From a virus: 64,000 nt of DNA. Of this stretch, positions 1 to 64,000 are shown one piece after another. A program made the translations under genes and the position numbers. Under the pieces are notes generated by a model. That model did not search any database, was not told the DNA's origin, and was given only the letters and a program-made list of their open reading frames with translations. Within the stretch, counting starts at the first letter, position 1, and every line of letters starts with the position of its first letter. The stretch lies in IMG/VR virus record IMGVR_UViG_3300023488_000162. One strand, written 5' to 3'.

Positions 1-825
1 TCATAGAATCTCCTCCATCTTCTCCGACCCGTATCGTGACACGCACACATTATATAAGAGCATCGCCCTGGTCATCAGCCCAACGCCACCGATACGAGGG
101 GTCACCATAATATCTTTCATGTCGTAAACTTCATCAGTGCAGTCTCCATGTTGCTTGCCATTCTCGTCATAGTTGATGCCAACGTCAATGCAGATGTCTG
201 TGTTGAATAGATCTATACGAGAAATAAAATTGCGTTTTCCAACCGCAGAGATGACAACATTTGCTAGTTTTGTAACGTAAGCAGTATTCTTCATGTAGCT
301 CCCTGTACTATTAACAGAGATCACATTACAGTGTCTCCCGATCAGCATATCGACCAACGGACGACCTACGATATCAGACTGACCACATACAAGTACATTC
401 TTGCCATCCAGATCGTAACCGATGGAGTCAAAAATCTTCATAACGCCAAGCGGAGTGCAAGGCTGAAATGGTGATGTAGAATTAAAGCCATCAATGTCAA
501 GTTCATCTGGAATACAAATATTTTTAGGATCGATATGTTTTGGCAACGGAAGCTGAACAATGATACCATCTACGTTTTCATAATTATAATCTTCCTGTAT
601 CTTATCATTCAACCCATCTTCAGTAATCTCTTCTGATAACTTGATAAGCTCCGCTTCGATTCCCACCTCTTCACAGTCACGTAATTTACCTTTAATATAA
701 GCGTTGGATGCAGGGTTGTCCCCTACTTGATAAATATGTAAAATAGGAGCATAGTCATCTTCTGCGATAATATTCTTGATTTTATCTTTGATATCTTGTG
801 CGATAGATTTGCAATCAATAATCAT
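1..825 (-). CDS. folD: Bifunctional methylenetetrahydrofolate dehydrogenase/cyclohydrolase (FolD)
   Basis: 274 aa with the FolD-type GGVGLMT Rossmann-end motif and a length typical of FolD. The stop codon lies at positions 1-3. Confidence 0.8.
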   Translation of the reverse strand: MIIDCKSIAQDIKDKIKNIIAEDDYAPILHIYQVGDNPASNAYIKGKLRDCEEVGIEAELIKLSEEITEDGLNDKIQEDYNYENVDGIIVQLPLPKHIDPKNICIPDELDIDGFNSTSPFQPCTPLGVMKIFDSIGYDLDGKNVLVCGQSDIVGRPLVDMLIGRHCNVISVNSTGSYMKNTAYVTKLANVVISAVGKRNFISRIDLFNTDICIDVGINYDENGKQHGDCTDEVYDMKDIMVTPRIGGVGLMTRAMLLYNVCVSRYGSEKMEEIL

Positions 826-836
826 TGTGAACCTCC

Positions 837-1769
837 TTACAACATCATACCGGCAATGGCATGAACGACTCGCTCAAACATTTCGTGATTAAAAACATAG
901 TCGCCCAGATCACGCACAAAAGAGATGATATTATTTTCACGGCCTTCGATTTTGAAGTGCTTAAATCCCTGTGAAACCAGCATTTTGATTTCATCTTCAT
1001 TCATAGATGTACCAAGAAGAGGATTGCTGTTTCGAGTAGAGCCGCAATAGTTATATACTGTCACTAACTGATTTTGTAGCTCCGTAATATCATCGCCCTT
1101 GGCAATAGCCTGACCCAGCTTTGTGTTCAGCTGATAGTGACGGCCAGCCATGGGACAGTTCGGTAGACACCGGTGATTGACGATGAATTCTACTCGATCA
1201 TGGTCATGCAAATTCTTAATAAACTGCTCATCATGGATCTTAAATGGATTCACAACAACAATATCAAAACGGTCAAGCAGACGGTTATAATATTCAGCAG
1301 AATCATTCCCAAGACCGACTTCGACAGACGGTTTTACTTGCGAAGAAATCAGCTCAAGATTGGGATACATGTAGCGAATATAATCAGCAAGTAAATCGGA
1401 CATAACAATAACGCCGTTACGGTTTATAAGACCATTCTGATTATTATGATCGAGGTGCCGCAACATAATATTTGAAGTTTCATCAACGAGATCGCCGCGT
1501 GTAACAAACGGACTTGAGAATGTCAGGCGAACTCCAAGACCAAGTTCATTATACTTATCTGCTCTGGATAAGACTTCTGACACAGGAAGATTTTGCTGAG
1601 GGATACGACCACCCTGCAAGACTGTGGAAATGCTGCCAAACACATATCTGATGCCATTTTTCTCACAAGCCATTTTACAAGCTTTGTCAATATCAAACAT
1701 CATTTCATCATGGCCGCAAAACGCGCCGATATTCCAATCGATTTCACCGCCGTAATCTTTTACAAGCAT
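837..1769 (-). CDS. Hypothetical protein with Cys-containing motif (HRCLPNCPMAGRHY), possibly a TIM-barrel enzyme
   Basis: 310-aa ORF tightly packed between folD and downstream genes. No confident family assignment. Confidence 0.4.
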   Translation of the reverse strand: MLVKDYGGEIDWNIGAFCGHDEMMFDIDKACKMACEKNGIRYVFGSISTVLQGGRIPQQNLPVSEVLSRADKYNELGLGVRLTFSSPFVTRGDLVDETSNIMLRHLDHNNQNGLINRNGVIVMSDLLADYIRYMYPNLELISSQVKPSVEVGLGNDSAEYYNRLLDRFDIVVVNPFKIHDEQFIKNLHDHDRVEFIVNHRCLPNCPMAGRHYQLNTKLGQAIAKGDDITELQNQLVTVYNYCGSTRNSNPLLGTSMNEDEIKMLVSQGFKHFKIEGRENNIISFVRDLGDYVFNHEMFERVVHAIAGMML

Positions 1770-2004
1770 CGAACTCTCCTTTCTTTAAAATCCAAGTTCT
1801 TTCATCGATGTTCTCCTTTATATTCGCTGCTACTATACAGAATATTTCGTAGCTGATTGATAAAATCATTCACAACGCATTCACTGCAATCTAAATTAGC
1901 CGTACACATGCCACAGCTATCAGTATAATGGTGCAGTAGATCTTCGATTGATCTTTTGTAATATTCTGTTTGGTCTTTATAAAACCCTAATTCTTCCATA
2001 AAAA

Positions 2005-2424
2005 TCACCTCGTTACTGTACTAACTCCATTATTTTTAATCTGTCCTTTTTGAACATGAATTATTACAGAATCAGCATTAACAGTATTGGTTGACTTATA
2101 TTCGATATATGGAGCGTTGCTATCATATACAATTTTTACATGTCCTTTGATATTCATATAAGTGCCATTACAAAGAACCGTAAGCATCTCATAATTTTCT
2201 GCTGGGACATTAGATACCATAGCAGATGTATATCCGTAGATGCCAGATTCCAGTTCTTCAATAGTGGCAGTCCACTCAATCGGATTATAATGACGATAGA
2301 TACTGTCGCCAATTACCCATACAAAATATCCAATGAAGAGAGTTGCGAATATAACAATGATTGATAACAAGATTTTCTCGCCAAGAGAAAGCTTTATATC
2401 TTTACCATCCAAGTTCAACACCAC
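2005..2424 (-). CDS. Small membrane protein (single N-terminal TM helix)
   Basis: Hydrophobic stretch ILLSIIVIFATLFIGYFVWVI near the N-terminus. Confidence 0.4.
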   Translation of the reverse strand: MVLNLDGKDIKLSLGEKILLSIIVIFATLFIGYFVWVIGDSIYRHYNPIEWTATIEELESGIYGYTSAMVSNVPAENYEMLTVLCNGTYMNIKGHVKIVYDSNAPYIEYKSTNTVNADSVIIHVQKGQIKNNGVSTVTR

Positions 2425-2893
2425 TTTCGTTTACAATATAGATGCCGTTGTCTTTCAAATACTCAATAAACTCTTCATGTGGTAATTTATGGGCGAGCTC
2501 ACAAATAGTGTAGTTACTTCTGCCTTTCACCCACTTTGTTTCTTTTCTCAAGTTAGACCACTGATGTACACGAAATTCCTTACAACGCCATTTTAAATGA
2601 AAGGTATCCGCACATGAATCGCAAATTGGTATCTCTACATAAAAGTCACCCGGATAGCGTTTTCGTCTCCACCACTCCATATCATAGAATACAATACCAT
2701 AGAGTTCAGGATAATCTTCAAATCCATGTTCTCTAAGGTAAGCAAAACCCAGTCCGTTGATTGTCCATTCTGGCGACCTTGGAACTGTATATCGAAGCTG
2801 CGATTCTGTATGCGAGATACAGGCATTGTTATATTTTCCATCAATGCCCATAATGTACCAGTCGGATTTATAATAGCCTATTTGTTTAGTCAC
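2402..2893 (-). CDS. Hypothetical protein
   Basis: 163-aa ORF in the same orientation as its neighbours and tightly packed against them. Confidence 0.35.
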   Translation of the reverse strand: MTKQIGYYKSDWYIMGIDGKYNNACISHTESQLRYTVPRSPEWTINGLGFAYLREHGFEDYPELYGIVFYDMEWWRRKRYPGDFYVEIPICDSCADTFHLKWRCKEFRVHQWSNLRKETKWVKGRSNYTICELAHKLPHEEFIEYLKDNGIYIVNESGVELGW

Positions 2894-3347
2894 AACTAAT
2901 CACCTCCCACGTATCATCACCCAACGGCCACGTGCATCCATAAAATGTTCCCAAATTTTCGATTTTAAAATAGTACCATTTTTTCGTCACGTAGTCATAA
3001 ATACTGTAGCAAGTGCAACGGCCATCCGGCCAATGGTTCTTTTTAATGGCTTCAATATCAAGTTCTAAAAATCGTTTGATCTCGGATAATTTATATGAAG
3101 CAAAAATATAATCCCATGGGCCACGCCAATGGATAAACCACATGTGCTCTACGAAGTTCGGCCATTCTACAGAAAATCGTTCAACTGGTTTACTTCTGCT
3201 AAAATTCTTATATTGAAGAAAATAGTTGCTGATACCGTGTACACCAGTCCAATAATGGTCTTTAGTGCAGATGAAATGAGAATAGCTTTCCCATTCTGGA
3301 TTTTGTATTTCCCAGTGATTCTTTTCGATTGAAAATCTATCGTCCAT
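2886..3347 (-). CDS. Hypothetical protein (Trp-rich)
   Basis: 153-aa ORF overlapping the downstream gene by 8 nt. Confidence 0.35.
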   Translation of the reverse strand: MDDRFSIEKNHWEIQNPEWESYSHFICTKDHYWTGVHGISNYFLQYKNFSRSKPVERFSVEWPNFVEHMWFIHWRGPWDYIFASYKLSEIKRFLELDIEAIKKNHWPDGRCTCYSIYDYVTKKWYYFKIENLGTFYGCTWPLGDDTWEVISCD

Positions 3348-3382
3348 TCAATCTACCTCATAAAAGTCTAGTTCTTAATATA

Positions 3383-3727
3383 TTATTCTTCTTTGCGAGC
3401 CACCAATCGTTGTTCATATTCTTTGCTCGCGATTCGTTCTTGCTCATGCAATTCAAGTCCTTTCAACCAGTAAGATGGGCATTCGTAAATTTTTTTAAGT
3501 GTGTTTGCATCGCAAAAGTGTTCTTGATCTCTCTTATTGTAATCGTAATATCCAATAAACGACAGACCGCAATCGCTTATTACAACATTGTCTTTTAAAG
3601 GGATCGGACGTTCATCACAGACCTTGACCCAACCTAGGAAGTCTTCGCAAGATTCTGTGCAACTATCTCTTGTTTGCTTTCTATAAGCGCATACTTCTTT
3701 ATGTAGACATTTACTGCAAATAGCCAT
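3383..3727 (-). CDS. Hypothetical Cys-rich protein
   Basis: ORF 3383..3883 with the start moved to the internal Met (MAICSKCLHKEVCAY) to remove overlap with the upstream gene. Confidence 0.3.
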   Translation of the reverse strand: MAICSKCLHKEVCAYRKQTRDSCTESCEDFLGWVKVCDERPIPLKDNVVISDCGLSFIGYYDYNKRDQEHFCDANTLKKIYECPSYWLKGLELHEQERIASKEYEQRLVARKEE

Positions 3728-4121
3728 TTTTTCTCGCTTTCCAGCAGAAATTCTCTGCCCAATCATAAAATAGTTTTGGAATGTCTCGTATACGAGAAAC
3801 AACTTCCTGAAGTAAGGTGTCACTAGACTTATCTTCATGAGGTTCTTTATAAATACATTCCCATTTATACTCCCAGAGTTCAACTGTATTATCGTCTTGT
3901 GTGCTAATCTTCACTAAAATAGAATGAAGCTTGTCGTTTATACTTACGGAAGCATGACAATTTTCTTGTTTGAGAGGCCACTCATTTATTTTTGCAAATA
4001 AGTCAAATGCCCTATCGATCGCCATTTCAAATAGTGGTTGCTCGTCAGAGCACATACATATTCGTTCTATATCCCCATCATGCAGAAGATTTAGTTCCCA
4101 AACTTCCATTACGTTCACCAC
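3711..4121 (-). CDS. Hypothetical protein
   Basis: 136-aa ORF. Confidence 0.35.
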   Translation of the reverse strand: MVNVMEVWELNLLHDGDIERICMCSDEQPLFEMAIDRAFDLFAKINEWPLKQENCHASVSINDKLHSILVKISTQDDNTVELWEYKWECIYKEPHEDKSSDTLLQEVVSRIRDIPKLFYDWAENFCWKARKNGYLQ

Positions 4122-4138
4122 ACTTTAAAACATACATT

Positions 4139-4369
4139 TCAATCATCAAAAATCTTTTCTCTCGGCACAGGACTTTCTCTACTTTGGACGAGTCGTTTAC
4201 ACTCCGGGCAATACGCATTCCAACAAAGATGTTGTGATACGATATCATTTCCCATGCAATAATCGAAAGCCTCTTTATCGTCTGCCCAGAACTCGCATCC
4301 ACAGCAGCATTTGAAGTGCAGAGCGAATCTTACAGACTTCTTTTTATGTTGAATAATTTTAATCGCCAT
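4139..4369 (-). CDS. Small zinc-ribbon protein, member 1 of a tandem triplet
   Basis: N-terminus MAIKIIQHKKK...FKCCCGCEFWADD and a second Cys pair CPECK. Paralogous to 4369..4701 and 4710..4943. Confidence 0.5.
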   Translation of the reverse strand: MAIKIIQHKKKSVRFALHFKCCCGCEFWADDKEAFDYCMGNDIVSQHLCWNAYCPECKRLVQSRESPVPREKIFDD

Positions 4370-4701
4370 TATTCTTCTCCTTCGCTCAGGCTCTTCAAGA
4401 TTTTTTGAATCCTATAATACCTACCGAGTGGTGTCTCAAAAATAGCTCTTAGCCACTCAAAAAATGTTGGTTTACCGAATACCTCATTGTAATCTGCAAT
4501 ATCGATTTGTTTAGCGGTTTTTCCACATTCAGGGCAAGCGTATCGCAACTCGAAATTAGCAGCTGTGGTATAATAGTCTTTGTAGATTGAATCAAATGTG
4601 TCGTCGGCATAAAAATCACAATGACAATAAGGACATTTAAACTCGATAGCAAATTTCTGAGGTTCTGGCTCATGGCCGTGTTTGACAATCTTAGTCGCCA
4701 T
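4369..4701 (-). CDS. Small zinc-ribbon protein, member 2 of a tandem triplet
   Basis: N-terminus MATKIVKHGHEP...FKCPYCHCDFYADD, then CPECG. Confidence 0.5.
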   Translation of the reverse strand: MATKIVKHGHEPEPQKFAIEFKCPYCHCDFYADDTFDSIYKDYYTTAANFELRYACPECGKTAKQIDIADYNEVFGKPTFFEWLRAIFETPLGRYYRIQKILKSLSEGEE

Positions 4702-4709
4702 ATTTCACC

Positions 4710-4943
4710 TCAATCTACAAAAATCTTTTCTCTTGGAACTGCCGGGAAACAAGATGAAACTTCTGTGTTGCATTCTGGGCAAATCGCCTGTTTGACCGGT
4801 GAGTATTCAGTCCAATCAAATTCTTTTGGGATTTTCGTATCTTCGTCATCAGCCCAAAATACGCATCCACATTTACAAAGGAATTTAACGGCATATCTTA
4901 TTTTCTTTCGCTCATGTTTGTGTTCAATAATCTTAATTGCCAT
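4710..4943 (-). CDS. Small zinc-ribbon protein, member 3 of a tandem triplet
   Basis: N-terminus MAIKIIEHKHERKK...FLCKCGCVFWADDED, then CPECN. Ends in PREKIF(V/D)D like member 1. Confidence 0.5.
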   Translation of the reverse strand: MAIKIIEHKHERKKIRYAVKFLCKCGCVFWADDEDTKIPKEFDWTEYSPVKQAICPECNTEVSSCFPAVPREKIFVD

Positions 4944-4953
4944 ACCATACTCC

Positions 4954-5307
4954 TTACTGAATACTCACACGACCATATACTGACCCATTCTTATCAGCCA
5001 GCAAACACTGCTCCAGATATTCTTGTTTTTTCATAAGTTCGTATTTGGCAGCGAAAATCATACTATTATATTCGGTTGCGGCTTCTTCATAAGTGTCTGC
5101 AAATCGATAATAATCAGGATTTGCCCCAACGCTAAAAGTCTTTGATCTCGTTTTGTTACTCAAGGTATGAAACTTAGAATAGCAACTTCTTTCTTCAAAA
5201 GTACCAAAGACAGGCTCACATTTGATGCCAGCCTTTGTATCGTCAAATCTAAATCCAGTACACCATAGAAGGGTATCTTCTGGGACTGTTTTAATGTCGT
5301 AAACCAT
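4954..5307 (-). CDS. Hypothetical protein
   Basis: 117-aa ORF. Confidence 0.35.
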   Translation of the reverse strand: MVYDIKTVPEDTLLWCTGFRFDDTKAGIKCEPVFGTFEERSCYSKFHTLSNKTRSKTFSVGANPDYYRFADTYEEAATEYNSMIFAAKYELMKKQEYLEQCLLADKNGSVYGRVSIQ

Positions 5308-5317
5308 ATTTTATTCC

Positions 5318-5599
5318 TCAAATATTATTCGCTGCAAACACAAACGACCTATTAAAAATATCTTGGAGATTTCTTTCTTGAATCATATTCTCTTCGGATA
5401 GAGCAACCTTGATAACTTCATCGTCAGTATGCGTCTCGTCATATTCTGCCGTGTCGCAAATCTTATACAGTTTGCCGTCTTTATTTTGAAATAGAGTTCC
5501 TTTACCAAGTTTTAATGGAGTTGTTTTCTCTTCTTCTCGAATATGTGCTTTCATACTATCACCTACAATATGCGTGTAAAAAGGCAGATTCTCTTGCAA
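5318..5599 (-). CDS. Hypothetical protein
   Basis: 93-aa ORF. Confidence 0.3.
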   Translation of the reverse strand: MQENLPFYTHIVGDSMKAHIREEEKTTPLKLGKGTLFQNKDGKLYKICDTAEYDETHTDDEVIKVALSEENMIQERNLQDIFNRSFVFAANNI

Positions 5600-5852
5600 G
5601 CAATCTCATTCTAATTCCACAAGTGCATTTGCACTCAGGACATTGTATTTCTGCCGGACGTCCTGTATTATCATAATTTTTTACCGTTTCGCTAACAGGT
5701 CGTGCCGGTAAAGGCCATACATGAAATTCAGATCTTTTAGCTTCAAATATACACCCGCAAGAGTCACAAGTTACTTTATATAGTTTTTCAGAATCTTTTG
5801 CCCGATGCATTCCATGCTTTATAACATTCATATATTTATTCCTCCCACCCAC
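5559..5852 (-). CDS. Hypothetical zinc-ribbon protein
   Basis: Cys pairs CDSCGC and CPECKCTCG. Confidence 0.3.
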   Translation of the reverse strand: MGGRNKYMNVIKHGMHRAKDSEKLYKVTCDSCGCIFEAKRSEFHVWPLPARPVSETVKNYDNTGRPAEIQCPECKCTCGIRMRLLARESAFLHAYCR

Positions 5853-5872
5853 CCGTTAAACTCAATTAACAA

Positions 5873-6367
5873 TTACGAATGGTCCCAAGTCGAACCATAG
5901 TCAAATTCATCCAGAATTACCGTGAGGTCATATCGACCACGACCAATTTCATAAAAACCACTAAAGCCCTTTGCATCTTCTTTGAGCTTTGCAATATCTT
6001 CATCGTAATGATTCAGAGCACGCTGCCATGCACGATAATCTTTTTCGAGTTCTGTTTCTAAATATCTTTCGTGAAGCCGTTCAAGCCACTCTTCTTTAAT
6101 ATCTGGAGCTGGGTAGATCACAAAAACATATTCGTAATCACTCTTCAAAAGCTGTCTACGAACTGCATCATGTGAAGATACGAACACAACATGTCCCTGT
6201 CTCGATAAATCAATAGCAACGTTGCAATACGATTTTACCCAATTATCATCCTTTACAAAATTACTACTTTCAAGGTCGATTGCACGATACGGATGACCAA
6301 CTGCGTATGTACTTTTACCAATACATGGATATCCAATAACAATCATAAAAACCTCCGTAAAATTCAC
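5873..6367 (-). CDS. P-loop nucleotide/nucleoside kinase-like protein
   Basis: Walker A GYPCIGKST within 15 residues of the N-terminus. At 164 aa it is the size of dNMP/NMP kinases. Confidence 0.5.
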   Translation of the reverse strand: MNFTEVFMIVIGYPCIGKSTYAVGHPYRAIDLESSNFVKDDNWVKSYCNVAIDLSRQGHVVFVSSHDAVRRQLLKSDYEYVFVIYPAPDIKEEWLERLHERYLETELEKDYRAWQRALNHYDEDIAKLKEDAKGFSGFYEIGRGRYDLTVILDEFDYGSTWDHS

Positions 6368-6370
6368 CTT

Positions 6371-6676
6371 TTACTTGATACCGTACTTAGCTTTGATCTT
6401 CTTCAGAGTCTCACTCTTATTGTGATAGTCATCGCGAGCTGCCTGATAAGCGGCCATCTTCTCTGCCAGAACACGCTTTGCTTCGGCTTCTGCGACATCA
6501 GCATCTGCCAGCTCCTTATTCAAAACAAAGCCGCTCGCCTTGATACCATCAATAAAACCATCCATGCGATCCTTCTTGACGCTTTTCTCGCCAATTGCAC
6601 CAGTATCAGTGTTGAACATCTTTACAATAGAATCCTCGACACCGGCAATATTGTAAACATAAAAATACTTAGCCAT
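6371..6676 (-). CDS. Hypothetical protein, tandem paralog A (C-terminus KAKYGIK)
   Basis: N-terminus MAKYFYVY, internal GFIDGIKASGFV, C-terminus KYGIK. Shares these features with the next gene. Confidence 0.4.
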   Translation of the reverse strand: MAKYFYVYNIAGVEDSIVKMFNTDTGAIGEKSVKKDRMDGFIDGIKASGFVLNKELADADVAEAEAKRVLAEKMAAYQAARDDYHNKSETLKKIKAKYGIK

Positions 6677-6693
6677 AATTATTTCTCCTTTGC

Positions 6694-6984
6694 TTAGTCT
6701 TTAATACCGTATTTAGACTTTACATTATTGAATTCATCAAGAGCATCACAATATTTTTCTTTGGCATGGAAATATATGGTATAGGCATCCTCTTTATTTT
6801 TCTGACAGGTGAGTAATTTTGTATGCGCATCAAAAAGATCCGCGCCAGCCTTTACAAAACCAACTTGTTCAAGTCCATCGCAAAATCCTTGTGCATAGTC
6901 TCCACCACCAATAGAGAATGCAACAACCTCATTGTTTTCATCAACAATAAGAACCCGACAACTATTACAATAATAATATTTCAT
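6694..6984 (-). CDS. Hypothetical protein, tandem paralog B (C-terminus KSKYGIKD)
   Basis: ORF 6694..7110 trimmed to the internal Met (MKYYYCNSC) so it no longer overlaps dut. Contains GFCDGLEQVGFVKAG and a KYGIK C-terminus. Confidence 0.35.
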   Translation of the reverse strand: MKYYYCNSCRVLIVDENNEVVAFSIGGGDYAQGFCDGLEQVGFVKAGADLFDAHTKLLTCQKNKEDAYTIYFHAKEKYCDALDEFNNVKSKYGIKD

Positions 6985-6991
6985 AGTGTCC

Positions 6992-7522
6992 TCACTTTCC
7001 AGAGCTCCCAAAACCACCAGCTCCACGCTCAGTTTCGTCCAATTCGGAAACTTCTTTAAAATCAGCCTGCCAGAATGGAATAACTGCCATCTGAGCAATG
7101 CGGTCGCCATGAGTGATTATCTGAGGAATATTGGAATAGTTGTGGAGAGGAATAATGATCTCTCCACGATAGTCCTGGTCGATGATTGGCACGGCGTTCA
7201 CAGGTGCAAGACCATGCTTAGTGGAAAGACCGCTGCGAGCGAACCCTTGAATGTACCAACCTTCCGGCGGAGCCATCCGTAAACCAGTATGTACCTTAAC
7301 GGTCTCATGCGGCTGAATCATAATGCAACGATCAGCATTCTTGTTTACCATCGTTGCGTCATCAAAATCGATATAAGCGTACAGGTCTGCACAAGCAGCA
7401 TTTGCAGAACCATAAGTCGGCAGATGAGCGTCATCGTGCAATTTGTTGATTTTAATGTTGGGGCGATACGGCATCCGACTCATGCCATAGCCAAGATTAG
7501 TAGTTGTGTTTCCTAAATCCAT
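6992..7522 (-). CDS. dut: dUTP diphosphatase (dUTPase)
   Basis: dUTPase motifs ARSGLSTKHG, IIDQDYRGEI and RGAGGFGSSG. Start set at the MDLGNTT Met, which is preceded by AAGGAGAA. Confidence 0.85.
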   Translation of the reverse strand: MDLGNTTTNLGYGMSRMPYRPNIKINKLHDDAHLPTYGSANAACADLYAYIDFDDATMVNKNADRCIMIQPHETVKVHTGLRMAPPEGWYIQGFARSGLSTKHGLAPVNAVPIIDQDYRGEIIIPLHNYSNIPQIITHGDRIAQMAVIPFWQADFKEVSELDETERGAGGFGSSGK

Positions 7523-7536
7523 AATTTTATTCTCCT

Positions 7537-7731
7537 TTACTTCACCCAATTTTCTAGTTCTTTATATTTTATGTACATTTCGGTTTTCATATCGTTCGTT
7601 TTAATCCTAAGATTCTTTAGCTCTACCGCTAGATTGTTAATTTCTTTTCTTTGCATACGATTTACAATGCCATGCAAAATTTCAGAAACGGTTAAAAGGA
7701 TTATCGAGATGCCAGTAAAAATTTCATTCAT
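7537..7731 (-). CDS. Hypothetical small protein
   Basis: 64-aa ORF. Confidence 0.25.
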   Translation of the reverse strand: MNEIFTGISIILLTVSEILHGIVNRMQRKEINNLAVELKNLRIKTNDMKTEMYIKYKELENWVK

Positions 7732-7733
7732 TC

Positions 7734-8264
7734 TTATTCTCCTTTCTTATCTTCTGGAGTCCACCAAAGGGTTGGCTCTTTATACCAAAGACTCCATTTA
7801 ATATCAATTACTCGTTGGTTCTTGCTTCCCATGTATGGAAGTGAGATATCTTTTTCTGCTTCAATAAAAGGGCCATCTACAAGGACGTTAATGTCAGCAA
7901 GAATGTCAGCTACGAGCCCATCCTGATTCCATAACTCTTCCCACTTGTATCCAGTCCAAAGCCAGACGTCTTTTTTGCTTAGAAATTCAGTCCACACACG
8001 ATGAACGATTTTCTCAACAACTTCCCTATTCTCCGGCAAGAGCGGATCTCCACCAGTGAGCGTAAGCCCTTGAATATAATCAGGTCGAAGTAAATCTACA
8101 ATTTTATCAAGCGTTTCATCAGTGAATGGCTGACCACCATTCGGGTCCCATGTGGTAGGATTTTGACAACCTGGACAATGGTGATCACAACCCTGCACGA
8201 AAAGTGTGACACGCACCCCTTCACCATTTGCTATATCACATGGAACGATTTTAGCGTAGTTCAT
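7734..8264 (-). CDS. nrdG: Anaerobic ribonucleotide reductase activating protein (radical SAM)
   Basis: CDHHCPGC (CxxxCxxC) cluster near the N-terminus. Its size and its position next to nrdD fit NrdG. Start at MNYAKIVP, preceded by GAGGTTGG. Confidence 0.75.
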   Translation of the reverse strand: MNYAKIVPCDIANGEGVRVTLFVQGCDHHCPGCQNPTTWDPNGGQPFTDETLDKIVDLLRPDYIQGLTLTGGDPLLPENREVVEKIVHRVWTEFLSKKDVWLWTGYKWEELWNQDGLVADILADINVLVDGPFIEAEKDISLPYMGSKNQRVIDIKWSLWYKEPTLWWTPEDKKGE

Positions 8265-8539
8265 TTTCCAACCTCGATTAAAAGACCGCAGAACGGGCAA
8301 CAATTATAGCCAAGGCTTTCTGGCGACTCTTGCCCTTTAATTCCGCCACCACAACAATCACACACCCATGCCGAGCTCTCACAATTATCTACGAACTCAA
8401 ATACAGTTGTTGGCTGGCGATCTACTTGAAAATCAATAACTCGTTCAACATCTTTTAGAGTTTTGATATGTCCAAGATTTCCTTCCAGCAAAAGACAATC
8501 TTTTAATCTATCAGCATTAACCAGTTTTATGTAGTTCAT
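8261..8539 (-). CDS. Hypothetical Cys-rich protein (CDCCGGG...CCPFCG)
   Basis: 92-aa ORF ending at the nrdG start codon. Confidence 0.3.
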   Translation of the reverse strand: MNYIKLVNADRLKDCLLLEGNLGHIKTLKDVERVIDFQVDRQPTTVFEFVDNCESSAWVCDCCGGGIKGQESPESLGYNCCPFCGLLIEVGK

Positions 8540-8740
8540 TTAAAACACCACCGTCCACATACTTGCACAAACGATAATAAAAACATTTAGCGCGACGCAT
8601 CCATACATTCCATTCTTCTTATCGCCTCTAAAAATATATGTAGAGGTATCATACAGAATCTGCTCGGAGCGAATTACCGCTGCGGAGAAAATCAAAATGA
8701 TATAAGCTTTGGTCATGAGCCAAGCAATCTCAGTCAACAT
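8540..8740 (-). CDS. Small membrane protein
   Basis: 66 aa, two hydrophobic segments. Confidence 0.3.
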   Translation of the reverse strand: MLTEIAWLMTKAYIILIFSAAVIRSEQILYDTSTYIFRGDKKNGMYGCVALNVFIIVCASMWTVVF

Positions 8741-9038
8741 CGATTAACACCTCCTCGACAGGAATAATCTGACCATCAACGTAATAGCACATCTGACCGT
8801 GCTCATTATAATAAGGAGACATATAGCCGTAGCCTTGATTTCCGAAGTATTTACTGAATAAGTAATACATAACGTGCGTATCTTTGTCATACACCATAGG
8901 GGTGTCACTAATACGATAGAACCAATTATTCTCTGCAGCCACATTCTCAACTGAGTCTTTCACACTTGTACTGCATCCAGTTAGCATAATCGCTGCTAAA
9001 AGTACGCATACGGCAGTATTTTTGAAAATCTTAAACAT
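8730..9038 (-). CDS. Putative lipoprotein
   Basis: Signal peptide followed by a lipobox: MFKIFKNTAVCVLLAAIMLTGCS. Confidence 0.5.
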   Translation of the reverse strand: MFKIFKNTAVCVLLAAIMLTGCSTSVKDSVENVAAENNWFYRISDTPMVYDKDTHVMYYLFSKYFGNQGYGYMSPYYNEHGQMCYYVDGQIIPVEEVLIDVD

Positions 9039-9094
9039 ACTTTTCCTTTCTAATAAAAGCGGAATTTTAGAAAGCGCATCCGGTTTTGTGTTCT

Positions 9095-9427
9095 TTAAGC
9101 CCCATTCTTCTCTTCCTCAATCATGTATCGCCAATAATCCGGCTCTTTGAGAGTATTAAGTACGCCTTCAGTATGCCATCCAACACAAGAACTTAAAACA
9201 GCCGTATCCTCTCGACCATCTTTATATTTAATCTTGCACAGCACTCCATATTTCGGCAGGTCAGTATTTGTATTCTTCCAACCGTCTTTATCTTCCGGCC
9301 AGTCGATTCTAGCTCCGCAGTTACCACAGTAACCATTACGGTTACCATCTTCATTAAAGAGATATTCACCACTGTCACAGCACTGGCAGGAAATGATGCC
9401 ATCTTCTGCAAAAGGATTGTTAATCAT
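9095..9427 (-). CDS. Hypothetical Cys-rich protein
   Basis: ORF 9095..9640 trimmed to the MINNPFAEDG Met. Motifs CQCCDSG and CGNCG. Confidence 0.3.
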   Translation of the reverse strand: MINNPFAEDGIISCQCCDSGEYLFNEDGNRNGYCGNCGARIDWPEDKDGWKNTNTDLPKYGVLCKIKYKDGREDTAVLSSCVGWHTEGVLNTLKEPDYWRYMIEEEKNGA

Positions 9428-9674
9428 TTTTAGCCTCAATTTCTTTCCATCCAATGAAATCACAAATACAAAGTTTCTCTGGATCACACCTGTGGAGCAG
9501 GAATTTATTCTGTCCAGAAAGCCTAGAACCGCCAGACACTTCAGCGTATTCATAACCATCTTTAAACATTTCGGAAAGACTCCATTCCTCAACAGCAGAT
9601 AAATCAACATCATTTTTAATGATATTGCGATCGCATCCACGGCATTTAAAAATTTTTACGTATTTCTTTTCCAT
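9420..9674 (-). CDS. Hypothetical small protein (CRGC...CDPEKLC)
   Basis: 84-aa ORF. Confidence 0.3.
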   Translation of the reverse strand: MEKKYVKIFKCRGCDRNIIKNDVDLSAVEEWSLSEMFKDGYEYAEVSGGSRLSGQNKFLLHRCDPEKLCICDFIGWKEIEAKND

Positions 9675-9675
9675 A

Positions 9676-10095
9676 TCAATCTACCTCAGTACCTTTATCA
9701 TCGCCAGAGTCGTTTTTTATATCATCAAAGAAAGATCCATAATCAAACCACTTATCCTCAAGAATATTGCCAATGATTTTTACTGTACTGCCCCAACCTT
9801 TAGTTGCAACACGGACGTATTTCCCCTTCATACCCTCATACGTACTACAGCCAACTGTATCCATAATCCGCATGATGGCCTCAATGCCGGAAGCATAACC
9901 TTTAAAGTTTTTTGCTCCTACATATCCTTTACCAAGAACATATCCTCCATAGCAAACACCCCATCCATGACCATCTAACGTCAAATCAGAGGTAAAAACT
10001 CCATGATCGGCCATGCCAAGGCTAACATTCTTGATTTGCGCATTTCGGATTTCGTATCCTTCGGCTTCAAGCAGCTTTTCTGTCCACTTCTTCAT
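9676..10095 (-). CDS. Hypothetical protein (Gly-rich)
   Basis: 139-aa ORF preceded by an AGGAGG RBS and a conserved leader. Confidence 0.4.
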   Translation of the reverse strand: MKKWTEKLLEAEGYEIRNAQIKNVSLGMADHGVFTSDLTLDGHGWGVCYGGYVLGKGYVGAKNFKGYASGIEAIMRIMDTVGCSTYEGMKGKYVRVATKGWGSTVKIIGNILEDKWFDYGSFFDDIKNDSGDDKGTEVD

Positions 10096-10162
10096 TTTGC
10101 CTCCTGTTATTTAACGCATCTACGTTATAATTTTGATGAAATTTTACGATAAAACGGCACTT

Positions 10163-10402
10163 TTATTGGATATTAAATTCTTCCGCTAGAATTCGTTTGA
10201 GCTCATTTGTTCCAACTGCTTTCATATAAGTATGAGGCTCTTTTACAGTTGATACTCTAATAGCGCTTTGGCCGATTCTAGCCAGTAGTCGATTGTACAA
10301 ATCTGTCTGGTTCTTTTGATTGTTTTCGTGTTCAATGTTTTCAATCATCATTATCCTTCTTCTCCACAATGCCATGCATTTCCATAATTTCGAAGAAATC
10401 AT
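10163..10402 (-). CDS. Hypothetical small protein
   Basis: 79-aa ORF. Confidence 0.25.
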   Translation of the reverse strand: MISSKLWKCMALWRRRIMMIENIEHENNQKNQTDLYNRLLARIGQSAIRVSTVKEPHTYMKAVGTNELKRILAEEFNIQ

Positions 10403-10577
10403 CCATCAGAGCTTTCGCCATCTTCCCAGAAATATCAGGAAGCTTTAATCCAAAGTCTCTAAAAGCGCATAAAAGGCACCCCCAAGGAGTTAAGACAAAC
10501 CTTTCGTCATCATCTTCAGGATTGATGTTTTCATAGATAATGCTATCGTCTTCCATCTCAGCCACCTGCCTTTTCAA
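10341..10577 (-). CDS. Hypothetical small acidic protein
   Basis: 78-aa ORF. Confidence 0.25.
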   Translation of the reverse strand: MKRQVAEMEDDSIIYENINPEDDDERFVLTPWGCLLCAFRDFGLKLPDISGKMAKALMDDFFEIMEMHGIVEKKDNDD

Positions 10578-10758
10578 TGCTCTGAATCATGCAGCTCATG
10601 TTAGGATGAGCCTTTTCAAAGCGATGATGTGCCTTGTTCATAGCATCATTCTGATCCTGTGCTTTGACCATATATGTATTGAGTTCCTGATGTCCATCAT
10701 CATAGTACATTACTTCAACAGACCAATAATCCATATAGCTCCTTTCATGCCACCACAC
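10558..10758 (-). CDS. Hypothetical small protein
   Basis: 66-aa ORF. Confidence 0.25.
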   Translation of the reverse strand: MWWHERSYMDYWSVEVMYYDDGHQELNTYMVKAQDQNDAMNKAHHRFEKAHPNMSCMIQSIEKAGG

Positions 10759-10775
10759 CCACCCTGCTAGTTAGT

Positions 10776-11003
10776 TTACTTGCTTCGGCTACCTTTAATA
10801 AAACATTCAAGCAAAATCAGTACCAGCCAGATACCGGTTGCTACTTTGATGGTAAACGTAATATTCAGCAGCTTAAAAATCAGCCAGATAATACCGATCG
10901 TGGTAATCCACGAGGTAAAATATGTAGCCACAAGAATCAGAACAATTCCAAGAAAAGAACCAAGTGCCTTAAAGAATTTATTCCATGCGTTTATGTTAAT
11001 CAC
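10776..11003 (-). CDS. Small two-TM membrane protein (holin-like topology)
   Basis: 75 aa with two hydrophobic helices and a charged C-terminus (KGSRSK). Confidence 0.35.
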   Translation of the reverse strand: MININAWNKFFKALGSFLGIVLILVATYFTSWITTIGIIWLIFKLLNITFTIKVATGIWLVLILLECFIKGSRSK

Positions 11004-11009
11004 CTTCTT

Positions 11010-11228
11010 TTAATGTTCATCTTCATCAACATGGACAAACGCAGGTTCCACATAGACGTTATAGTCAACATACCGCATTTTCCCATCATACACCTGAACT
11101 ATATTGCAGAAATGATTTGCTTCAGTTGCATCTGGATTGTCAACCTTCATGCAAAGTATACCGTTGAGATAAAATGGATCTCCTGCTTGTAATCGAAAGA
11201 ACAATGTTGAATTTTTGAAAATTTTCAT
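11010..11228 (-). CDS. Hypothetical small protein
   Basis: 72-aa ORF. Confidence 0.25.
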   Translation of the reverse strand: MKIFKNSTLFFRLQAGDPFYLNGILCMKVDNPDATEANHFCNIVQVYDGKMRYVDYNVYVEPAFVHVDEDEH

Positions 11229-11229
11229 T

Positions 11230-11535
11230 TTATAGTTCCTTTTTAATGCACTGGTTGGTCAGTTTCTTGTACACATCCTCATACAGTTCCTGTTTATCAC
11301 CGTTGTAGGTGTACTCAGCATAGATACCGTCACCGCTGACGGTGGTAGAAAGCAGCGCCTTGTAGTTCTGGAGCGTCTTGCAACTCCAAACCACAAAGAC
11401 GTTCTCCAGCGTAATTTTATTGGACATATGCTCGTTGTACCACTTAACCAGTGCGTTCTTACAAACGCTCTCGTAATGTACCATACCTGTAATAATCATA
11501 ATTAAGCCTCCTTTTGGAATACGAATGTAATCCAA
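11230..11535 (-). CDS. Hypothetical protein
   Basis: 101-aa ORF. Confidence 0.3.
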   Translation of the reverse strand: MDYIRIPKGGLIMIITGMVHYESVCKNALVKWYNEHMSNKITLENVFVVWSCKTLQNYKALLSTTVSGDGIYAEYTYNGDKQELYEDVYKKLTNQCIKKEL

Positions 11536-11545
11536 TAGATGTTAT

Positions 11546-12398
11546 TTACTCACCCTTGGTAACGACAGTATCAGCACCCTGTACGGTAACCCAGCCATGC
11601 TTCAGACGAGCTTCTGCTTCCTTCATCTGAATCAGCTCAGGCGTGATGGATTCAGAAAGCACCTTGTTTGCGTCAGCCTCGGCCTGTGCTTCAATCATCT
11701 TAACGTCAGCTTCCGTCTGTGCCTTAACCTTATCAGTCTCTGCCTGAGCCAGAGCAGTCTGCTTATTCAGTTCTGCAATCTCTGCATCCTGCTTCGCCTG
11801 CTCCTTGGCACGAATCTTCTGCATCAGGGTATCATCAGGCTGTGCGTCAACAATCAGTGCGGAAGAGACATTGATTCCATACTCTGCGGTCAGCTTCTCA
11901 TTCAAATAGTTGGTGATTGCAGTATTAACACCTGCGCGATCATCAGAATAAATCTGCATGACACTGAACTGAGGAGTAACTTCCTTGACGTAAGCAATAA
12001 TATCGTTCTGGATCTTGCTCTCCATCAGGCTCTCGCCATCCATGCCACCAAACTTGGTATACAGTTCAATAACATGCTCCGGCAGGAAGTTATAATTGAC
12101 AGTCAGGTTGATTGCAATTGTACCGCCATTTGCAGGAGCGTCAATGTGCCAATCTGCGTGTTCCTTTGCACCATAATCAGACGGAGCGTTAGAGAATACC
12201 ACTCGCTGCTGAGTAATCGGGAACTCAGATACATGCTTCAGAGGACTCATAAAGTGCCAGCCCTGAGAAATGGTCTGCTGCTCAACTCCCTTTGCGGAGT
12301 AAACAACACCAACATAACCAGTATGTACCCGCTCAGTACAAAGCACCGCGCCAATCGCAACGAGGAATGCAACAAAAATTGCCATAAATTTCTTCATA
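11546..12398 (-). CDS. SPFH/band-7 (stomatin/prohibitin/HflC-like) membrane protein
   Basis: N-terminal TM anchor, then an SPFH-like core (GYVGVVYS...) and a C-terminal coiled-coil rich in Ala/Glu/Gln. Start at MKKFMAIF, preceded by AAGGAGA. Confidence 0.65.
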
Positions 12399-12407
12399 AG
12401 TATCTCC

Positions 12408-12485
12408 TTAATCTTTGTAGTCATCTTTTAGAATGTAATAGGCGATAACCCACACGATCACAAAGAAAACAATGATTTCTTTCAT
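12408..12485 (-). CDS. 25-aa hydrophobic micro-ORF (MKEIIVFFVIVWVIAYYILKDDYKD) translationally coupled to the SPFH gene
   Basis: The ATG is preceded by a GGTGGG RBS, and the TAA stop overlaps the SPFH RBS. This ORF is not in the supplied track; its DNA was translated by hand. Confidence 0.35.
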   Translation of the reverse strand: MKEIIVFFVIVWVIAYYILKDDYKD

Positions 12486-12521
12486 AAGTAATCCCACCAA
12501 CCCACCACTTATATTCAAATT

Positions 12522-12854
12522 TTACTTCATGCTCTCTTCGAGTTCTTTGTAGCTGATTCCACTTGTCAGTCCCGGAGACTCTTCGCTATCCGTTCCTTTG
12601 AAATACGCTCCAACAACACTCGGATGTAAATACTCAATCATTGCAAAATTAGCAACATCAATGAGCCATTCTGTATTTCCTGTCTCTAAATACTTTTTGA
12701 CTCTTGGATAAATTTCCTTTACAGCTTGAGCTAAATCTGGATATGTTTGATTCATCCAACCATATTTATAATGAGATACTAAAATACGATTCTGCATCTT
12801 TTTAACAAAACCATTATCCCAATCTCGCTCTAAAATCTGTTGTGTAGTATCCAT
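12522..12854 (-). CDS. Hypothetical protein
   Basis: 110-aa ORF. Confidence 0.35.
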   Translation of the reverse strand: MDTTQQILERDWDNGFVKKMQNRILVSHYKYGWMNQTYPDLAQAVKEIYPRVKKYLETGNTEWLIDVANFAMIEYLHPSVVGAYFKGTDSEESPGLTSGISYKELEESMK

Positions 12855-12868
12855 ATTTTATCCTTTGT

Positions 12869-15064
12869 TTAGTTATCGCTCAAATGAACCACACGATCAC
12901 GAATCTCTTGCGTCCGCCCCTGATTCCAAAACTGAGTCCCAATAAAACCGCAGGTACGTCGTGCAACATTCAGTTTATTCTGGTCACGATTACCACAGTT
13001 CGGGCATTCCCAAACGAGCTTGCCGTTATCTTCAACAATCTTAATCTCGCCGTCATAGCCACAAATCTGGCAATAATCAGACTTGATGTTCAGCTCTGCG
13101 TAGATAATAGTGTCGTAGATGTATTTGATGACACTCATCACAGCTGGGATGTTGTTGGTCATGTTCGGGCATTCAATATAAGAAATCGCTCCTCCGGGAG
13201 ACAGCTGCTGGAACTCAGACTCAAACTTCAGCTTCTTGAATGCATCAATATGCTCACGAACCACGACATGATAGCTATTGGTGATGTAATCATGGTCGGT
13301 TACATCTGGAATGATGCCGAACCGCTTTTGCAGGCACTTGGCGAACTTGTAGGTGGTAGATTCCAGCGGGGTGCCGTAGAGACTGTAATCAATATTTTCT
13401 GCTGCCTTCCACTCACTGCACTTGTCGTTCATGTGTTGCATAATCTCAAGAGCAAAAGGTTTTGCTTCATCATCAGTATGGCTCTTACCGGTCATATACT
13501 TTACACATTCATACAGACCTGCGTAACCTAAACTGATGGTTGCATATCCGTCAAACAGCAATCTATCAATCTTCTCGCCCTTCTTCAAACGTGCGATTGC
13601 ACCATGCTGAAAATGAATTGGACTAACATCAGAAGGCGTACCCATCAATCGCTTATACCGAATCTGAAGTGCTCGATGGCACAGTTCAAGACGCTCATCA
13701 AAAATTTTCCAAAACTCAGAAATATCCTTCTTAGAGCTACAAGCAACATCTACCAGATTGATGGTGACAACACCGGCATTAAAGCGACCATAATACTTGT
13801 GGCCCTTCTCCCAATTCATGGCACCAGAAATATTCTCGGTGGTTCGATCAGGGGTCAGGAAGCTGCGGCATCCCATGCAGGGGTAGCAAGCGCCTTTGTA
13901 CTCCAACATCTTCTTCTCAGAAATGTAGTCAGGTACGAATCTCTTGGCAGTACATTTAGCTGCCAATTCAGTCAGATAATAATACTTAGAATTATCTCGA
14001 ATGTTGTCTTCTTCCAGCACATAAATCAGCTTTGGGAAAGCCGGAGTAATCCATGCACCAGTCTCATTCTTCACGCCTTTAATGCGCTGACGAAGGACTT
14101 CTTCAATGATAATTGCAAGGTCATCACGGGTCTGGCCTTCAGGAACTTCATCCAGGTACATAAAAATGGTAATAAAAGGAGCCTGCCCGTTAGTGGTCAT
14201 CAAAGTAATAACCTGATACTGAATAGTCTGAACGCCTGCAACAATTTCTTTATGTAAACGCTTCTCTACAATTCGATTGATAGTCTCCTGATTTGGCATC
14301 TTGTCAATCTCATTGTTTTGAATCATGTCGTAGAACTCCTCATGGACTTCACCCGCAATCTTCTTTCGAGAAACATCCACGAAGGGAGCCAGATGAGACA
14401 GAGTAATACTCTGACCACCATACTGGTTTGAAGCAACCTGTGCGATGATCTGGGTTGCAATATTGCACGCTGTAGAGAAGCTATGTGGTTTGTCGATTCC
14501 TGTACCAGAAATCACAGTGCCGTTTTGCAGCATATCTTCCAGATTGACTAACGAGCAGTTAAACATATGCTGGGCAAAATAGTCGGAATCGTGAAAATGA
14601 ATTCGACCATCATAGTGAGCGTCCACAATATCTTTCGGGAGAAGCAGATTAAAGCTCAGATCTTTGGAGACTTCGCCAGCCATATAGTCACGCTGTACGC
14701 TATTCACAACAGGATTCTTGTTGCTGTTCTCCTGCTTGACCTTCTCATTATCTACATCACAGATGGAAAGAATTTCGCCATATGCTCGTTGCTTCTCACG
14801 AATCTCCTGTCGAAGAATACGCCAGTGATTATAAGCGTCAGCCACATCCGAAAGAGGGCTATTTTTCAACTGGTCAATAACCACATCCTGAATCTGCTCC
14901 ACAGACATCGTATCAGGGATGTCTGCGATGTAGTCTGCAATAGCATTAGACACGCGAGAATCAACTCCTCCAGTCGTATTCGTCATCGCCTTCTCAATCG
15001 CATTTACAATCTTACTTTTGTCAAAAGGAACTTTCGTTCCATCGCGTTTAATCACATATTCCAT
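12869..15064 (-). CDS. nrdD: Anaerobic ribonucleoside-triphosphate reductase (class III RNR)
   Basis: N-terminal ATP-cone (MEYVIKRDGTKVPFDKSKI), ~730 aa, C-terminal Zn-ribbon cysteines and an RTCGF glycyl-radical-type motif. Start set at the MEYVIK Met with AGAGGTGAT RBS. Confidence 0.85.
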   Translation of the reverse strand: MEYVIKRDGTKVPFDKSKIVNAIEKAMTNTTGGVDSRVSNAIADYIADIPDTMSVEQIQDVVIDQLKNSPLSDVADAYNHWRILRQEIREKQRAYGEILSICDVDNEKVKQENSNKNPVVNSVQRDYMAGEVSKDLSFNLLLPKDIVDAHYDGRIHFHDSDYFAQHMFNCSLVNLEDMLQNGTVISGTGIDKPHSFSTACNIATQIIAQVASNQYGGQSITLSHLAPFVDVSRKKIAGEVHEEFYDMIQNNEIDKMPNQETINRIVEKRLHKEIVAGVQTIQYQVITLMTTNGQAPFITIFMYLDEVPEGQTRDDLAIIIEEVLRQRIKGVKNETGAWITPAFPKLIYVLEEDNIRDNSKYYYLTELAAKCTAKRFVPDYISEKKMLEYKGACYPCMGCRSFLTPDRTTENISGAMNWEKGHKYYGRFNAGVVTINLVDVACSSKKDISEFWKIFDERLELCHRALQIRYKRLMGTPSDVSPIHFQHGAIARLKKGEKIDRLLFDGYATISLGYAGLYECVKYMTGKSHTDDEAKPFALEIMQHMNDKCSEWKAAENIDYSLYGTPLESTTYKFAKCLQKRFGIIPDVTDHDYITNSYHVVVREHIDAFKKLKFESEFQQLSPGGAISYIECPNMTNNIPAVMSVIKYIYDTIIYAELNIKSDYCQICGYDGEIKIVEDNGKLVWECPNCGNRDQNKLNVARRTCGFIGTQFWNQGRTQEIRDRVVHLSDN

Positions 15065-15075
15065 GCAATCACCTC

Positions 15076-15882
15076 TTAATCTTCCAACCAACGATTTTCG
15101 GCCACATAGAAAACTCCGACCGCAGCTACAATCAATGCGATCCAGAATACATAAAACCAAATCACTCGTGTACCAGCTGCAGAAATCATATAATCTCGTG
15201 CTTCTTCAATGTTTTTATCTTTAATGAACTGTGCATTATGTATAGTTTTATCGCTCAAATTCGCGTATAATGTACCATCATAACGAACATCTTTGACATA
15301 AAACTCGAATTTTACATGAGAACTGACTTGTACCGTAGTCAGGTACTTGCTGGATGGCATCTTGATGTCACCATACTCAAATTCTTTGCCAAGAAACGTA
15401 ATATTCTTAGAATTGTGTTCTTCTGAACTGTAATAATCCCAAGTCCAGTACGTTTCGACTCTTGTTCTTGTATGGCCTTTACCATCCGTAGTAGTGACAG
15501 TTCGTGTATGCATCGTATAGTGCTTTTCTTCGCAATAGATGTACATCCAATGGCCGTCGATACGTGGATCGCTTACGGTATCTACTGCTTCTAGTGCGCC
15601 TTGGCAAAACGCATTACCTATGTTGGTTCTCATTCCATAATCGAACATATTTTCGGACTCAATCGAAATTGCTGTATTATATTCTTTTTTCTGCTCAAGT
15701 GAATCTCTGGTGATATTTCCAGCGATAACGCTACCAAGTATCAGCATAATGAACACAATACCAACACTGACGATCAATTCACGATAAGTAATTTCGGCAT
15801 TACCGATTTCCAAAAAGGTTACCGACTGCCGGTGCCGCCTCATTCCCCTCATAGGACAGATACTCATAATTCTGAACCTCAT
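15076..15882 (-). CDS. Membrane protein of unknown function (N- and C-terminal TM helices)
   Basis: TM helix LIVSVGIVFIMLILGSVIAG and a C-terminal TM VIWFYVFWIALIVAAVGVFYV. The start is uncertain (Met codons between 15843 and 15882) and the ORF overlaps the lemA 3' end. Confidence 0.4.
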   Translation of the reverse strand: MRFRIMSICPMRGMRRHRQSVTFLEIGNAEITYRELIVSVGIVFIMLILGSVIAGNITRDSLEQKKEYNTAISIESENMFDYGMRTNIGNAFCQGALEAVDTVSDPRIDGHWMYIYCEEKHYTMHTRTVTTTDGKGHTRTRVETYWTWDYYSSEEHNSKNITFLGKEFEYGDIKMPSSKYLTTVQVSSHVKFEFYVKDVRYDGTLYANLSDKTIHNAQFIKDKNIEEARDYMISAAGTRVIWFYVFWIALIVAAVGVFYVAENRWLED

Positions 15883-16357
15883 ATCCAGTCAGACCAAGCA
15901 GAAAGGAGTTCGGAAACTTACGAACGCTCTGCTTATATTCCTTCACGACACGATTGTAATCGCCACGATAGTTTGCAATCAAATTTTCAGTGACGGATAG
16001 CTCATTCATAAGCTCCTTGTAGTTGTCGCTAGACTTCAGTTCAGGATATGCTTCCGCAATAGCTGCAATCTGAGTCGTAATCTCTTGAGCGGTCTGGCCG
16101 GAAGTGCCACGAGCATTCACAACATCCATCAAAGTCTGATACTCATGTTGGTCATAAGCCTTGACGGTTTCAACCAGATTTGGAATCAGATCAGCTCTGC
16201 GCTTCTCCTGATTCCCAATGCCAGACTTAGCTTCCTGAATCTGCTCTTCATAAGAGATGGCCGTGTTTTTAGGTCCCTGCACAATAAAGGTCATGCCAAG
16301 AATGGAAATTAACACGACACAAATAACGATAATAGGTAACTTCCAGTTGTATCTCAT
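15800..16357 (-). CDS. LemA family protein
   Basis: N-terminal TM helix followed by the LemA-type region (...RRADLIPNLVETVKAYDQHEYQTLMDVVNAR...). Confidence 0.6.
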   Translation of the reverse strand: MRYNWKLPIIVICVVLISILGMTFIVQGPKNTAISYEEQIQEAKSGIGNQEKRRADLIPNLVETVKAYDQHEYQTLMDVVNARGTSGQTAQEITTQIAAIAEAYPELKSSDNYKELMNELSVTENLIANYRGDYNRVVKEYKQSVRKFPNSFLLGLTGYEVQNYEYLSYEGNEAAPAVGNLFGNR

Positions 16358-16370
16358 TTATGTAAACCTC

Positions 16371-16901
16371 TTAAAACTTGACTTCATCGACATGGACTTT
16401 AGAGTTCAGCATCGAATGGTCAACCTTATTAACTCCTTTGTTATTCGGAGACATAGCATCATTATGAACACTCGGAACCACGGCAGTTTCGATGTTCTGC
16501 TCGTATGCGTTTGGACGATAAACACAATCGTTTACCCAACAATTAAATCTAGGATCGTAAAAATTTCCTTGGCTGTCTTTTTTCGGCATCGTAGCCAGCT
16601 TATCATTAGCCTCATCAGGAATCTTCTTGAGCGTATCTACGACACTTTCGGCAATCTTCTGCTGTTCCTCTAAAAGCCGGATTTTATAGTCCAAATAATA
16701 ACGTGCCTTCATTAAATCTTGAAGCGGGGAATTACCATCTTTGTGTCCTGCCCGGCTCAGATACTTACCAACATTCCAGAGATAAGCATCCTCGTCTAAT
16801 TGCCACTCTCGCAGCACTTTAATTGCTTCATAGGGATTGTCTGCACCGCCGTAATGAGCCGGGTGCTCGACATTCTTCTTAATTTCGTCAAGTGTTTCCA
16901 T
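16371..16901 (-). CDS. DUF3310-like phage protein
   Basis: HPAHYGG ... AIKV ... YLWNVGKYLSRAGHKDG ... ARYYLDY pattern typical of the phage DUF3310 family. Start taken at the METLDEIKK Met. Confidence 0.45.
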   Translation of the reverse strand: METLDEIKKNVEHPAHYGGADNPYEAIKVLREWQLDEDAYLWNVGKYLSRAGHKDGNSPLQDLMKARYYLDYKIRLLEEQQKIAESVVDTLKKIPDEANDKLATMPKKDSQGNFYDPRFNCWVNDCVYRPNAYEQNIETAVVPSVHNDAMSPNNKGVNKVDHSMLNSKVHVDEVKF

Positions 16902-17604
16902 CAACGACCTCCTTGTTCTTTTCAATAGGTTTATAAACATCTGCCAACCGAGGATGACGGCCACAGCAGCCACGACCTTCTGGGCAGAACGGATACTTCG
17001 GATTGGCCTCGCAAGAAGGAACCATCCAGTTTGCTACTTCAGGACAAACCTGTACAACTTCCTTCTTCATTTTTGTAAACATCTCGCGGATTTCTTTTTG
17101 AGCCCTGGAGCAAAGCCGCAGATGACTCATCTCAATCAAAGCACGAGCGTTCATCGTAATATAAAACTCTGTGCAGCAAGCATTCGGAAGAACTGCACGA
17201 GCATCTTCGTTTTTTGCGTTGTGATACTTCTTGAGAATCTGATAATCGGTATCAATGTCAGACATCATATTATCGAAAACATCAGCATCCTCACCAGTAA
17301 ACGGGTTCACATACTTGAACCCATCCTCGCTACAATAACGCTGACTGCGGCAGCTCATGCTAATATGTCGATGGCGACTAATCTGTGCCAGAAGTGCTCG
17401 GCTTACATCTTTGACGTAGAACGTAAAGTTGATGTGCTCAAGCACAGAATAATGACCGCTCGCCTTACATCCCTTGGCAATCTTATAATCGTCAGTCATT
17501 GAAGAATCGTAACAAATACTCGCAGCTTCCTCCACAATACCTAAAGGATTCTTATCACTTGTAGGAACAACTCGCTGTGTGTACGCGATCAAATCAACAG
17601 TCAT
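16888..17604 (-). CDS. thyX: Flavin-dependent thymidylate synthase
   Basis: ThyX signature SRHRHISMSCRSQRY (RHR...S...SxRY) and a size of 238 aa. Confidence 0.8.
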   Translation of the reverse strand: MTVDLIAYTQRVVPTSDKNPLGIVEEAASICYDSSMTDDYKIAKGCKASGHYSVLEHINFTFYVKDVSRALLAQISRHRHISMSCRSQRYCSEDGFKYVNPFTGEDADVFDNMMSDIDTDYQILKKYHNAKNEDARAVLPNACCTEFYITMNARALIEMSHLRLCSRAQKEIREMFTKMKKEVVQVCPEVANWMVPSCEANPKYPFCPEGRGCCGRHPRLADVYKPIEKNKEVVDGNT

Positions 17605-17614
17605 TCAACTCTCC

Positions 17615-17839
17615 TTAATATTCGTCCTGCCAGTTTTCAGGAATGTCGTTCTCACCAATTACGATACAATTTCTAGGTGCGACATTTAAAGTGTACTTTC
17701 CGTTTTGAATCTTAATCATTACGTTCATAATGGAGACAACTTTATGAATACTCCAAAGAACTCCGCGACCATTTCGAGTTCTAGCTCTAAGAACTGTGTC
17801 GCCAACATGAATCTCTCTATTAAGAATATCGGTTACCAT
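17615..17839 (-). CDS. Hypothetical small protein
   Basis: 74-aa ORF. Confidence 0.3.
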   Translation of the reverse strand: MVTDILNREIHVGDTVLRARTRNGRGVLWSIHKVVSIMNVMIKIQNGKYTLNVAPRNCIVIGENDIPENWQDEY

Positions 17840-17998
17840 TTAATCCTCCTTTATTTTAGAAGTGCAAACTTAAACCAATCTGGGAAGTTGGATACTGAAA
17901 TCCCATACTTGATAAGGCAAGACAGCAGCCACAACGCAATCATGATTCCGACCGCAATAAGATAATCCTTAAAAATCTTAATGAAAGCGATCCACATC

Positions 17999-18202
17999 TT
18001 AATCCTGTCTCTCATCTACCTCACCTCTTTCAATCAACTCATCCACAGTAACCTCTCCACAGAGAACTTGTTTAAGCTGCTCTTCTGACAACTGATATGT
18101 AATCGGATCTCCACACTCAGTAGGATATCGAGCCAAGGTTCTATAATATTCTGCAAGGGCTCGTTCTTTACGTCCCTGTTCACGATGGTCAATACCAATC
18201 AT
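17999..18202 (-). CDS. Hypothetical small protein
   Basis: 67-aa ORF. Confidence 0.25.
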   Translation of the reverse strand: MIGIDHREQGRKERALAEYYRTLARYPTECGDPITYQLSEEQLKQVLCGEVTVDELIERGEVDERQD

Positions 18203-18456
18203 ATCGCCCCACCTCCTTCCTCAAGTTTTTCGCTCTTACCAGTCACGACATATACATCATCTTCGAGATCTTCTTTGAGAATTTTTACGATATTAAATGG
18301 TTGTGGAAATGGGTCACCTTTATCTGTACATACAAGATAAAAAGTATCCGCCTCACCTATCACATCATAAAAATAACCTTTTCGCATTAAAATGACTTGG
18401 TTCAAGCACTCCACGCAGTAACAAGCATAATAGTCCGTCCTGAAGTACATCCTCAT
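18199..18456 (-). CDS. Hypothetical small protein
   Basis: 85-aa ORF. Confidence 0.3.
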   Translation of the reverse strand: MRMYFRTDYYACYCVECLNQVILMRKGYFYDVIGEADTFYLVCTDKGDPFPQPFNIVKILKEDLEDDVYVVTGKSEKLEEGGGAI

Positions 18457-18803
18457 TAGGGCTCCTTGTAGGGTTCCATATCACCCTTCCAAATCTGGAA
18501 ATAAGGATGTGCGTCAATGCCGTAAACCTGACCCTTCATGCCGGTACTGGTAATCTTATAAGGCTTTCCGTCTTCAAGGCTATTGATAAAGTCCTGATAC
18601 TGAGGACTCATCTTAAAGAAATCCTTCTTTCCTTGAATTCTCTTTACCTTGATAGTGACTTCATCACCAATCTTTGGCTCCCATTCCTCTGCGGGCATTC
18701 CAGCCAAAAAGTCGGGGCCACCAGCCTTCTTAATTCGCCGGGCAAGAATTCGTGCCTTACGCTGCTCTCTGCGCCGGTCTTCTCGATTCATCGAATTACT
18801 CAT
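18456..18803 (-). CDS. Hypothetical basic protein
   Basis: 115-aa ORF with an Arg/Lys-rich N-terminus. Confidence 0.35.
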   Translation of the reverse strand: MSNSMNREDRRREQRKARILARRIKKAGGPDFLAGMPAEEWEPKIGDEVTIKVKRIQGKKDFFKMSPQYQDFINSLEDGKPYKITSTGMKGQVYGIDAHPYFQIWKGDMEPYKEP

Positions 18804-19035
18804 ATTCTGTTCCTTTCAGCTTATCAAAGTAGGGATCGCCGTCTCGCTTCTCTAATAAGTTGAGCTCCCCGGCGGAGCCTACAGAATACAAACGAAAATT
18901 TTTAAAAATCTCAGCACCTTTAATAGTGGCTAGAGATGTAATTATGTACAATATATTGTGTTCTTCTGTGCCATCCGTAAGTTGAACTTCGAGTCGTTCT
19001 TTCTTTGGAATGGCTAGTTTTTTTAAATCATTCAT
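18796..19035 (-). CDS. Hypothetical small protein
   Basis: 79-aa ORF. Confidence 0.3.
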   Translation of the reverse strand: MNDLKKLAIPKKERLEVQLTDGTEEHNILYIITSLATIKGAEIFKNFRLYSVGSAGELNLLEKRDGDPYFDKLKGTEYE

Positions 19036-19256
19036 TTTGGCATTATGTATACTTTCTCATTTTTCCGATAGCAATCAAAAATACGTGCAACAACATCGTA
19101 GCATCTACTCTCAGAGTTATAACTACCAAGGATAATTCCACGCTCACCCATGCCCTGCCTTGCATAAACATTAAGGCTTGTGGTATCAATGATTGCCATA
19201 CGGTCAAGATTTATAATTTCTCCGTCTTGCGTTAAAAGTAGCATTTTACACCTCAC
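19032..19256 (-). CDS. Hypothetical small protein
   Basis: 74-aa ORF. Confidence 0.3.
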   Translation of the reverse strand: MRCKMLLLTQDGEIINLDRMAIIDTTSLNVYARQGMGERGIILGSYNSESRCYDVVARIFDCYRKNEKVYIMPK

Positions 19257-19525
19257 AAATCAGCAAGCTGTGCAGGAGACCAGATATCTGGAATATCCCA
19301 ATCTTCTTCCGATTTTCCGTTATAAATTCCGTAGAAATATCCTTCGGACGGTACATAGACGATCCGTTGCCAGCCATTCATTCCGTGTGACTCCTTTGGC
19401 TCAAAATCACGAGTCAAAATTCTACATCCACTGCTGTTATAAGCGGATGTCTTTGGAGGAACCTCGACGCATTTGTTATCAAGAATCCGAAGAATGTGTT
19501 TAATGGACTTCTTAGAAAGATTCAT
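19253..19525 (-). CDS. Hypothetical small protein
   Basis: 90-aa ORF. Confidence 0.3.
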   Translation of the reverse strand: MNLSKKSIKHILRILDNKCVEVPPKTSAYNSSGCRILTRDFEPKESHGMNGWQRIVYVPSEGYFYGIYNGKSEEDWDIPDIWSPAQLADL

Positions 19526-19535
19526 AGTTTTCTCC

Positions 19536-20849
19536 TTAGCCGTAGCTTACTTCGTTCTTATCATCTCGGAATCGCACAAAGGTCGGGAATTGCAGAGACT
19601 CAAGACCAGTCTTTTTGTCACAGCTCTTTTCCTTGAACTTTACTTCCACAATCTTACCGATGTAATTATCAGGATTTTCCCACACAGCAGCTCTCGTAGC
19701 GTCATCAAATCCAGAGCCTACTCGAAGCTCGTTGTCCTTGTAGTCAACAACAAGAGCGCCCATCGTACCAGCCAGACGGTTCTGACCTTCTTCAATCGCG
19801 GTGATTCGCAGATCGACCGTATAGAATCGTTTTACCTTCAAGCAACCATTGTGACGAGTGCGGCGATATGGAACCTGCCGGTTCACAACCAGCCCTTCCC
19901 AATCGTGTTTAACCGCATAATCGAGCCAATTATATACATCATTCACATCAGTACCTTCGTAGACCATCTGGACCACTTCGATATTCTGTGTGCCGTTCTT
20001 CTGGATCTTGTTTTTCAGATCGAGCAGCCGTTTCTTTCTTACTGAGTAATTCTCTGTGCAAGCATCCCTCTCAAATTCATCAATCGGCACGATATCAAAG
20101 ATGACAAATTTAATCAGGCTCTTGTCGTTGCCGTCGCTATTCAAGATGGAGATTGTCTCGCGGAAGTTTTGCCCATCAGTTAATCCGTCGATATTCCGTC
20201 GAATCAGCTCGCCATCAACTGCGTAATCAGTGCCAATGATTTTTTCAATGTCCTTGATGATATGGTCAAGTCCCTCGAACTTCTGTGCCTGGCGAGAGAT
20301 TATATCGCCCTTAAAATATGTACCTCTCGATCCATTGAGTTTGCGCGAGGCAAAAATCAATTCACCTTTTCTGAATTTATATTTATCAATCGGGTATCCC
20401 TGCTGAACCTCCCAGACAGGAATAATTTCCTCGCCATATACCTTATTGATAGTAGCTGCCTCAACTCCAATCGGCAGATTCTTAGTGAACAGTCGCTTCA
20501 GAAACTCTTCGCATTCAGGATTTTTATGTAAATAATTCTGGATTGTTACAATGGATGCATCAGAGCCAGTATTATGCCCAGCACCCATAATATAAAGGTA
20601 TCCGCAGCTGAGATACTGAATATCGATATCAGGCTTTGCCGTTGCCTTCTTGTTGATCTTTGCATCAGACAGGCCAGTCACAATCGCTGGGTCAAGCAGG
20701 AATTTGAAGAATGCCATTAGCTCGTCAGCTTCATCTCCAAAATCCTTACGTGCATCCAACAAAATGCGGGTCTTGTCCGTCTTTTTCTTTGCTTTCTGCA
20801 ATGCCTTAACCATCGCATCAAGCTTACCTATGAGCTCTTTATCTGTCAT
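19536..20849 (-). CDS. ATP-dependent DNA ligase
   Basis: Adenylation motif I KLNGSR (KxNGxR), a downstream nucleotidyltransferase/OB-like region, and a size of 437 aa. RBS AAGGAGG. Confidence 0.75.
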   Translation of the reverse strand: MTDKELIGKLDAMVKALQKAKKKTDKTRILLDARKDFGDEADELMAFFKFLLDPAIVTGLSDAKINKKATAKPDIDIQYLSCGYLYIMGAGHNTGSDASIVTIQNYLHKNPECEEFLKRLFTKNLPIGVEAATINKVYGEEIIPVWEVQQGYPIDKYKFRKGELIFASRKLNGSRGTYFKGDIISRQAQKFEGLDHIIKDIEKIIGTDYAVDGELIRRNIDGLTDGQNFRETISILNSDGNDKSLIKFVIFDIVPIDEFERDACTENYSVRKKRLLDLKNKIQKNGTQNIEVVQMVYEGTDVNDVYNWLDYAVKHDWEGLVVNRQVPYRRTRHNGCLKVKRFYTVDLRITAIEEGQNRLAGTMGALVVDYKDNELRVGSGFDDATRAAVWENPDNYIGKIVEVKFKEKSCDKKTGLESLQFPTFVRFRDDKNEVSYG

Positions 20850-20862
20850 AAAGCCTCCTTGC

Positions 20863-20883
20863 GTATCCTGTGTTATATAGTTA
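20863..20883 (-). promoter_or_regulatory. Conserved 21-bp motif, copy A (GTATCCTGTGTTATATAGTTA on +), 13 nt upstream of the ligase ATG
   Basis: One of seven near-identical copies in the window. It directly follows a terminator-like hairpin at 20890-20929. Confidence 0.5.
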
Positions 20884-20931
20884 TAGCTAATAAAGAAAGG
20901 CTTGTCGTTACGAGCAAGCCATTTCTTTCCC

Positions 20932-20952
20932 GTATCCTGTATTATATAGTTA
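20932..20952 (-). promoter_or_regulatory. Conserved 21-bp motif, copy B. Forms a 21-bp inverted repeat with copy C.
   Basis: GTATCCTGTATTATATAGTTA, then a 38-nt spacer, then its exact reverse complement. Confidence 0.45.
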
Positions 20953-20990
20953 AAGAGAGAATTTTAAGCCTCCGGGATGGAGACTTTTTA

Positions 20991-21011
20991 TAACTATATT
21001 ATACAGGATAC
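20991..21011 (+). promoter_or_regulatory. Conserved 21-bp motif, copy C (inverted orientation), just 3' of the helicase gene
   Basis: TAACTATATTATACAGGATAC on the + strand. Confidence 0.45.
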
Positions 21012-21022
21012 TCACATAATTG

Positions 21023-23353
21023 TCAATGCTTTTCTGCAAATTCTTTCCGTAAAAATTCCTTCAGGAACGTCCGCTTGTATGGCACTCTCGAAGTCTTTAC
21101 AGCCCGATCAAGAGCATGAGTTTCGGCGCAAATCACACAATACTTCTTGGCACGAGTGATGGCCGTATAGAGCCATTCTCTCGTCAGCATCAAGTATGCA
21201 GAGTTGTCTATACCAACAATCACATACGGAGCCTCACTGCCCTGCAGTTTATGACAACTCAAAGCATAAGCAAGTTCAAGTGTTGCCCAGATGTTATTCC
21301 CACCAAAGTAATGAGGAATGAAGATCGTTCCCCACTGGTCAAAATCAACCAGAATAAAACTACTCTCAATCTTTCGGATAATGCCACGGTTTCCATTGAA
21401 CACCGGACACTTCTCTTCTTTTTTCTTTGTCTTGAGATTGTATGTGTGAAGCTCATAGTTGTTCTTGTTGATAATGACTTGATCGCCCTCACGCAGAGTA
21501 TACACCCTATCCTTGCCATCACCATAGATTGTGACCTTTGCTTCTGCTTGACCACGACTCGGATTCACAATTTCCTGAATAGCATTATTGACTTCATAAG
21601 TACAGATACTACCACGCAGCTTCTGTGGAAGTACAATCTGAATCTTCGCACTATCATTCCCTACCTTATTATATAAGGTACGGTACTGATTGATAATGTG
21701 GTTGAACGACTCACTTGCGTCCTTATAGATATCAAGTTCCAGATCACGAAGTTCACCACGAACCTCATTGCCAGCCCAGCCATAAGGGACCAACTGTGTA
21801 GCGTTACGAACCTTAATGCTCTCCGTGATAATTGCAGACTTAGCTGCCTGACGATGGATCTTAGTCAAACGAGCCACAGGAACAACCTTAGATGCAAGCA
21901 TATCCTTGAAAATGTTACACATACCGATGCTCTCAAGCTGTCCGTCATCACCAATCATGATGAATCGCTTGCCGGTCTCGATTGCCTGAATCAAGTCATA
22001 GAATAACTGAGCTCCAACCATAGAGGTCTCATCCAGAATGATAATGTCTTCTTCAAGAGGATTGTCCTTGTTATGGATGAAACCACCATTCTCGATGTCG
22101 TAGCCAAGAAGACGGTGAATGGTCTTTCCATCCTGACCAGTAATCTCCTGCATACGAGCTGCGGCACGACCAGAAAGTGCAGTCTGAGCGAAAGACTTGC
22201 CACGAAGAACCTTTAAAACACCAGCGACAACGGTACTTTTACCAGTTCCGCCGTAGCCTGTTAAGATACAGACGTTGCTAGAGCATACCTTTTTAATAGC
22301 ATCTCTTTGCTCCTCAGTATACTCGATGCCAAGCGCATTCCCGGCTTCATTGATTGCAGCATCCATGTTTCGACCAATCGGCTCAACAGGTGCATCCGCC
22401 AGTCGCTTGATTTCCTTTGCGATTTTATCTTCAAGATTCCACACTCTAGTTAAAGCAAATTCCTGACGGTCATCACTCCACCAAAGCGTTTCACGGACAT
22501 CATGTAAATGGAAAAGTGCCCTTTTGATGACTTCTTGATCACCCTCGTTCAAATCAAGTTCCTTAATACAGCTATTGATTGTCTGGTTTGCCGGGATAAT
22601 AGAGTTACCTTCTTCGGCACGAGCGGCAAGAAAGTGCATGACGTAAGCTTCAATTCTGAATTGCGAATTGTGCTTTAAGCCCATATTCAAAGCAAGAGCG
22701 TCAGCTTTTTTCCAGCCGATACCATACGCATCATCGATCAGGACGTAAGGGTTCTCCTCAATTTTTCTTACCAGAGTGTCTGCACCGTGATACTGACGAA
22801 CAAGCTTTTCAATAGCATTGGAAGTCAAACCGTACTCAATCAGTTTCGTGTACGCTTCACTGTTGTCAATGTTGTTTTCAAAAGATTCAATAATCTTTTG
22901 CGCTCGACCTTCCGTAATGCCGCTAACAGTACAAAGAGACTTGACATCACCGTTCTTGACGATTTCATACGGGTTCTCAAATGCTTCATAAAGCAGCTCA
23001 AACTGATGGTCAGTCAAGATAAAACGGAGAAAGCTTTTTTGTTCTTCCGGGTCAGTAATCTCTTGAAACTCATTCATATAGATGATTTTGTACTGATCAC
23101 CAAACTTTTCATGATGAACATACTCACCACAGAACGAATAAGTTTTATTCATATCGAGGCTAGGAACGTTGCCTTTTAGCCGGAGGTCGCTGTATCGGCT
23201 CATGATAGGATTCCCCTGCTTGACTTTTACCACCTCGGCAGAGAAAGTGGCGAAGCCGCCGGGCTCCACCTCCCTCCCATCTTTCGGATAAAAGACTCGT
23301 TTTATCCTGATGTAGCAACGGATCATATTTTCATTAAATTTCTTATCTGCCAC
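21023..23353 (-). CDS. RecD-like / Dda-like SF1 ATP-dependent DNA helicase
   Basis: Walker A GYGGTGKST, Walker B DETSMV, and the C-terminal SF1 motifs KLQGSEAPYVIV and TAITRAKK. Apparent GTG start after AAGAGGG. Confidence 0.75.
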   Translation of the reverse strand: MADKKFNENMIRCYIRIKRVFYPKDGREVEPGGFATFSAEVVKVKQGNPIMSRYSDLRLKGNVPSLDMNKTYSFCGEYVHHEKFGDQYKIIYMNEFQEITDPEEQKSFLRFILTDHQFELLYEAFENPYEIVKNGDVKSLCTVSGITEGRAQKIIESFENNIDNSEAYTKLIEYGLTSNAIEKLVRQYHGADTLVRKIEENPYVLIDDAYGIGWKKADALALNMGLKHNSQFRIEAYVMHFLAARAEEGNSIIPANQTINSCIKELDLNEGDQEVIKRALFHLHDVRETLWWSDDRQEFALTRVWNLEDKIAKEIKRLADAPVEPIGRNMDAAINEAGNALGIEYTEEQRDAIKKVCSSNVCILTGYGGTGKSTVVAGVLKVLRGKSFAQTALSGRAAARMQEITGQDGKTIHRLLGYDIENGGFIHNKDNPLEEDIIILDETSMVGAQLFYDLIQAIETGKRFIMIGDDGQLESIGMCNIFKDMLASKVVPVARLTKIHRQAAKSAIITESIKVRNATQLVPYGWAGNEVRGELRDLELDIYKDASESFNHIINQYRTLYNKVGNDSAKIQIVLPQKLRGSICTYEVNNAIQEIVNPSRGQAEAKVTIYGDGKDRVYTLREGDQVIINKNNYELHTYNLKTKKKEEKCPVFNGNRGIIRKIESSFILVDFDQWGTIFIPHYFGGNNIWATLELAYALSCHKLQGSEAPYVIVGIDNSAYLMLTREWLYTAITRAKKYCVICAETHALDRAVKTSRVPYKRTFLKEFLRKEFAEKH

Positions 23354-23368
23354 TTTACAACCCTCTTA

Positions 23369-23599
23369 TTATGCACCTAATCTAAATTCTGTCAGTCCTC
23401 CGCACACTCTGCAATAAAACCATTTTGTGGTACGCTCGCATTGTTCTGCGCAGTCAAACTTCCACTTCTGAACTTTTCTAACGACGCAACAATTCGTACA
23501 ATGTATCTTAATTACAGTTTTATCTTTGTACCAATCAATTTTAAACATAGGAAGCTCACAAAGAACCTCTCCGTCAATAGTATATAAAATACCATTCAT
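23369..23599 (-). CDS. Small zinc-finger protein
   Basis: Cys pairs CTNCC and CRVCGG. Confidence 0.35.
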   Translation of the reverse strand: MNGILYTIDGEVLCELPMFKIDWYKDKTVIKIHCTNCCVVRKVQKWKFDCAEQCERTTKWFYCRVCGGLTEFRLGA

Positions 23600-26500
23600 T
23601 ACTTTATCTCTCTATCATGCAGCCACTGTTTGTAAGGCTTCATCTTCTCAACAATGTACGAATTTTCTTTTCTCTTGCAAAGGATTGCAAGATCGCTGCC
23701 CTTTGAAATTAGACTTGAATATCGTGCATACTGAGATGCCCAACAAATCATTTCAACAATACCACCTGTCGTGTAAACATGTAAGTATGCAAACTGGTTA
23801 CCACGTTTATCCTTCTTTTTTTGGATGTCTACGATGACACAAATAGCAGTTGCCTCACCGCCATCCTCTACAGTATCAAGACCAGCATCAATATAGGTAC
23901 AAGCATCCTTAATGGGATTGCTAGTCAAGAACATTGAAAGGGTTTCAAATTCCCACATGTGCTCGTCTTGCATATACTTTTCAGCAAACGCCTGCATAAA
24001 GGCATTCCGCTTTTTGTCTTTTTCTTTCTTTCGATTCCATGTGTCCGCTTCCCAGCGCTCCTTTCTTACCTTATTATATAAGGCGAGTCTGGTAGGTTTG
24101 TCTTTAATAGAATCTGTGTCAATTCCGTATTCGTCTTTGAGAATAGAGATCTTGGGGAGAGATGCCATTTCGTGGAAACTCTTCTCTTTATACTCGTTCT
24201 CAAAAACCATATTTGCAAAAGTGATTAAGATTTTTCTCTTGTCCTTTGTTGGAATAGCTCCAGCCTTAATCAACTTGACAACATTTGAAGTGCCAATCTT
24301 GCCACCATTTGCTCTCTGAACAAAGTCTGCCAATCCAGAATATGGACGGTCTGCAATCACCCCTGATACGACACTCTCGCCCATTCCCTTAATGGCTTTC
24401 AAGCCAAACAAAATTGTGTGCTTCTCCGCATCGGCCTTAAATTCCATATCAGACCTGTTAACACTTGGAGGAAGGACCCGAATATGTAGACGGTCACATT
24501 CATTGATGAACACACCCATTTTGCCAGAATCATCTTCTTTAGTAATCATACACGCAGCCATGAAATACTCAGTATAATGAGTCTTCAGGTATGCTGTCAG
24601 GTAAGAAAGAAGCCCATAAGCAACTGCGTGGCCCCGGTTGAAGGAATAAGAAGCCTGTTTCAAGATCAATGCCCACATCTCAGAAATCTGATAATCGTTC
24701 CATCCTTTCTTGTGAAGACCATCTCTAAACTGGACCTCCAAGGATGCCATAACATCTTTCTTTTTCTTGCCAATGGCACGACGAGCATTGTCAACCTCAG
24801 TTTCAGGGAATCCTGCATAACGAAATACTGCCAGAGCCTGTTCCTGATAAAGAAGAATGTACTGAGTCTTGGCAAAAAGCTGTTTGATGTCAGGATGAAG
24901 TAGTTTGATAGTCTCTGGATGAAGCTTATTGGAGCAATACGTCGGGAAGCTGTCCTTAGTGCCAGGGCGGTTTGCTGCATTCACAACAATGATATCCTCG
25001 GCGTTGTCACATTTTGCTTCAACACACATCTTTCGAGCTTCAGCAGACTCCATCTGAAAAATACCAATTGTGTGTCCAGACTTATAAACTGCGTCGTAGA
25101 CTGCCTTGTCATTCAGATCAAGATGGTTGATATCGACATCTTTCCAAGTAAGATGGGCCATCTTTAATGTGTCGTCAATCGTGTCCAAATTTTCAAGACC
25201 AAGAAAATCCATCTTAACTAGAGACAGGTCATCCATAGCATTGTGCATTTCAAGCTGACACATCTGATTACCTTCTCTATCCATACAGAGAGGACAATAT
25301 TCAATAACAGGCTTAGGTGTAATCAAAGTTCCTGCAGCATGGCGACCCATACTCTTCGGTAAACCTTCAAGCCGCATAACGTACTTAAACCACAGAGGGA
25401 ACTTATCATACACATTAGAAAGCTGCTCGCTCTTTCCAAGAATGTCCTTCAATAGAACTTCCTTCTCAACTTCTTCTCCGAGATCATCCAATGTTTTCAC
25501 GGTCGGAATCAACTTAGCAACTTCATTTCGCAATTCATACGGAATCTGCATATAATATGGGCTTTCTGGATCTTCGTTCAGTACCTTGCCAATATCTTTG
25601 ATAGCAACTTTAGTAGACAGAGAATTAAAAGTTGCAATAGGAGCAACACTCTCTTTTCCAAAAAGCTCTTCTGCAATAGAAACAAGTTCTTTGCGACGAC
25701 GACGGCTAATATCAAAGTCGAAGTCTGCGAGACTCTTACGACCTTTATTTGCAAAACGAGAGAAGTCAAGATCCCAACGAACAGAATCAATCTGCGTAAC
25801 GTTTAGCATAAATAGACATAGACAGTTTGCACCAGAACCACGAGAATAGCCACGAGGGATACCTCGTTCATCGGCCACCTTACAAAGCATATACAGCATG
25901 ATGAAATAGTCGATGTAGTCAACATATTCCAAAACGTCAAGCTCCATCTCAATTCTGTCCCGCCGGGTTTGCTGTTCTTCTTTACTCATCCATCCGAATT
26001 TTTCATCGAAAGTAGAATAAACAAGGTAGCGTAGATAATCCAGATGCGAATCAAATTTACCTTCAATTTTCACTTCTGGCATCTGGTTTGGCTGACCAAG
26101 ACCAATATCAATATCGTCAACCATATCTGCAATTTTCACAGACATTGAGCAGCCTTCTCGGATGAAGTCTTCATCAAACTGCTTTGAAAGTGTTCTCAGC
26201 ACATCGTCTTCGGTCTGAAGATAACAGTCAACATAACTTTCTCCAACTTCTCGTCCTTCTCCAATTTCTACAAAAACTGAATGTGCATCAACATCTTCCT
26301 TGGAAAGCATATGAGCATCGGTTGTAATGGTATACGGAAGATTGTACTTTTTAATAAAAGCTGCAATTTTTGCATTAGCTTCAGCCTGATCTGGCGTATC
26401 ATGAGACTGAACTTCCATAAACACGTCATCAAAGATCCATTTCAGTTTGTTCCATAACTGCCATGCCTCAGTCTCGTTTCCATCAACAAGCAATCTACTC

Positions 26501-26943
26501 ATTCGACCAACTTGACAGGCCGTAAGACAGATGATACCTTTACCCCACTCGTTCTGTTCAATGATATTCAAAGAAGTTCGAGGCTTTTTATACATGCCAT
26601 CAACGCAAGCATTTGAAACAACCTTAAATAGATTTTTTAAACCGGTCTCGTTCTTCGCTAATAAAACAAGATGGTAACGAGGTTGTTTATAGTCTTTTGT
26701 GTCAGCTTTTTCGCTTTGATTATCTACTTCGTAGACTTCACAGCCGATGATAGGCTTAATACCTTCTGCTTTACAAACCTTAACTTGGTCAACAAAAGAG
26801 TGCATCTTACCATGGTCTGTAACAGCGATAGCCTTCTGACCATTCTCTTTAGCAAAGTTTACAAGTTCCTTGACTGTAAGAATAGAGTCAAGTAACGAAC
26901 CCTGCGCTGTATGTACATGAAGATTCACAAAATTATCTGGCAT
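23599..26943 (-). CDS. DNA polymerase III alpha-type catalytic subunit (PHP domain + pol core)
   Basis: N-terminal PHP motif NLHVHTAQGSLLDS...AVTDHG and a length of 1114 aa. RBS GGAAGGAGAA. Confidence 0.75.
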   Translation of the reverse strand: MPDNFVNLHVHTAQGSLLDSILTVKELVNFAKENGQKAIAVTDHGKMHSFVDQVKVCKAEGIKPIIGCEVYEVDNQSEKADTKDYKQPRYHLVLLAKNETGLKNLFKVVSNACVDGMYKKPRTSLNIIEQNEWGKGIICLTACQVGRMSRLLVDGNETEAWQLWNKLKWIFDDVFMEVQSHDTPDQAEANAKIAAFIKKYNLPYTITTDAHMLSKEDVDAHSVFVEIGEGREVGESYVDCYLQTEDDVLRTLSKQFDEDFIREGCSMSVKIADMVDDIDIGLGQPNQMPEVKIEGKFDSHLDYLRYLVYSTFDEKFGWMSKEEQQTRRDRIEMELDVLEYVDYIDYFIMLYMLCKVADERGIPRGYSRGSGANCLCLFMLNVTQIDSVRWDLDFSRFANKGRKSLADFDFDISRRRRKELVSIAEELFGKESVAPIATFNSLSTKVAIKDIGKVLNEDPESPYYMQIPYELRNEVAKLIPTVKTLDDLGEEVEKEVLLKDILGKSEQLSNVYDKFPLWFKYVMRLEGLPKSMGRHAAGTLITPKPVIEYCPLCMDREGNQMCQLEMHNAMDDLSLVKMDFLGLENLDTIDDTLKMAHLTWKDVDINHLDLNDKAVYDAVYKSGHTIGIFQMESAEARKMCVEAKCDNAEDIIVVNAANRPGTKDSFPTYCSNKLHPETIKLLHPDIKQLFAKTQYILLYQEQALAVFRYAGFPETEVDNARRAIGKKKKDVMASLEVQFRDGLHKKGWNDYQISEMWALILKQASYSFNRGHAVAYGLLSYLTAYLKTHYTEYFMAACMITKEDDSGKMGVFINECDRLHIRVLPPSVNRSDMEFKADAEKHTILFGLKAIKGMGESVVSGVIADRPYSGLADFVQRANGGKIGTSNVVKLIKAGAIPTKDKRKILITFANMVFENEYKEKSFHEMASLPKISILKDEYGIDTDSIKDKPTRLALYNKVRKERWEADTWNRKKEKDKKRNAFMQAFAEKYMQDEHMWEFETLSMFLTSNPIKDACTYIDAGLDTVEDGGEATAICVIVDIQKKKDKRGNQFAYLHVYTTGGIVEMICWASQYARYSSLISKGSDLAILCKRKENSYIVEKMKPYKQWLHDREIK

Positions 26944-26960
26944 CTATTCTCCTTCCACCA

Positions 26961-27284
26961 TTAAAACTGGTCGCGTTCCTTTAGACGCTTAATCCAGCGC
27001 TTGCGCTTCTCGTTAGCAATCTCATTCGCTTTCGATGTAAACGCCAAGATGCAATCCTCGTCATCATCATAGTATGCGTAGATACAGTTCAGCACATCAC
27101 CGAATTCTTCTACGAGGTTTTCATAAGCCTCGTTAATGCTTACAGGTGTTGGATTCTTCATATCGATTGCACGATAAAACTTTATCGCAGCTTTCGACAG
27201 CTCAGAACCTTCCTCACCCATTTGAATGAGGATTTCCTTGCCATCAATATAATCAAGCACTCGTAAATTTTTATCTTTAATCAT
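26961..27284 (-). CDS. MazG-like nucleotide pyrophosphohydrolase domain protein
   Basis: EExGEL-type motif (MGEEGSELSKAA) and a small helical protein of 107 aa. Confidence 0.45.
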   Translation of the reverse strand: MIKDKNLRVLDYIDGKEILIQMGEEGSELSKAAIKFYRAIDMKNPTPVSINEAYENLVEEFGDVLNCIYAYYDDDEDCILAFTSKANEIANEKRKRWIKRLKERDQF

Positions 27285-27525
27285 CTGTCTGCTCCTTATC
27301 TTCGATGGACACTCTCAAAGTTACAGTCTTACCGTCCTTTGTTGTCCATGTGTATCCACCAAAAGTTCTATTGTTGAACTGAGCTTCAGAAAGAAGCCAA
27401 TCACGAACTGCCTCGATAGCTTCATCTGTGACACGAGTTTTATCTTTCCACTCTGTTCCATTCTTTTTAACAGTTCCTGCGTAAATACCAAACATACCAC
27501 AGCTCACATGATATTCACTCATCAC
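27277..27525 (-). CDS. Hypothetical small protein
   Basis: 82-aa ORF. Confidence 0.3.
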   Translation of the reverse strand: MMSEYHVSCGMFGIYAGTVKKNGTEWKDKTRVTDEAIEAVRDWLLSEAQFNNRTFGGYTWTTKDGKTVTLRVSIEDKEQTDD

Positions 27526-28286
27526 TCTTCACTCTTCACCTTATCTCCAAATTTAATAACGTCATCAAAAAGCATCACATAGTCATCGGTATACTTGTTG
27601 CCATGAAAATGGCCGAAGTACCAGAATGGTTTGCAATCGTTAGGATAGCATTCGTATATATTATCAAAGAATATTTCAGTTGACTGGTCTACTGTGCTTT
27701 GATCAATACCACCGATAAACAATCCAGTTGGAATGAACCGGAATGGACAGGTATGCGTGAGCATAACATCAATATCATCGATTTGAGGGTCATGTGTAAT
27801 ATTCCAGATCTTTTTCTTAGTCTTCTCATTAGGTTGCTCGTCCGGCCACCAATTATATCCCCACTCCAACCGATAATACTTATCTACAGAATAAGCTCCA
27901 CCACAAACAAGACAATTCAGCATCTCTACACCGGAAAGAATCTTGTAAACCTCACCATCAATAGCGAAATACTGATTGGGATAATGTGAGTCATGCCACA
28001 CCTTACCACAAATATCTCCACTGATTTCCTTTGTCCTATAGCCCTCCTTACGAGACGGGCGGCGCTCGTGGTTGCCATGAATACAAAACAGATTCGCAGG
28101 AATATCTGCGGCGATAGTCTTGATACTCCATTCACGAGGATCATCCTTGCCGTAGTAGTTCAAACCGACATCGCCAAGGCAGACAATCCAGTCATTCTTT
28201 CCAAGATTGTGTTCATGGCAAAACTTTTCCAATTCTAAAAACCGATTAAAATCACCATGAATATCACCCGTGATGTATACCGCCAT
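27522..28286 (-). CDS. Calcineurin-like metallophosphoesterase
   Basis: Motifs GDIHGD, GDVG and IHGNHE. Confidence 0.65.
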   Translation of the reverse strand: MAVYITGDIHGDFNRFLELEKFCHEHNLGKNDWIVCLGDVGLNYYGKDDPREWSIKTIAADIPANLFCIHGNHERRPSRKEGYRTKEISGDICGKVWHDSHYPNQYFAIDGEVYKILSGVEMLNCLVCGGAYSVDKYYRLEWGYNWWPDEQPNEKTKKKIWNITHDPQIDDIDVMLTHTCPFRFIPTGLFIGGIDQSTVDQSTEIFFDNIYECYPNDCKPFWYFGHFHGNKYTDDYVMLFDDVIKFGDKVKSEE

Positions 28287-28489
28287 CAGTCAAACTCCTT
28301 AATTTTAATCATCCAACCATACATATCTTCGTCTTCTACATAATGTTTTTTACAAAAATCAAGATAACGACAATCATCACATAATCCACATGGATCATCC
28401 GTCCGGCGTTTACATTCTTCAATTAAAGCTTGAATTTCACTCTCAAGCCTTTTACAAGTAGGAGTAGTAATAATCATTGCGCACCTCAC
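28286..28489 (-). CDS. Hypothetical small Cys-rich protein
   Basis: 67-aa ORF. Confidence 0.25.
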   Translation of the reverse strand: MRCAMIITTPTCKRLESEIQALIEECKRRTDDPCGLCDDCRYLDFCKKHYVEDEDMYGWMIKIKEFD

Positions 28490-28740
28490 TCATAATCTTC
28501 TTTGTCAATCACATAAGTTCGTGGATAAAATCTATCGTTTCTATCACCAAAAATATCAACAAACCAGACTTTAACAATCTCAAACTCACGATTACATTCT
28601 TTGCTTCTTAGCATTTTAACTGCATCTCTTGCATTTTCAGCGTAGATTTCTCTGTATAAGTTGTGATATTTCTTGAGTGTGTAATTATATGTGCGATAAT
28701 CAATTCTGTAATGCCTATATCGTCGTTTTGTCATCTTCAT
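28486..28740 (-). CDS. Hypothetical small basic protein
   Basis: 84-aa ORF. Confidence 0.3.
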   Translation of the reverse strand: MKMTKRRYRHYRIDYRTYNYTLKKYHNLYREIYAENARDAVKMLRSKECNREFEIVKVWFVDIFGDRNDRFYPRTYVIDKEDYE

Positions 28741-29060
28741 TCAAAATCAAGGACAATCATATTACCCATTCCTTCGTAGAAATTATGATTCATTTTGAGT
28801 TTTTCACTAACCGTCCCATAGTCAGTTTCAATACAGATTTTCCAATCAGGATGCTGTTCTGCAAATTTATCAAGAATATAAGTCAATTCATCCGGTTCAA
28901 TAATATGCGTATCATCATTCAAAGCCTGATTAAACGCAGTTCCTTCTTGAAGCAATTCCAAGTTTTTAAGAGCATTCGCGAGTGATTGATATGCACCATT
29001 CAATAGATTTAATGATAAATCGTAATTATTCGCATTAGTCATTGTCAACCAACTCTCCAT
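28737..29060 (-). CDS. Hypothetical protein
   Basis: 107-aa ORF. Confidence 0.3.
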   Translation of the reverse strand: MESWLTMTNANNYDLSLNLLNGAYQSLANALKNLELLQEGTAFNQALNDDTHIIEPDELTYILDKFAEQHPDWKICIETDYGTVSEKLKMNHNFYEGMGNMIVLDFE

Positions 29061-29376
29061 TCTTTACAGTCCTGGCCTTATCATCCCAATATTCATCAGC
29101 ACCGACCTTTCTAGGTGCAGTACCAAAATGCTCTTTCCACTCAGGAAGACTTTCATTGATGGCATCAAACTGGATTCCCCAATCAAAACAAGCTTCCATT
29201 GCATCATACAGAAACTTTCCTTCCCGGCAAGTCCAGAGAATCAGACCAGCACCGTGCTTCTGTTCTTGAATTGCCTGGTAGATCACATTCCAGTTTGGTT
29301 CACCGATATCAGGATAATTATTCTCACAGAGAGTTCCATCAAAGTCGATAGCAATAGCACGCTTCCAATTTCCCAT
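29035..29376 (-). CDS. HAD-like phosphatase-domain protein
   Basis: HAD motif I IAIDFDGTL. Confidence 0.45.
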   Translation of the reverse strand: MGNWKRAIAIDFDGTLCENNYPDIGEPNWNVIYQAIQEQKHGAGLILWTCREGKFLYDAMEACFDWGIQFDAINESLPEWKEHFGTAPRKVGADEYWDDKARTVKNGELVDND

Positions 29377-29377
29377 A

Positions 29378-31102
29378 TCAAATCACCTCAAAATCAACAA
29401 TCTGTGCCTGCGGAGTCACTTTATTTCCGTACTGATTTAAAGATAACCGGCATACAGCATTGATATATTTCTCTTCCTGACCACCATAGAAGTCATTGTT
29501 GATCCAGCCAGTCATCCGGCCATTATCTGCAAAGCACACAAAATCAATGCCTTTTTCTTCATCGGAATATTTCCACATATTACCATTCTTGCCCATCGGA
29601 GCACATCCACTATGAATCAGCGGAACGTTTTTAATGTAGAAATACGGCTCGGAGATTCCCTGTGCCCAGATTTTATGCATTTCGTACATGGTCTTCGGCA
29701 ATGCAACGGTCAGCCTACTATAGTCAAAATCAAAATCAACTACGATCGCCTTACTCATCGTGACATCTTTAAGCAGCTCATTGCAATCCACAATCGCCTT
29801 TGGCACATTTTCTTTCTTGATTTTCACACCAGCTGCGTTATCATGACCAAGAACCGACTCAAAATCTCCGGTACTCATCAAGAACTCCTTTAAACTTTCA
29901 ATCGGAGAACCGTCAGGATTTCTCATTGAGCCACCGTAATAGTCCGGTTCATCAGCGAAGGTACGAAGCAGTACGCACGGTTTCGCATACATTTCAGCCA
30001 GCTTGATTGCCACAACACCAGTCAGAGTGTTATCAAGAATGCCGGTGGAGTTACAGAAGAGAATCTTATTCTGGTCTGCACCATGCTTTTCAATCAGTTC
30101 CTGAAGCTCTGCGACAGCCTTGTCTTTGGCCTTGTTTTGCTGATACTTACAAGATGAGCACTCGCGAGCCACATGCTGCGCCAGAGTCTCATCAATCGTA
30201 ACACCAGCATTCTTGCCACGAGTCGGAGTGTACTGGAACGTCTGTTCCTCACCGACCATTGCACGGAACATCCGCTTCTTTTGCTCAGATGAACCAACAC
30301 GAATCAGTGCGTTCATCATCGGAACGATGTAGAACTGAACATCATTGATGGTCGGGTCACCCTTGATATTGAAACTGTTTGCCTCAATCAACGCACAAAT
30401 CATCGGATTTGCAATTCGTGCCAGACCTTTCGTGCAAAGGCGCTTTGTCTCATGCGAGTGCATATCCATGACATCACCGATGTTTCCAACAGCCACCAAA
30501 TCAAGATATCGGTCTGCAACATTAGTCCAATTATCTTCATCAACAGCCTGAAGGAATTTATACACCACGCCAGCGCCAGAAAGTTCCTTGTTAGGATATG
30601 TACCATTCTGATTGTTGACGATTACTGCGTAAGGATTCTCTCTGTCGCAGATGTGATGGTCAAGAATCAGAATATCGATACCCTTATCACGAAGTTCCTT
30701 ACATTGCTCAACATCGTTACTACCAGCATCAGGAATAATCAGCAGAGTGGTTTCAGGTGGAACTTCGATTTCTTTAGAGAGTCCATGTTCCTTACCATTA
30801 TGATGCAGAACATTGATTTTTCCAAAATAACCAATCGCCTTCAAATACTGAAACATCATCGAAGCACTTGTGAAACCATCCACATCACAGTCTACAAGGA
30901 TAGAGATAGTAGATTTTTTCCAAAGGTGTTTATTCAACATCATGACGGCATACTCAATATCATCCAGTGCCCACGGTGAATTCAGGCAAGAATCATTCAG
31001 ATTCATGTAGGTCTTATAATCCTTAACCCCTCTGTTCTCCATAATCGTTCCAATCGGGTCTGATAGGTCGTTCCTACTCCCCTTCCAGAGTTTTACATTC
31101 AT
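29378..31102 (-). CDS. RecJ-like DHH-family ssDNA exonuclease
   Basis: DHH motifs DCDVDGFTS, IIPDAG and ILDHH. Confidence 0.65.
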   Translation of the reverse strand: MNVKLWKGSRNDLSDPIGTIMENRGVKDYKTYMNLNDSCLNSPWALDDIEYAVMMLNKHLWKKSTISILVDCDVDGFTSASMMFQYLKAIGYFGKINVLHHNGKEHGLSKEIEVPPETTLLIIPDAGSNDVEQCKELRDKGIDILILDHHICDRENPYAVIVNNQNGTYPNKELSGAGVVYKFLQAVDEDNWTNVADRYLDLVAVGNIGDVMDMHSHETKRLCTKGLARIANPMICALIEANSFNIKGDPTINDVQFYIVPMMNALIRVGSSEQKKRMFRAMVGEEQTFQYTPTRGKNAGVTIDETLAQHVARECSSCKYQQNKAKDKAVAELQELIEKHGADQNKILFCNSTGILDNTLTGVVAIKLAEMYAKPCVLLRTFADEPDYYGGSMRNPDGSPIESLKEFLMSTGDFESVLGHDNAAGVKIKKENVPKAIVDCNELLKDVTMSKAIVVDFDFDYSRLTVALPKTMYEMHKIWAQGISEPYFYIKNVPLIHSGCAPMGKNGNMWKYSDEEKGIDFVCFADNGRMTGWINNDFYGGQEEKYINAVCRLSLNQYGNKVTPQAQIVDFEVI

Positions 31103-32121
31103 TTAATTCTCCTAACACAGTTCTCAATCAATGCATTAAATTTTTCAGGATTATCAGTCGGGGCTTCCTTTTCATCGAGAATCCCTTTATCATCTACTAC
31201 AGCATACACACTTACGCCATCGACAAATCGATTGGCGAGAACCATAAGCTCACTAAGCTGAACGTCTTTATCAAAGACAAAACAAATATCAACACAAAGA
31301 CGTGTTAAAATTTCAATTTGATTCTGTGAAACCTTCTTGCCGCCAGTCGCCACACAGTTACAAACATCCATATTCCACATCTGCATGACAGACTTTTCAG
31401 CTTCACCAACATATACCAGACCTTTATTCTTAATGTACGGCTCTGTCTTATACAGGCCATACAGAATACGGTTTCTGGCACACGGCTCAAGATACAGATA
31501 CTTTAATTCACCTTCAGGCGGCTTGCCAAAGTATCTTCCCTTTACACCAACCAGAGTACCAATTTCATCTCTAATTGGAATCGTGATTCTATTTGTCAGC
31601 TCATCAAAGCCAATCTCGAATTCCTGCTGCGTCTCATAAGATATCCCATCGTCAGCAAAAATCTGGTTCACATAAGGTTTGTAATAACCGAGGATGGCTT
31701 CGGAGATGGGGACTATCGGACGGTCATCCTCGTGTTCTTCACCTTCATTTTGCATGGCAATGAGCTCTTTTAGAATCAACATACTTTTAGGAAGGTCTTC
31801 CTCGAAGTTGTGATAGTAATCAAGTCCAACCCATTCGCAGATTTGCTTAATAGCTTTTGGGAAAGACAGTTCCAGAAAAAACTGGACGACAGAAATCAAA
31901 TCATAACTGGTCTTTCCATTGGCAATATCTCGTGTGTAATCTACCGCAGTAAGATTTTCATTCTCGTAAACGCAGAGTGCCGTTCTATTGTCACCATCTG
32001 GATTTGCACACTGGTAATAACCAGTCTTGTGACTGATATGATGACAACCAAGCTCCTCTAGGATCGGCTCAATCTGCTGTTCTTCAAGAATGTAATTTTT
32101 CAAATCTGCGATATTTACCAT
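31099..32121 (-). CDS. DNA primase (Zn-ribbon + TOPRIM)
   Basis: Zn-binding GCHHISHKTGYYQCANPDG, a TOPRIM Glu (VYVGEAEKS) and a DxD motif (FVFDKDVQ). Overlaps the downstream gene by 4 nt. Confidence 0.6.
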   Translation of the reverse strand: MVNIADLKNYILEEQQIEPILEELGCHHISHKTGYYQCANPDGDNRTALCVYENENLTAVDYTRDIANGKTSYDLISVVQFFLELSFPKAIKQICEWVGLDYYHNFEEDLPKSMLILKELIAMQNEGEEHEDDRPIVPISEAILGYYKPYVNQIFADDGISYETQQEFEIGFDELTNRITIPIRDEIGTLVGVKGRYFGKPPEGELKYLYLEPCARNRILYGLYKTEPYIKNKGLVYVGEAEKSVMQMWNMDVCNCVATGGKKVSQNQIEILTRLCVDICFVFDKDVQLSELMVLANRFVDGVSVYAVVDDKGILDEKEAPTDNPEKFNALIENCVRRIK

Positions 32122-32130
32122 TGTAGTTCC

Positions 32131-33654
32131 TTACTTTCTGGTGCAGACACCGACCTCTTTCCAGACATTCTGGTTCAAATTCACTTCAAACATGATTTTC
32201 TTCTTTTCGCCAAAACGGTTCTTATCGATGTTTCCAACGTAATACCGTTTATCTGGGTTTAGCCGATGAGCGCAGTCACCGCCCCATTCTGGGTCATGGG
32301 AGATGTACTGATACTTCGCGAACTTATCTTTTGGAATCTCCTTGAATAGAACCATCGTCCAAGCAACATGCTTAATCATTTTTGACTCAGCAATATTGTT
32401 TGAATTCAGCTCATCAGGAAGGTACTCATGAGCATTTTCAGCCAACTGGATGCTACCGTAAATAAAGATTTTCAGATTTTTCGCAATCTCTTCAAGTTCG
32501 GTGGCTGTGACCTTGAACGCTGCCCATTCACCAATCGAAGCAATATCGTTCTTTAGAGTATCGTAGAACACATACTTGACTCCCTGAGTGAGAGCCGCTT
32601 TCTGAATCTCGAACCGGAGAGACTTGTCACTGTAATCAGCTGAAACATCCTTTGCGATAATCAAGCCTTGTGATTCGCTCTCAATCCACTGGCAAACATC
32701 AAGCACATTGCGGTACTCTTCGCTTTCCTCGTAGACACGGGCGGTGAACTCATCAATGCTTTCTATGTATTCTCCGTCTTCGTTTTGCTTTCGGAAGATG
32801 AAGTTTCCATTTGCATCCCGGTACATTCCTAGGGTGATTTCTCGCTCATCCTTATGGAAACGATGACCATGCAACTCTTGAAACTCAGGATTATTGATGG
32901 CGGTAACCAGTAAGCAATACCGGACGGACTCAAGATCCATCTCATTTAGCAGCAGAAGTGCTTTTTGCTTTTGAACCAATGTGACGTATGCAACAATCGC
33001 CATCATGTATCTAGTCTTGCCAGCGTTAGATGGCATACCATTGAACATCACTGTGCCCAACTTTAACCCTCGGAACAAATCATTCATGATGGAATACTGG
33101 AATGGCAAGCCCATATCAGGAACGCTCAGACGTTCATTGACCATCGGCAGTAGACCGTTATTCAAAATCTCAGCATCATCGTTTGTAATGATGACGGTAT
33201 TGATCTTGTCAGCCTTACCACGAATCAGTTTGTAAATGTCCTGAGCACCAAACATTTCAAACTGTCGATGCTTCAAGATTCCTTCAATGTTAAAACCGTT
33301 TCTCTGATACTCACGAAGTAGCGAATATTTCTTCAGGATATTGAAGTATCCCTTGATATCATCGTCATTCGCAAGGCTCATGTAGTATTCAATGGTTGAC
33401 CAGCCCTTCAGCCGCTTGTATTGTGACAATCTGGACTCGTCTTCAGCCATAAACGTTAAAACAGACGTTTTATTAAATTCTTGAGTCCGAGTTTCGTAAA
33501 TAATCAACGCTGCATCGTAGAAAAATTTTGTTGCTTCATCGGCAAAATCGTACTTGCTCTTGACATAATGCCCATACTCAACCAAATAGTCAGGATGCTT
33601 GTAAATTGCGCCAACAAATAGAATTTCGTTCGGGATATTTGAAATGAGTTCCAC
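32131..33654 (-). CDS. DnaB-like replicative DNA helicase
   Basis: DnaB-type N-terminal domain and a RecA-like core with Walker A GMPSNAGKT. Confidence 0.7.
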   Translation of the reverse strand: MELISNIPNEILFVGAIYKHPDYLVEYGHYVKSKYDFADEATKFFYDAALIIYETRTQEFNKTSVLTFMAEDESRLSQYKRLKGWSTIEYYMSLANDDDIKGYFNILKKYSLLREYQRNGFNIEGILKHRQFEMFGAQDIYKLIRGKADKINTVIITNDDAEILNNGLLPMVNERLSVPDMGLPFQYSIMNDLFRGLKLGTVMFNGMPSNAGKTRYMMAIVAYVTLVQKQKALLLLNEMDLESVRYCLLVTAINNPEFQELHGHRFHKDEREITLGMYRDANGNFIFRKQNEDGEYIESIDEFTARVYEESEEYRNVLDVCQWIESESQGLIIAKDVSADYSDKSLRFEIQKAALTQGVKYVFYDTLKNDIASIGEWAAFKVTATELEEIAKNLKIFIYGSIQLAENAHEYLPDELNSNNIAESKMIKHVAWTMVLFKEIPKDKFAKYQYISHDPEWGGDCAHRLNPDKRYYVGNIDKNRFGEKKKIMFEVNLNQNVWKEVGVCTRK

Positions 33655-33671
33655 TCATCCACCTCCCTCTT

Positions 33672-34364
33672 TTATATCTCATCGAGAATTGCATTTATAT
33701 CAATTTCATTCTCGTTTTTACTCTGTTTCGGTGCTGTTTTCATCCGTTTCAGTACCGTTTCAGTCAGATTTTCCTTCGTTTTGTCTTCGCTTTCACTGCG
33801 AATCGAAGCAAGTCTTTCTTTTCGTTCGAGATAACTAGGGTATTGAGCCAATAAAACAGCCAAGTCGTAATTCCATCGCTGACTCATATCACAGCCCTTT
33901 GCTTCTTTCTCGGCAATTATTTTATCTAGTCGGGGTTTCGCTAGAACCCACATATCGTAAAGTTCTAGCGGAGGAATAGAACCTCTATATTTGTAATAAT
34001 TACCGGAAATCAACTGTGTAAGTTTCGAGTAGAAGTTGCCAGGAACAACCGCCGGGGCGTATATATCTCGAATATGGTCGAAAAGAATCTTTTTCTCTTC
34101 CTGTTTGATATGTGCAAGCTCACGATTGTGGTCTTGCTCTCTCTTTTTGGAAAGAAGATCATCGACCTTTTTATCCGTAGTGTCATTCACTTTGTCAAAA
34201 AATACCCTTAGTAGGTCATCTGTCCAAGGGCGTTTTTGATTTTTCTTTTTTTCTACAAAACAATCCTTATGATAAAAACCAGTCTTGTCATAGAAAAACG
34301 TGCTACGGTCTCGCTCGATGAAAATGTTCTTCCCGCAAATCTTGCATTTACGGGTTAGTTCCAT
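33672..34364 (-). CDS. Hypothetical protein with N-terminal zinc finger (CKICG...HKDC), possible replication accessory or loader
   Basis: 230 aa, positioned between the Sak4-like ATPase and the DnaB-like helicase. Confidence 0.3.
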   Translation of the reverse strand: MELTRKCKICGKNIFIERDRSTFFYDKTGFYHKDCFVEKKKNQKRPWTDDLLRVFFDKVNDTTDKKVDDLLSKKREQDHNRELAHIKQEEKKILFDHIRDIYAPAVVPGNFYSKLTQLISGNYYKYRGSIPPLELYDMWVLAKPRLDKIIAEKEAKGCDMSQRWNYDLAVLLAQYPSYLERKERLASIRSESEDKTKENLTETVLKRMKTAPKQSKNENEIDINAILDEI

Positions 34365-35512
34365 TAAGCCAGTTCCTTCTCCATGACTGCGGCAACCTTC
34401 TTCAGTTCCTCAATATCAGTCATAGAACGGAATGCGGTAGACAGGCCAGCCGCCTTAACAGCCTTCTGTGCGGCACTCTTCTTCATAGGAGAAGCGGAAG
34501 CAATCAGGTCATTCAGCTTTGCCTTGATGTCATCCATAGAAGGCTCTTTACTATCGGAACTCTTATCTGCCGGAACATCATCCGGCTCATCGTTTTCGAT
34601 ACCAAGGTCACGCATACTCAGCTTAACCTCAGTCTTAACAGCATCGTTTAAGCCGTTTTTGATGACGTTCTCCCGATTCTTTGCGCTACTAGAGATAATA
34701 TCCTGATACTCAAGCAGGGTCAGATCCTCAACGACCTCACCGCCCTTATGCATACCGGTACGATCCTTATCGAAGAAAGCGAGCTGCTGACCATCCTGAA
34801 AATACAGGCGGAACTCAGTATCAACGTTGTACTCCTGACCAGCAAACCCATCAGGAATCTTACGACCAGTAGGCTCACTTACGATAGAGCCATTCACAAC
34901 CTTAGTATGCTTCTCGTCCTTCTCTCGGCAAACAACGATGTAGTTCACACCAGATGCATTCAGATCCAAAATCAGAGACTGACCCTTGAAGTTCAGGGTA
35001 TTGAAATCCTTGAGCTCCATGCCAGCACCCTCAATCTTAACTGCCTTTTCATCACCGGTCAGACCCTGAGATGCAGCCTTAACCTTGGCACGCTTCTGCG
35101 AAAAGGCGGTGAGGCCCTGGGTAGCAGTCATCTTGAGGATGGAAGCGGAGTCAACAACCAGAGCGTCTGCACGGAACGGCTTGCCATCTGCATCCAGATA
35201 AACATCTCCATTCTCATCCTCAATATCCTCATCGTTGGTAACCATCTTGATATAATCCTGGACCTCTGCTAGAGACTGTGTGTAAACAATCAGCAGATTA
35301 TCAGGATTCACACCATTGGCTTCCAGCTCCTCGGTGTAATTATCAATAGAACCATTCTCGGTATCCAAATATAGAACACGGAACGGCTTACCGTCTGCAT
35401 TCTTCAAATAGCACAGCTGCATAGCAGTACGAGACTTACCAGTTCCCTGTTCGCCATAAATCAGCATATGAAGCTTCTTACGAACAGCAGATGCCTTACG
35501 AATCATAGCCAT
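34364..35512 (-). CDS. Sak4-like / AAA_24-family RecA-fold ATPase
   Basis: N-terminal Walker A LIYGEQGTGKSRTA in the arrangement typical of AAA_24/Sak4, plus an acidic C-terminal extension. Confidence 0.5.
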   Translation of the reverse strand: MAMIRKASAVRKKLHMLIYGEQGTGKSRTAMQLCYLKNADGKPFRVLYLDTENGSIDNYTEELEANGVNPDNLLIVYTQSLAEVQDYIKMVTNDEDIEDENGDVYLDADGKPFRADALVVDSASILKMTATQGLTAFSQKRAKVKAASQGLTGDEKAVKIEGAGMELKDFNTLNFKGQSLILDLNASGVNYIVVCREKDEKHTKVVNGSIVSEPTGRKIPDGFAGQEYNVDTEFRLYFQDGQQLAFFDKDRTGMHKGGEVVEDLTLLEYQDIISSSAKNRENVIKNGLNDAVKTEVKLSMRDLGIENDEPDDVPADKSSDSKEPSMDDIKAKLNDLIASASPMKKSAAQKAVKAAGLSTAFRSMTDIEELKKVAAVMEKELA

Positions 35513-35545
35513 ATATGTAAATTCCTCTCTAAATCTTTTCTTTTA

Positions 35546-35839
35546 TTAAACTTTCAAACACTCATACCACGGATCACCCGTTTCAACTGCATGAGCAACA
35601 TAATCTAACTGACGGGTGATGTTATCCACACTATCAACCAGAAGGTCTTTGCACCCTACCGGAACAGCACCACCATTGCATTCTGCGTCAGCTTTAGCTT
35701 CTGCAATAATCTCAGGATGCGTAGTAAACACAATAGACATCATCGGAGAGTCTTCTTCAGGTTCCTTTTCAAGTGCTTCGATGTAGACAATGTAAAATTT
35801 CATGCCATTATAGGCGGTATACTCAAGAGTATTCTGCAT
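35546..35839 (-). CDS. Hypothetical protein
   Basis: 97-aa ORF preceded by motif copy D. Confidence 0.35.
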   Translation of the reverse strand: MQNTLEYTAYNGMKFYIVYIEALEKEPEEDSPMMSIVFTTHPEIIAEAKADAECNGGAVPVGCKDLLVDSVDNITRQLDYVAHAVETGDPWYECLKV

Positions 35840-35854
35840 AACAAAACTCCTTAT

Positions 35855-35875
35855 GTATCCTGTATTACTTAGCTA
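35855..35875 (-). promoter_or_regulatory. Conserved 21-bp motif, copy D (GTATCCTGTATTACTTAGCTA on +), 15 nt upstream of the start at 35839
   Basis: Matches the other copies by sequence. Confidence 0.45.
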
Positions 35876-35885
35876 AGGCTAAAAA

Positions 35886-36989
35886 TTACACTCCCCAGTC
35901 ATCCTCTTCCTCGTTTACAGGAGTTGCAGTAGACTTGTTAGAACCACCCCACCAAGAAGTGTCGTTCTCAGCAGCCTTGCCGTCGAAGTCCTTCTTTGCC
36001 TGAGCGTTGGCAGCAATTTTTGCCCGTGCCTCAGAGATATTGTCCTCAGTGTAAGTGGGCTCCGCATCCTTATCACCAGGATTCGGATCAAAGGAATCAG
36101 GATTAACACCCTCGATATACAGCTTGCGAACTGCCGGAGTGCCCTGACGCTTCATCTTGTTAGGACCACCCCAGATATTCTCAGTCTCAACTTCCTCAAC
36201 CTTCTGCTGATTGACGATGGGACCAAAACACTCGAAACTAGTGTAAGGCTTCAGACGCTTACGAATAGAATCAGCCAAAACCTTATTCTGAGTGTTTGCC
36301 TTATAGTCGATGAAAAACTCTGCATCCTCAATGGTGCTGTAGTTCACGATCTTTGCATCGACAACTACTTCATCGTCCTCATCGCTCTTACGGCAACCAG
36401 TGTACACAATGGTCTGAGTGAACAGAGCCAGCTCTTCAAAGCCCTCTGCATCGAAGTCGATTTCCTTAGAACTCAGAGAAACCTGAGTAGGAACAAATCG
36501 AATCTGGTGCTTATCGTTGTAAGTGCTGTACTCGATGTTACCACGGACATACACGTTGTCACCGTCATGCAGATTCTCGGAAATCTCCTTAGCTGCATCA
36601 AAATCGGTCAGAGTCTTGTTATCATTGACGACCTTACCAGACTCATTCGTCTTCTTGGTAACACCGACCTTGACGCCAATCATATCATAGCCTTCCGGTG
36701 CAACATAAGTCAGACGATCCTTCCAAGCAACTTCCTTTTTATCCTTCTCGATGCCCCTGTCCTTATCGGCACGGCGGAAGAAGTAAACCTTATCACGAGG
36801 CATACCAGCCAGATCAACATAGAAAGTGTTTTCATTGGAAGTCTGAACGCCAAAGCTCAGGACACGGCGCATAGCACCACTCTTAGTCTCCTTCTCGTTA
36901 TAGAAGTTACTACGCTGGGTGCCGGTGACCTTACCAGCCATCTCAAAAGAACCACGGGTCTGAGGAAGATTAAAAATTCTATCTGCCAT
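35886..36989 (-). CDS. Putative ssDNA-binding protein
   Basis: Sits next to the Sak4-like ATPase and has an acidic C-terminal tail ending EEEDDWGV (acidic plus aromatic, as in SSB tails). The OB fold is not verified. Confidence 0.35.
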   Translation of the reverse strand: MADRIFNLPQTRGSFEMAGKVTGTQRSNFYNEKETKSGAMRRVLSFGVQTSNENTFYVDLAGMPRDKVYFFRRADKDRGIEKDKKEVAWKDRLTYVAPEGYDMIGVKVGVTKKTNESGKVVNDNKTLTDFDAAKEISENLHDGDNVYVRGNIEYSTYNDKHQIRFVPTQVSLSSKEIDFDAEGFEELALFTQTIVYTGCRKSDEDDEVVVDAKIVNYSTIEDAEFFIDYKANTQNKVLADSIRKRLKPYTSFECFGPIVNQQKVEEVETENIWGGPNKMKRQGTPAVRKLYIEGVNPDSFDPNPGDKDAEPTYTEDNISEARAKIAANAQAKKDFDGKAAENDTSWWGGSNKSTATPVNEEEDDWGV

Positions 36990-37134
36990 ATCAAGTCTCC
37001 TTTATGTAATTTTGTTTCATCGGTAATCACTTATGTTTCTTTTTATTGTCTCGAATCAATTCATGCACTATTCATTTTATATATTATCCTCCGTCTGTCT
37101 TATTGATGGCTTATATTTCATACGGCGCTCGCCG

Positions 37135-37347
37135 TTAGAAATCGTCCTTTAAGGGATTATGTAAAAACATCGCACCGAGCACTACTGGGAGCCGTTCTGA
37201 ACATTCAGGACACAAATCAAAACTCAAGAACAAACCATCAAGTTGGCTACCATAAGAGTATTGATGTTCAAAACTGATTCCCTGTTCGCTGCCTATCGGC
37301 TTGATTTCACGACCACACCAGTTACATATTTTCTTACATGTGTTCAT
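37135..37347 (-). CDS. Small zinc-ribbon protein
   Basis: Cys pairs CNWCG and CPEC. Confidence 0.3.
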   Translation of the reverse strand: MNTCKKICNWCGREIKPIGSEQGISFEHQYSYGSQLDGLFLSFDLCPECSERLPVVLGAMFLHNPLKDDF

Positions 37348-37363
37348 ACGGCATCACCCCATT

Positions 37364-37642
37364 TTAATATTCCCTATCACGGAACATCTTAGATTGAGCA
37401 CGAGTTAGCCTGCCATTCCGACCATGTTTAGGTCTGAATGCGGACTGCAACTTGTTGTTTGCGTATTCAAGATCACTCTCCAGAATCTTCGCAGCTTCTT
37501 CAATGTAATCTCGGATTGCACAATACTGGTCACTGCTAATACAGTGTGTCTTTAGATAATCAAGCATATCGACTGCCTGATTTTTCAGAAGAAGTGTATC
37601 TTCAAGCTGGTTTTTTCGCCGTTGGAAGAAATCTACATTCAA
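37364..37642 (-). CDS. Hypothetical small protein
   Basis: 92-aa ORF. Confidence 0.3.
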   Translation of the reverse strand: MNVDFFQRRKNQLEDTLLLKNQAVDMLDYLKTHCISSDQYCAIRDYIEEAAKILESDLEYANNKLQSAFRPKHGRNGRLTRAQSKMFRDREY

Positions 37643-38013
37643 CCCTGTATCTCCTCATTCTGTAGTTTTTCAAGCGTTGGACGAATCGTTCTTTCCCAAC
37701 GCCTTATAAATCGCCAATCAAGTAATTGACCGCATCGTGGACAGAAGTTATCAAAATTTGATAGTGTGCAATAACAAACCGGACACTCATAACGCCCATA
37801 AATGTCATCATGAAGAGGCTCTTTGTAATCCGTCCTAAACTCATAAAGTTCTGCTTTTGAAAGAATGATTTCGAGAGCCTTCATTAAATGTTCACGAGGA
37901 CACCACATTCCGCCTTCCTTGCCAAGTCGGATTTGTTTCTCTACAATTTCCTTTGCCTGGTCGAAAGTCATGTTCTCAATTTCTTTTTTCTTTGCGTGCA
38001 TCCAATCTTTCAT
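37639..38013 (-). CDS. Hypothetical zinc-ribbon protein
   Basis: Cys pairs CPVCYC and CPRCG. Confidence 0.3.
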   Translation of the reverse strand: MKDWMHAKKKEIENMTFDQAKEIVEKQIRLGKEGGMWCPREHLMKALEIILSKAELYEFRTDYKEPLHDDIYGRYECPVCYCTLSNFDNFCPRCGQLLDWRFIRRWERTIRPTLEKLQNEEIQG

Positions 38014-38240
38014 AACACACCACTTTCAGCAAATGCATAATTGTTCTTTGCATTCTTATCCATCCACACGCCCCAATCCATCTTATGTTGACACTCTGGA
38101 CACTTCGGCTCAAGCTTCTCTAATTTTGTCACACAAAACGGACATAGATATGTGTCACTTTTCTTATGAAAAATTGGACTTGCCGGAAGACTCAAGGAGC
38201 CGGAATCAATGGTTGCATTAATAGGAATTTTATTGTTCAT
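38010..38240 (-). CDS. Small zinc-ribbon protein
   Basis: Cys pairs CPFC and CPEC. Confidence 0.3.
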   Translation of the reverse strand: MNNKIPINATIDSGSLSLPASPIFHKKSDTYLCPFCVTKLEKLEPKCPECQHKMDWGVWMDKNAKNNYAFAESGVL

Positions 38241-38278
38241 CGTGTCACCTTCTTGTTTGAATTAGCCTTTTATGAGAT

Positions 38279-39808
38279 TTAGTCTTCTGGAAAATGCTTC
38301 TTTGTCACCGCAACGCAAAACGGTTCAATTTCAGATCCCCAGATAGCAGTACCATAACCATACGTACTTTCAAAGACAAGCGGAAAGCCACCGATTCCAT
38401 CGAAAAGACTGCCAAGCGTAGGATTTTCACAGATATACGGCTTCATTTTCTGGAAAATCCAATACCACTGAGGCAACGCAATCGAGTTTCCGAGTGCTTT
38501 GTAACGAGGAGAATCGGCAGGTTTGTGCTTTTTACCATTCTCATCAAACCACTCGCCAATATCGGTCCATCCATCAGGAAAACCCTGTAATCGTTCACAC
38601 TCAACAGGAGTCAGGCGGCGAACAATCCATTGCAGATTCTTCGTTTCCTTCTCTACAATCAAGTCAGTAGCATCCTTGTAGTCACGAGATTTCATCGTAC
38701 TAACTTGTTCACTTTCCTTGTATTCACCAATGCGTTGCATTGCAAAGGCTTTCTTTTCAGCAACAAGCGGCATATTATTGCCACCAGTTCCCCATTGAGC
38801 CGTACAAGCCGGACTTGTATTACCTTGCTGGGTGTATCGAGCATCTTGACTATGGCTCTCAAATACAATTGGTTGATGACCATGCTCTTGTGCTCTTATT
38901 GTTCCTACAATATCGTAAGAAACATTCATTACACTACCGCCCTGATCATTCAAGACACAAATCTTTTGTTTTGAATTATGTAAAGAGGTGTTGTCTGCCA
39001 AACAAATTAACGTTTGATCTTGCAATGTAGAAAGCGTTGCACTCTTCTCGGTCTGTACCAGTGCGCCTTTGCCACCACCTTCGCATCCTGAACGAATCTT
39101 TAAAGTGTAGGCAACAGCATTACAGTCAATAGTGTTTATAGTAAAAGCAGTATCTTCTTTTACACCAGTCCCGTTCATGTTGGTTTCTCTGTCAATCATG
39201 TTTCCGACAATACAAAAGCTTTTTTCTCCCACCACTCGATCATCTTTAGCAGTGCATTCTTCAGTAATTCTGGCAAAGCTTTGCCACGTCGGGATGCTCT
39301 CGTCAGGATTCCCTGGCACGCCCGTGCGCTCAAATAGTATTTCTGCGGCACGTTGTCCTCTAAAATCCATGACAAGCGCGATTCTTTGACGACGTTGGGG
39401 CACTCCCCAATATTGAGCATCGAAGAGTCTCCATGCCAAAGACCATCCATTACCGGAAATTGCGCCGGATTTAGACCATTTTCCGCCTTTTCCCGAAGGT
39501 TTAGGAATTGTAGCGTCTGCTTCGACGATGTGTGCAAATTCTTCCAAGACACATCGGAAGTCTTCTCCGTTGTTTGAGGAAAGTGCTCCTCTAACATTTT
39601 CCCAGATTGCAAATTTTGGACATTCTCCATTGGTGGCATCCCTCATTTCCTTTATCACACGAATCATTTCCATAAATAGACCAGACCGTTCTCCAGCCAA
39701 ACCTGCCCGCTTACCGGCAATAGAAAGGTCTTGGCTAACAAGGTGAACCACCAGTAATACACGAGACAGGCTCAATCTTAGAACCATCAATCTCGCAAAT
39801 ACTTCCAT
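38279..39808 (-). CDS. C5-cytosine DNA methyltransferase homolog with circularly permuted motif order and Ser replacing the catalytic Cys
   Basis: Motif order along the protein is IV-like (HLVSQDLSIAGKRAGLAGERSGLF), VI (ENVRG), VIII (GVPQRRQR), a variable TRD, IX (LTPVECERLQGFPDGW), X (GNSIALP), then I (LFDGIGGF) and II/III (SEIEPFCVAVTKKHFP) at the C-terminus. The expected PCQ is VSQ. The Ser codon AGC was confirmed in the DNA. Confidence 0.6.
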   Translation of the reverse strand: MEVFARLMVLRLSLSRVLLVVHLVSQDLSIAGKRAGLAGERSGLFMEMIRVIKEMRDATNGECPKFAIWENVRGALSSNNGEDFRCVLEEFAHIVEADATIPKPSGKGGKWSKSGAISGNGWSLAWRLFDAQYWGVPQRRQRIALVMDFRGQRAAEILFERTGVPGNPDESIPTWQSFARITEECTAKDDRVVGEKSFCIVGNMIDRETNMNGTGVKEDTAFTINTIDCNAVAYTLKIRSGCEGGGKGALVQTEKSATLSTLQDQTLICLADNTSLHNSKQKICVLNDQGGSVMNVSYDIVGTIRAQEHGHQPIVFESHSQDARYTQQGNTSPACTAQWGTGGNNMPLVAEKKAFAMQRIGEYKESEQVSTMKSRDYKDATDLIVEKETKNLQWIVRRLTPVECERLQGFPDGWTDIGEWFDENGKKHKPADSPRYKALGNSIALPQWYWIFQKMKPYICENPTLGSLFDGIGGFPLVFESTYGYGTAIWGSEIEPFCVAVTKKHFPED

Positions 39809-39835
39809 AATGTTTCACCAAACCACCTCCTTTTA

Positions 39836-39856
39836 GTATCCTGTGTTACATAGCTA
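39836..39856 (-). promoter_or_regulatory. Conserved 21-bp motif, copy E (GTATCCTGTGTTACATAGCTA on +), 27 nt upstream of the MTase-like start
   Basis: Immediately follows the tRNA-operon terminator hairpin. Confidence 0.5.
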
Positions 39857-39871
39857 AATCTCCGAAAATGA

Positions 39872-39915
39872 GCGAAAAAATAATATGACGTTGATGCGTC
39901 TATTATTTTTTTCGC
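39872..39915 (-). terminator. AT-rich intrinsic terminator-like hairpin downstream of the tRNA array
   Basis: GCGAAAAAATAATA, a 15-nt loop, then TATTATTTTTTTCGC. On the minus strand it is followed by TCATTTTCGG. Confidence 0.45.
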
Positions 39916-39960
39916 TTATAAAACAAAAATTCTAGCAGATTTTATGTATACCCTATTGGG

Positions 39961-40038
39961 CTGGTGGGACAGGCAAGATTTGAACTCGCGACCAAGCGGT
40001 TATGAGCCGCCAGCTCTGACCAACTGAGCTACTATCCC
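39961..40038 (-). tRNA. tRNA-Met (anticodon CAT; could also be Ile2/lysidine type), CCA encoded
   Basis: Hand fold: acceptor GGGATAG/CTGTCCC, D-arm AGCTCAGTTGG, anticodon loop CTCATAA, T-arm GCGAGTTCAAATCTTGC. Confidence 0.75.
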
Positions 40039-40064
40039 ATGCAAACGCCGATTTTCATCGGCGC

Positions 40065-40136
40065 GATGCCAGCGAAGGAATCGAACCTTATCTCTCGGCG
40101 TTTCCGAGCGCTTTTACCATTAAGCTATCCAGCCGT
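40065..40136 (-). tRNA. tRNA-like sequence, degenerate. Possible pseudo-tRNA or non-canonical tRNA.
   Basis: Clear D-arm (TAGCTTAATGGTAAAAGC) and T-arm (AAGGTTCGATTCCTT), but the acceptor strands are not complementary by hand and the anticodon arm folds as CTCGG-AAACG-CCGAG, a 5-nt loop. Confidence 0.3.
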
Positions 40137-40265
40137 ATACCTCAGAATTTAATTCTCACTATCCAAGCTACGTCGCGTTCCAATATGATCACTCTTGGCA
40201 ACCATGTCGTAACATATAGGCTTCTTTCGGCTCTGAGCAACCGGTGCAGCGTAAGGGGCTGCGTG

Positions 40266-40341
40266 TGGAGCGACTGACGGAGTACGATCCCGCAACATTC
40301 GGAATGGAAAACCGACGCTCTGCCAATTGAACTACAGTCGC
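40266..40341 (-). tRNA. tRNA-Gly (anticodon TCC), CCA encoded
   Basis: Acceptor GCGACTG/CAGTCGC, anticodon loop TTTCCAT, unusual T-loop ATCGTAC closed by G-U pairs. Confidence 0.6.
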
Positions 40342-40443
40342 ATAAGAACCCAACTTACAAAGCACTACTGCACCATCACTGGCGAGCTGGGAATAATAGT
40401 GGTCAAAGGAGTTCAACCATGAACAACAACAATTCATGACCGT

Positions 40444-40527
40444 GGTGCGGATAGTGGGGGTCGAACCCACACGCCTTGCGGCACAGGAACCTAAATCCTG
40501 CGCGTCTGCCAATTCCACCATATCCGC
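40444..40527 (-). tRNA. tRNA-Leu (anticodon TAG), type II with long variable arm, CCA encoded
   Basis: Acceptor GCGGATA/TATCCGC, anticodon stem-loop CAGGA-TTTAGGT-TCCTG, T-arm GTGGGTTCGACCCCCAC. Confidence 0.7.
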
Positions 40528-40532
40528 ATAAA

Positions 40533-40603
40533 TTGCGCCAACAGGGGTCGAACCTGTGATGGAGGAGTCAAAGTCCTCTGCCTTACCGCTTGGCGATGGC
40601 GCA
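40533..40603 (-). tRNA. tRNA-Gln (anticodon TTG)
   Basis: Acceptor TGCGCCA/TGGCGCA, D-arm GCCAAGCGGTAAGGC (Gln-type), anticodon loop CTTTGAC, T-arm ACAGGTTCGACCCCTGT. No CCA encoded. Confidence 0.7.
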
Positions 40604-40691
40604 TCATATACCCCGCTTACTACGCCACATTGCTCTGTTTCCAGAGAGCCGGGAATAATGTGAATGAAAAATTCTACATGCCCTTTCGGGC

Positions 40692-40767
40692 TGGTCCGAG
40701 TGACAGGTCATGATCCTGCGGCCTCATGCTCCCAAAGCACGCGCTCTTCCAACTGAGCTACACCCGG
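40692..40767 (-). tRNA. tRNA-Pro (anticodon TGG), CCA encoded
   Basis: Acceptor CCGGGTG/CACTCGG, D-arm GCTCAGTTGGAAGAGC, anticodon loop TTTGGGA, unusual T-loop ATCATGA. Confidence 0.6.
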
Positions 40768-40774
40768 ATATAAA

Positions 40775-40858
40775 TGCCACCGACGGGATTTGAACCCGTA
40801 CTCTGTTGCCAGAAAGGGATTTTAAGTCCCTCGTGCCTGCCAATTTCACCACGGTGGC
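40775..40858 (-). tRNA. tRNA-Leu (anticodon TAA), type II
   Basis: Acceptor GCCACCG/CGGTGGC, anticodon stem-loop AGGGA-CTTAAAA-TCCCT, long variable arm, T-arm ACGGGTTCAAATCCCGT. Confidence 0.7.
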
Positions 40859-40863
40859 TTATA

Positions 40864-40945
40864 TGCCCAAAATGGGATTCGAACCCATACGCTTTCGCAG
40901 AGTTGTTTGAGAACTCCATGTCTGCCTACATTCCATCATTTGGGC
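40864..40945 (-). tRNA. tRNA-Leu (anticodon CAA), type II
   Basis: Acceptor GCCCAAA/TTTGGGC, anticodon stem-loop GAGTT-CTCAAAC-AACTC, variable arm TGCGAAAGCGT, T-arm ATGGGTTCGAATCCCAT. Confidence 0.65.
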
Positions 40946-41012
40946 TTATATCGCCGGTCTTTCCCGGCTGTCAGCCCCGCGCAGGGCATTTCGGAGGAAG
41001 AAAATATCTTAG

Positions 41013-43223
41013 TTATTCGTGCCGATTCTCATAGAATTCATTCCGTAACTGAATAATACCCTTCTTGCAAAAAGATTCCTGGTCTTTCTCTCGTTGCTCA
41101 CGCATCCAACCATAGAACAGGTTATCCTCAGCAGTAAACAACTTTGCGGTATTTTCATAATAGCCACGCTTCTGAACGCTCTGCATAACACCACGCAAGA
41201 ACTTCCAGTGCTTATAATAAGGAAGCTTCATCTTAAACATGAAATTGTTGCTATCTCGCAAAACAAAACCTTCAACGTGTTCAAAGCCATGATGCAGATA
41301 GTTCTCGTTCATGACTTTCTCGTACCAAGGATAGAATTCACTCCAGCTCTCAAAGATTTTAACCTTCTCCTTAATCTGCAAATGACACTTTTCAGCAACA
41401 CGCTTCAGATCATCGAAATCCATCACACTGAAGTTCATATCATTCGCAACAATATCCAGCAAAACAATGTGCGGTTTCTTGTATTCGATGATATGAGCAT
41501 CATTTACAGGATCAATCACCTCAAAAATAATGGAACCATTCTCTTTTGCAACTTCCTTCAGATTCTTACGGTCTTCATCAGAAGTCGTATCCATGAGAAT
41601 CTTTCGGAACATATCTGCAAAAGGCCCTTCAGGAGTGGATTTACTTGCAATGAACAGACCATCCTGTTCTGCATCATACGAGACAATGCCAAGAAATCCG
41701 TTTTCCTTCAGATATGCAGTCACCGGGAACTTCAAAGTGTTCTGTAGGTTTCCAATTCTCGTTTCATTCCGCTCATCGACCGCAAAGAACTTATCATAGC
41801 TTCGAGCTACAATCTTATTCGTCTTTGTGTTAATGAACAATCCCCTTGCTTTGGTAGAAACCTCATCCCAGTGCTTCTTATAAAATGCTTCACGAGAGAA
41901 GTTGAAAGAAGAAATATCTCCGAATCGCTTCTCAAACACATATTTGCTTTGACGCATCTTACTGACAAGTTCTGCGTTATCGAACTCAGTTTTCATTTCA
42001 ACGGCAGTTTCAGTCTTTGGCTCCTCTTTTCGGAACACATCATTCTTTGTTTCTACACATTTGATTGACTGACCATGTTCAAGTTCCACGCAACGGAGAT
42101 ATCCACCAAACTCGATTTTTCCTTCGAGGTTGTAGCACCGATGCCCCATATCAATAGGAACATCCTGCACATTTCGATGACCGAAGATCTGAATGTAGCT
42201 ATCTGGCATCGATTTTTCCCAAGACTCAGCCACGGTTAGCATATCAGGATAGCGACCTACACCTTTAATCATCTGGTCAGCAGATACAGAAGGAAGAAAA
42301 TAAGGCAGATAACTCAAACCACCGTGGCTCACGAAATACCGCTTCCCATCATACTCAAAGTAGGCACATTGGCCAACTCTGGAATAGATCTTACGAGCAG
42401 TGTTCTTATCAATACCGGCTTTAAAGAGCTGCGGACGAGTGTAGTTTGCAAACTCTTCACTCTGAACCGGTTCATCATGCCCCCACTTGTTCAGCCAACG
42501 CTCGTGATTCCCTTCCAAAAGGATCACATTCTTGCGGTTGTTGTTTACAACATCACACAAGAACTTGAATACCTCAACGTTTTCAATGCCACGATCAAGA
42601 TAATCACCAACGAAGATATAAAGTTCGTCGTCCTTCATCTCACCAAGGTATTCACTTAAACAAGTATAACAGCCATGAACATCACCGATGACATGAATCT
42701 TCTTCCACTGGTTGAAGTCATTCGGACAGTAGTTCAAATCGGACATCACATCCGTAGTAGAAGGAAGAACTGTCACGCCAGAAGGAACTTTTTGAGTAGC
42801 AAACCGAGCGTACATCTTATCAATAGCCGCTTCAGGAACTCGCTTCAGCCATTCTCTCTGAGCGTTTCTTCGTTTGCATTCCTCGATCGGAAGGTCCGTC
42901 ATGTTAATAACATACATCCGATAACGATACTGTTTTGCAAGATTCTTATAACGATTCATTTCGACCGTCTTGGAATTCGTTGCATCAATCACGGTAAACT
43001 CGCCATGACTCATACGCACCTCAAGCAGTTTGAAAAGCATCTCCCATACAACATCATCATTCTGCGGAGAAATCTCCATCTGCCCAGCAGGTGTTTCCTG
43101 TGCGCTCTGGCACATAAGGCGAAGTGTATCAGCACTCAATACGTACTGCTCAAGATTATGCTCTTTAATATAGGTGGACTTCCCGCATCCGGGTGCTCCA
43201 CGGAAAAGAAGCAAAGTTCTCAT
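41013..43223 (-). CDS. Pnkp-like RNA repair enzyme: polynucleotide 5'-kinase + metallophosphoesterase (2',3'-phosphatase type) + ligase-like nucleotidyltransferase domain
   Basis: N-terminal P-loop FRGAPGCGKST. Central calcineurin-like motifs GDVHGC, GDYLDRG and GNHE. C-terminal covalent-nucleotidyltransferase motifs YLKENGF (I, KxNG), IIFEVID (III), VEGFVLRD (IV) and FKMKLPYYK (V, KxK). Confidence 0.65.
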   Translation of the reverse strand: MRTLLLFRGAPGCGKSTYIKEHNLEQYVLSADTLRLMCQSAQETPAGQMEISPQNDDVVWEMLFKLLEVRMSHGEFTVIDATNSKTVEMNRYKNLAKQYRYRMYVINMTDLPIEECKRRNAQREWLKRVPEAAIDKMYARFATQKVPSGVTVLPSTTDVMSDLNYCPNDFNQWKKIHVIGDVHGCYTCLSEYLGEMKDDELYIFVGDYLDRGIENVEVFKFLCDVVNNNRKNVILLEGNHERWLNKWGHDEPVQSEEFANYTRPQLFKAGIDKNTARKIYSRVGQCAYFEYDGKRYFVSHGGLSYLPYFLPSVSADQMIKGVGRYPDMLTVAESWEKSMPDSYIQIFGHRNVQDVPIDMGHRCYNLEGKIEFGGYLRCVELEHGQSIKCVETKNDVFRKEEPKTETAVEMKTEFDNAELVSKMRQSKYVFEKRFGDISSFNFSREAFYKKHWDEVSTKARGLFINTKTNKIVARSYDKFFAVDERNETRIGNLQNTLKFPVTAYLKENGFLGIVSYDAEQDGLFIASKSTPEGPFADMFRKILMDTTSDEDRKNLKEVAKENGSIIFEVIDPVNDAHIIEYKKPHIVLLDIVANDMNFSVMDFDDLKRVAEKCHLQIKEKVKIFESWSEFYPWYEKVMNENYLHHGFEHVEGFVLRDSNNFMFKMKLPYYKHWKFLRGVMQSVQKRGYYENTAKLFTAEDNLFYGWMREQREKDQESFCKKGIIQLRNEFYENRHE

Positions 43224-43293
43224 TACTTTCTCTCCTTTTACTTAACGCATTATCGTTATTTATTCATTTCCAATTCTTCATAAAATGTCTATT

Positions 43294-43677
43294 TTAGTTC
43301 AACTCTTCCAGCTTCTTCATCAGCTGGTCTACGTCCATATCTTCCAGCTCCTTGTCCTTCTTCTTTGCCACAATCTTCATAATCTTATCGCGCTGCGCCT
43401 TCTTCTCGGCTGCATCCACACGAGCCTCAGATTCAGCCAGCTTGACAGACACGATATACTTGACCAGCTCAATCTTGTTTGCCAGTTCGGTATCTTCGGC
43501 ACTCTTAACAGCCAGCAAGGAGTCTTCGTCTGCGGTCTTCTTCTGACGATTCAGGGTCTTAAAAATCGCATCTAGTGCCTCGACACTCAGATCCCACAGA
43601 TCTTCAACAGTCATAATACCCTTATAGTTGAAGCGATAGCGATTACGGGTTGCAATTTCAAACAGATTCTTTTCCAT
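43294..43677 (-). CDS. Hypothetical helical protein
   Basis: 127-aa ORF with a Lys/Glu-rich C-terminus. Confidence 0.35.
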   Translation of the reverse strand: MEKNLFEIATRNRYRFNYKGIMTVEDLWDLSVEALDAIFKTLNRQKKTADEDSLLAVKSAEDTELANKIELVKYIVSVKLAESEARVDAAEKKAQRDKIMKIVAKKKDKELEDMDVDQLMKKLEELN

Positions 43678-43691
43678 AATAATTTCTCCTC

Positions 43692-45770
43692 TTAAATAAC
43701 AACTTTCAGAACCCGCTCAGTAGCGCCCTGAACCTTGACAACAAAGGAATCATGTTTCGTCTCAGAGAACCCAACGCCGGACAGCTGGTCATCTACCGAC
43801 TGAACTGCCATCTGAGAACCAAGAGCCTCAAATACTCGCTTATGCTGTAACAGTTCCGCCTTCAGGAATTCATTGTAGAAGCCATTGGGCTTTTCAGGGT
43901 TAACACAATCCTTGAGCATGAAGAAGTAGTGACGGTTGCCATTACCAGTCTGTTCATCCCAGTAGTTCGGAGAGTACATCACAACAGACACAGGCACGAA
44001 CTGATTGGAATTTACACCCCAGATCTCGCGGGTGCTAGTAGAACTGGGCAGCAGCTCCTTGATAGAGAATTTGCCATCCTTCAGCGTGACTTTTGCCACG
44101 GCGACATTCTGACCCTGATGCAGCGGCTTATCATAGTTAAACGAGTAGATGTTGCCATCAAATTCGATTTCAGCACGGAAACCAGTTTTACCACCACGAT
44201 TAGCGTAGCAGTTTACATAGAAGCTGTACTCGCCCTCCTTCATCTTTTTGATGTCAGGCCAGGTGATATTCTCGACCGCAGCTTTCCCCTGATTAGGACA
44301 ACGGATATCAACATCTAGGCGGCCATCAGTACGAGGATTCCACTTATCGCCATAATAGATATGATTCTTATCAGGTTCAATGCAATGAGCATCCTCATCG
44401 TTTTCATCCCATTCACCCGACACATCGTTCCACTGGATCGAGAAACGCAGCACACCATCCACCTTGCCGCCAGCAGCCTTAACGTTTTCGCGAATATCGC
44501 TGTCTGTCATATTACCTGTATACGCCCAACTGAAACCATTAGGCCACTTGAACATGCTCGGCGCACTCTTATCCTGCGGTGCAATCAAAGACATCATATT
44601 CTTCTCAAAACGATTCTCCATGAACAGTTCTAAGCCAGTCGCAGTCGGAAGAACATCCCTGATGAATTTATCGATACCGATTTCTTCTGCACGGCCAAAC
44701 TTCTTCGGATCAATCGCAACAGTCTTAGCCATTGCCTCAAACGGATTCACAGCGCCCATCACACGAGGGGCAGCATCACGGTTGCAGAACATGATGTTGT
44801 TGATAGTAACATCATCCAGAGTGGCGAACCGACGACCCAGACTGCTCATATAGCCAAGTTCGGTGACAGTCTTCTTTGCATCTTCCAACATCTTCTTGGT
44901 AAAAATCGCCTTGGGACGCTTATAGTTTGCAGGAGCAACAACTTTCTCGAAAGCAGTAACGGCTGCATCCACGTTCATACCCTCACTCAGATTTACCAGC
45001 AAAGTACCGATAGCGGTGTTACGGATACGAAGCTGTCCTATATCGCTCCACGCCGGTGCCAACCAAACATATGCGGCCTTGTTCTCAGTCGGAGTATTGT
45101 CGTATTCGATTTTGTTAGTCTTGAATACCTTGACGGCGTTTTCAAATTCCTTACCACGATACAGACTATTCTGTGCAATCAGCTCCAGAACAGTATCAAC
45201 AGCATCCATGGTCAGTTCTTCCAGAGAACGCTTATATACGTTTGCGGAATCACGCCACTGAGCCATCTTGGTAGCAACGTCATCAGGCCGCACAATGAAA
45301 CGCTGCGGAATCTTGACTGCGAAATGGTCCCAAGTATGCACATCCTTGTGATTTTCATCGTACTCGTAGTTCATCTCGGTGCCGAACATATCGCCAGAAC
45401 CAATCATATTGCGACTGACAAAGTACGGATTCACAATAGTGCGGCTCTTCACATAAGCATCCATGGCGTCCACAACAGGCTGATACTTGACAGACTTTGC
45501 ATCAAAATCCCACACAGTAATCATTTTTCCATCATCAAACGCTACTAGCTTGCCGATATTCTTCACGAAACGGCGGCAGCAGGAACAGTCATACTCGCGC
45601 CGTTTACGGAACAACTCATTCGTGCCAGCCGGGAAGCTGTCGAGATACAGATTGTACAGTTCATCCTCGTCTGCATCGGTGATAAACAGAGGGTTTTCGC
45701 CCTTCACCATCTCATTGAAGTGGTCTTGCAGCAGTGCACGAAATTTCTTGAAATCAGACATTGTTATCAT
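43692..45770 (-). CDS. Large hypothetical protein (692 aa), unknown function
   Basis: Long ORF with a GGAG-type RBS, preceded by motif copy F. Contains a CSCCRRF motif. No family recognised by eye. Confidence 0.45.
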   Translation of the reverse strand: MITMSDFKKFRALLQDHFNEMVKGENPLFITDADEDELYNLYLDSFPAGTNELFRKRREYDCSCCRRFVKNIGKLVAFDDGKMITVWDFDAKSVKYQPVVDAMDAYVKSRTIVNPYFVSRNMIGSGDMFGTEMNYEYDENHKDVHTWDHFAVKIPQRFIVRPDDVATKMAQWRDSANVYKRSLEELTMDAVDTVLELIAQNSLYRGKEFENAVKVFKTNKIEYDNTPTENKAAYVWLAPAWSDIGQLRIRNTAIGTLLVNLSEGMNVDAAVTAFEKVVAPANYKRPKAIFTKKMLEDAKKTVTELGYMSSLGRRFATLDDVTINNIMFCNRDAAPRVMGAVNPFEAMAKTVAIDPKKFGRAEEIGIDKFIRDVLPTATGLELFMENRFEKNMMSLIAPQDKSAPSMFKWPNGFSWAYTGNMTDSDIRENVKAAGGKVDGVLRFSIQWNDVSGEWDENDEDAHCIEPDKNHIYYGDKWNPRTDGRLDVDIRCPNQGKAAVENITWPDIKKMKEGEYSFYVNCYANRGGKTGFRAEIEFDGNIYSFNYDKPLHQGQNVAVAKVTLKDGKFSIKELLPSSTSTREIWGVNSNQFVPVSVVMYSPNYWDEQTGNGNRHYFFMLKDCVNPEKPNGFYNEFLKAELLQHKRVFEALGSQMAVQSVDDQLSGVGFSETKHDSFVVKVQGATERVLKVVI

Positions 45771-45793
45771 TCTCCATTCAAATAGTATTTTAT

Positions 45794-45814
45794 GTATCCT
45801 GTGTTATATAGTTA
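45794..45814 (-). promoter_or_regulatory. Conserved 21-bp motif, copy F (GTATCCTGTGTTATATAGTTA on +), 23 nt upstream of the 692-aa gene start
   Basis: Lies between the terminator hairpin at 45830-45843 and the gene start. Confidence 0.5.
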
Positions 45815-45827
45815 CAATGTTAAAATC

Positions 45828-45861
45828 AAGGGGCCGAAGCCCCCTGTTTTTAATTTTTGTG
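45828..45861. terminator. Bidirectional intrinsic terminator-like hairpin (GGGGC-CGAA-GCCCC flanked by T-tracts)
   Basis: + strand AAGGGGCCGAAGCCCCTGTTTTTAATTTTTG. The minus strand has TTGATTTTA after the stem. Located 3' of the 45850..46776 gene. Confidence 0.55.
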
Positions 45862-46776
45862 GAAGTATTCGATCCAGCCCTTGTATCCTTGCCGGAAACT
45901 AATGTAGGCAACCTTGCTGCACTTTCTTCCGATAATGTCCGCAAGAGGATCTTTACCATTTCCGAAACTAAGTTCTGCAAGATTAAATTCTGGATGAGTT
46001 TTACAGTAGTTATAAACCTTGACATACTCGCCGTTTCTGGTCAGATGTCTTCGATCTAAAGCCTTTGAATGATATCTTCTTTCGAGAATATCATTCAAGC
46101 GCGTGAAATAACTATGAATTGTGTTTGTAGACATTCTTGAATCACTGTCTGCACCAGTTCTATCCTCTGTTTTGCGAAGGATGTAATCACCATTTATGAC
46201 ATAAAACGTTCTGTATCCACCCATATTTGGAGCATCGTATTGTTTCATTTCATAACACTGCTTGATGATATTCATCAATCTCGCGTCAACACCGGTCTTA
46301 TTCAAAACAGTACGTGATTCAAAGTCAACATCGTTAATCGTCAGATTAGAAACTTCTTCAGAAGTAAGGCCAATCCAGTACAGCGCAGCAATCACATTCA
46401 TACGAATCTGATATGGTTCTTCATACTTATCCAAGAAATCAACAAACTCATCAACTGACGCAAAATACTTGTCCTCGTACATATTGTCTGAACTCACATC
46501 GCTTTCCGAGAATTCAGCTAAGTCATACATGCTCGCTCGATCCTCACTTTTGATGTACCCTGTAATTATCGACTTTACATTTCTGAACGACCGACTTGAG
46601 TTCACCCAATTGTATTTAGCAAACATCTTTACAAAATCATCTTTTGTAAAGTCAAACAACTCATACCCATGTTCAGCCTCATAGTCCATAACGTGACGCA
46701 GTGTCGATATAACAAACTCACCGCTTCTATCAGAATACTTTTCGGCAAAAGCTTTGATTTTTTCTTCAGTAAGCAT
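45850..46776 (-). CDS. Hypothetical protein with weak resemblance to the tyrosine-recombinase fold (catalytic residues not confirmed)
   Basis: ALYWIGLTSEEVSNLTINDVD resembles the box-I region, but Thr sits where the Arg is expected. HSYFTRL is a possible box II. Confidence 0.25.
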   Translation of the reverse strand: MLTEEKIKAFAEKYSDRSGEFVISTLRHVMDYEAEHGYELFDFTKDDFVKMFAKYNWVNSSRSFRNVKSIITGYIKSEDRASMYDLAEFSESDVSSDNMYEDKYFASVDEFVDFLDKYEEPYQIRMNVIAALYWIGLTSEEVSNLTINDVDFESRTVLNKTGVDARLMNIIKQCYEMKQYDAPNMGGYRTFYVINGDYILRKTEDRTGADSDSRMSTNTIHSYFTRLNDILERRYHSKALDRRHLTRNGEYVKVYNYCKTHPEFNLAELSFGNGKDPLADIIGRKCSKVAYISFRQGYKGWIEYFHKN

Positions 46777-46827
46777 AGTGGCACACTCCTTCTTATTATG
46801 TAGTGTACCATTAAACCTGAGAACAAA

Positions 46828-47247
46828 TCAAGCAAATGCGGCAAAATTCTGAAAATCTATAGTATGTTGTACGCCACTCAGGAACGCTGCGAGCAAAAAC
46901 GGTTCATCCTTGCATCTTGCCATTGCGATCATATTCATCTGACACTCCGACAAGACACCAAGTTTCTTGATGAACTGTCCTTTGTTAAGTGTATCAGTCT
47001 CTTCGCAGAGAACGATACTATCAACCTCTAGGAACTCACAGTCTTCCTTTGAGAGTAGAACATGAACCGGAGAACGCTTATACGTTCTTGAAGATAACGG
47101 ATTCCCCTTGATTGTTGGGCTGAAGAGGTTACGCTTGTTGTTACTTGTCACAACGAACGGTCGAATGCCGCGCTGCTGATGACCTGTCGCATTGGATAGA
47201 TCAACCAACCAAACCTCTCCGACCTTTGGGTCAATATTGTTATCCAT
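46828..47247 (-). CDS. PemK/Kid/MazF-family type II toxin (mRNA interferase endoribonuclease)
   Basis: VGEVWLVDLSNATGHQQRGIRPFVVTS closely parallels Kid/PemK GEIWLVSLDPTAGHEQQGTRPVLIVT, and the downstream core is conserved. Start set at the MDNNID Met, 7 nt after AGAGGAGA. Confidence 0.7.
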   Translation of the reverse strand: MDNNIDPKVGEVWLVDLSNATGHQQRGIRPFVVTSNNKRNLFSPTIKGNPLSSRTYKRSPVHVLLSKEDCEFLEVDSIVLCEETDTLNKGQFIKKLGVLSECQMNMIAMARCKDEPFLLAAFLSGVQHTIDFQNFAAFA

Positions 47248-47284
47248 AGTCATTCTCCTCTACAATGATGTAGCTCCGTTCCAT

Positions 47285-47305
47285 AGCTACATTATACAGG
47301 ATACA
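47285..47305 (+). promoter_or_regulatory. Conserved 21-bp motif, copy G (inverted orientation), between the 121-aa gene and the PemK-like toxin gene
   Basis: TAGCTACATTATACAGGATAC on the + strand. Confidence 0.4.
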
Positions 47306-47338
47306 ATTACAGAAGTCAAGAGGTTTTTGAAAATATTT

Positions 47339-47704
47339 TTAGTGCCCGTACAACTCAGGATTCTCTGATACGAACACACTGGTATTATCGAAGATCATCT
47401 CATACGCTTTCTCTGCACAGCCAGACCTAAGTTCAATTCTCCTTACTTCATGGCATTTTTGTCGCAACTCGATGTGACTCTCATTTCCGAAGAACCCCAC
47501 GCCATTAACAATCCCACCCGTCTCTACGCCAATGTCGTCAATCTTTTTGCAGATCATGTGAATATCCACACCATTACAAACAAAGCAGACCCACACTCGC
47601 TTTTTTCTTATGTACTTTAAAAAATCATCAACCCGTATAACTTTCAAAACCTTTCTATCGCTCATCAAGAATAACCGCCTTCCGCTCACACAAACAACTT
47701 TCAA
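47339..47704 (-). CDS. Hypothetical protein (121 aa) immediately upstream of the PemK-like toxin
   Basis: The ORF has no recognisable antitoxin fold (AbrB/SpoVT, RHH, Phd). Confidence 0.35.
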   Translation of the reverse strand: MKVVCVSGRRLFLMSDRKVLKVIRVDDFLKYIRKKRVWVCFVCNGVDIHMICKKIDDIGVETGGIVNGVGFFGNESHIELRQKCHEVRRIELRSGCAEKAYEMIFDNTSVFVSENPELYGH

Positions 47705-47790
47705 GATATATTATACACAGCCTTTTGTTTTAGTCAATATATTACACATCTTTTTGTTGTATTATTTATCAAAATTTTAGATGATGCCAT

Positions 47791-48405
47791 TCACTCAGCA
47801 TCATCCACAACCAACTTCGAATCATAATAGAACCTATGTGCGCCAAATTGTCCAGCAAAGGTTGCTCCACGCTCGTGCCAACTGCCGGGAGCTGCAGTCG
47901 GGGTTACAAACCATTGAATAGGTTTGTTTGAAATTTTAGCACCATAGTCAAACACCATAGAGACAGCCAGCTCATTCTCTGCCGTAACCTTCCTATTATA
48001 TAAGGAACTATAACCATACTTCTTAAAGACCTGCTGGATGGTTAGACCATCAAGTACAGCGGAATCATAAAGACATTGAGCAACGGCCATCTGGCCTTCC
48101 AAACTGTCAGCACCTGCTTCACAAGCAACAATCTGCTCTGCAAGAGCACGCTCATCATCAGTGAGTTCATGTTTACCCTGGCTAAAGTTCACCACCTTCG
48201 TCTCAACGATTTCCTTTACAAAAATTGTAGGTTCATCGTTCTCATCTTCTTTTGTTGCCTGCGTAACATTATGAACTGATTGATCATTATAATATGTATA
48301 TGTGCCTCCAACTTCAGTATTCGGTAACGCTTTTATTACTAAATTCCCTGCCAGCAGGCACATTATACACACAATAGCAACGCTTTGCTCACGATTTGTT
48401 AACAA
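47791..48405 (-). CDS. SleB/CwlJ-like cell wall hydrolase (Hydrolase_2 family) with N-terminal signal/TM
   Basis: Conserved block ALAEQIVACEAGADSLEGQMAVAQCLYDSA plus an N-terminal hydrophobic segment. Confidence 0.55.
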   Translation of the reverse strand: MLTNREQSVAIVCIMCLLAGNLVIKALPNTEVGGTYTYYNDQSVHNVTQATKEDENDEPTIFVKEIVETKVVNFSQGKHELTDDERALAEQIVACEAGADSLEGQMAVAQCLYDSAVLDGLTIQQVFKKYGYSSLYNRKVTAENELAVSMVFDYGAKISNKPIQWFVTPTAAPGSWHERGATFAGQFGAHRFYYDSKLVVDDAE

Positions 48406-48639
48406 CTTATTAGTGATAAATAAAACCTCCTCTCAACTTTCAATCTCCCAATCGCCTGCATTAAACTCAGTTGATGGATATACACAACGATCCGACATGA
48501 AGCACATGATATTCTGCCCTGTCCCATAAAAATCATAATCAATAACTTTCATTGTGTCCCCGTCTTCGGCCATAATAGTCTGTCCAACTTTTAAAACATC
48601 AAAAGTTTTCATAATATCACTCCTAAAATATTGGTTTTA

Positions 48640-48957
48640 TCAATTACGGTACAAACAATCCGCATCATAATCCAGATATTCCGTCACATTGTCTTCCAGC
48701 AGCATAAACACCATTTTTCCAAACATCTTGTGTGCAGAGTCCATGATTGCTGCGGCCACAGAGTCTGTTTCATCCCACATTCCAAGAACATCCAGAGTCT
48801 TATTAAATGGACCACTCGGCTTATTATTTACGCCATGCTCAAAATCATACAAGTCATAACACAAAGCCAAAAATTCAGTTTGACCCAGATTATTGTCAAT
48901 GTACTGTTTTGCACGCTTAAACTTATCTCTTTTTACCCTTCGCTTCGTTGTAGCCAT
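48640..48957 (-). CDS. Hypothetical protein
   Basis: 105-aa ORF. Confidence 0.3.
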   Translation of the reverse strand: MATTKRRVKRDKFKRAKQYIDNNLGQTEFLALCYDLYDFEHGVNNKPSGPFNKTLDVLGMWDETDSVAAAIMDSAHKMFGKMVFMLLEDNVTEYLDYDADCLYRN

Positions 48958-48967
48958 CTCCTTTTAG

Positions 48968-49546
48968 TTAGCTTTTCACCAATCGGCCTTCGCCATCCAT
49001 TTCGATCTTGCGAATCGATGTCATATCAATCACATCGGGGTTGCACACTACCCAGCTCTCGCAATCATACGAGTATAAATTGGACACAGTAAACACTTCG
49101 CCATTATCTAATCGTTCCTCATTCATTATAAAACGACAAGACATAACCGTTTCTCGACTAAAATGAACTGCGTCATAAAGCTTAACAATCTTGTCCCAAT
49201 CTATAAATCGTTTGTTTTGACTGCAAATTAAAGCACATCCAGGAAGCGAAAGGCACCCAAAGTTCTTCAACAGTTTGACGAAATCATAACGAGTATCAAT
49301 ATCTAAAACTCTGGCGTTAGAATTTAGCTCGTATGCGATTCCATTGCAGTATATAGAAGTGGCAAAATCGTTTTCAAAAACAAACATCGCCCAATCACTT
49401 ACATAATTGTAATTTGGAGTAAAAGTTGAACCCCACAAACCTCCTACCGGCTTATTCAAGAACTGTGATTTTTCTGAATTATGAGGAATTTCAAATTTGT
49501 CTTTATCAAAATTGTCGATACCTAATGTTAGTATCACCGAAGTCAT
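48968..49546 (-). CDS. Hypothetical protein
   Basis: 192-aa ORF preceded by the conserved small-gene leader. Confidence 0.35.
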   Translation of the reverse strand: MTSVILTLGIDNFDKDKFEIPHNSEKSQFLNKPVGGLWGSTFTPNYNYVSDWAMFVFENDFATSIYCNGIAYELNSNARVLDIDTRYDFVKLLKNFGCLSLPGCALICSQNKRFIDWDKIVKLYDAVHFSRETVMSCRFIMNEERLDNGEVFTVSNLYSYDCESWVVCNPDVIDMTSIRKIEMDGEGRLVKS

Positions 49547-49565
49547 CTCCTATAAAAGATTAGTT

Positions 49566-49763
49566 TTATCTGTTAAGCAGTTCTTTGATGTAAAGCGTCT
49601 CAAAACTTTTCAGATGAGGATACTCGTTTCGAGCCATCTTCTCTGCCTGTTCTTCAACACTCAAAATGCTTTCAAAGTCATCATCCACATCAATAACATA
49701 GCACATACATTCATGGTCGTGTTTATCATTCCAACCTTCAAAAAGAGCAACGAACTTTTTCAT
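49566..49763 (-). CDS. Hypothetical small protein
   Basis: 65-aa ORF. Confidence 0.3.
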   Translation of the reverse strand: MKKFVALFEGWNDKHDHECMCYVIDVDDDFESILSVEEQAEKMARNEYPHLKSFETLYIKELLNR

Positions 49764-49790
49764 AATGTATTTCCTCCGTAGAACTTGGTT

Positions 49791-49943
49791 TTACAAGCTT
49801 CTTAAATATTTGTATAGTTCAACTTTTCCTTGGAGCCAGACTGCTTCGTCAGACGATTTGAGATATACAGAGTAAATTTCGTTTGGATGTTCAAAGATTC
49901 TTTCGACTTTCTTTGCCGTTTCCCGGTCTACTAATACGCCCAT
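49791..49943 (-). CDS. Hypothetical 50-aa protein (not in the ORF track)
   Basis: Hand-translated as MGVLVDRETAKKVERIFEHPNEIYSVYLKSSDEAVWLQGKVELYKYLRSL. Preceded by the conserved leader and an AGGAG RBS. Confidence 0.3.
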   Translation of the reverse strand: MGVLVDRETAKKVERIFEHPNEIYSVYLKSSDEAVWLQGKVELYKYLRSL

Positions 49944-49962
49944 TATTATCTCCTTCTAAATC

Positions 49963-50130
49963 TTAGTTTTTATCGTTTTTTTTAATTTCTTCTTCAACCA
50001 CAATGTACGGAATGTTCTCCAAAGATGATCTAAGTAACGCAATCACCGCTCTGCTAGATTTTCCGTCTGCCAATTTTGATACATCTTTTAGCTTTTTTAA
50101 GACATCTTCTCGCTTCACATACTTACCCAT
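49963..50130 (-). CDS. Hypothetical 55-aa protein (not in the ORF track)
   Basis: Hand-translated as MGKYVKREDVLKKLKDVSKLADGKSSRAVIALLRSSLENIPYIVVEEEIKKNDKN. Preceded by the conserved leader and RBS. Confidence 0.3.
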   Translation of the reverse strand: MGKYVKREDVLKKLKDVSKLADGKSSRAVIALLRSSLENIPYIVVEEEIKKNDKN

Positions 50131-50158
50131 TATGATTCTCCTTAAATCTCAGCTTTTA

Positions 50159-50407
50159 TCAAAAATCAGAATGCAGCACAACCGGGGAACGACTGTCTAC
50201 ATCACAGAACACGCACTCCCATTTTGGAGATTCCTCGTAATATTTATAGTTTCCTTGCGGTTTCCATGTTAAAACTAAAACATTTTTTTGACTGCTATAA
50301 TAAGCAGCATTCACCTCTGTTGCATCACATTCCCAGCCGCTATCCGTTTCGATAAAAACATCACTTGGTAGCTTTTCCAGAATCTTAATTAACTCTGTAG
50401 CAATCAT
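50159..50407 (-). CDS. Hypothetical small protein
   Basis: 82-aa ORF with the conserved leader upstream. Confidence 0.3.
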   Translation of the reverse strand: MIATELIKILEKLPSDVFIETDSGWECDATEVNAAYYSSQKNVLVLTWKPQGNYKYYEESPKWECVFCDVDSRSPVVLHSDF

Positions 50408-50435
50408 ATAAAACTCTCCTAGAACTTAACTTTTA

Positions 50436-50657
50436 TCAGATGTCTTTCCACCATTCCGAAATATCTCTCGAATCAATTTCCAGCTTTGTTGTGGACTCAC
50501 GAAAACAACCGCATGAATTATCCCAAGATACAATGGCAATATCCGTTTCTTTCTTGATCTCATACCCATAACGTTTATGAAAATATAAACTCAAAAGATA
50601 CGTCCTCCCGTTTTTGAAGTATTCTGGAATTGGTTCATCAATAATACTGACCCACAT
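50436..50657 (-). CDS. Hypothetical small protein
   Basis: 73-aa ORF with the conserved leader upstream. Confidence 0.3.
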   Translation of the reverse strand: MWVSIIDEPIPEYFKNGRTYLLSLYFHKRYGYEIKKETDIAIVSWDNSCGCFRESTTKLEIDSRDISEWWKDI

Positions 50658-50989
50658 ATTTTCTCCTAAATTCTTAACTTTTATTATCTCTGTGTTCCAT
50701 CACCCGCTGCTCACTCTGAGCGTCAGCAATAGAAGCTACTTTCATCATCTATACACAAGCATAATGTCAGCTCCCATAAGCAAAATTATCATAATCCACA
50801 TTATATTAACCTCACATTTCTTTTGGTTTGTCCATTTCGCGTTGAGGTTGTCTCAAGCATACACCACACGAAGATATTATTCAACACAATTATCAAAATT
50901 ACCAAAATTTTACTAATAATCCTACGTCATCAATAGTTATATCATCGATTTACACATCCTTTTGTTAAGTATCCACAAGAACCCGGATT

Positions 50990-51205
50990 TTATCGACCAT
51001 TGTGTATTGCATTTTCGATCTTGCCATTGATAGAATCGATTTCACGCATCAGCCTACAGCGATAGTTTCCGTTCTTATTAAGTCTGAAACACAAATCCTC
51101 ATCGTCACTCTTGTAACCAATATAGCATCCAGACCGACACAAGCTCGTCGCATCAAGCGCATCTTGTATAACTCGTGCTTCATTGAGAGTCAAATCAATC
51201 TTCAT
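50990..51205 (-). CDS. Hypothetical small protein
   Basis: 71-aa ORF. Confidence 0.3.
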   Translation of the reverse strand: MKIDLTLNEARVIQDALDATSLCRSGCYIGYKSDDEDLCFRLNKNGNYRCRLMREIDSINGKIENAIHNGR

Positions 51206-51220
51206 TGTTGTTCACCACCT

Positions 51221-51508
51221 TTATTCTTCTGCCTTTCCACCAACTCCGGCGATAAACACCCGATGCTTTCCATTCTCGTCACGCTGCCAATCACCACCAA
51301 GCATCTCAATCGTATTCAAGACTGTATGGTAAATCTCAACGAAATCCATTGCCTTTTCTTCATCTCCAAAATCATTGGTATGAATCCAACGCCAATTATT
51401 ATCCAACCAGCTGACAACTTTCATAACACCAGCCCGCAGTTCTTTTTCTTTCGTGTTTGTCATTTTTTCACTTCTTTGTTTTACATATCCTGGTTCACAG
51501 CATTCCAT
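51221..51508 (-). CDS. Hypothetical small protein
   Basis: 95-aa ORF. Confidence 0.3.
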   Translation of the reverse strand: MECCEPGYVKQRSEKMTNTKEKELRAGVMKVVSWLDNNWRWIHTNDFGDEEKAMDFVEIYHTVLNTIEMLGGDWQRDENGKHRVFIAGVGGKAEE

Positions 51509-51990
51509 ACCTCAGTCGAAATCATGTCGTTCTCATCGGATAGGCGATTGATCCAAGCATTGAGCACTTCACGGTACACTGTCATATTTGGACAAAAATG
51601 ACTGTTGGTGAATACCGGCATATCGTCATTACACAGAATTCTCATGATGGCAGCGCACACCGCTGCGGATCTCGATACGCCAGCAGCACAATTCACACAG
51701 AACCAATCGGTCTTATCTGCTTCGTGGTCATCCAAGACAAATTTCACAATATTCCTAGCTTGAACATCCGTAATACATGTACCTTCTAAATCAGTAGTGC
51801 AATCATCAAACTTTAACGGCAGAAAAGTAATATTACCCTCACACTTATGGAAATCAATATGATGACCATTAGCTTCAGTGATTGAGATAAACCGAATCCG
51901 TTCAAAATGTGGCTGTCGGATAAAGTCTTCTGCATCTTCTGCACTCATCACCGAGAATTTCCATTTTCTTCGATACATAGTAACAATCAT
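51481..51990 (-). CDS. Dual-specificity / tyrosine-type protein phosphatase (CX5R)
   Basis: P-loop signature VNCAAGVSRSAAV (C-x5-R-S). Confidence 0.6.
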   Translation of the reverse strand: MIVTMYRRKWKFSVMSAEDAEDFIRQPHFERIRFISITEANGHHIDFHKCEGNITFLPLKFDDCTTDLEGTCITDVQARNIVKFVLDDHEADKTDWFCVNCAAGVSRSAAVCAAIMRILCNDDMPVFTNSHFCPNMTVYREVLNAWINRLSDENDMISTEVWNAVNQDM

Positions 51991-52011
51991 TTAATTTTCC
52001 CTCCAAAGAAT

Positions 52012-52251
52012 TTAGGTTTTATTGGTAATTTTCTCTCGAATACCATTCATATCAAGAATAGTCCTCGTAAACTTCGTATCGTTATACAACTGTGCCTTTA
52101 CATCATCTCTTTTTAGTTCAAGAAAACTTAGGATTTCCGCACCAGTAAAGCCATCGTTATTCGCATCACATCTAAGACTTCCATCACTAAGTTCTGTCCA
52201 AACTACTTCGTACTTCTTCATAAAATTAACCTCCCTTTCATCAAAACACAA
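52012..52251 (-). CDS. Hypothetical small protein
   Basis: 79-aa ORF. Confidence 0.3.
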   Translation of the reverse strand: MCFDEREVNFMKKYEVVWTELSDGSLRCDANNDGFTGAEILSFLELKRDDVKAQLYNDTKFTRTILDMNGIREKITNKT

Positions 52252-52325
52252 ACGGATTACTATTCACTGTTATTATAAGTGCCACATTCAAAACAAACAT
52301 CATAAATGCGGTCATTTTTATCACC

Positions 52326-52514
52326 TCAATCTCTAAATTCAATATCTACAACAATGTTTTCTGGCGCTGTCATATACATTCGTGCAAGCCGTTCTATCAT
52401 TAGTTCCTTATCTCCTAATTTACTTTCTCGTAAAATATACGAAGCAACTCGCTTACCTCTGTACAAGAATACAGCCCAAGCACTCCTTCTTAGCGGATTT
52501 GAAACACAAATCAC
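52326..52514 (-). CDS. Hypothetical small protein
   Basis: 62-aa ORF. Confidence 0.2.
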   Translation of the reverse strand: MICVSNPLRRSAWAVFLYRGKRVASYILRESKLGDKELMIERLARMYMTAPENIVVDIEFRD

Positions 52515-52855
52515 TCCATTGCCTCCTCCAGAGAAGTAGTCACATCACCAAAATCAAAGTCCAGAGCATCAATCATATCATTCAGAGCATCCACGGCATC
52601 AGACAGATTTGTGCAAGCGTTATCTGCTTTGTCGTATCGCTCACTGCCCTGCAGGTTCTCCGGCATATTGTCACGATACTCTTCTTCTTCCCACTGGATA
52701 TCCTCAACATCGGACTTTACACTTTCGACCTCAGACACAAGCTCGTCCAGCTTCTTACGGATGGAATCAAAACGGTCAATGGTCTGCTTAATAGCTTTTC
52801 TACGAACGTTATTCATTTTCAAATCTCCTCTCAATCCACGATACCAAGCTTGCAA
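52511..52855 (-). CDS. Hypothetical acidic coiled-coil protein
   Basis: 114-aa ORF. Confidence 0.3.
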   Translation of the reverse strand: MQAWYRGLRGDLKMNNVRRKAIKQTIDRFDSIRKKLDELVSEVESVKSDVEDIQWEEEEYRDNMPENLQGSERYDKADNACTNLSDAVDALNDMIDALDFDFGDVTTSLEEAME

Positions 52856-53232
52856 ATATTTTTCGGATCAGTGATATAACCAAAAGTCAATGTATTACGC
52901 AGATACCCCTTGTACTCAAATCCACGGTCACGAGCTGCCAAACGACACACATCTCGAATCGCAGATTCTCTTGGCCAAGAGATACCAGCCAGCTGATACT
53001 TCCACTGAAGATCTCTCAGCTTCTGCCACTCAATCACAGGCTTCTTTTCGTTCTCAAAACATAAACCGTTCTGCACGGCATACTTCAGAGCATCACACCG
53101 CTTACTCTCTTCCGATGTACAAGTTCCCCACTCATTTTCCAAACGACGATACGCCCTATCAAACGGCGCTTGCTTCACTGCATCAATACCAAATGCTGCA
53201 CCAAGCAAACCTAAACCAAGTAACAGTCCCAT
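52831..53232 (-). CDS. Putative secreted protein (signal peptide)
   Basis: N-terminus MGLLLGLGLLGAAFG. Confidence 0.35.
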   Translation of the reverse strand: MGLLLGLGLLGAAFGIDAVKQAPFDRAYRRLENEWGTCTSEESKRCDALKYAVQNGLCFENEKKPVIEWQKLRDLQWKYQLAGISWPRESAIRDVCRLAARDRGFEYKGYLRNTLTFGYITDPKNICKLGIVD

Positions 53233-53247
53233 AATTTAAACCTCAAT

Positions 53248-53940
53248 TCACGCTGTTTCCAGCTCTCTTTTAACCAGCGGACGACGCTTTGTTGCATTTT
53301 TTAGCCAATCGTTTCCACTAGGAACTTGTCTATCCACTCTTGTATTACGACCACCACCTATCGGACACACTCGACGGTAATCATCAACAGTCTTGCAGCC
53401 AAGAGATTCGGCTTCATCCAGTGCTTTTCGCACATAAGCCCATGTGCTACCGCCTAGATCAGAGCACTTTCCAATCACGGCAAGAACAAGTTCATCGCCC
53501 ATGCGCTCAACATACCCATTCAAAGCCTTCTTTCCTGTGGCACCAAGTTTCCCGATATTCTCTCTAAATACATTCTCGATAGATTTCGTCGTTGTCGTCT
53601 CATCACAAGACGAAGACGATATCTTATCTTTTTCTTTCTCTTTTTCTTTTTCTAGCTTGCTTTTGCTTACACTTGTTTCACTTTGCTTGCGTTTGCTTTC
53701 GCCACCAGCTTTTCCAGAAATACGCTTACCTTCGATGTATTCAGCATCTTTAATTAAATCTCTCTTTATAGCAGGCCACACATACCGCTCATTTCCGTTG
53801 AGTTCAGGCTCCGTTCCAGACGATTTATATTTCATCATCGCCAGTACCAAACGCCCCACCTCAGCAGCACTAAGTGGTTCAAAGTAGCTCTCATAGGTAT
53901 CCCAGATTTTAATATAAGTATCAGCCATCATACACCTCAA
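53248..53940 (-). CDS. DnaD-domain-like replication/primosome-associated protein
   Basis: C-terminal LAVIGKCSDLGGSTWAYVRKALDEAESLGCKTVDDY resembles the DnaD/DnaB_2 C-terminal domain. Low-complexity KEKEKEK linker. Confidence 0.4.
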   Translation of the reverse strand: MRCMMADTYIKIWDTYESYFEPLSAAEVGRLVLAMMKYKSSGTEPELNGNERYVWPAIKRDLIKDAEYIEGKRISGKAGGESKRKQSETSVSKSKLEKEKEKEKDKISSSSCDETTTTKSIENVFRENIGKLGATGKKALNGYVERMGDELVLAVIGKCSDLGGSTWAYVRKALDEAESLGCKTVDDYRRVCPIGGGRNTRVDRQVPSGNDWLKNATKRRPLVKRELETA

Positions 53941-54782
53941 GAATTCTCACTATGAGTATTCACACCATAATTGATTCCAGAGTAATATCTCTCATCCACT
54001 TCTGAATCAAGACCAATATAATGAAGAGTGATTGCCTGACTACTATGATTCAAAGCGTGCTGAAGCCATGCCAGAGCCATAACATCATCACGGTGCTGTA
54101 CCATAAACTGATAACCGAATGTCTTACGGCAACTATGTGTTCCAAGATTATATGGAAGAGCCATATCCTTTTGAACCTTTTTCATAATTCGTCCAAAACT
54201 ATCCACATCAAGCGGCTCCCCGGCTACCTTTGGATTTGCCTCGTGTGTATACATAATTCCAGTCTTTTTACTAATTGATGTCCCGCCTGTGCTCCTCAAT
54301 GAATTGCGAGAGCTTCCTTTACATGACGGGAAAAGCCAATCGTCATAATGGAGTCTTGCTTTATCAATATAAGTAGAAATCACTTCCAAAGCAGATTCTG
54401 GAAGAAAAACAATACGGTATTTTCCAGTCTTCTTTTCCTTCATTCGTATCTTTGCATTTGCATTTACTTGCAACTTTCCATTTACCCTCTGTGTTGTAAC
54501 ATCTGAAACCTTAAAACGAAGCAAATCGCTTGCACGAAAACCAGTACATACACCAACATTAAACAAACACCAATCACGGTACATCCCACGATTCCAAAAA
54601 TATTCCGAAATTCGTTTAATATCCTCTACATCTTTAATAGGTTGCACCGTTCCATTACAAGCTTCCTTGCGTTTGATATTATAGTTTTTCACCTGGTTAT
54701 GCTTCACTTTTGGGGTAGGATCAACCTTTGGCAGATTAAACTCAACTGCGTTATTTTCGTTTTTCTCAGGTACTGCGTTCAT
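53937..54782 (-). CDS. int: Tyrosine site-specific integrase/recombinase
   Basis: Box I VGVCTGFRASDLLRFKVSDV, H-x-x-R LGTHSCRKTFG, catalytic Tyr region AITLHYIG. Start set at the MNAVPEK Met after AAAGGAGA. Confidence 0.65.
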   Translation of the reverse strand: MNAVPEKNENNAVEFNLPKVDPTPKVKHNQVKNYNIKRKEACNGTVQPIKDVEDIKRISEYFWNRGMYRDWCLFNVGVCTGFRASDLLRFKVSDVTTQRVNGKLQVNANAKIRMKEKKTGKYRIVFLPESALEVISTYIDKARLHYDDWLFPSCKGSSRNSLRSTGGTSISKKTGIMYTHEANPKVAGEPLDVDSFGRIMKKVQKDMALPYNLGTHSCRKTFGYQFMVQHRDDVMALAWLQHALNHSSQAITLHYIGLDSEVDERYYSGINYGVNTHSENS

Positions 54783-54795
54783 ATTTGCATCTCCT

Positions 54796-55125
54796 TTAAA
54801 TTCCATATTTTAAACAATATTTACCATAGGACAATCCTTCTGCGTCTGCCATTTTTGCAATTTCAATAAATGTCGGCTTATGTTTCTTTTTATTTTTACA
54901 TCTAATATCCTTTTCTCTATCCACAATCTTTCTGCAATTATCGCAATAAAGCTTTCCACACTTTGGCCCATACCACGTGACACCACATCGTTTGCACGTT
55001 ATATTTCCATATTTCATCATGTTCTTATACCTCAAATTCATCAATCTTCCAGTGGTGACGATAATAATTTTCACCACTACAAACAACAGATGCTTCCGCA
55101 GCTTCGCACCATGTTTCATCATCAC
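54796..55125 (-). CDS. Hypothetical zinc-ribbon protein
   Basis: Cys pairs CKRCG and CDNC. Confidence 0.3.
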   Translation of the reverse strand: MMMKHGAKLRKHLLFVVVKIIIVTTGRLMNLRYKNMMKYGNITCKRCGVTWYGPKCGKLYCDNCRKIVDREKDIRCKNKKKHKPTFIEIAKMADAEGLSYGKYCLKYGI

Positions 55126-55273
55126 TCACCGGTTGTAAATCATTCTTGCTTTCATTAAACAGGAATACCATTTTATCAATTGCTTTGATTCTATCCTTTG
55201 TGACCATAATCACATTATCTTCAGCGTAAAAATCGCTAGAATCAATACATTCATGTAAAATATAGACCTTCAT
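55025..55273 (-). CDS. Hypothetical small protein
   Basis: 82-aa ORF. Confidence 0.3.
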   Translation of the reverse strand: MKVYILHECIDSSDFYAEDNVIMVTKDRIKAIDKMVFLFNESKNDLQPVSDDETWCEAAEASVVCSGENYYRHHWKIDEFEV

Positions 55274-55359
55274 TTTTATGTACCTCAGTTCTTTTCGAAT
55301 AGATCATTACGAACTTTGGAAGTAAACTGACGAGTGTCAAGTTACTCAATAACAGTCTC

Positions 55360-56661
55360 TTACTCATTCTCCTGTTCTTTCATCAGCTGCTTTACAGCCT
55401 TTTTAAACAGTGCAAGATTCTTTTCGTTTTCGATAAACACCTTCGTCTTCGGATTTGGTGCTTTACTATGAGCTTTCTCATAAGCAATAAACAAATTATT
55501 CATCTTCTTATAACCAATACACTCATAGATTAGTGTATAAGTGTGCTTATATTGTGGCTTGTCACCAAGTTTTTCCGCCAGAGGCATCATGATCGGGAAA
55601 AGAATCTTCGCCGTCTCACTCTGTTTCTTAGGCTTCTCATTAACAACTTCCTTGGCTTCCACCTCAACCACGGGAGCATCGTTCACATTTACCTCAGGAA
55701 CTGCTTCAATGGTCTTCAAAACAGGACGAAGTTCACTCTGGTTCTGATGCAGACGTTCAATAGATGCCGCGTACATATCTGCAACAACAGCGCCCATAAC
55801 GGATTTCCAAGTGGAGTCCTCTTCGATAATATCAATCGTAGAGATTTTCCCACTACGATTCGTTCTCTTAATATACTTTGCCCGAGCATCTTCCAAAACG
55901 AAACCATAATTACGATTCAGATATTCATAAACCTTGTGAAGCGTTTCCTTATTTGTGTAACCTTTGGTATTTGCAATCACACCAATCTTGCTATACAAAT
56001 CTTTACGCCATTCACTCATTTCGTCCTGAAAAACATTGCGAGGAGTATAATTCTTAGCGCGAATCGCGTTATCCATCTGCTTGTCCTTAATCTGATGGAC
56101 ACACTGAGATACGCTGCTAATCACATTCAGTGCTTCATTGCTAGTGGCACGAGCTTCCTCAATCTGTTCACTAAGATCTTTGCGAGTGGAGTTGAGTTCA
56201 CTCTGAAGGCTTTTCATGCTATCAAACAGAGCGTGAAGTCTTACATCAATAAATTCTTTACTCAGTGCAGCATCCATCTTAGGAGTAGCCAGAACAGAAT
56301 CACCACGCATCAAAGATTCCATAATGTCCCAGCAGAAGTCCATGAACGCATCAGCCTTCGGCTGACGAGAGAAGCGGCAGATTTCCATAACACCACGCAA
56401 ACTGTAACAAATAATTTCACGCTCTTTCGCGATTCCACCTTCAACTGTCGTCAAATTGACGACAGTTGATAAGGAGTCAAGACGGTCTGCATTACGCTCA
56501 TGAATCTTTGCAATGTACTTCCGAGGTTCTTTACATTCCAGTGCTCGCCCAATCTGTTCACGGGTCATGTAATACTGGTGTTTATCATTCTGGTACACGT
56601 CCACATTCAGTGCGCCGAAGGGCTTAGAGATTATTTTGGTCATAGAATTGTTAGTGGTCAT
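55360..56661 (-). CDS. BRO-N / antirepressor-like N-terminal domain protein
   Basis: The N-terminal ~110 aa (FGALNVDVYQ...ICYSLRGVMEICRFSRQPKADAFMDFCWDIM) resemble the BRO-N/AntA domain. Long helical C-terminus. Confidence 0.45.
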   Translation of the reverse strand: MTTNNSMTKIISKPFGALNVDVYQNDKHQYYMTREQIGRALECKEPRKYIAKIHERNADRLDSLSTVVNLTTVEGGIAKEREIICYSLRGVMEICRFSRQPKADAFMDFCWDIMESLMRGDSVLATPKMDAALSKEFIDVRLHALFDSMKSLQSELNSTRKDLSEQIEEARATSNEALNVISSVSQCVHQIKDKQMDNAIRAKNYTPRNVFQDEMSEWRKDLYSKIGVIANTKGYTNKETLHKVYEYLNRNYGFVLEDARAKYIKRTNRSGKISTIDIIEEDSTWKSVMGAVVADMYAASIERLHQNQSELRPVLKTIEAVPEVNVNDAPVVEVEAKEVVNEKPKKQSETAKILFPIMMPLAEKLGDKPQYKHTYTLIYECIGYKKMNNLFIAYEKAHSKAPNPKTKVFIENEKNLALFKKAVKQLMKEQENE

Positions 56662-56716
56662 TTTGTTTTACTCCTTTGTATTTCATTTTTTTTAGAAGAT
56701 TAGAAGAACTGTTTTA

Positions 56717-57073
56717 TCAAATCGTGACATAATACCATCCAGTATACTTATCTACACATCCCATTCTCTTATCTTCTTCTGGATCATAAAAACCGGTAGC
56801 AGATATTGCTCGTCCAGCCTTTTCATCAATATAATCAGCAACCTTCTGTGCATCTTCATATGTTTTGCATAGAATATTCTCACCATCACACCAACGATCA
56901 CAACCATCTTCTGGACAACAAGGCATATTTCTTACAAAACGATTCCAAACATCGAAAACATGATTTTCAAATTCACTCATAATCGTCACCTCAAAACTGA
57001 TACTTCCAAAACAACTTTGCATTGCCGGTAATGCTCTGCAAATAACCAATATATTCATTAAAGGAGCACACAC
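56717..57073 (-). CDS. Hypothetical Cys-rich protein
   Basis: 118-aa ORF. Confidence 0.3.
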   Translation of the reverse strand: MCAPLMNILVICRALPAMQSCFGSISFEVTIMSEFENHVFDVWNRFVRNMPCCPEDGCDRWCDGENILCKTYEDAQKVADYIDEKAGRAISATGFYDPEEDKRMGCVDKYTGWYYVTI

Positions 57074-57202
57074 CCTTCATTTTCATCTTGCGTGCTTCCA
57101 CAGCTCGTGCAGCAACCTTTGAATCATAATCAACGGCATCAATAAATGCGCTATCAACCATCATCTGCTCAAACATCTTAATATCATTGACATCCATATC
57201 TA

Positions 57203-57595
57203 TTACTCCTCACACAGATTCTCAATTTTACGGCTCTCCTGAAATCCACGCCACGTCCAACTCATCTCAGAGTTTCCAACCGTTGCGCACAGACCTTCCT
57301 CGTCAAAGAACACGTCGAAATCAGGATAATCGGAATATGTAGCACGGCATTCTTCAGCATCTTGCCTTATGTAATTCATTACTTCTTCCTCACTCTTGAA
57401 AAATTCCGGCTCAAAAACTTCACCTACGTCACTGCATTCAATAACACACCAAATCTCGTTACACAATTCCATTTTAATATCCTCCTTATTTAATATCCCA
57501 CCAAGCACAAATAGATGTATCAGGAACATAAACTTTAGCGATATGAAAACCGCCATAAATAAGCTTTGGCTCGTAACCTTCGCAGAGTAAGTCAA
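57203..57595 (-). CDS. Hypothetical protein, WCVIECS family member A
   Basis: WCVIECSDVGEVFEPEFFKSEEE...AEEC, paralogous to 58944..59201. Confidence 0.35.
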   Translation of the reverse strand: MTYSAKVTSQSLFMAVFISLKFMFLIHLFVLGGILNKEDIKMELCNEIWCVIECSDVGEVFEPEFFKSEEEVMNYIRQDAEECRATYSDYPDFDVFFDEEGLCATVGNSEMSWTWRGFQESRKIENLCEE

Positions 57596-57716
57596 ACATT
57601 GTTACTTCGATATCCGCATCAACAAGATTCAAAGCACTTGTCATAGTTTTACATATTATACACTCTTGTCCTTTACCCCATGTATCGCAATAAATAACAG
57701 TTATATCTTTTCCCAT
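57486..57716 (-). CDS. Hypothetical small protein
   Basis: 76-aa ORF, partly overlapping 57203..57595. One of the two starts may be misassigned. Confidence 0.25.
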   Translation of the reverse strand: MGKDITVIYCDTWGKGQECIICKTMTSALNLVDADIEVTMFDLLCEGYEPKLIYGGFHIAKVYVPDTSICAWWDIK

Positions 57717-57733
57717 TTCTTAAGACCTCGATT

Positions 57734-58060
57734 TTATTTAATTTCAATATTCATTTTGCTAAATAAAAATTTAACAGATTCTTCAATTGCATCAATAGAC
57801 CAAACATTAGGATTACACACACCAAGAATTTTATCGCCAGAAGCATTATCACGTGCATCACAAAAATGCCACCAACTATTATCGCCAGCATCATATTCAT
57901 AATAAACATCCACATCAATTTCGGAGTGACCATCTACATGATATTTAATCTGATCTTTATCATTAAATGTATCCGGTTTGTATCCACGTCCATTCCATCT
58001 ACATGGGTTCATCTTGCGAATAAAATCTCTTGCAATTTCATGTGCAGTCATAACTCTCAC
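57734..58060 (-). CDS. Hypothetical protein
   Basis: 108-aa ORF. Confidence 0.3.
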   Translation of the reverse strand: MRVMTAHEIARDFIRKMNPCRWNGRGYKPDTFNDKDQIKYHVDGHSEIDVDVYYEYDAGDNSWWHFCDARDNASGDKILGVCNPNVWSIDAIEESVKFLFSKMNIEIK

Positions 58061-58278
58061 CTCATGTCGTCATAATTGAAATCTGCCATACGCTCGTCCT
58101 CGTTATCAAAAACCTTAATCAAATCCCACGGATGAAAAGTTTTTCCATCGACTGAGCTAAATGCAAATGCAGTCATGTGCCCATTTTTATCCGTTGAAGT
58201 CAAAATAATAATGTACCCAGACCTTGTTTTAAATTTGAAGAAATTTCTATTGAAGCAACTTTTCATCATAACGTTCAC
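58057..58278 (-). CDS. Hypothetical small protein, DG-TF-WDLI family member A
   Basis: SVDGKTFHPWDLIKVFDNED parallels the next gene. Confidence 0.3.
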   Translation of the reverse strand: MNVMMKSCFNRNFFKFKTRSGYIIILTSTDKNGHMTAFAFSSVDGKTFHPWDLIKVFDNEDERMADFNYDDMR

Positions 58279-58535
58279 TCTATCAATTCTCCATCTTCGT
58301 AATCAAAAACATAGCAACAATCTTCGCGGCCTTTCTTATATAGATCAGTCCGAATCTTATCATTTTCTGCATCCTGTTCAACAATTGTAATCAAATCGTT
58401 CCATGAAAATGTTTCCCCGTCTTTCGAGTAAAAAATTCCCATTCCTGGATAGCTTTCTTTATCTGCCGATTCCGTAGCAATCAGCCAGCCATCATGAATT
58501 TTGACTTTGAAATCATGTTCATCAACATTATACAT
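58275..58535 (-). CDS. Hypothetical small protein, DG-TF-WDLI family member B
   Basis: SKDGETFSWNDLITIVEQD. Confidence 0.3.
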   Translation of the reverse strand: MYNVDEHDFKVKIHDGWLIATESADKESYPGMGIFYSKDGETFSWNDLITIVEQDAENDKIRTDLYKKGREDCCYVFDYEDGELIE

Positions 58536-58548
58536 ATATCTTTCTCCT

Positions 58549-58743
58549 TTATATTATTATCTTATCTTCACCAAGCGTTTCGGTTTCATACGTTGCATAG
58601 ACAAGCTCGGTCAGTCTGCTGTAACACGTTTTCATCCAGTCAATCTCTGCATCACGCAGTTCTTTTGTTGGATATATTTCATGTCCTCTATATGTATCGC
58701 CGTACATAAAGTGTCTGACAGAGTATTCAAGATGATAATACAT
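58549..58743 (-). CDS. Hypothetical small protein
   Basis: 64-aa ORF. Confidence 0.25.
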   Translation of the reverse strand: MYYHLEYSVRHFMYGDTYRGHEIYPTKELRDAEIDWMKTCYSRLTELVYATYETETLGEDKIII

Positions 58744-58928
58744 TATCGTTTTTCCAACTCCTCACACACTTTTACAATGATAGCCAAACCTGTACGCCGA
58801 AAATCTGCATTGTAAGGATTTTGTGCTTGAATATCTAAATGGTATAGCAATTTTTCCAAATCAGAGCTATATTCAACGCCTGCTGTTTTACAAAGGACCT
58901 CAGCCATCGCTTGAGTGTCGTATTTCAT
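58743..58928 (-). CDS. Hypothetical small protein
   Basis: 61-aa ORF. Confidence 0.25.
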   Translation of the reverse strand: MKYDTQAMAEVLCKTAGVEYSSDLEKLLYHLDIQAQNPYNADFRRTGLAIIVKVCEELEKR

Positions 58929-58943
58929 AATAAAACTCTCCTT

Positions 58944-59201
58944 TTACATCAGTTTGTCAGAAATATCAAACGCTTTCCAAACCCAGCTGTATTCATCTGT
59001 ATTTACAGAAGCAGATAGGCCATCATTTCTAATATTAATATTTGCTTCTGGCAGATCACAAATATTTCTATAGCATTCAGTTGCATCATCCTTAATAAAT
59101 TCTGCTGCTTCTTCTTTGCTATCGAAAAAATCAGGCTCAAAAATTTCACCATCACAACTACACTCAATAACGCACCACATAATATTCTTCCTTTTACACA
59201 C
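58944..59201 (-). CDS. Hypothetical protein, WCVIECS family member B
   Basis: WCVIECSCDGEIFEPDFFDSKEE...ATEC. Confidence 0.35.
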   Translation of the reverse strand: MCKRKNIMWCVIECSCDGEIFEPDFFDSKEEAAEFIKDDATECYRNICDLPEANINIRNDGLSASVNTDEYSWVWKAFDISDKLM

Positions 59202-59529
59202 TCACATTCTCGTAAATCCAGCCAACGCCTTTACTATGGAACTCATCTACCCAATGAAACCATTCATCCTGTGTGAAATTGTCAACGGGAAAGCCTCTCC
59301 ACTTCTGATCAAGAACTAATTCTCCACGTTCGTTTTCAACCCATGCAAAATCAGTGTTCTCCTTCCAAAGACGTTCAACAAATTTGTCACAATCATCTTT
59401 ATTTTCTCTTAGTTTTAACATCCATTGTGCAGTAAGATATGTGCTATCAAAAGACTCTGCGACAGCACATGGACAGTTCTTACAAGACTTCTCAATGCAT
59501 GACCAACAAGGCCCACCGTTGTAACTCAT
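59194..59529 (-). CDS. Hypothetical Cys-containing protein
   Basis: 111-aa ORF with CWSC and CKNCPC. Confidence 0.3.
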   Translation of the reverse strand: MSYNGGPCWSCIEKSCKNCPCAVAESFDSTYLTAQWMLKLRENKDDCDKFVERLWKENTDFAWVENERGELVLDQKWRGFPVDNFTQDEWFHWVDEFHSKGVGWIYENVSV

Positions 59530-59532
59530 ACT

Positions 59533-59733
59533 TTAAACCTCATAACTTTCTTCCAGACAATCAATCAAATCTGCTACATACTCACCGATCTGATCACAAT
59601 TTACATTTTTGTATTCCGCACCAGAATTTCCATTATCGCTGATATAGACGTTAAATAAACCCTTTCCAACACGTTCAATATCAATGTCAATATTCATCTT
59701 CATGCTTTTACACCTCATTGAGAATATTTTCAT
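59533..59733 (-). CDS. Hypothetical small protein
   Basis: 66-aa ORF. Confidence 0.25.
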   Translation of the reverse strand: MKIFSMRCKSMKMNIDIDIERVGKGLFNVYISDNGNSGAEYKNVNCDQIGEYVADLIDCLEESYEV

Positions 59734-59741
59734 CCGAAAAT

Positions 59742-59945
59742 TTAAACGATATTATACTTTACAAACCAAATATTCAACTCATCTTCCGACATCGAATCGA
59801 TTGCAATATCCACTCGGCGTTCAATAACATCATCATCCTCGTCTTCATTCAGTTTATAACCAACAAAGTTTTCAATTGTATCAAATCCATCCATAAAAAG
59901 CTCACGCTTCAGAAGTTTAATTTTTTCCATCATATTTTTATCCAT
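59742..59945 (-). CDS. Hypothetical small acidic protein
   Basis: 67-aa ORF. Confidence 0.25.
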   Translation of the reverse strand: MDKNMMEKIKLLKRELFMDGFDTIENFVGYKLNEDEDDDVIERRVDIAIDSMSEDELNIWFVKYNIV

Positions 59946-59967
59946 TTCCTCTCATAAAATAAAATTA

Positions 59968-60336
59968 TTATAGGTTTTCCAAAATTTTAAGATATTCAGG
60001 GTAAAGATCATCAATAATAACTTTCTTTTCCATATCATCCAGCTCACCGTTCATAAACGCCTTGCTCTGTTCTTCATTTTCAAGTTCTAGGTACGTCCAG
60101 ATACTTTCGATTCCGATTCCATTTCCATGGACTACTTCGCCATTTTCATTGATATGCGCATAGATTTCCCAGACCTCGCAACCGCGATCCTTAGAAGAAC
60201 ATTCACTGTAATCAATTTCAGTGCCGTTCTCCATAACCTTTTCGGCAAACTCTTCCGCTGTAAGTTTCTTCATGATCCATGCCTCCTTAAATGTTATCAA
60301 AGTTATAAGTAACAGTAACAACTTTCTCTGCTTCAC
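59968..60336 (-). CDS. Hypothetical acidic protein
   Basis: 122-aa ORF. The real start is probably the internal MKKLTAEEF Met. Confidence 0.3.
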   Translation of the reverse strand: MKQRKLLLLLITLITFKEAWIMKKLTAEEFAEKVMENGTEIDYSECSSKDRGCEVWEIYAHINENGEVVHGNGIGIESIWTYLELENEEQSKAFMNGELDDMEKKVIIDDLYPEYLKILENL

Positions 60337-61153
60337 CGATATTACACCGATCTTCCTTTAATGCTGTTTCGAGACCACATCCAGCGCTGTATGCAATACC
60401 ATTTTCAAACACATCAGTACCGATAAATCCAAATGCCCTATCGATTTCTTTCCACTCTCCGTGTTCTTCTCGATAAAGTGTATAGCCGTAGTTTTCACCA
60501 GAAAGATAATCGCTGTAAATCTCAACTTCATCACGCATGATTCGTTCCGCTTCGTTTTTGGTCTCATCAGAACCATCTATAATAGCGATTACAATCCAGC
60601 CAACATTGCTATCGTCCCATGAACCTCTAAACCGTGTGTCGCAATCCATAGACAAGCCAGAGTGGTCATGTAACCAGAGTGGAAGCCATGCAATATGTTT
60701 TTCGAGAAGGATCTGACAATCTTTAATAGAAAAATCTCCACGAACATATGTAATGATTTCGTTATATTTCAATCCAACACACATCGGATTTTCCGAAACT
60801 TTTTTATCAGATAGAATTCCAATATCACAGATTGCATAGCGTTTTTCATCGATATAATTTTCATCGACAACAACACAAGTATCTTCCAACTTCATATTTA
60901 GAAGTGCATCCAGAATTTCTTCATCAGAACAATACTTGTAAACCAGGTCATTCCAAAACTCTTCCGGTGTTTTTTCATCAATCTTATCACCCAGATTGTA
61001 TCGAGAATGGAAACAGGCCATTGTGGAATCATGGTCATCCCACCAACGAGGATTATTATCTGCTTCATCATCGTGCTGGATATGCAAGCAATACAGATTA
61101 TCACCGTAGATCCACTTTATGATTTCATTGTCGTAGCAATACAGGTTTTTCAT
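60287..61153 (-). CDS. Hypothetical strongly acidic protein (288 aa)
   Basis: Long ORF with high Asp/Glu content throughout. Confidence 0.4.
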   Translation of the reverse strand: MKNLYCYDNEIIKWIYGDNLYCLHIQHDDEADNNPRWWDDHDSTMACFHSRYNLGDKIDEKTPEEFWNDLVYKYCSDEEILDALLNMKLEDTCVVVDENYIDEKRYAICDIGILSDKKVSENPMCVGLKYNEIITYVRGDFSIKDCQILLEKHIAWLPLWLHDHSGLSMDCDTRFRGSWDDSNVGWIVIAIIDGSDETKNEAERIMRDEVEIYSDYLSGENYGYTLYREEHGEWKEIDRAFGFIGTDVFENGIAYSAGCGLETALKEDRCNIGEAEKVVTVTYNFDNI

Positions 61154-61169
61154 ATCTAAAATCTCCCTT

Positions 61170-61361
61170 TTACAAAATGATTCCGTAATTCTTCATTTTT
61201 TCGATTATTTCAATAGACTTTTTAATTCCGTTTGCTTTGCCATAATACCATGTCATTCTCTCTTCATCGCTTTCTTTTAGTGCAGTGTAAGCAATATCTT
61301 GGCAATAAGAATATTCGTCCTTCAAGGCATTGATAATCTTTTCAACATCATTCATAGACAT
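61170..61361 (-). CDS. Hypothetical small protein
   Basis: 63-aa ORF. Confidence 0.25.
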   Translation of the reverse strand: MSMNDVEKIINALKDEYSYCQDIAYTALKESDEERMTWYYGKANGIKKSIEIIEKMKNYGIIL

Positions 61362-61368
61362 TCACCTC

Positions 61369-61641
61369 TTATGCACTAGCCTTTTCTTCAAAAGCGTACC
61401 AATCAGACCAAATCTTATCGACCTCTCCGTTCTTAAAACCGTTCTTATAATCGGTGAACTCAACATAATAGTTACTGGTCCACTCATTCAGAGCGTGTTC
61501 ATAGATAGCTGCAACACCACGCTTTGTTTCAACAACAAAACTATCAACCAAAACACCTTCGACATAAGCACCAGTGTGTTGTGCTTTATTCTGGTGCATC
61601 CAACAGCCAAGAGCACCCGCATTAAGATAAAAACGAGTCAT
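61369..61641 (-). CDS. Hypothetical small protein
   Basis: 90-aa ORF. Confidence 0.3.
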   Translation of the reverse strand: MTRFYLNAGALGCWMHQNKAQHTGAYVEGVLVDSFVVETKRGVAAIYEHALNEWTSNYYVEFTDYKNGFKNGEVDKIWSDWYAFEEKASA

Positions 61642-61644
61642 AAT

Positions 61645-61965
61645 TTATTCCACCTCCATAAGTCTATTAGCTAATTCTTTCAACATTTCTTTAATAGCAT
61701 CAGCGTCGTCAATAAGTTCTCTGACACTAGAAGGACAACCGCCTTTACCACGATGCCCCACCCACATCTCTGCGTGCTCATCAGCATCAAAATCACAGGC
61801 ATACTCATAAACTGATTCAGGAAAATTTTCAACCTCCACACAAACGATTAAGTCCTCTCCTGCTGTAGAATAATTTTCAATTTCAACTCTGCCATCACCT
61901 GTATAGTCACATACGCGCCAATCCAGCGATTCCAAAACATCAATATATTTAGGGTGAATTTTCAT
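61645..61965 (-). CDS. Hypothetical acidic protein
   Basis: 106-aa ORF. Confidence 0.3.
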   Translation of the reverse strand: MKIHPKYIDVLESLDWRVCDYTGDGRVEIENYSTAGEDLIVCVEVENFPESVYEYACDFDADEHAEMWVGHRGKGGCPSSVRELIDDADAIKEMLKELANRLMEVE

Positions 61966-61978
61966 AACTCATTCTCCT

Positions 61979-62227
61979 TTACTCTGCAATCACCATAGCA
62001 AGAACCGGCTCACCAGAACCTTTCAATTGAAGTTCCAGAATATCGCCATCATCCACGATTTCACACTTGTTTAGATAATCCTGAAGAAAGAACATCTGAC
62101 ATTCCTGCCAAAAGATTTCTTTCGGATCTTCATTCTCTCCTACGAACACATTCTTGTGATGAAAAGATTCATTCCAAACCCAGCCTTCACCATCAAAACA
62201 AGCGTGAACTTCCCTCAGATCCCACAT
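61979..62227 (-). CDS. Hypothetical small protein, MWDL family member 1
   Basis: Starts MWDLREVH. Confidence 0.3.
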   Translation of the reverse strand: MWDLREVHACFDGEGWVWNESFHHKNVFVGENEDPKEIFWQECQMFFLQDYLNKCEIVDDGDILELQLKGSGEPVLAMVIAE

Positions 62228-62229
62228 GA

Positions 62230-62481
62230 TCAGTCCTCCCCAAAAATATGACGCTTGTTAAGGTCATCACGGATAATATCTTCAATTTTATTTTTGGTAT
62301 TATCATCGAGTTCTCCGTAAGGAGCATTATCAAGATAATAGAAGTAAATTTCATCTCCAAGATCCTTGTACATGACACTCACATAAAATCCAGCTGAAAT
62401 TCCATTCAGTAAAGCATATCCAATACCGTATACTTCTGAATAATTGTTGCCCATTAAATCCCACATAGTTAATCCCTCCAA
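62230..62481 (-). CDS. Hypothetical small protein, MWDL family member 2
   Basis: MWDLMGNNYSEVYGIGYA. Confidence 0.3.
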   Translation of the reverse strand: MEGLTMWDLMGNNYSEVYGIGYALLNGISAGFYVSVMYKDLGDEIYFYYLDNAPYGELDDNTKNKIEDIIRDDLNKRHIFGED

Positions 62482-62690
62482 AAGTTGAGTTTCTTTTTGA
62501 TTGTCATCTCAATTTCGTCTTTATCACCGTCAGATAGAATCTTATTATCGTACTCGGAATAGCAAAACATAATGCTACGGCCATTATATTTATACATAAC
62601 CATTGCTGTTTTTAATTGTTTGTCACGAAAAAAGGTTGCGCACCCAATCCCATATTTTTTAGAATATTCATTTTCAACTAAATCCCACAT
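62469..62690 (-). CDS. Hypothetical small protein, MWDL family member 3
   Basis: MWDLVENEYSKKYGIGCA. Confidence 0.3.
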   Translation of the reverse strand: MWDLVENEYSKKYGIGCATFFRDKQLKTAMVMYKYNGRSIMFCYSEYDNKILSDGDKDEIEMTIKKKLNFWRD

Positions 62691-62694
62691 TTTA

Positions 62695-63207
62695 TCACCT
62701 CAAAATCTCCTTGAGCATCTTTACCATACCTTCATAATTTTTATCATCTGCGCCTAGCATACGAACCGTCATATCAAAATCAACTGTCTGACAATCACTG
62801 AAATCGTATTGTTCAATATCGTTGCTACAAGTGTCAGGGTAATGTTCTTCGAGCCTGTCTTTCGTATCACAGTCACAGAAGGTTCCAGAATAATAATCAC
62901 TGGCCGACTCACCTGTTTTCATATACACACGGATACCATCTGTGACAATCACTTTAGCGAACCGCTTCATATCTTCTGGCGTAAAGGTCTTATCCATGAC
63001 ATCATACGAATAGACCACGTAACAAGTTTTATCAGGCTCATAAATATCCTGTTCCTTATCTGCACCAAACGCTCTAGCGTATCCACCAGCCCATCCACCA
63101 CAAAACACAAGAATTTCTTTTCCCGCTTCGATAGCTGCCATATATTCCTCTTCAGGAATCGCTACAATTCTTCCGTTAGGAAAAACAAAACCTTCAAATT
63201 CTCTCAT
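62695..63207 (-). CDS. Hypothetical protein
   Basis: 170-aa ORF. Confidence 0.35.
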   Translation of the reverse strand: MREFEGFVFPNGRIVAIPEEEYMAAIEAGKEILVFCGGWAGGYARAFGADKEQDIYEPDKTCYVVYSYDVMDKTFTPEDMKRFAKVIVTDGIRVYMKTGESASDYYSGTFCDCDTKDRLEEHYPDTCSNDIEQYDFSDCQTVDFDMTVRMLGADDKNYEGMVKMLKEILR

Positions 63208-63211
63208 TTTA

Positions 63212-63421
63212 TCACTCCTCTGCGTCTTTTACCGTAACACTATCAATGTCCGTCGGATTCGGATTATCTGGTTCAATCTCACCGGCAACAAATCTATCTT
63301 TCGCAATTTCATAAGCATCATCTTTGTTGTCTGCTTCAACAAACGTTGTGTAAGTAACGCTTGTTTCAATAGTAACGTAATAGCCGTTCATTTTACACAC
63401 TCCCAACATTCTTGAACCCAT
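63212..63421 (-). CDS. Hypothetical small protein
   Basis: 69-aa ORF. Confidence 0.25.
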   Translation of the reverse strand: MGSRMLGVCKMNGYYVTIETSVTYTTFVEADNKDDAYEIAKDRFVAGEIEPDNPNPTDIDSVTVKDAEE

Positions 63422-63665
63422 AAAGGCTATAACCTTTACATTTGAAATACCGCATCGCTTTGTTAATCTGAGTAGAACTTGCTGTCGAATGGCTTTTTAG
63501 GTATGTATTCTTATATTCGCACAGCTTCTTATACTCGTCACTTTCACGATGGGCTTTCAGCTTTTCGCAATGGTCGTGGCAACCAGGATAACGCTCCGGT
63601 GCCACACAGTAACGGCAAGGATCAGTCAATTTCTGCCACCTCCCCAGCTTCATAAAAAGCAACAA
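63393..63665 (-). CDS. Hypothetical Cys/His-rich small protein
   Basis: 90-aa ORF with CRYC and CHDHC. Confidence 0.25.
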   Translation of the reverse strand: MLLFMKLGRWQKLTDPCRYCVAPERYPGCHDHCEKLKAHRESDEYKKLCEYKNTYLKSHSTASSTQINKAMRYFKCKGYSLYGFKNVGSV

Positions 63666-63804
63666 TGTAAGATTGAGCTATTCTTTTATCCTTCCATCTA
63701 TACGGAGTAATAATAACCTTGCCGCTCATCCATGTTTGTTCAACATGATACCAGCCATCAATATAAACAATTTTCATTCTTTTGTATTTCATATTCCACC
63801 TATC

Positions 63805-63987
63805 TCATTTATTAGACTTGCACTGATACTTGCGTTCAATCATCTCTGCATCGGCGCAAGTCATACCGTACTGCCAACGCACATCAATAACGGATTCAAC
63901 CCAATTTCCAGTCTTGCGGTTCTTTATGACACGAACCTCTTCAACATCTTTGTGAATCTGTGTGCCGGGCTTCGGGAGATAAGTCAA
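63805..63987 (-). CDS. Hypothetical small protein
   Basis: 60-aa ORF near the window edge. Confidence 0.2.
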   Translation of the reverse strand: MTYLPKPGTQIHKDVEEVRVIKNRKTGNWVESVIDVRWQYGMTCADAEMIERKYQCKSNK

Positions 63988-64000
63988 AACACTTTCTTCA

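Follow-up and report, generated by a model that had tools for sequence, protein, structure and literature searches.

We found that the window, the 64-kb stretch of DNA analysed here, which belongs to an uncultured, SPbeta-like phage of the human gut, carries exactly seven copies of a 21-bp motif, GTATCCTGTRTWAYWTAGYTA, the expected number being none. These boxes are probably the operators of a putative repressor, a 308-aa integrase-fold protein of the SroF/YopR/MrpR family encoded in the same window. An integrase-shaped repressor with dispersed boxes is already known in Bacillus phages, and the present data suggest that an SPbeta-like gut phage encodes one as well. The genes follow the order of SPbeta (YorF, AAA_24/YorG, DnaB/YorI, primase, RecJ/YorK and PolIII-alpha/YorL; YorJ is also shared), and relatives of the phage encode a YonO-like RNA polymerase homologue (BLASTP 2e-22).

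Five of the copies (boxes A, B, D, E and F) match the motif exactly on the + strand, and two (boxes C and G) are reverse-complement copies with one and two mismatches, respectively, when scored against the degenerate consensus (Table 1). No match was obtained in 100 dinucleotide shuffles, and a weight-matrix scan placed all seven copies above 31 bits and left the interval of 10-31 bits empty. A sequence-only reading of this DNA had likewise counted seven copies, and its positions stand for six of these, with box G starting at 47284, not 47285. The motif search that it had proposed for the genome and its relatives gave no further copies in the 64 kb, where the boxes are confined to the early and replication region, and showed that the same sites recur in more than 100 related gut-phage contigs of 120-140 kb. 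Boxes B and C, described in that reading as a perfect 21-bp inverted repeat with a 38-nt spacer, do have this spacer but match at 20 of the 21 positions (T versus A at box position 12).

Table 1. Coordinates of the boxes and associated features in the window (gene sense is the minus strand).
Feature	Position	Strand	Description
Box A	20863-20883	+	Gene (minus) sense TAACTATATAACACAGGATAC; 13 nt before ligase ATG
B-A spacer	20884-20931	-	Contains hairpin t2
Box B	20932-20952	+	Gene sense TAACTATATAATACAGGATAC; 20/21 inverted repeat with box C, spacer 38 nt
Hairpin t1	20968-20984	-	GTCTCC-ATCCC-GGAGGC, between boxes C and B
Box C	20991-21011	-	Gene sense GTATCCTG-TATAAT-ATAGTTA; -10 at 20998-21003
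Promoter C -35	21021-21026	-	TTGACA, 17 nt upstream of TATAAT; conserved in relatives
Box D	35855-35875	+	Gene sense TAGCTAAGTAATACAGGATAC; YorF-like (PF27337) stop codon to ribosome-binding site of 97-aa gene
Box E	39836-39856	+	Gene sense TAGCTATGTAACACAGGATAC; 4 nt before ribosome-binding site of C5-methyltransferase gene
Box F	45794-45814	+	Gene sense TAACTATATAACACAGGATAC; directly after PemK/repressor operon terminator (45829-45845)
Candidate repressor gene	45850-46776	-	308 aa, integrase fold, SroF/YopR/MrpR family
PemK/MazF-like gene	46828-47253	-	First gene of operon driven by promoter G
Box G	47284-47304	-	Gene sense GTATCCTG-TATAAT-GTAGCTA; -10 at 47291-47296, PemK/repressor operon promoter
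Promoter G -35	47314-47319	-	TTGACT, 17 nt upstream of TATAAT; invariant in relatives

Boxes C and G are near-consensus host-type promoters in the gene direction. Box C contributes positions -20 to +1, with the -10 element, to a 12/12 sigma-A/70-type promoter, the -35 hexamer of which holds the helicase stop codon, and TTGAC[AT]-17-TATAAT sites occur in the whole 64 kb at C and G only. These inverted copies had been suggested to act as antisense promoters; since all genes in the window lie on the minus strand, they are instead TTGAC(A/T)-17 nt-TATAAT promoters in the gene direction. The 34 distinct relatives of site G keep both the -35 element and the box unchanged, whereas the 9 nt between them occur in 25 forms, indicating that the box is selected beyond sigma recognition. 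Promoter G with its box was present in 85 of the 85 loci carrying the repressor gene, and box G, as it supplies the -10 element of the PemK/repressor operon promoter, is a putative self-regulation site. In 119 related loci, a TATAAT or TATTAT together with a conserved TTGACA marks the gene-sense copies, and opposite copies have TGTTAT, TATTAC and similar hexamers with no -35 element. Hairpin t1 starts about 8 nt into the transcript predicted for promoter C; its T-run is better on the + strand, and the stem shows a compensatory change in one relative, L121 (gtctct...agaggc).

Box A directly follows hairpin t2, touches the ligase ribosome-binding site and is conserved in 25 relatives. Hairpin t2 (GGCTTG...CAAGCC, extended by AAAGAAA/TTTCTTT; -16.6 kcal/mol) is terminator-like on both strands. 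A long terminator hairpin (39871-39916) closes the tRNA cluster ahead of box E, and the position of box F is kept in relatives regardless of the next gene. Hairpins had been reported before boxes A, E and F, and all three were confirmed, each with a T-run; no terminator was found in front of box D, downstream of which the 97-aa gene is followed by a YorG (Sak4)-like gene. The distance of 13-27 nt given between boxes and start codons holds for box A but not for box F, where it is about 32 nt, since the second ATG (45761) is the most likely start of the 692-aa gene, the first being absent in relatives. The proposal that the five post-terminator copies are promoters with a TATATAAC -10-like element was not supported, as they have no -35 element and the hexamer at the -10-like place varies (TATAAC, TGTAAC, AGTAAT, TCTAAT, TATGAC, TACATT). 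A recognition site for a phage sigma factor or RNA polymerase had also been considered, but no such gene was found in the window, and the evidence favours the third option of the sequence-only reading, an operator for a phage regulator.

The gene for the candidate regulator lies directly downstream of the PemK/MazF-like gene in four lineages. Against the Pfam domain MrpR_N_CB, the window protein scores 21 bits, below the cutoff, and a 79%-identical homologue passes the cutoff with 27.7 bits; most homologues have a recorded MrpR_C_cat match. The 308-aa protein and YopR align colinearly, but at low identity (about 19%). A profile search of 1.84 billion proteins returned proteins that in turn match YopR, and hhalign gave a probability of 98% (E 1.6e-13), a partly circular result, as YopR-like members recruited at E of ~1e-4 to 1e-6 are part of the profile. 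The seven best PDB matches of the AF2 model (pLDDT 88.7), with E of 8e-8 to 9e-7, were DNA-bound phi3T SroF, the best structural match (TM 0.62, E 8e-8), and YopR/MrpR, after which true recombinases ranked at E 1.7e-3 or worse. The catalytic Arg-I is replaced by Thr138, which is invariant in the close family, and the wider family has no conserved Arg, His or Lys column.

The closest known system is SPBRE, the box bound by MrpR/YopR/SroF, the SPbeta master repressor (PMC10516654; PDB 8A0A, 8BJ6, 8BPZ), for which ChAP-seq, EMSA and reporters showed binding of MrpR at ten intergenic sites (PMC10516654). The likeness extends to a phage size of ~135 kb, to the presence of both a YorF-YorL replication module and a YonO polymerase, to a long asymmetric box that is scattered between genes of the early and replication region in about ten copies, and to an integrase-fold repressor of about 310-325 aa. 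In the SPbeta sequence, we found that SPBRE overlaps TAGACA-17-TATAAT promoters at yorE, yorM, yorZ, yosX and yonP, and lies 1-5 nt before the ribosome-binding site at yopM, yopV and yonX. The two phages thus share the same two box placements, including the repressor's own operon and the yonO operon (the latter, on our side, in relatives). However, the box sequences are unrelated (ACAAATACAAAaAATATGTATA in SPbeta versus GTATCCTGTRTWAYWTAGYTA here), and the SPbeta boxes all face the same way with respect to the genes and lie over the spacer from -35 to -10, whereas the promoter-overlapping boxes here are inverted with respect to the remaining copies and cover -20 to +1. Unlike in SPbeta, the boxes mostly come after terminators, the repressor gene is preceded by a PemK-like gene instead of forming part of a yopM-R operon, a search for an arbitrium module gave no such genes, and the host is a gut bacterium, not Bacillus.

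Phage phi3T offers a second parallel, in which SroF binds the 26-bp box Phi3TRE and has an antirepressor, Sar (bioRxiv 10.1101/2025.11.27.690993; PDB 9RD5, 9RGL). SroF is a monomeric clamp on a long non-palindromic box, of which it reads nearly every base (24 of the 26 bp), and its sites are spread genome-wide (bioRxiv 10.1101/2025.11.27.690993). A clamp of this type would account for a 21-bp asymmetric motif that is conserved base by base and functional in either orientation. The box here differs in being 21 bp long and not A-tract rich, and neither a Sar-like antirepressor nor a LexA box was found in this phage. The B/C pair had also been viewed as a regulator-binding palindrome; binding of a regulator is probable, whereas a palindrome is not needed, since the known relatives of the regulator bind asymmetric boxes as monomers.

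On this model, the candidate repressor would use a tyrosine-recombinase fold without recombination, a monomer clamping the long non-palindromic box at many distant intergenic sites, and either orientation would work as binding would be monomeric and asymmetric. Since boxes C and G span approximately -20 to +1 of their sigma-A-type promoters, bound repressor would keep host RNA polymerase off, box G mediating self-regulation of the PemK/repressor operon and box C controlling the promoter ahead of the ligase and its downstream genes. Boxes A, B, D, E and F each lie past a terminator or gene end and ahead of the following ribosome-binding site, as does the box before the YonO-like gene in relatives; at these sites the repressor may stop transcripts from running on into the following lytic module, or else cover weak, unrecognised promoters. 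As five boxes come after terminators and have no recognisable promoter as a target for repression, the roadblock role is a guess. Box orientation splits cleanly by site class in this phage, a pattern not called for by simple occlusion.

Covariation of box and repressor is limited to one lineage. In L366, a distant repressor lineage that shares the PemK-repressor-...-YorF order, a different box, TAAGCACACAAACACT, occurs in three copies (0.13 expected), one at the PemK promoter, one behind the repressor terminator and one ahead of YorF. Lineage L365 has only a tandem pair, located after the repressor terminator, and a box search in L367 gave nothing above chance. The box covaries with the PemK-like gene no less than with the repressor gene.

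Although we prefer the operator explanation, we considered others. It is unlikely that the gene-directed copies (TA[AG]CTA..TAA[CT]ACAGGATAC, then a ribosome-binding site) are promoters of a phage polymerase such as a YonO-like enzyme, with the opposite copies C and G letting the polymerase or a factor shut off host-type promoters. Five of the seven copies do face the next gene, come after terminators and lie directly at ribosome-binding sites, leaving no space for another promoter; the motif is long and asymmetric, as in T7/SP6-type single-subunit polymerase promoters, which are conserved asymmetric elements of ~20 bp before genes and often after terminators; a copy precedes the relatives' YonO-like gene in 10 of 10 loci; and no promoter sequence has yet been established for YonO (PMC5467207). 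However, SPbeta YonO starts at a single late promoter and transcribes only 37 late genes, the early and replication genes being independent of it (PMC5467207), whereas the motif here is limited to the early and replication region of a window that encodes no such polymerase. Moreover, two of the seven copies face in the wrong direction and fall on host-type promoters, in relatives 65 of 182 copies run against the genes, the L366 box is found at +1 of a host-type promoter with the orientation of its other copies, and the SPbeta boxes at the same positions are proven repressor sites (PMC10516654).

An action of the element in RNA, as a 5' leader for translation or stability, a PemK/MazF-like cleavage site, or a 21-bp B/C stem cut by RNase III in read-through transcripts, appears very improbable. 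Copies immediately upstream of ribosome-binding sites, the constant linkage of a PemK-like gene to motif copies, possible B/C pairing over 20 of 21 bp, and one site family in relatives in which host-type promoter transcription starts exactly where the copy begins would fit such a role. Against this, boxes C and G lie inside promoters and are not transcribed from them, yet keep the full 21 bp; MazF-family enzymes recognise 3-7 nt, not 21 nt; both orientations would not be kept for a single-stranded RNA site; and each hairpin-forming pair could have its own sequence, so that pairing in RNA would not by itself require a single common 21-mer. We give equally little credence to the copies being mere host-type promoter cores, some bidirectional, without a dedicated phage factor. 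The near-consensus promoters at C and G agree with this, as do -10 hexamers offset by one base on opposite strands, a geometry described for symmetric bidirectional promoters. But GTATCCTG and TAG(C/T)TA, for which sigma-A has no known need, are invariant while the adjoining true spacer varies freely, five copies have no -35 element, and several have no key -11 A or -7 T on either strand. Least probable, and already largely refuted, is that the copies are recombination sites of one of the two tyrosine-recombinase-like proteins, for instance bounding an invertible 1.5-kb G-F segment. Boxes G and F are indeed inverted repeats on either side of the integrase-fold gene, and the second integrase gene (53937-54806) encodes a full Phage_integrase domain. 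However, all 27 related loci spanning the G-F segment are colinear and none is inverted, recombination between direct copies such as A and F would remove 25 kb of essential genes, a core-site type of internal dyad is missing from the box, and the integrase-fold protein shows the loss of Arg-I noted above.

A temperate lifestyle is only hinted at by the second integrase and by homologues on contigs of 0.2-1 Mb.

The 21-bp box is a real, non-random and conserved motif, and it is best explained as the putative operator of a SroF/MrpR-type repressor, new in a lineage of uncultured gut phages. The degenerate 21-mer GTATCCTGTRTTAYWTAGYTA gave five exact matches on the + strand of the window, and allowing up to three mismatches added exactly two further copies, both on the - strand. 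Shuffled window sequence contained no match, and none is expected by chance. In a weight-matrix scan, all seven boxes scored above 31 bits and the range of 10-31 bits was empty, so the boxes form a discrete family. The box is long and non-palindromic, and its copies, all intergenic, are spread over 26.5 kb. These results confirm the seven-copy motif proposed in the sequence-only reading, with two corrections: copy G is real and starts at 47284 instead of 47285, and the inverted repeat of boxes B and C, described as perfect, is present with 20 of 21 positions pairing.

Features of the window and of related contigs
Feature	Position	Strand	Remark
Box A	20863	+	exact match
Box B	20932	+	exact match
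Box C	20991-21011	-	mismatched match
Box D	35855	+	exact match
Box E	39836	+	exact match
Box F	45794	+	exact match
Box G	47284-47304	-	mismatched match
Box A/B/C region	20884-21011		promoter C, then hairpin t1, box B, terminator-like hairpin t2, box A and ligase ribosome-binding site
-35 of promoter C (TTGACA)	21021-21026		includes the TGA stop codon of the RecD2-like helicase gene
Second near-consensus promoter, TTGACT-16-TATAAT	47710-47737	-	upstream of the 121-aa gene (47339-47704); without a box
Candidate repressor gene	45850-46776	-	308-aa product
PemK/MazF-like gene	46828-47253	-	directly upstream of the repressor gene in 4/4 lineages (window, L365, L366, L367)
YorF-like gene	35886-36989		homologues of the product: PF27337 YorF
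692-aa gene	43692-45770	-	phrog_1735, Pfam DUF8224; likely starts at 45761, its second ATG
Seven tRNA genes (Met, Gly, Leu x3, Gln, Pro)	39962-40945	-	between the Pnkp/RNA-ligase gene and box E
Borderline extra tRNA	40067-40133	-	Rfam match
Second tyrosine-recombinase gene	53937-54806	-	full Phage_integrase domain, 60 bits; beside a DUF6291/DnaB_2 protein, downstream of a Bro-N antirepressor-like gene (55360-56661)
Three paralogous Cys-rich ORFs (76-110 aa, starting MAIKII/MATKIV) and three MWDL-containing ORFs	4139-4943 and 61979-62690	-	
ATP-dependent ligase, RecD2 helicase, PolIII alpha			window genes
RecJ-like protein, primase, DnaB-like helicase, AAA_24/Sak4-like protein			window genes
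ThyX, NrdD			window genes
C5-methyltransferase, Pnkp/RNA ligase, tRNA cluster			window genes
Mosaic junctions	20850-21022 and 45794-45850		boxes at both; helicase 3' end and A/B/C about 96%, ligase 85% identical to relatives
Related contig L034, YonO-like gene	5577-8360		box about 16 nt 5' of the ribosome-binding site, as in nine other loci
Related contigs L049 and L034, bracketed promoter	3951-4030 (L049), 1855-1934 (L034)		two boxes pointing apart, 38 nt between, around TTGAAT-17-TATAAT; start at first base of right-hand box
Related contigs L356 and L367, TnpB/Cas12f-like genes (IS605 family)	12936-14225 (L356), 508-1620 (L367)		inserted

According to an ORF survey and GC skew, the credible genes of the window all lie on the minus strand. 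In this gene sense, boxes C and G read GTATCCTG-TATAAT-(A/G)TAG(T/C)TA, with a -35 hexamer located exactly 17 nt 5' of TATAAT (TTGACA at C and TTGACT at G), so that these two boxes overlap the -10 to +1 region of host-type promoters. TTGAC[AT]-17-TATAAT occurs in the 64 kb at these two sites only, and promoter scans scored them 12/12 (C) and 11/12 (G) for sigma-A/70, with the remaining promoter-like matches at background. The opposite orientation of C and G was correctly recognized in the sequence-only reading, but they are near-consensus promoters in the gene direction rather than antisense promoters. Boxes A, B, D, E and F, which read TA(A/G)CTAnnTAA(C/T)ACAGGATAC in gene sense, do not match a sigma-A/70 promoter in either direction. 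Their would-be -10 hexamer is degenerate and a -35 is absent in either direction, and the suggestion that the post-terminator copies are promoters is therefore not supported. That A, E and F follow terminator hairpins was borne out: each has a hairpin on one side and the next ribosome-binding site on the other, while box D lies between a stop codon and the next ribosome-binding site. The distance from box to ribosome-binding site in A, D and E is 1-5 nt. A transcript from promoter C ending at hairpin t2 would be about 115 nt long, a possible small RNA, and the stem of hairpin t1 carries one compensatory change in a related phage (L121).

The motif search in relatives that had been proposed was run as a box-core scan of IMG/VR, in which the box recurred in at least 119 loci with at least 182 copies; the loci among the matches listed were nearly all human-gut contigs of 80-140 kb. 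Among the matches listed, 65 of the 182 copies are in gene sense (43 with TATAAT and 17 with TATTAT) and have TTGACA conserved 17 nt upstream, and 111 are in the opposite orientation, carrying TGTTAT, TATTAT, TGTTAC and the like without a -35. Clustering of the flanks resolved at least nine site families, recovering A/B/C, D, E, F and G. The extra sites included a second arrangement of promoter-box, hairpin, opposite box and ribosome-binding site (spacer 38-40 nt), a divergent box pair around TTGAAT-17-TATAAT, and a box in front of a 927-aa gene. Site G was compared in 34 distinct versions: its -35 and box were invariant and the intervening 9 nt took 25 forms, suggesting that something besides sigma reads the box. 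A scan of 185,579 genomes for the box, intended to reveal a host or prophage, returned isolated chance matches only, none related to the window, and nothing similar to the box was found in the SPbeta sequence. Megablast for annotated close relatives matched unannotated fecal contigs only. Directly downstream of the promoter bracketed by the divergent pair, we found neither a convincing ORF nor an Rfam family, and its product may therefore be a non-coding RNA. An apparent exceptional conservation of the A/B/C intergenic region was dropped, as it amounted to 96% versus 95.5% in the adjacent helicase gene; among the neighbors of this region, the ligase alone is more diverged (85% identical to relatives).

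The gene order of the window corresponds to the yorF-yorG-yorI-yorJ-yorK-yorL order of Bacillus phage SPbeta. YorH is encoded in three remote relatives (L365, L366 and L367), and the 927-aa gene of relatives encodes a homologue of YonO (BLASTP 2e-22 against SPbeta YonO; Pfam RdRP). Together with genome sizes of 120-140 kb, which are in keeping with this assignment, gene content and order place the phage in the SPbeta-like lineage. The box stands ahead of the YonO-like gene in 10/10 loci of the gut lineage. The product of the second tyrosine-recombinase gene could be a true integrase, which would hint at a temperate lifestyle.

Promoter G leads into the PemK/MazF-like gene and then the gene of the 308-aa candidate repressor. 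Pfam MrpR_N_CB matched this protein weakly (21 bits) and a 79%-identical homologue above the cutoff (27.7 bits), and MrpR_C_cat is recorded for most homologues. BLASTP aligned it colinearly with YopR across 273 residues (19% identity, E 0.002). A close-family profile searched against 1.84 billion representatives retrieved 72 proteins of about 290-350 aa, several of which match YopR directly (HMMER, 1.7e-23, 1.5e-10 and 5e-7); a partly circular hhalign comparison of YopR with a profile including these remote members gave 98% probability and E 1.6e-13. When the AF2 model built with the deeper alignment (pLDDT 88.7) was compared with the whole PDB using Foldseek, the top seven matches were phi3T SroF, the SroF-Sar complex and YopR/MrpR (E 8e-8 to 9e-7), the best being DNA-bound phi3T SroF (TM 0.62, E 8e-8). 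XerA, Cre, lambda Int and Tn1549 Int followed four orders of magnitude behind (E 1.7e-3 or worse). With a shallow alignment (pLDDT 63.7), SroF already ranked first, and hhalign at that depth was uninformative. These data indicate that the protein shares the integrase fold (CB + CAT) and common ancestry with MrpR/SroF.

Box and repressor occur together. Promoter G with its box was present in 85/85 loci carrying the repressor gene, and a box followed the repressor terminator in 85/85, regardless of the next gene. Close relatives (at least 74% identical) all retain the same box. The three remote relatives keep the order PemK, repressor, ..., YorF, YorG, YorH, DnaB, ..., PolIII. One of them (L366) has a different box, TAAGCACACAAACACT, in 3 copies versus 0.13 expected (0/200 shuffles reached three), located at the start region of the PemK TTGACT-18-TAAAAT promoter, after the repressor terminator and before YorF. 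In another (L365), two tandem copies of a further, distinct box lie behind the repressor terminator, and in the third (L367) no box exceeded chance. Inverted boxes picked out by eye in L365 and L367, at the promoter of the PemK gene, were dropped, as they were not above the shuffle null. The repressor is present on hundreds of contigs, and tblastn against the phage collection gave no match. Its 36%-identical homologue P0079 was absent from the viral and metagenome contigs searched and was found on one 1.3-kb contig only.

In SPbeta, the repeated element SPBRE has been established as the operator of MrpR (YopR/SroF) by ChAP-seq, EMSA and reporter assays, and MrpR is a monomer with a tyrosine-recombinase fold that lacks recombinase function (PMC10516654). 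The crystal structure of phi3T SroF shows a monomer clamped on a 26-bp asymmetric box, of which 24 bp are read, and its sites are scattered genome-wide (bioRxiv 10.1101/2025.11.27.690993). We located SPBRE copies in the SPbeta record that overlap TAGACA-17-TATAAT promoters (yorE, yorM, yorZ, yosX and yonP) and others 1-5 nt 5' of the ribosome-binding site (yopM, yopV and yonX). SPBREs and window boxes thus share two placements, promoter overlap or a position beside the ribosome-binding site. The yonP-yonO operon and the operon whose last gene encodes the repressor are among those with an SPBRE, and in the gut lineage the repressor operon and the YonO-like gene likewise have a box. GAAC-N4-GTTC (LexA-type) sites occurred at chance level and inside genes, there was no AimR-like Pfam match within the scanned ~12.5-56.7 kb of the window, and neither a Sar-like LexA-controlled antirepressor nor an arbitrium module was found there. 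Sar and arbitrium are accessory features of Bacillus phages and do not define the operator. No antitoxin gene was recognized beside the PemK-like gene.

On this model, the box at C and G covers positions -20 to +1, where a monomer clamped on the DNA would leave no access for host RNA polymerase. Box G would provide negative self-regulation of the PemK/repressor operon, and box C a gate on the ligase and downstream block. Boxes A, B, D, E and F, and the box at the YonO gene of relatives, would act as roadblocks or insulators against read-through into lytic modules. This last role, drawn from the position of the box just before the ribosome-binding site and usually behind a terminator, is the least secure part of the model. 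Binding as a monomer to an asymmetric site, as proposed, would account for 21 bp conserved base by base in either orientation; it leaves unexplained the clean split of orientation by site class.

An alternative explanation is that the boxes are dispersed promoters of a phage polymerase, which the YonO homologue encoded by relatives makes somewhat more plausible. However, YonO in SPbeta serves one late promoter and is dispensable for early and replication genes (PMC5467207), and 2/7 window copies and, among the matches listed, 65/182 copies in relatives would oppose the genes if read as polymerase promoters. Moreover, the equivalently placed SPBREs are proven repressor sites. No gene for YonO, another polymerase or a sigma factor was found within the window, although a YonO-like gene may sit just past its right end, since it lies at about 60-74 kb in contigs of the same orientation. 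The 692-aa protein was considered as a polymerase and rejected: it is unlike YonO and had no supporting Pfam, NCBIfam or PDB sequence match, and only two GenBank records name a member of its family RNA polymerase. We regard as highly improbable a dual reading, in which one orientation is a host-type promoter core and the other the promoter of the relatives' YonO-type polymerase, with occupancy by polymerase or repressor turning expression away from the PemK/repressor operon and towards the replication modules; the gene of this single-chain RNA polymerase is itself preceded by a box copy. If true, the box in one orientation would be the "long-sought" promoter of a YonO-type polymerase.

Plain host promoters give no reason why GTATCCTG and TAGCTA should be invariant beside a freely varying spacer, and action at the RNA level does not explain the copies embedded in promoters. 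If the boxes were sites of site-specific recombination, the G-F segment might be invertible, but it was colinear in 27/27 loci spanning it, with zero inversions. In addition, the recombinase catalytic residues of the 308-aa protein appear to be lost. In an HMMER alignment with Tn1549 Int, the place of Arg-I is taken by Thr138, a Thr invariant in 18 homologues; H244-x-x-R247 is not retained in P0079; and conserved Arg, His or Lys columns number 0 across 38 family members.

If the boxes are repressor operators, the same control logic would operate in a widespread uncultured human-gut phage lineage, with a new box sequence, a PemK-like toxin gene always linked to the repressor gene, and box orientation split cleanly by site type. 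To our knowledge, integrase-fold monomeric repressors with scattered long operators have been characterized, in 2023-2025, only in Bacillus SPbeta-like phages. The boxes would then map the regulatory nodes of these phages, namely the repressor operon, the YonO gene, the replication modules and the ligase/nucleotide-metabolism block, and the protein-box pair would be testable in vitro without culture of the host.

Rfam searches returned nothing beyond tRNAs. The 692-aa protein is 35-53% identical to proteins of Ackermannviridae, Bacillus phage BCP78, phiCbK-like and other lytic phages, and the Pnkp/RNA-ligase gene adjoins its gene both in the window and in at least one of those phages. The gene after box F varies among relatives, being the 692-aa gene, Pnkp or others, and phages may recombine with one another at the boxes they share.

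Follow-up and report, generated by a model that had tools for sequence, protein, structure and literature searches.

In the 64,000-nt stretch of viral DNA analysed here (IMG/VR record IMGVR_UViG_3300023488_000162, hereafter the window), a gene for a PemK/MazF-type endoribonuclease is followed on the same strand by a gene for a repressor of the MrpR/SroF type. We consider it about an even bet that a functional phage MazF-type RNase is here the promoter-proximal gene of an autoregulated operon combining the RNase with a master repressor. The first-pass annotation had described the toxin as an apparent orphan, and this description has to be given up, since the repressor gene lies directly downstream in the same operon and the pairing is kept wherever the toxin family is found. 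Most likely the toxin belongs to a lysis-lysogeny or early shut-off switch of the phage instead of being a stray one that lacks an antidote. The identity of the toxin with its intact active site, the family of the repressor, the layout of the operon, the overlap of promoter and motif and the conservation across clades are what the analysis shows. The binding of DNA by the repressor, the activity and the targets of the RNase, any role of it in lysogeny and any role of a small upstream protein are what we infer, and they are worded accordingly below. The features discussed are collected in Table 1.

Table 1. Features of the toxin-repressor locus and copies of the 21-bp motif in the window
Feature	Position	Strand	Remarks
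Terminator-like hairpin between the 204-aa upstream gene and P1	47778-47807	-	12-pair stem, then AAATTTTGAT
Promoter P1 of the 108-aa gene	47710-47737	-	TTGACT, 16-nt spacer, TATAAT; 11/12 consensus match
108-aa small-protein gene, candidate MazF inhibitor or switch factor	47339-47665	-	ATG 47665; the '121-aa' ORF of the first-pass annotation
Promoter P2 of the toxin-repressor operon	47291-47319	-	TTGACT (47319-47314), 17-nt spacer, TATAAT (47296-47291)
Motif copy G (GTATCCTGTATAATGTAGCTA)	47284-47304	-	overlaps P2 spacer and -10; proposed operator of the MrpR-like repressor
Conserved leader segment (TGGAACGGAGCTACA...)	47262-47283	-	inverted repeat with right half of copy G: ATGTAGCT-N9-AGCTACAT
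PemK/MazF-type endoribonuclease gene	46828-47247	-	139 aa; 141 aa if ATG 47253 is the start
MrpR/SroF (YopR)-like repressor gene	45850-46776	-	308 aa; 51 nt downstream of the toxin gene, no terminator between
Intrinsic terminator, predicted end of the operon	45829-45845	-	GC-rich hairpin AGGGGGCTTCGGCCCCT and T-run, 5 nt past the stop codon
Motif copy	45794-45814	+	just past the operon terminator, 24 nt 5' of the next gene (692 aa)
Motif copy	39836-39856	+	between the terminator downstream of the tRNA cluster and the methylase-gene ribosome-binding site
Motif copy	35855-35875	+	immediately 5' of a ribosome-binding site
Cluster of three motif copies	20863-21011		20863-20883 (+), 20932-20952 (+), 20991-21011 (-)

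The toxin and its active site

Within the ORF at 46828-47253, the second ATG (47247) is preferred as the start of the toxin gene by Shine-Dalgarno spacing and by the homologues, both of which support the length of 139 aa given earlier. The peptide that had been aligned with Kid lies within this ORF, and the assignment to the Kid/PemK/MazF family is borne out by profile searches: Pfam PF02452 (PemK_toxin) matches the product with E 5.4e-19 and 68.9 bits (cut-off 23.1) over 102 of 109 profile positions, and phrog_1936 ('MazF-like growth inhibitor') matches it with E 3.6e-21. A profile of the toxin family retrieves the S. aureus and B. subtilis MazF structures from the PDB at E 5e-21 to 3e-18, with Kid chains also matched. 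Moreover, the AF2 model of the toxin (pLDDT 82) adopts, according to Foldseek, the SH3-like beta-barrel of the MazF fold, with a probability of 1.00 and a target-normalised TM of 0.79-0.86 (about 0.83) against the S. aureus and B. subtilis enzymes.

The active-site residues, the loss of which would have undone the orphan reading, are kept. R31 and S54 align with R25 and T48 of B. subtilis MazF, which we take to be the catalytic Arg and Thr/Ser; R31 is invariant and position 54 is Ser or Thr in all nine aligned members of the toxin family, where SPT, H64, D78-S79 and E84-E85 are invariant as well. By family, by modelled fold and by the kept catalytic Arg and Ser/Thr, the 139-aa product is a Kid/PemK/MazF-type RNase. 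As such it would be expected to cut RNA at specific sequences and to leave 2',3'-cyclic phosphate and 5'-OH ends. At 29-35% identity to the B. subtilis and S. aureus MazF (EndoA/YdcE; PDB 4MDX, 4ME7, 4MZM), it belongs to the same family, has the same fold and keeps the catalytic Arg and Thr/Ser along with the SPT, H, DS and E motifs. It differs from them in about 15-25 extra C-terminal residues, conserved in its own family, and in its setting, a phage gene with a repressor gene after it.

Word avoidance gave no clue to the cleavage specificity and was rejected as a way to it. Word statistics show no depletion of UACAU, the target of B. subtilis and S. aureus MazF, in the toxin-repressor operon, nor an informative distribution of it; the words that are depleted prove to be palindromic restriction sites, and the contrasts between operon and background are dominated by composition. 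This counts against the autoregulated RNase-repressor operon, and so does the harm that a lysogen should suffer from a MazF made unneutralised together with a maintenance repressor, unless the level or the specificity of the RNase is very restricted.

The repressor gene and the operon

The 308-aa product of the downstream gene is, as far as profiles and alignments tell, a degenerate tyrosine-recombinase-like repressor of the MrpR/SroF (YopR) type. The Pfam family MrpR_N_CB matches six of six members of the repressor family (best E 4.2e-8), while the window protein itself scores E 4.9e-4 and 21.1 bits, below the cut-off of 27; MrpR_C_cat matches one member of the family, and precomputed hits to MrpR_C_cat or MrpR_N_CB are on record for homologues. 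An alignment of the family with SPbeta YopR by hhalign reaches a probability of 93.4% (E 2.4e-7, 255 columns). The protein also matches phrog_5830 ('integrase') with E 4.4e-11, and a PDB sequence search with the family returned weak tyrosine-recombinase matches alone, without retrieving 8A0A. The position of the box-I Arg is occupied by T138 (GLTSEE versus GLRISE of Tn1549 Int), the other catalytic positions being not reliably aligned; MrpR has likewise lost the recombinase catalytic Arg (PMC10516654).

Judged by layout, the toxin and repressor genes would form a two-gene operon co-transcribed from P2 to the terminator. Hairpins equivalent to this terminator lie 3' of the MrpR-like gene in L175, L163, L162 and L161 (clades of related contigs are denoted by L numbers). 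The same order of promoter, PemK gene, MrpR gene and terminator is found in L163, L168 and L175, the checkable parts of the layout agree in L161, L162, L169 and L172, and the layout recurs in L184-187 and, with one extra gene (417-aa product) between the two, in L189-192. All three genes of the locus are present in 156 of 156 scorable loci of close relatives. Across clades the operon is kept at 41-91% toxin identity, with the MrpR-like protein going down to 26-30%.

Such an arrangement, with the toxin first, a DNA-binding partner downstream and an operator at the promoter, recalls reverse-order toxin-antitoxin pairs such as higBA and mqsRA, and the conserved adjacency would fit a pair in which the MrpR-like protein is the antitoxin, binds MazF and autoregulates through copy G. 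We regard this as very improbable. The partner is a 308-aa MrpR homologue, it diverges to the low identities given above while the toxin is conserved, and the 417-aa gene separates the two in L189-192. Moreover, the element is present 5' of many other operons and therefore marks the 308-aa protein as a global phage repressor.

Promoter P2 and the 21-bp element

P2 matches the sigma-70/sigma-A consensus at 11 of 12 positions and reads into the toxin gene. Its -35 and -10 hexamers are invariant in about 80 related contigs, in which the 5' part of the spacer varies; in the distant clades L161, L163, L168, L169 and L172 a TTGAC(T/A) promoter is found at the equivalent place, and in L162 only a TTGACT -35 is clear. 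Copy G is invariant among close relatives while the neighbouring spacer varies, and in the distant clades a different repeated element occupies its position. Because it lies across the spacer and the -10 of a near-consensus promoter, copy G is operator-like and not an antisense promoter; as a predicted site it looks like a repressor operator comparable to the SPBRE of SPbeta. The adjoining leader segment is invariant in relatives, its stem shows no compensatory change, and the sole Rfam match of the leader is partial and sub-threshold (Glutamine-II, 19.9 bits against a cut-off of 33).

In the whole window, the motif GTATCCTGTRTWAYATAGYTA is matched seven times at up to three mismatches, against 0.01 matches expected, and all seven copies are intergenic; the conserved motif reported by the first-pass annotation is thus real and non-random. 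It precedes several early and replication operons. Copy G is indeed located between the toxin gene and the upstream gene in an inverted orientation, as had been stated, and runs opposite to five of the six remaining copies, but it is not the sole inverted copy, as the one at 20991-21011 shares its orientation. That copy lies inside a promoter on the gene strand with a 12/12 match (TTGACA-17-TATAAT), with motif and promoter in the same register as at copy G. The five oppositely oriented copies directly precede ribosome-binding sites, often shortly past a terminator. Near three of them no sigma-A promoter can be recognised, and simple occlusion of a promoter by an operator does not account for this arrangement. 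In L163 and L175 an inverted copy of the clade's own element occupies the position matching 45794-45814.

The placement of these five copies resembles that of sites for a phage RNA polymerase, and if the motif were a phage-specific promoter, copy G would fire rightward from about 47305 and produce an antisense RNA or an RNA antitoxin, as had been proposed. We give this proposal almost no credence. Both inverted copies lie, in matching register, inside consensus sigma-A promoters of the gene strand, and no plus-strand promoter of at least 8/12 coincides with copy G, so that its reading as a promoter directed antisense into the upstream gene falls. Moreover, where the repressor of a clade has diverged (26-48% identity), another repeated element stands at equivalent positions, that is to say the element changes together with the repressor, and the window proteins scanned include no recognised phage RNA polymerase. 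The locus has no tandem repeats and no Rfam antitoxin RNA, and the antisense-RNA variant of an antitoxin finds no support.

The search for an antitoxin and the small upstream protein

The absence of a Kis/PemI/MazE-like antitoxin gene near the toxin, noted before, is upheld by a Pfam scan of the toxin's surroundings, in which none of ten small ORFs from the two strands matched an antitoxin family; a hidden antitoxin ORF was rejected on this result. No MazE-, AbrB-, RHH- or Phd-like ORF overlapping or flanking the toxin was found. Among the 1,715 six-frame ORFs of the window, no mimic of the MazE/YosL/AimX type, for which a C-terminal MazE-like helix motif (GYMEM...) is characteristic, was detected by a regular expression (Y.EM) or by phmmer, for which the best E with YosL and an approximate MazE sequence as queries was 0.89. 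In contrast with the mazEF system, there is no MazE (RHH) gene upstream of the toxin and no MazE-like helix motif in the window. A canonical type II operon of the mazEF, pemIK or kis-kid kind was likewise rejected, the upstream gene belonging to no antitoxin family and being separated from the toxin start by 91 nt with a promoter of the toxin operon in between.

This upstream gene had been taken to encode 121 aa. Its homologues are all called at 108 aa, and the TTG at 47704 coincides with the predicted transcription start of the gene's own promoter P1, and we take ATG 47665 as the start. P1 is conserved in relatives together with two direct repeats, CAAAAAGATGTGTA(T)AATATAT, at 47756-47737 and 47727-47706. 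The protein had been described as of unfamiliar fold, and structure prediction agrees: the model has a YojF/PH-like beta fold of nine strands and one or two helices, which resembles no known antitoxin, and not Sar, YosL or AimX either. Its pI is neutral (7.7), and it has neither an acidic or MazE-like C-terminal helix nor an MxxxYxEM-type motif. In an hhalign comparison, the family and YosL gave a probability of 0.07%.

A Sar-like antirepressor was also considered and rejected. The 108-aa protein has no similarity to YopT, which from its gene position we take to be the Sar of SPbeta, and there is no SOS box near 47700-47800, the total in the window being below chance. Like Sar (bioRxiv 10.1101/2025.11.27.690993), it is small, phage-specific, fast-evolving and one ORF away from the repressor gene, but Sar is an acidic DNA mimic that forms an intertwined dimer of four strands and three helices and has a LexA box 5' of its gene.

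Could the 108-aa protein neutralise the MazF dimer all the same, in a non-canonical type II pair that would serve as an addiction or abortive-infection cassette or as a pro-lytic inhibitor like AimX and YosL? The small gene is always 5' of the toxin and in the same orientation in the clades inspected, it has the strong P1 in the clade of the window, and it evolves faster than the toxin (27-56% versus 57-91% identity), as is often seen in antitoxins. Moreover, in L189-192 the toxin start is separated from a 143-aa ORF by 24 nt that contain no promoter, the classic spacing of antitoxin and toxin, and in SPbeta/phi3T AimX holds the matching place directly 5' of the repressor operon. Against this stand the fold, the pI and the missing helix and motif, and the independent promoter between the two genes. 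In some clades the toxin is conserved but no relationship can be detected for the protein encoded upstream, and in L170/171 a clear homologue without a PemK neighbour adjoins an HTH_3 protein and a serine recombinase. Among 68 haplotypes, the alleles of small protein, toxin and repressor are freely shuffled and give no partner signal; identity correlations between the genes of the locus were uninformative. Altogether we judge such a pair unlikely though by no means negligible, and it can coexist with the autoregulated RNase-repressor operon.

Host, lifestyle and other phage RNases

The window belongs to a gut phage related to Bacillus phage SPbeta and is syntenic with the early region of the latter, with a Sak4-like protein, RecJ, PolIII alpha, a methylase and RNR, and with YorF in relatives. 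Judged by NrdD, the host is an anaerobic gut Firmicute and not Bacillus. Among 185,579 species-representative genomes no prophage copy was found, the sole return being one unrelated Blautia MazF, and because of this the phage may behave lytically. In that case the 'repressor' would be a temporal regulator.

An RNase for lytic growth, acting in host shut-off, in the turnover of early mRNA or in anti-defence, would need no antitoxin, as killing the host is harmless to the phage, and its linkage to the repressor would mean a shared early timing. T4 RegB is a phage-encoded sequence-specific RNase of this kind, with a toxin-like fold and without an antitoxin, which inactivates early mRNAs; its fold family is RelE/YoeB-like, unlike MazF, and to our knowledge it is not operonic with a repressor. 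The missing prophage copy is in line with this explanation, and just downstream of the locus a kinase-phosphatase-RNA ligase repair enzyme of 736 aa and seven tRNA genes fit a conflict at the RNA level. Firmicutes phages commonly carry a solitary MazF-like gene ('MazF-like growth inhibitor', 76 phage records), and those records include apparently unrelated contexts. For example, Psychrobacillus phage Perkons, Enterocloster phage PMBT24 and S. aureus cluster B phages have a solitary phrog_1936 gene, that is PemK with no annotated antitoxin, and in the two records inspected (Perkons and PMBT24) no MrpR-like repressor is annotated or detected beside it. The coupling to MrpR is absent from Perkons, the best annotated phage match. 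We nevertheless consider an RNase of lytic growth improbable, as shared timing alone is insufficient to account for a terminator-bounded MrpR operon kept over the range of toxin identity given above, and as the putative operator over the promoter would turn the RNase down just when the repressor accumulates.

Comparison with SPbeta and phi3T and the proposed mechanism

In SPbeta, MrpR binds the repeated SPBRE element, including a site at PyopM, the promoter of its own operon (PMC10516654), and SroF binds as a monomer to a 26-bp box at many distant sites (bioRxiv 10.1101/2025.11.27.690993). The first gene of this repressor operon in SPbeta/phi3T encodes YopM/phi3T_93, which sequesters MazE (PMC10516654, PMC10769878), so that YopM frees the host MazF (PMC10516654). 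In phi3T, lysogeny is promoted by MazF activity, and AimX and YosL inhibit MazF (PMC10769878). Host MazF activity tips SPbeta/phi3T toward lysogeny, an effect seen only in Bacillus.

The locus of the window resembles yopMNOPQR (sroA-F) of these phages in several respects: an integrase-fold repressor is the last gene of the operon, a repeated element of the phage lies at the operon promoter, the first gene raises MazF activity there, a pro-lytic small gene (AimX) lies just upstream, and the replication genes that follow downstream are in synteny. It differs in that the first gene encodes MazF itself and not a MazE-binding protein, that the operon has two genes and not six, and that the element is unrelated in sequence to SPBRE. 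Homologues of AimR, AimP, AimX and YosL were not found (Pfam for the scanned proteins upstream of the operon; hhalign and phmmer for YosL), and an arbitrium (AimR-AimP-AimX) module was rejected, as Pfam named no such protein among those scanned there.

Taken with these likenesses, the autoregulated RNase-repressor operon could work as follows. The MrpR-like repressor would bind the 21-bp element and shut off the early and replication operons that the element precedes, and through copy G it would also limit its own synthesis and that of the RNase by negative autoregulation. The co-expressed RNase would remove RNAs while the repressor blocks new transcription, and the infected cell would be pushed toward lysogeny or early-gene shut-off, the same task that host MazF, borrowed via YopM/phi3T_93, serves in SPbeta/phi3T. 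A toxin without a MazE-type partner would then be kept in check by tight transcriptional autorepression, and the separately promoted, hypervariable small protein, which holds the position of AimX in SPbeta/phi3T, may inhibit it as well.

A broader idea, which we put forward tentatively and with chances well short of even, is that a widespread lineage of SPbeta-like gut phages has internalised MazF, as the leading gene of the master-repressor operon, to be the post-transcriptional arm of the lysis-lysogeny or early shut-off switch, with the hypervariable YojF/PH-like proteins encoded upstream as phage-specific inhibitors and an adjacent RNA repair enzyme that might limit or reverse the damage.

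Implications

If the autoregulated RNase-repressor operon is what it appears to be, a phage lineage very common in human gut metagenomes would have a MazF gene hard-wired to an MrpR-type repressor under an operator-like site, and the partnership of RNase and repressor would be an ancestral or recurrent design principle of this SPbeta-like phage family. It would also offer a compact system of two or three genes for asking which MazF cleavages favour lysogeny, and the 108-aa family of new fold is a possible inhibitor other than MazE. For phage genomes in general, the gene downstream of a PemK gene should be checked before the latter is annotated as an orphan toxin or a "growth inhibitor".

A MazF-type toxin within a predicted operon

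The minus strand carries every long ORF of the window (Table), and the product of one of them is a PemK/MazF protein (Pfam PF02452, E 5.4e-19, 68.9 bits with the cut-off at 23.1; PHROG phrog_1936 'MazF-like growth inhibitor', E 3.6e-21). Because the second ATG (47247) has a Shine-Dalgarno sequence, GAGGAG, at a distance of 7 nt and the homologues are 139 aa long, the product is assigned 139 aa, as the first-pass annotation had it. The membership in the Kid/PemK/MazF family proposed there also holds, and the toxin-family profile further finds the solved MazF structures of S. aureus and B. subtilis (E 5e-21 to 3e-18) as well as Kid (E 7e-6), while the AlphaFold2 model (pLDDT 82) reaches a target-normalised TM of ~0.83 on the two MazF structures. 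In the alignment, R31 and S54 correspond to R25 and T48 of B. subtilis MazF. R31 never varies among nine homologues with identities as low as 56%, position 54 is Ser or Thr throughout, and SPT, H64, D78-S79 and E84-E85 are likewise invariant; the active site is therefore retained. A C-terminal extension, ARxxDEPFLxxAF..., is kept across the toxin family, and word statistics of the window were uninformative about the target sequence of the RNase.

The toxin had been described as an apparent orphan with no canonical antitoxin. For the window, the lack of such an antitoxin is confirmed at the sequence level: none of ten small ORFs on both strands around the toxin matches an antitoxin family, the MazE/YosL/AimX helix motif is absent from every six-frame ORF, and neither tandem repeats nor Rfam antitoxin RNAs were found. 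The orphan framing itself is replaced, since the toxin and an MrpR-like repressor gene most likely form a conserved operon. The repressor gene begins 51 nt 3' of the toxin with no terminator between, and its 308-aa product has a match to phrog_5830 'integrase' (E 4.4e-11) and a weak one to Pfam MrpR_N_CB. Of six diverse homologues, every one hits MrpR_N_CB (best E 4.2e-8) and a single one hits MrpR_C_cat; precomputed matches comprise both domains in locus L172, MrpR_C_cat in the close relatives L175-180, and MrpR_N_CB in L189 (E 8.8e-14). Moreover, the repressor-family profile aligns with YopR of Bacillus phage SPbeta, namely MrpR, over 255 columns (hhalign probability 93.4%, E 2.4e-7). MrpR has an integrase fold whose catalytic residues are lost (PMC10516654), and T138 of the repressor, standing where recombinases have the box-I arginine, fits such a loss.

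Promoter and repeated element

On the minus strand, the gap 5' of the toxin reads ...CTC TTGACT TCTGTAATTGTATCCTG TATAAT GTAGCTATGGAACGGAGCTACATCATTGTAGAGGAGAATGACTATG, which is an 11/12 sigma-A-type promoter (TTGACT-17-TATAAT). Its spacer and -10 are overlapped by copy G of the 21-bp element GTATCCTGTRTWAYATAGYTA, which occurs 7 times in the window against 0.01 expected. The copy at 20991-21011, the only other one in this orientation, has the same register inside a perfect TTGACA-17-TATAAT promoter. Copy G had been suggested, on condition that the element is a promoter, to drive antisense transcription into the upstream gene. This idea is not supported: no plus-strand promoter coinciding with copy G was found, and it lies inside the minus-strand toxin promoter instead. 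Across about 80 related contigs there is no variation in the -35, in the motif or in the TGGAACGGAGCTACA behind it, and the 5' part of the spacer is freely variable. Given this promoter with copy G, no terminator between the genes and a hairpin after the repressor gene, the predicted unit consists of promoter with operator, toxin, repressor and terminator.

As for placement, two of the seven copies are inside consensus sigma-A promoters on the gene strand; the other five have the opposite orientation, 3-25 nt 5' of ribosome-binding sites and mostly right after terminators, and near three of these five no sigma-A promoter of at least 8/12 was found. Simple promoter occlusion does not explain the five copies, which are possibly roadblock sites or an unrecognised promoter class. 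A kept inverted repeat, ATGTAGCT-ATGGAACGG-AGCTACAT, extends over the end of copy G and the toxin leader; with 19.9 bits (E 0.074, cut-off 33 bits) it matches the Glutamine-II riboswitch model partially and below threshold, and no compensatory changes in its stem were found among relatives.

Predicted features of the window
Feature	Position	Strand	Remark
NrdD	12869-15160	-	E 7e-189
21-bp element	20863-21011		three copies, including the one at 20991-21011
21-bp element	35855-35875
C5 cytosine methylase	38279-39808
21-bp element	39836-39856
tRNA region	39962-40945	-	seven tRNA genes, directly 3' of the RNA repair gene
736-aa protein	41013-43223	-	putative RNA repair
692-aa and 127-aa genes	43294-45770	-	692 aa: phrog_1735, unknown function
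21-bp element	45794-45814		after repressor-gene hairpin, before next gene
Hairpin and T-run	45845-45829	-	follows repressor gene
MrpR-like repressor	45850-46776	-	308 aa
PemK/MazF ORF	46828-47253	-
Inverted repeat	47262-47290	-
21-bp element, copy G	47284-47304		putative operator
Toxin promoter	47319-47291	-	11/12
Small upstream gene	47339-47665	-	108 aa
Small gene promoter	47737-47710	-	11/12
Direct repeats	47706-47756	-	CAAAAAGATGTGTAATATAT (47756-47737), CAAAAGGCTGTGTATAATATAT (47727-47706)
Terminator-like hairpin	47807-47778	-	precedes small gene promoter
289-aa tyrosine recombinase	within 53248-54806	-	Phage_integrase, E 2.5e-16

The small protein upstream of the toxin

The upstream gene, previously read as 121 aa, starts at ATG 47665 and encodes 108 aa: its homologues, in sixty-odd clusters, are all of 108 aa, and TTG 47704 falls on the predicted transcription start of the gene's own promoter. 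The protein has no match in Pfam or PHROG and no detected relation to SPbeta YosL or YopT, and its family is tiny, with 14 members returned by an exhaustive profile search of 1.84 billion representatives. The structure prediction that the first-pass annotation had suggested gave an AlphaFold2 model (pLDDT 83, pTM 0.77) of nine strands with one or two short helices. This protein is possibly an inhibitor of the toxin, as its position is constant, it evolves fast, and the upstream ORF in the more distant L189-192 is tightly coupled to the toxin. However, its fold and its neutral charge (pI 7.7) are unlike those of known antitoxins, a separate promoter lies between it and the toxin, a homologue in L170/171 has no PemK nearby, the upstream proteins of other clades are not detectably related, and the alleles are freely shuffled.

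In these two Logan contigs (L170, 1390-2901), the clear 93-aa homologue is followed by a 106-aa unknown protein, a 66-aa HTH_3 protein and a serine recombinase, and hence stands in another lysogeny-type neighbourhood. The small gene's promoter region carries two direct repeats, one flanking the -35 and the other spanning the -10, which have TGTATAATATA in common with the 21-bp element without its GTATCC end; relatives keep them too, and a second regulator or, weakly, the repressor may bind there.

Conservation across clades

Distant homologues of the toxin retain the gene order: small protein, promoter, PemK and MrpR-like gene follow one another in L161, L162, L163, L168, L169 and L172, and all three genes are present in 156/156 close-relative loci that could be scored. 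In L184-187 the order is a 125-aa protein, PemK and a 344-aa MrpR-like protein, and in L189-192 a 143-aa protein, PemK, a 417-aa protein and a 312-aa MrpR-like protein. The gap 5' of the toxin has a TTGAC(T/A) promoter in L161, L163, L168, L169 and L172; for L162, the -35 hexamer TTGACT is its one clear part. Between clades, toxins are 57-91% identical, repressors 26-48% and small proteins 27-56%. Where the repressor has diverged, a different repeated element occupies the same places: in L163, TTTGTTATTATATAT in the toxin promoter with its inverse just 3' of the repressor gene, and in L162, CAAAGRTGAAYTTGKCTAACAAAAT 5' of the toxin, 3' of the repressor gene and ahead of YorF. Co-evolution of repressor and operator would be expected to give such a pattern. 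The boxes recognised by SroF reportedly differ from phage to phage (bioRxiv 10.1101/2025.11.27.690993).

In L189-L192 (IMG/VR contigs of 111-146 kb, locus 3537-6649) the toxin is 41% identical to the L162-clade query P0039; the 143-aa ORF, acidic and aromatic-rich, stops 24 nt short of the toxin start, no promoter separating the two, and the 417-aa protein, without Pfam match, overlaps the start of the MrpR-like gene. Upstream of the small gene in L175-L180 (locus 1-2900), a region varying between contigs encodes, among others, proteins of defence or anti-restriction with GmrSD_N, RlaP and Lar_restr_allev domains.

Host and surrounding genes

The anaerobic class III reductase NrdD indicates that the host is strictly anaerobic, and when 41% G+C, consensus promoters of the sigma-A type and AAGGAGG ribosome-binding sites are added, a gut Firmicute is suggested. 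A scan of 185,579 representative genomes gave no prophage copy. Elsewhere the window is similar to the early and replication region of SPbeta (Sak4-like AAA_24, RecJ-like, PolIII alpha, C5 methylase, ligase, ribonucleotide reductase), and YorF is also carried by relatives. About 7 kb upstream of the toxin, a 289-aa tyrosine recombinase adjoining a DUF6291/DnaB_2 protein may correspond to SPbeta YopP or to the integrase; in L162 an integrase is also located 2-3 kb upstream of the toxin. The palindromes CCTGG, ATTAAT, TTCGAA, AGTACT, GCCGGC, TGGCCA and GTGCAC are strongly under-represented on the sense strand of the whole window, which looks like restriction-site avoidance.

With polynucleotide-kinase-like AAA_33, Metallophos phosphoesterase and T4-Rnl1-type RNA ligase domains, the 736-aa protein is classed as a Pnkp-like heal-and-seal RNA repair enzyme. 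Its gene immediately follows the MrpR-like gene in L175-180 and L163, and L161 has a split version; the 692-aa and 127-aa genes that separate the two in the window are missing at this place in L175-180 and thus make up an inserted cassette with its own element copy in front. MazF leaves 2',3'-cyclic phosphate and 5'-OH ends, the substrates of such enzymes, so that a functional link with the toxin is conceivable.

A probable RNase-repressor operon in SPbeta-like phages

The ten SPbeta promoters at which MrpR binds the repeated SPBRE element include PyopM of its own yopMNOPQR operon, whose first product YopM binds the antitoxin MazE and thereby frees host MazF (PMC10516654). Phage phi3T is steered towards lysogeny by the activity of MazF, which AimX and YosL inhibit via a MazE-like helix; the aimX gene is located immediately 5' of the repressor operon (PMC10769878). 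SroF is a monomer recognising a 26-bp asymmetric box at many distant sites, and its small phage-specific antirepressor Sar is encoded one ORF away (bioRxiv 10.1101/2025.11.27.690993). The logic of our locus is alike, but the first gene of the repressor operon itself encodes a MazF. Solitary pemK/mazF genes of phages are well known already; the best annotated one, in phage Perkons, lacks an MrpR neighbour, unlike the present one, and we found no publication on coupling between a MazF gene and an MrpR-type repressor.

We infer that the repressor would bind the 21-bp boxes to turn early operons off and would autoregulate the toxin-repressor operon, and that the RNase made alongside would clear the RNAs already present. 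Transcriptional and post-transcriptional shut-off would then arrive together and favour lysogeny or, if the phage is effectively lytic, drive the early-to-later transition, with the toxin restrained by autorepression and possibly also by the small upstream protein. To sum up, the locus is most likely a conserved RNase-repressor operon of an SPbeta-like gut phage; phage MazF and the MrpR/SPBRE switch are known already, and what would be new is their combination in one operon, which is directly testable.
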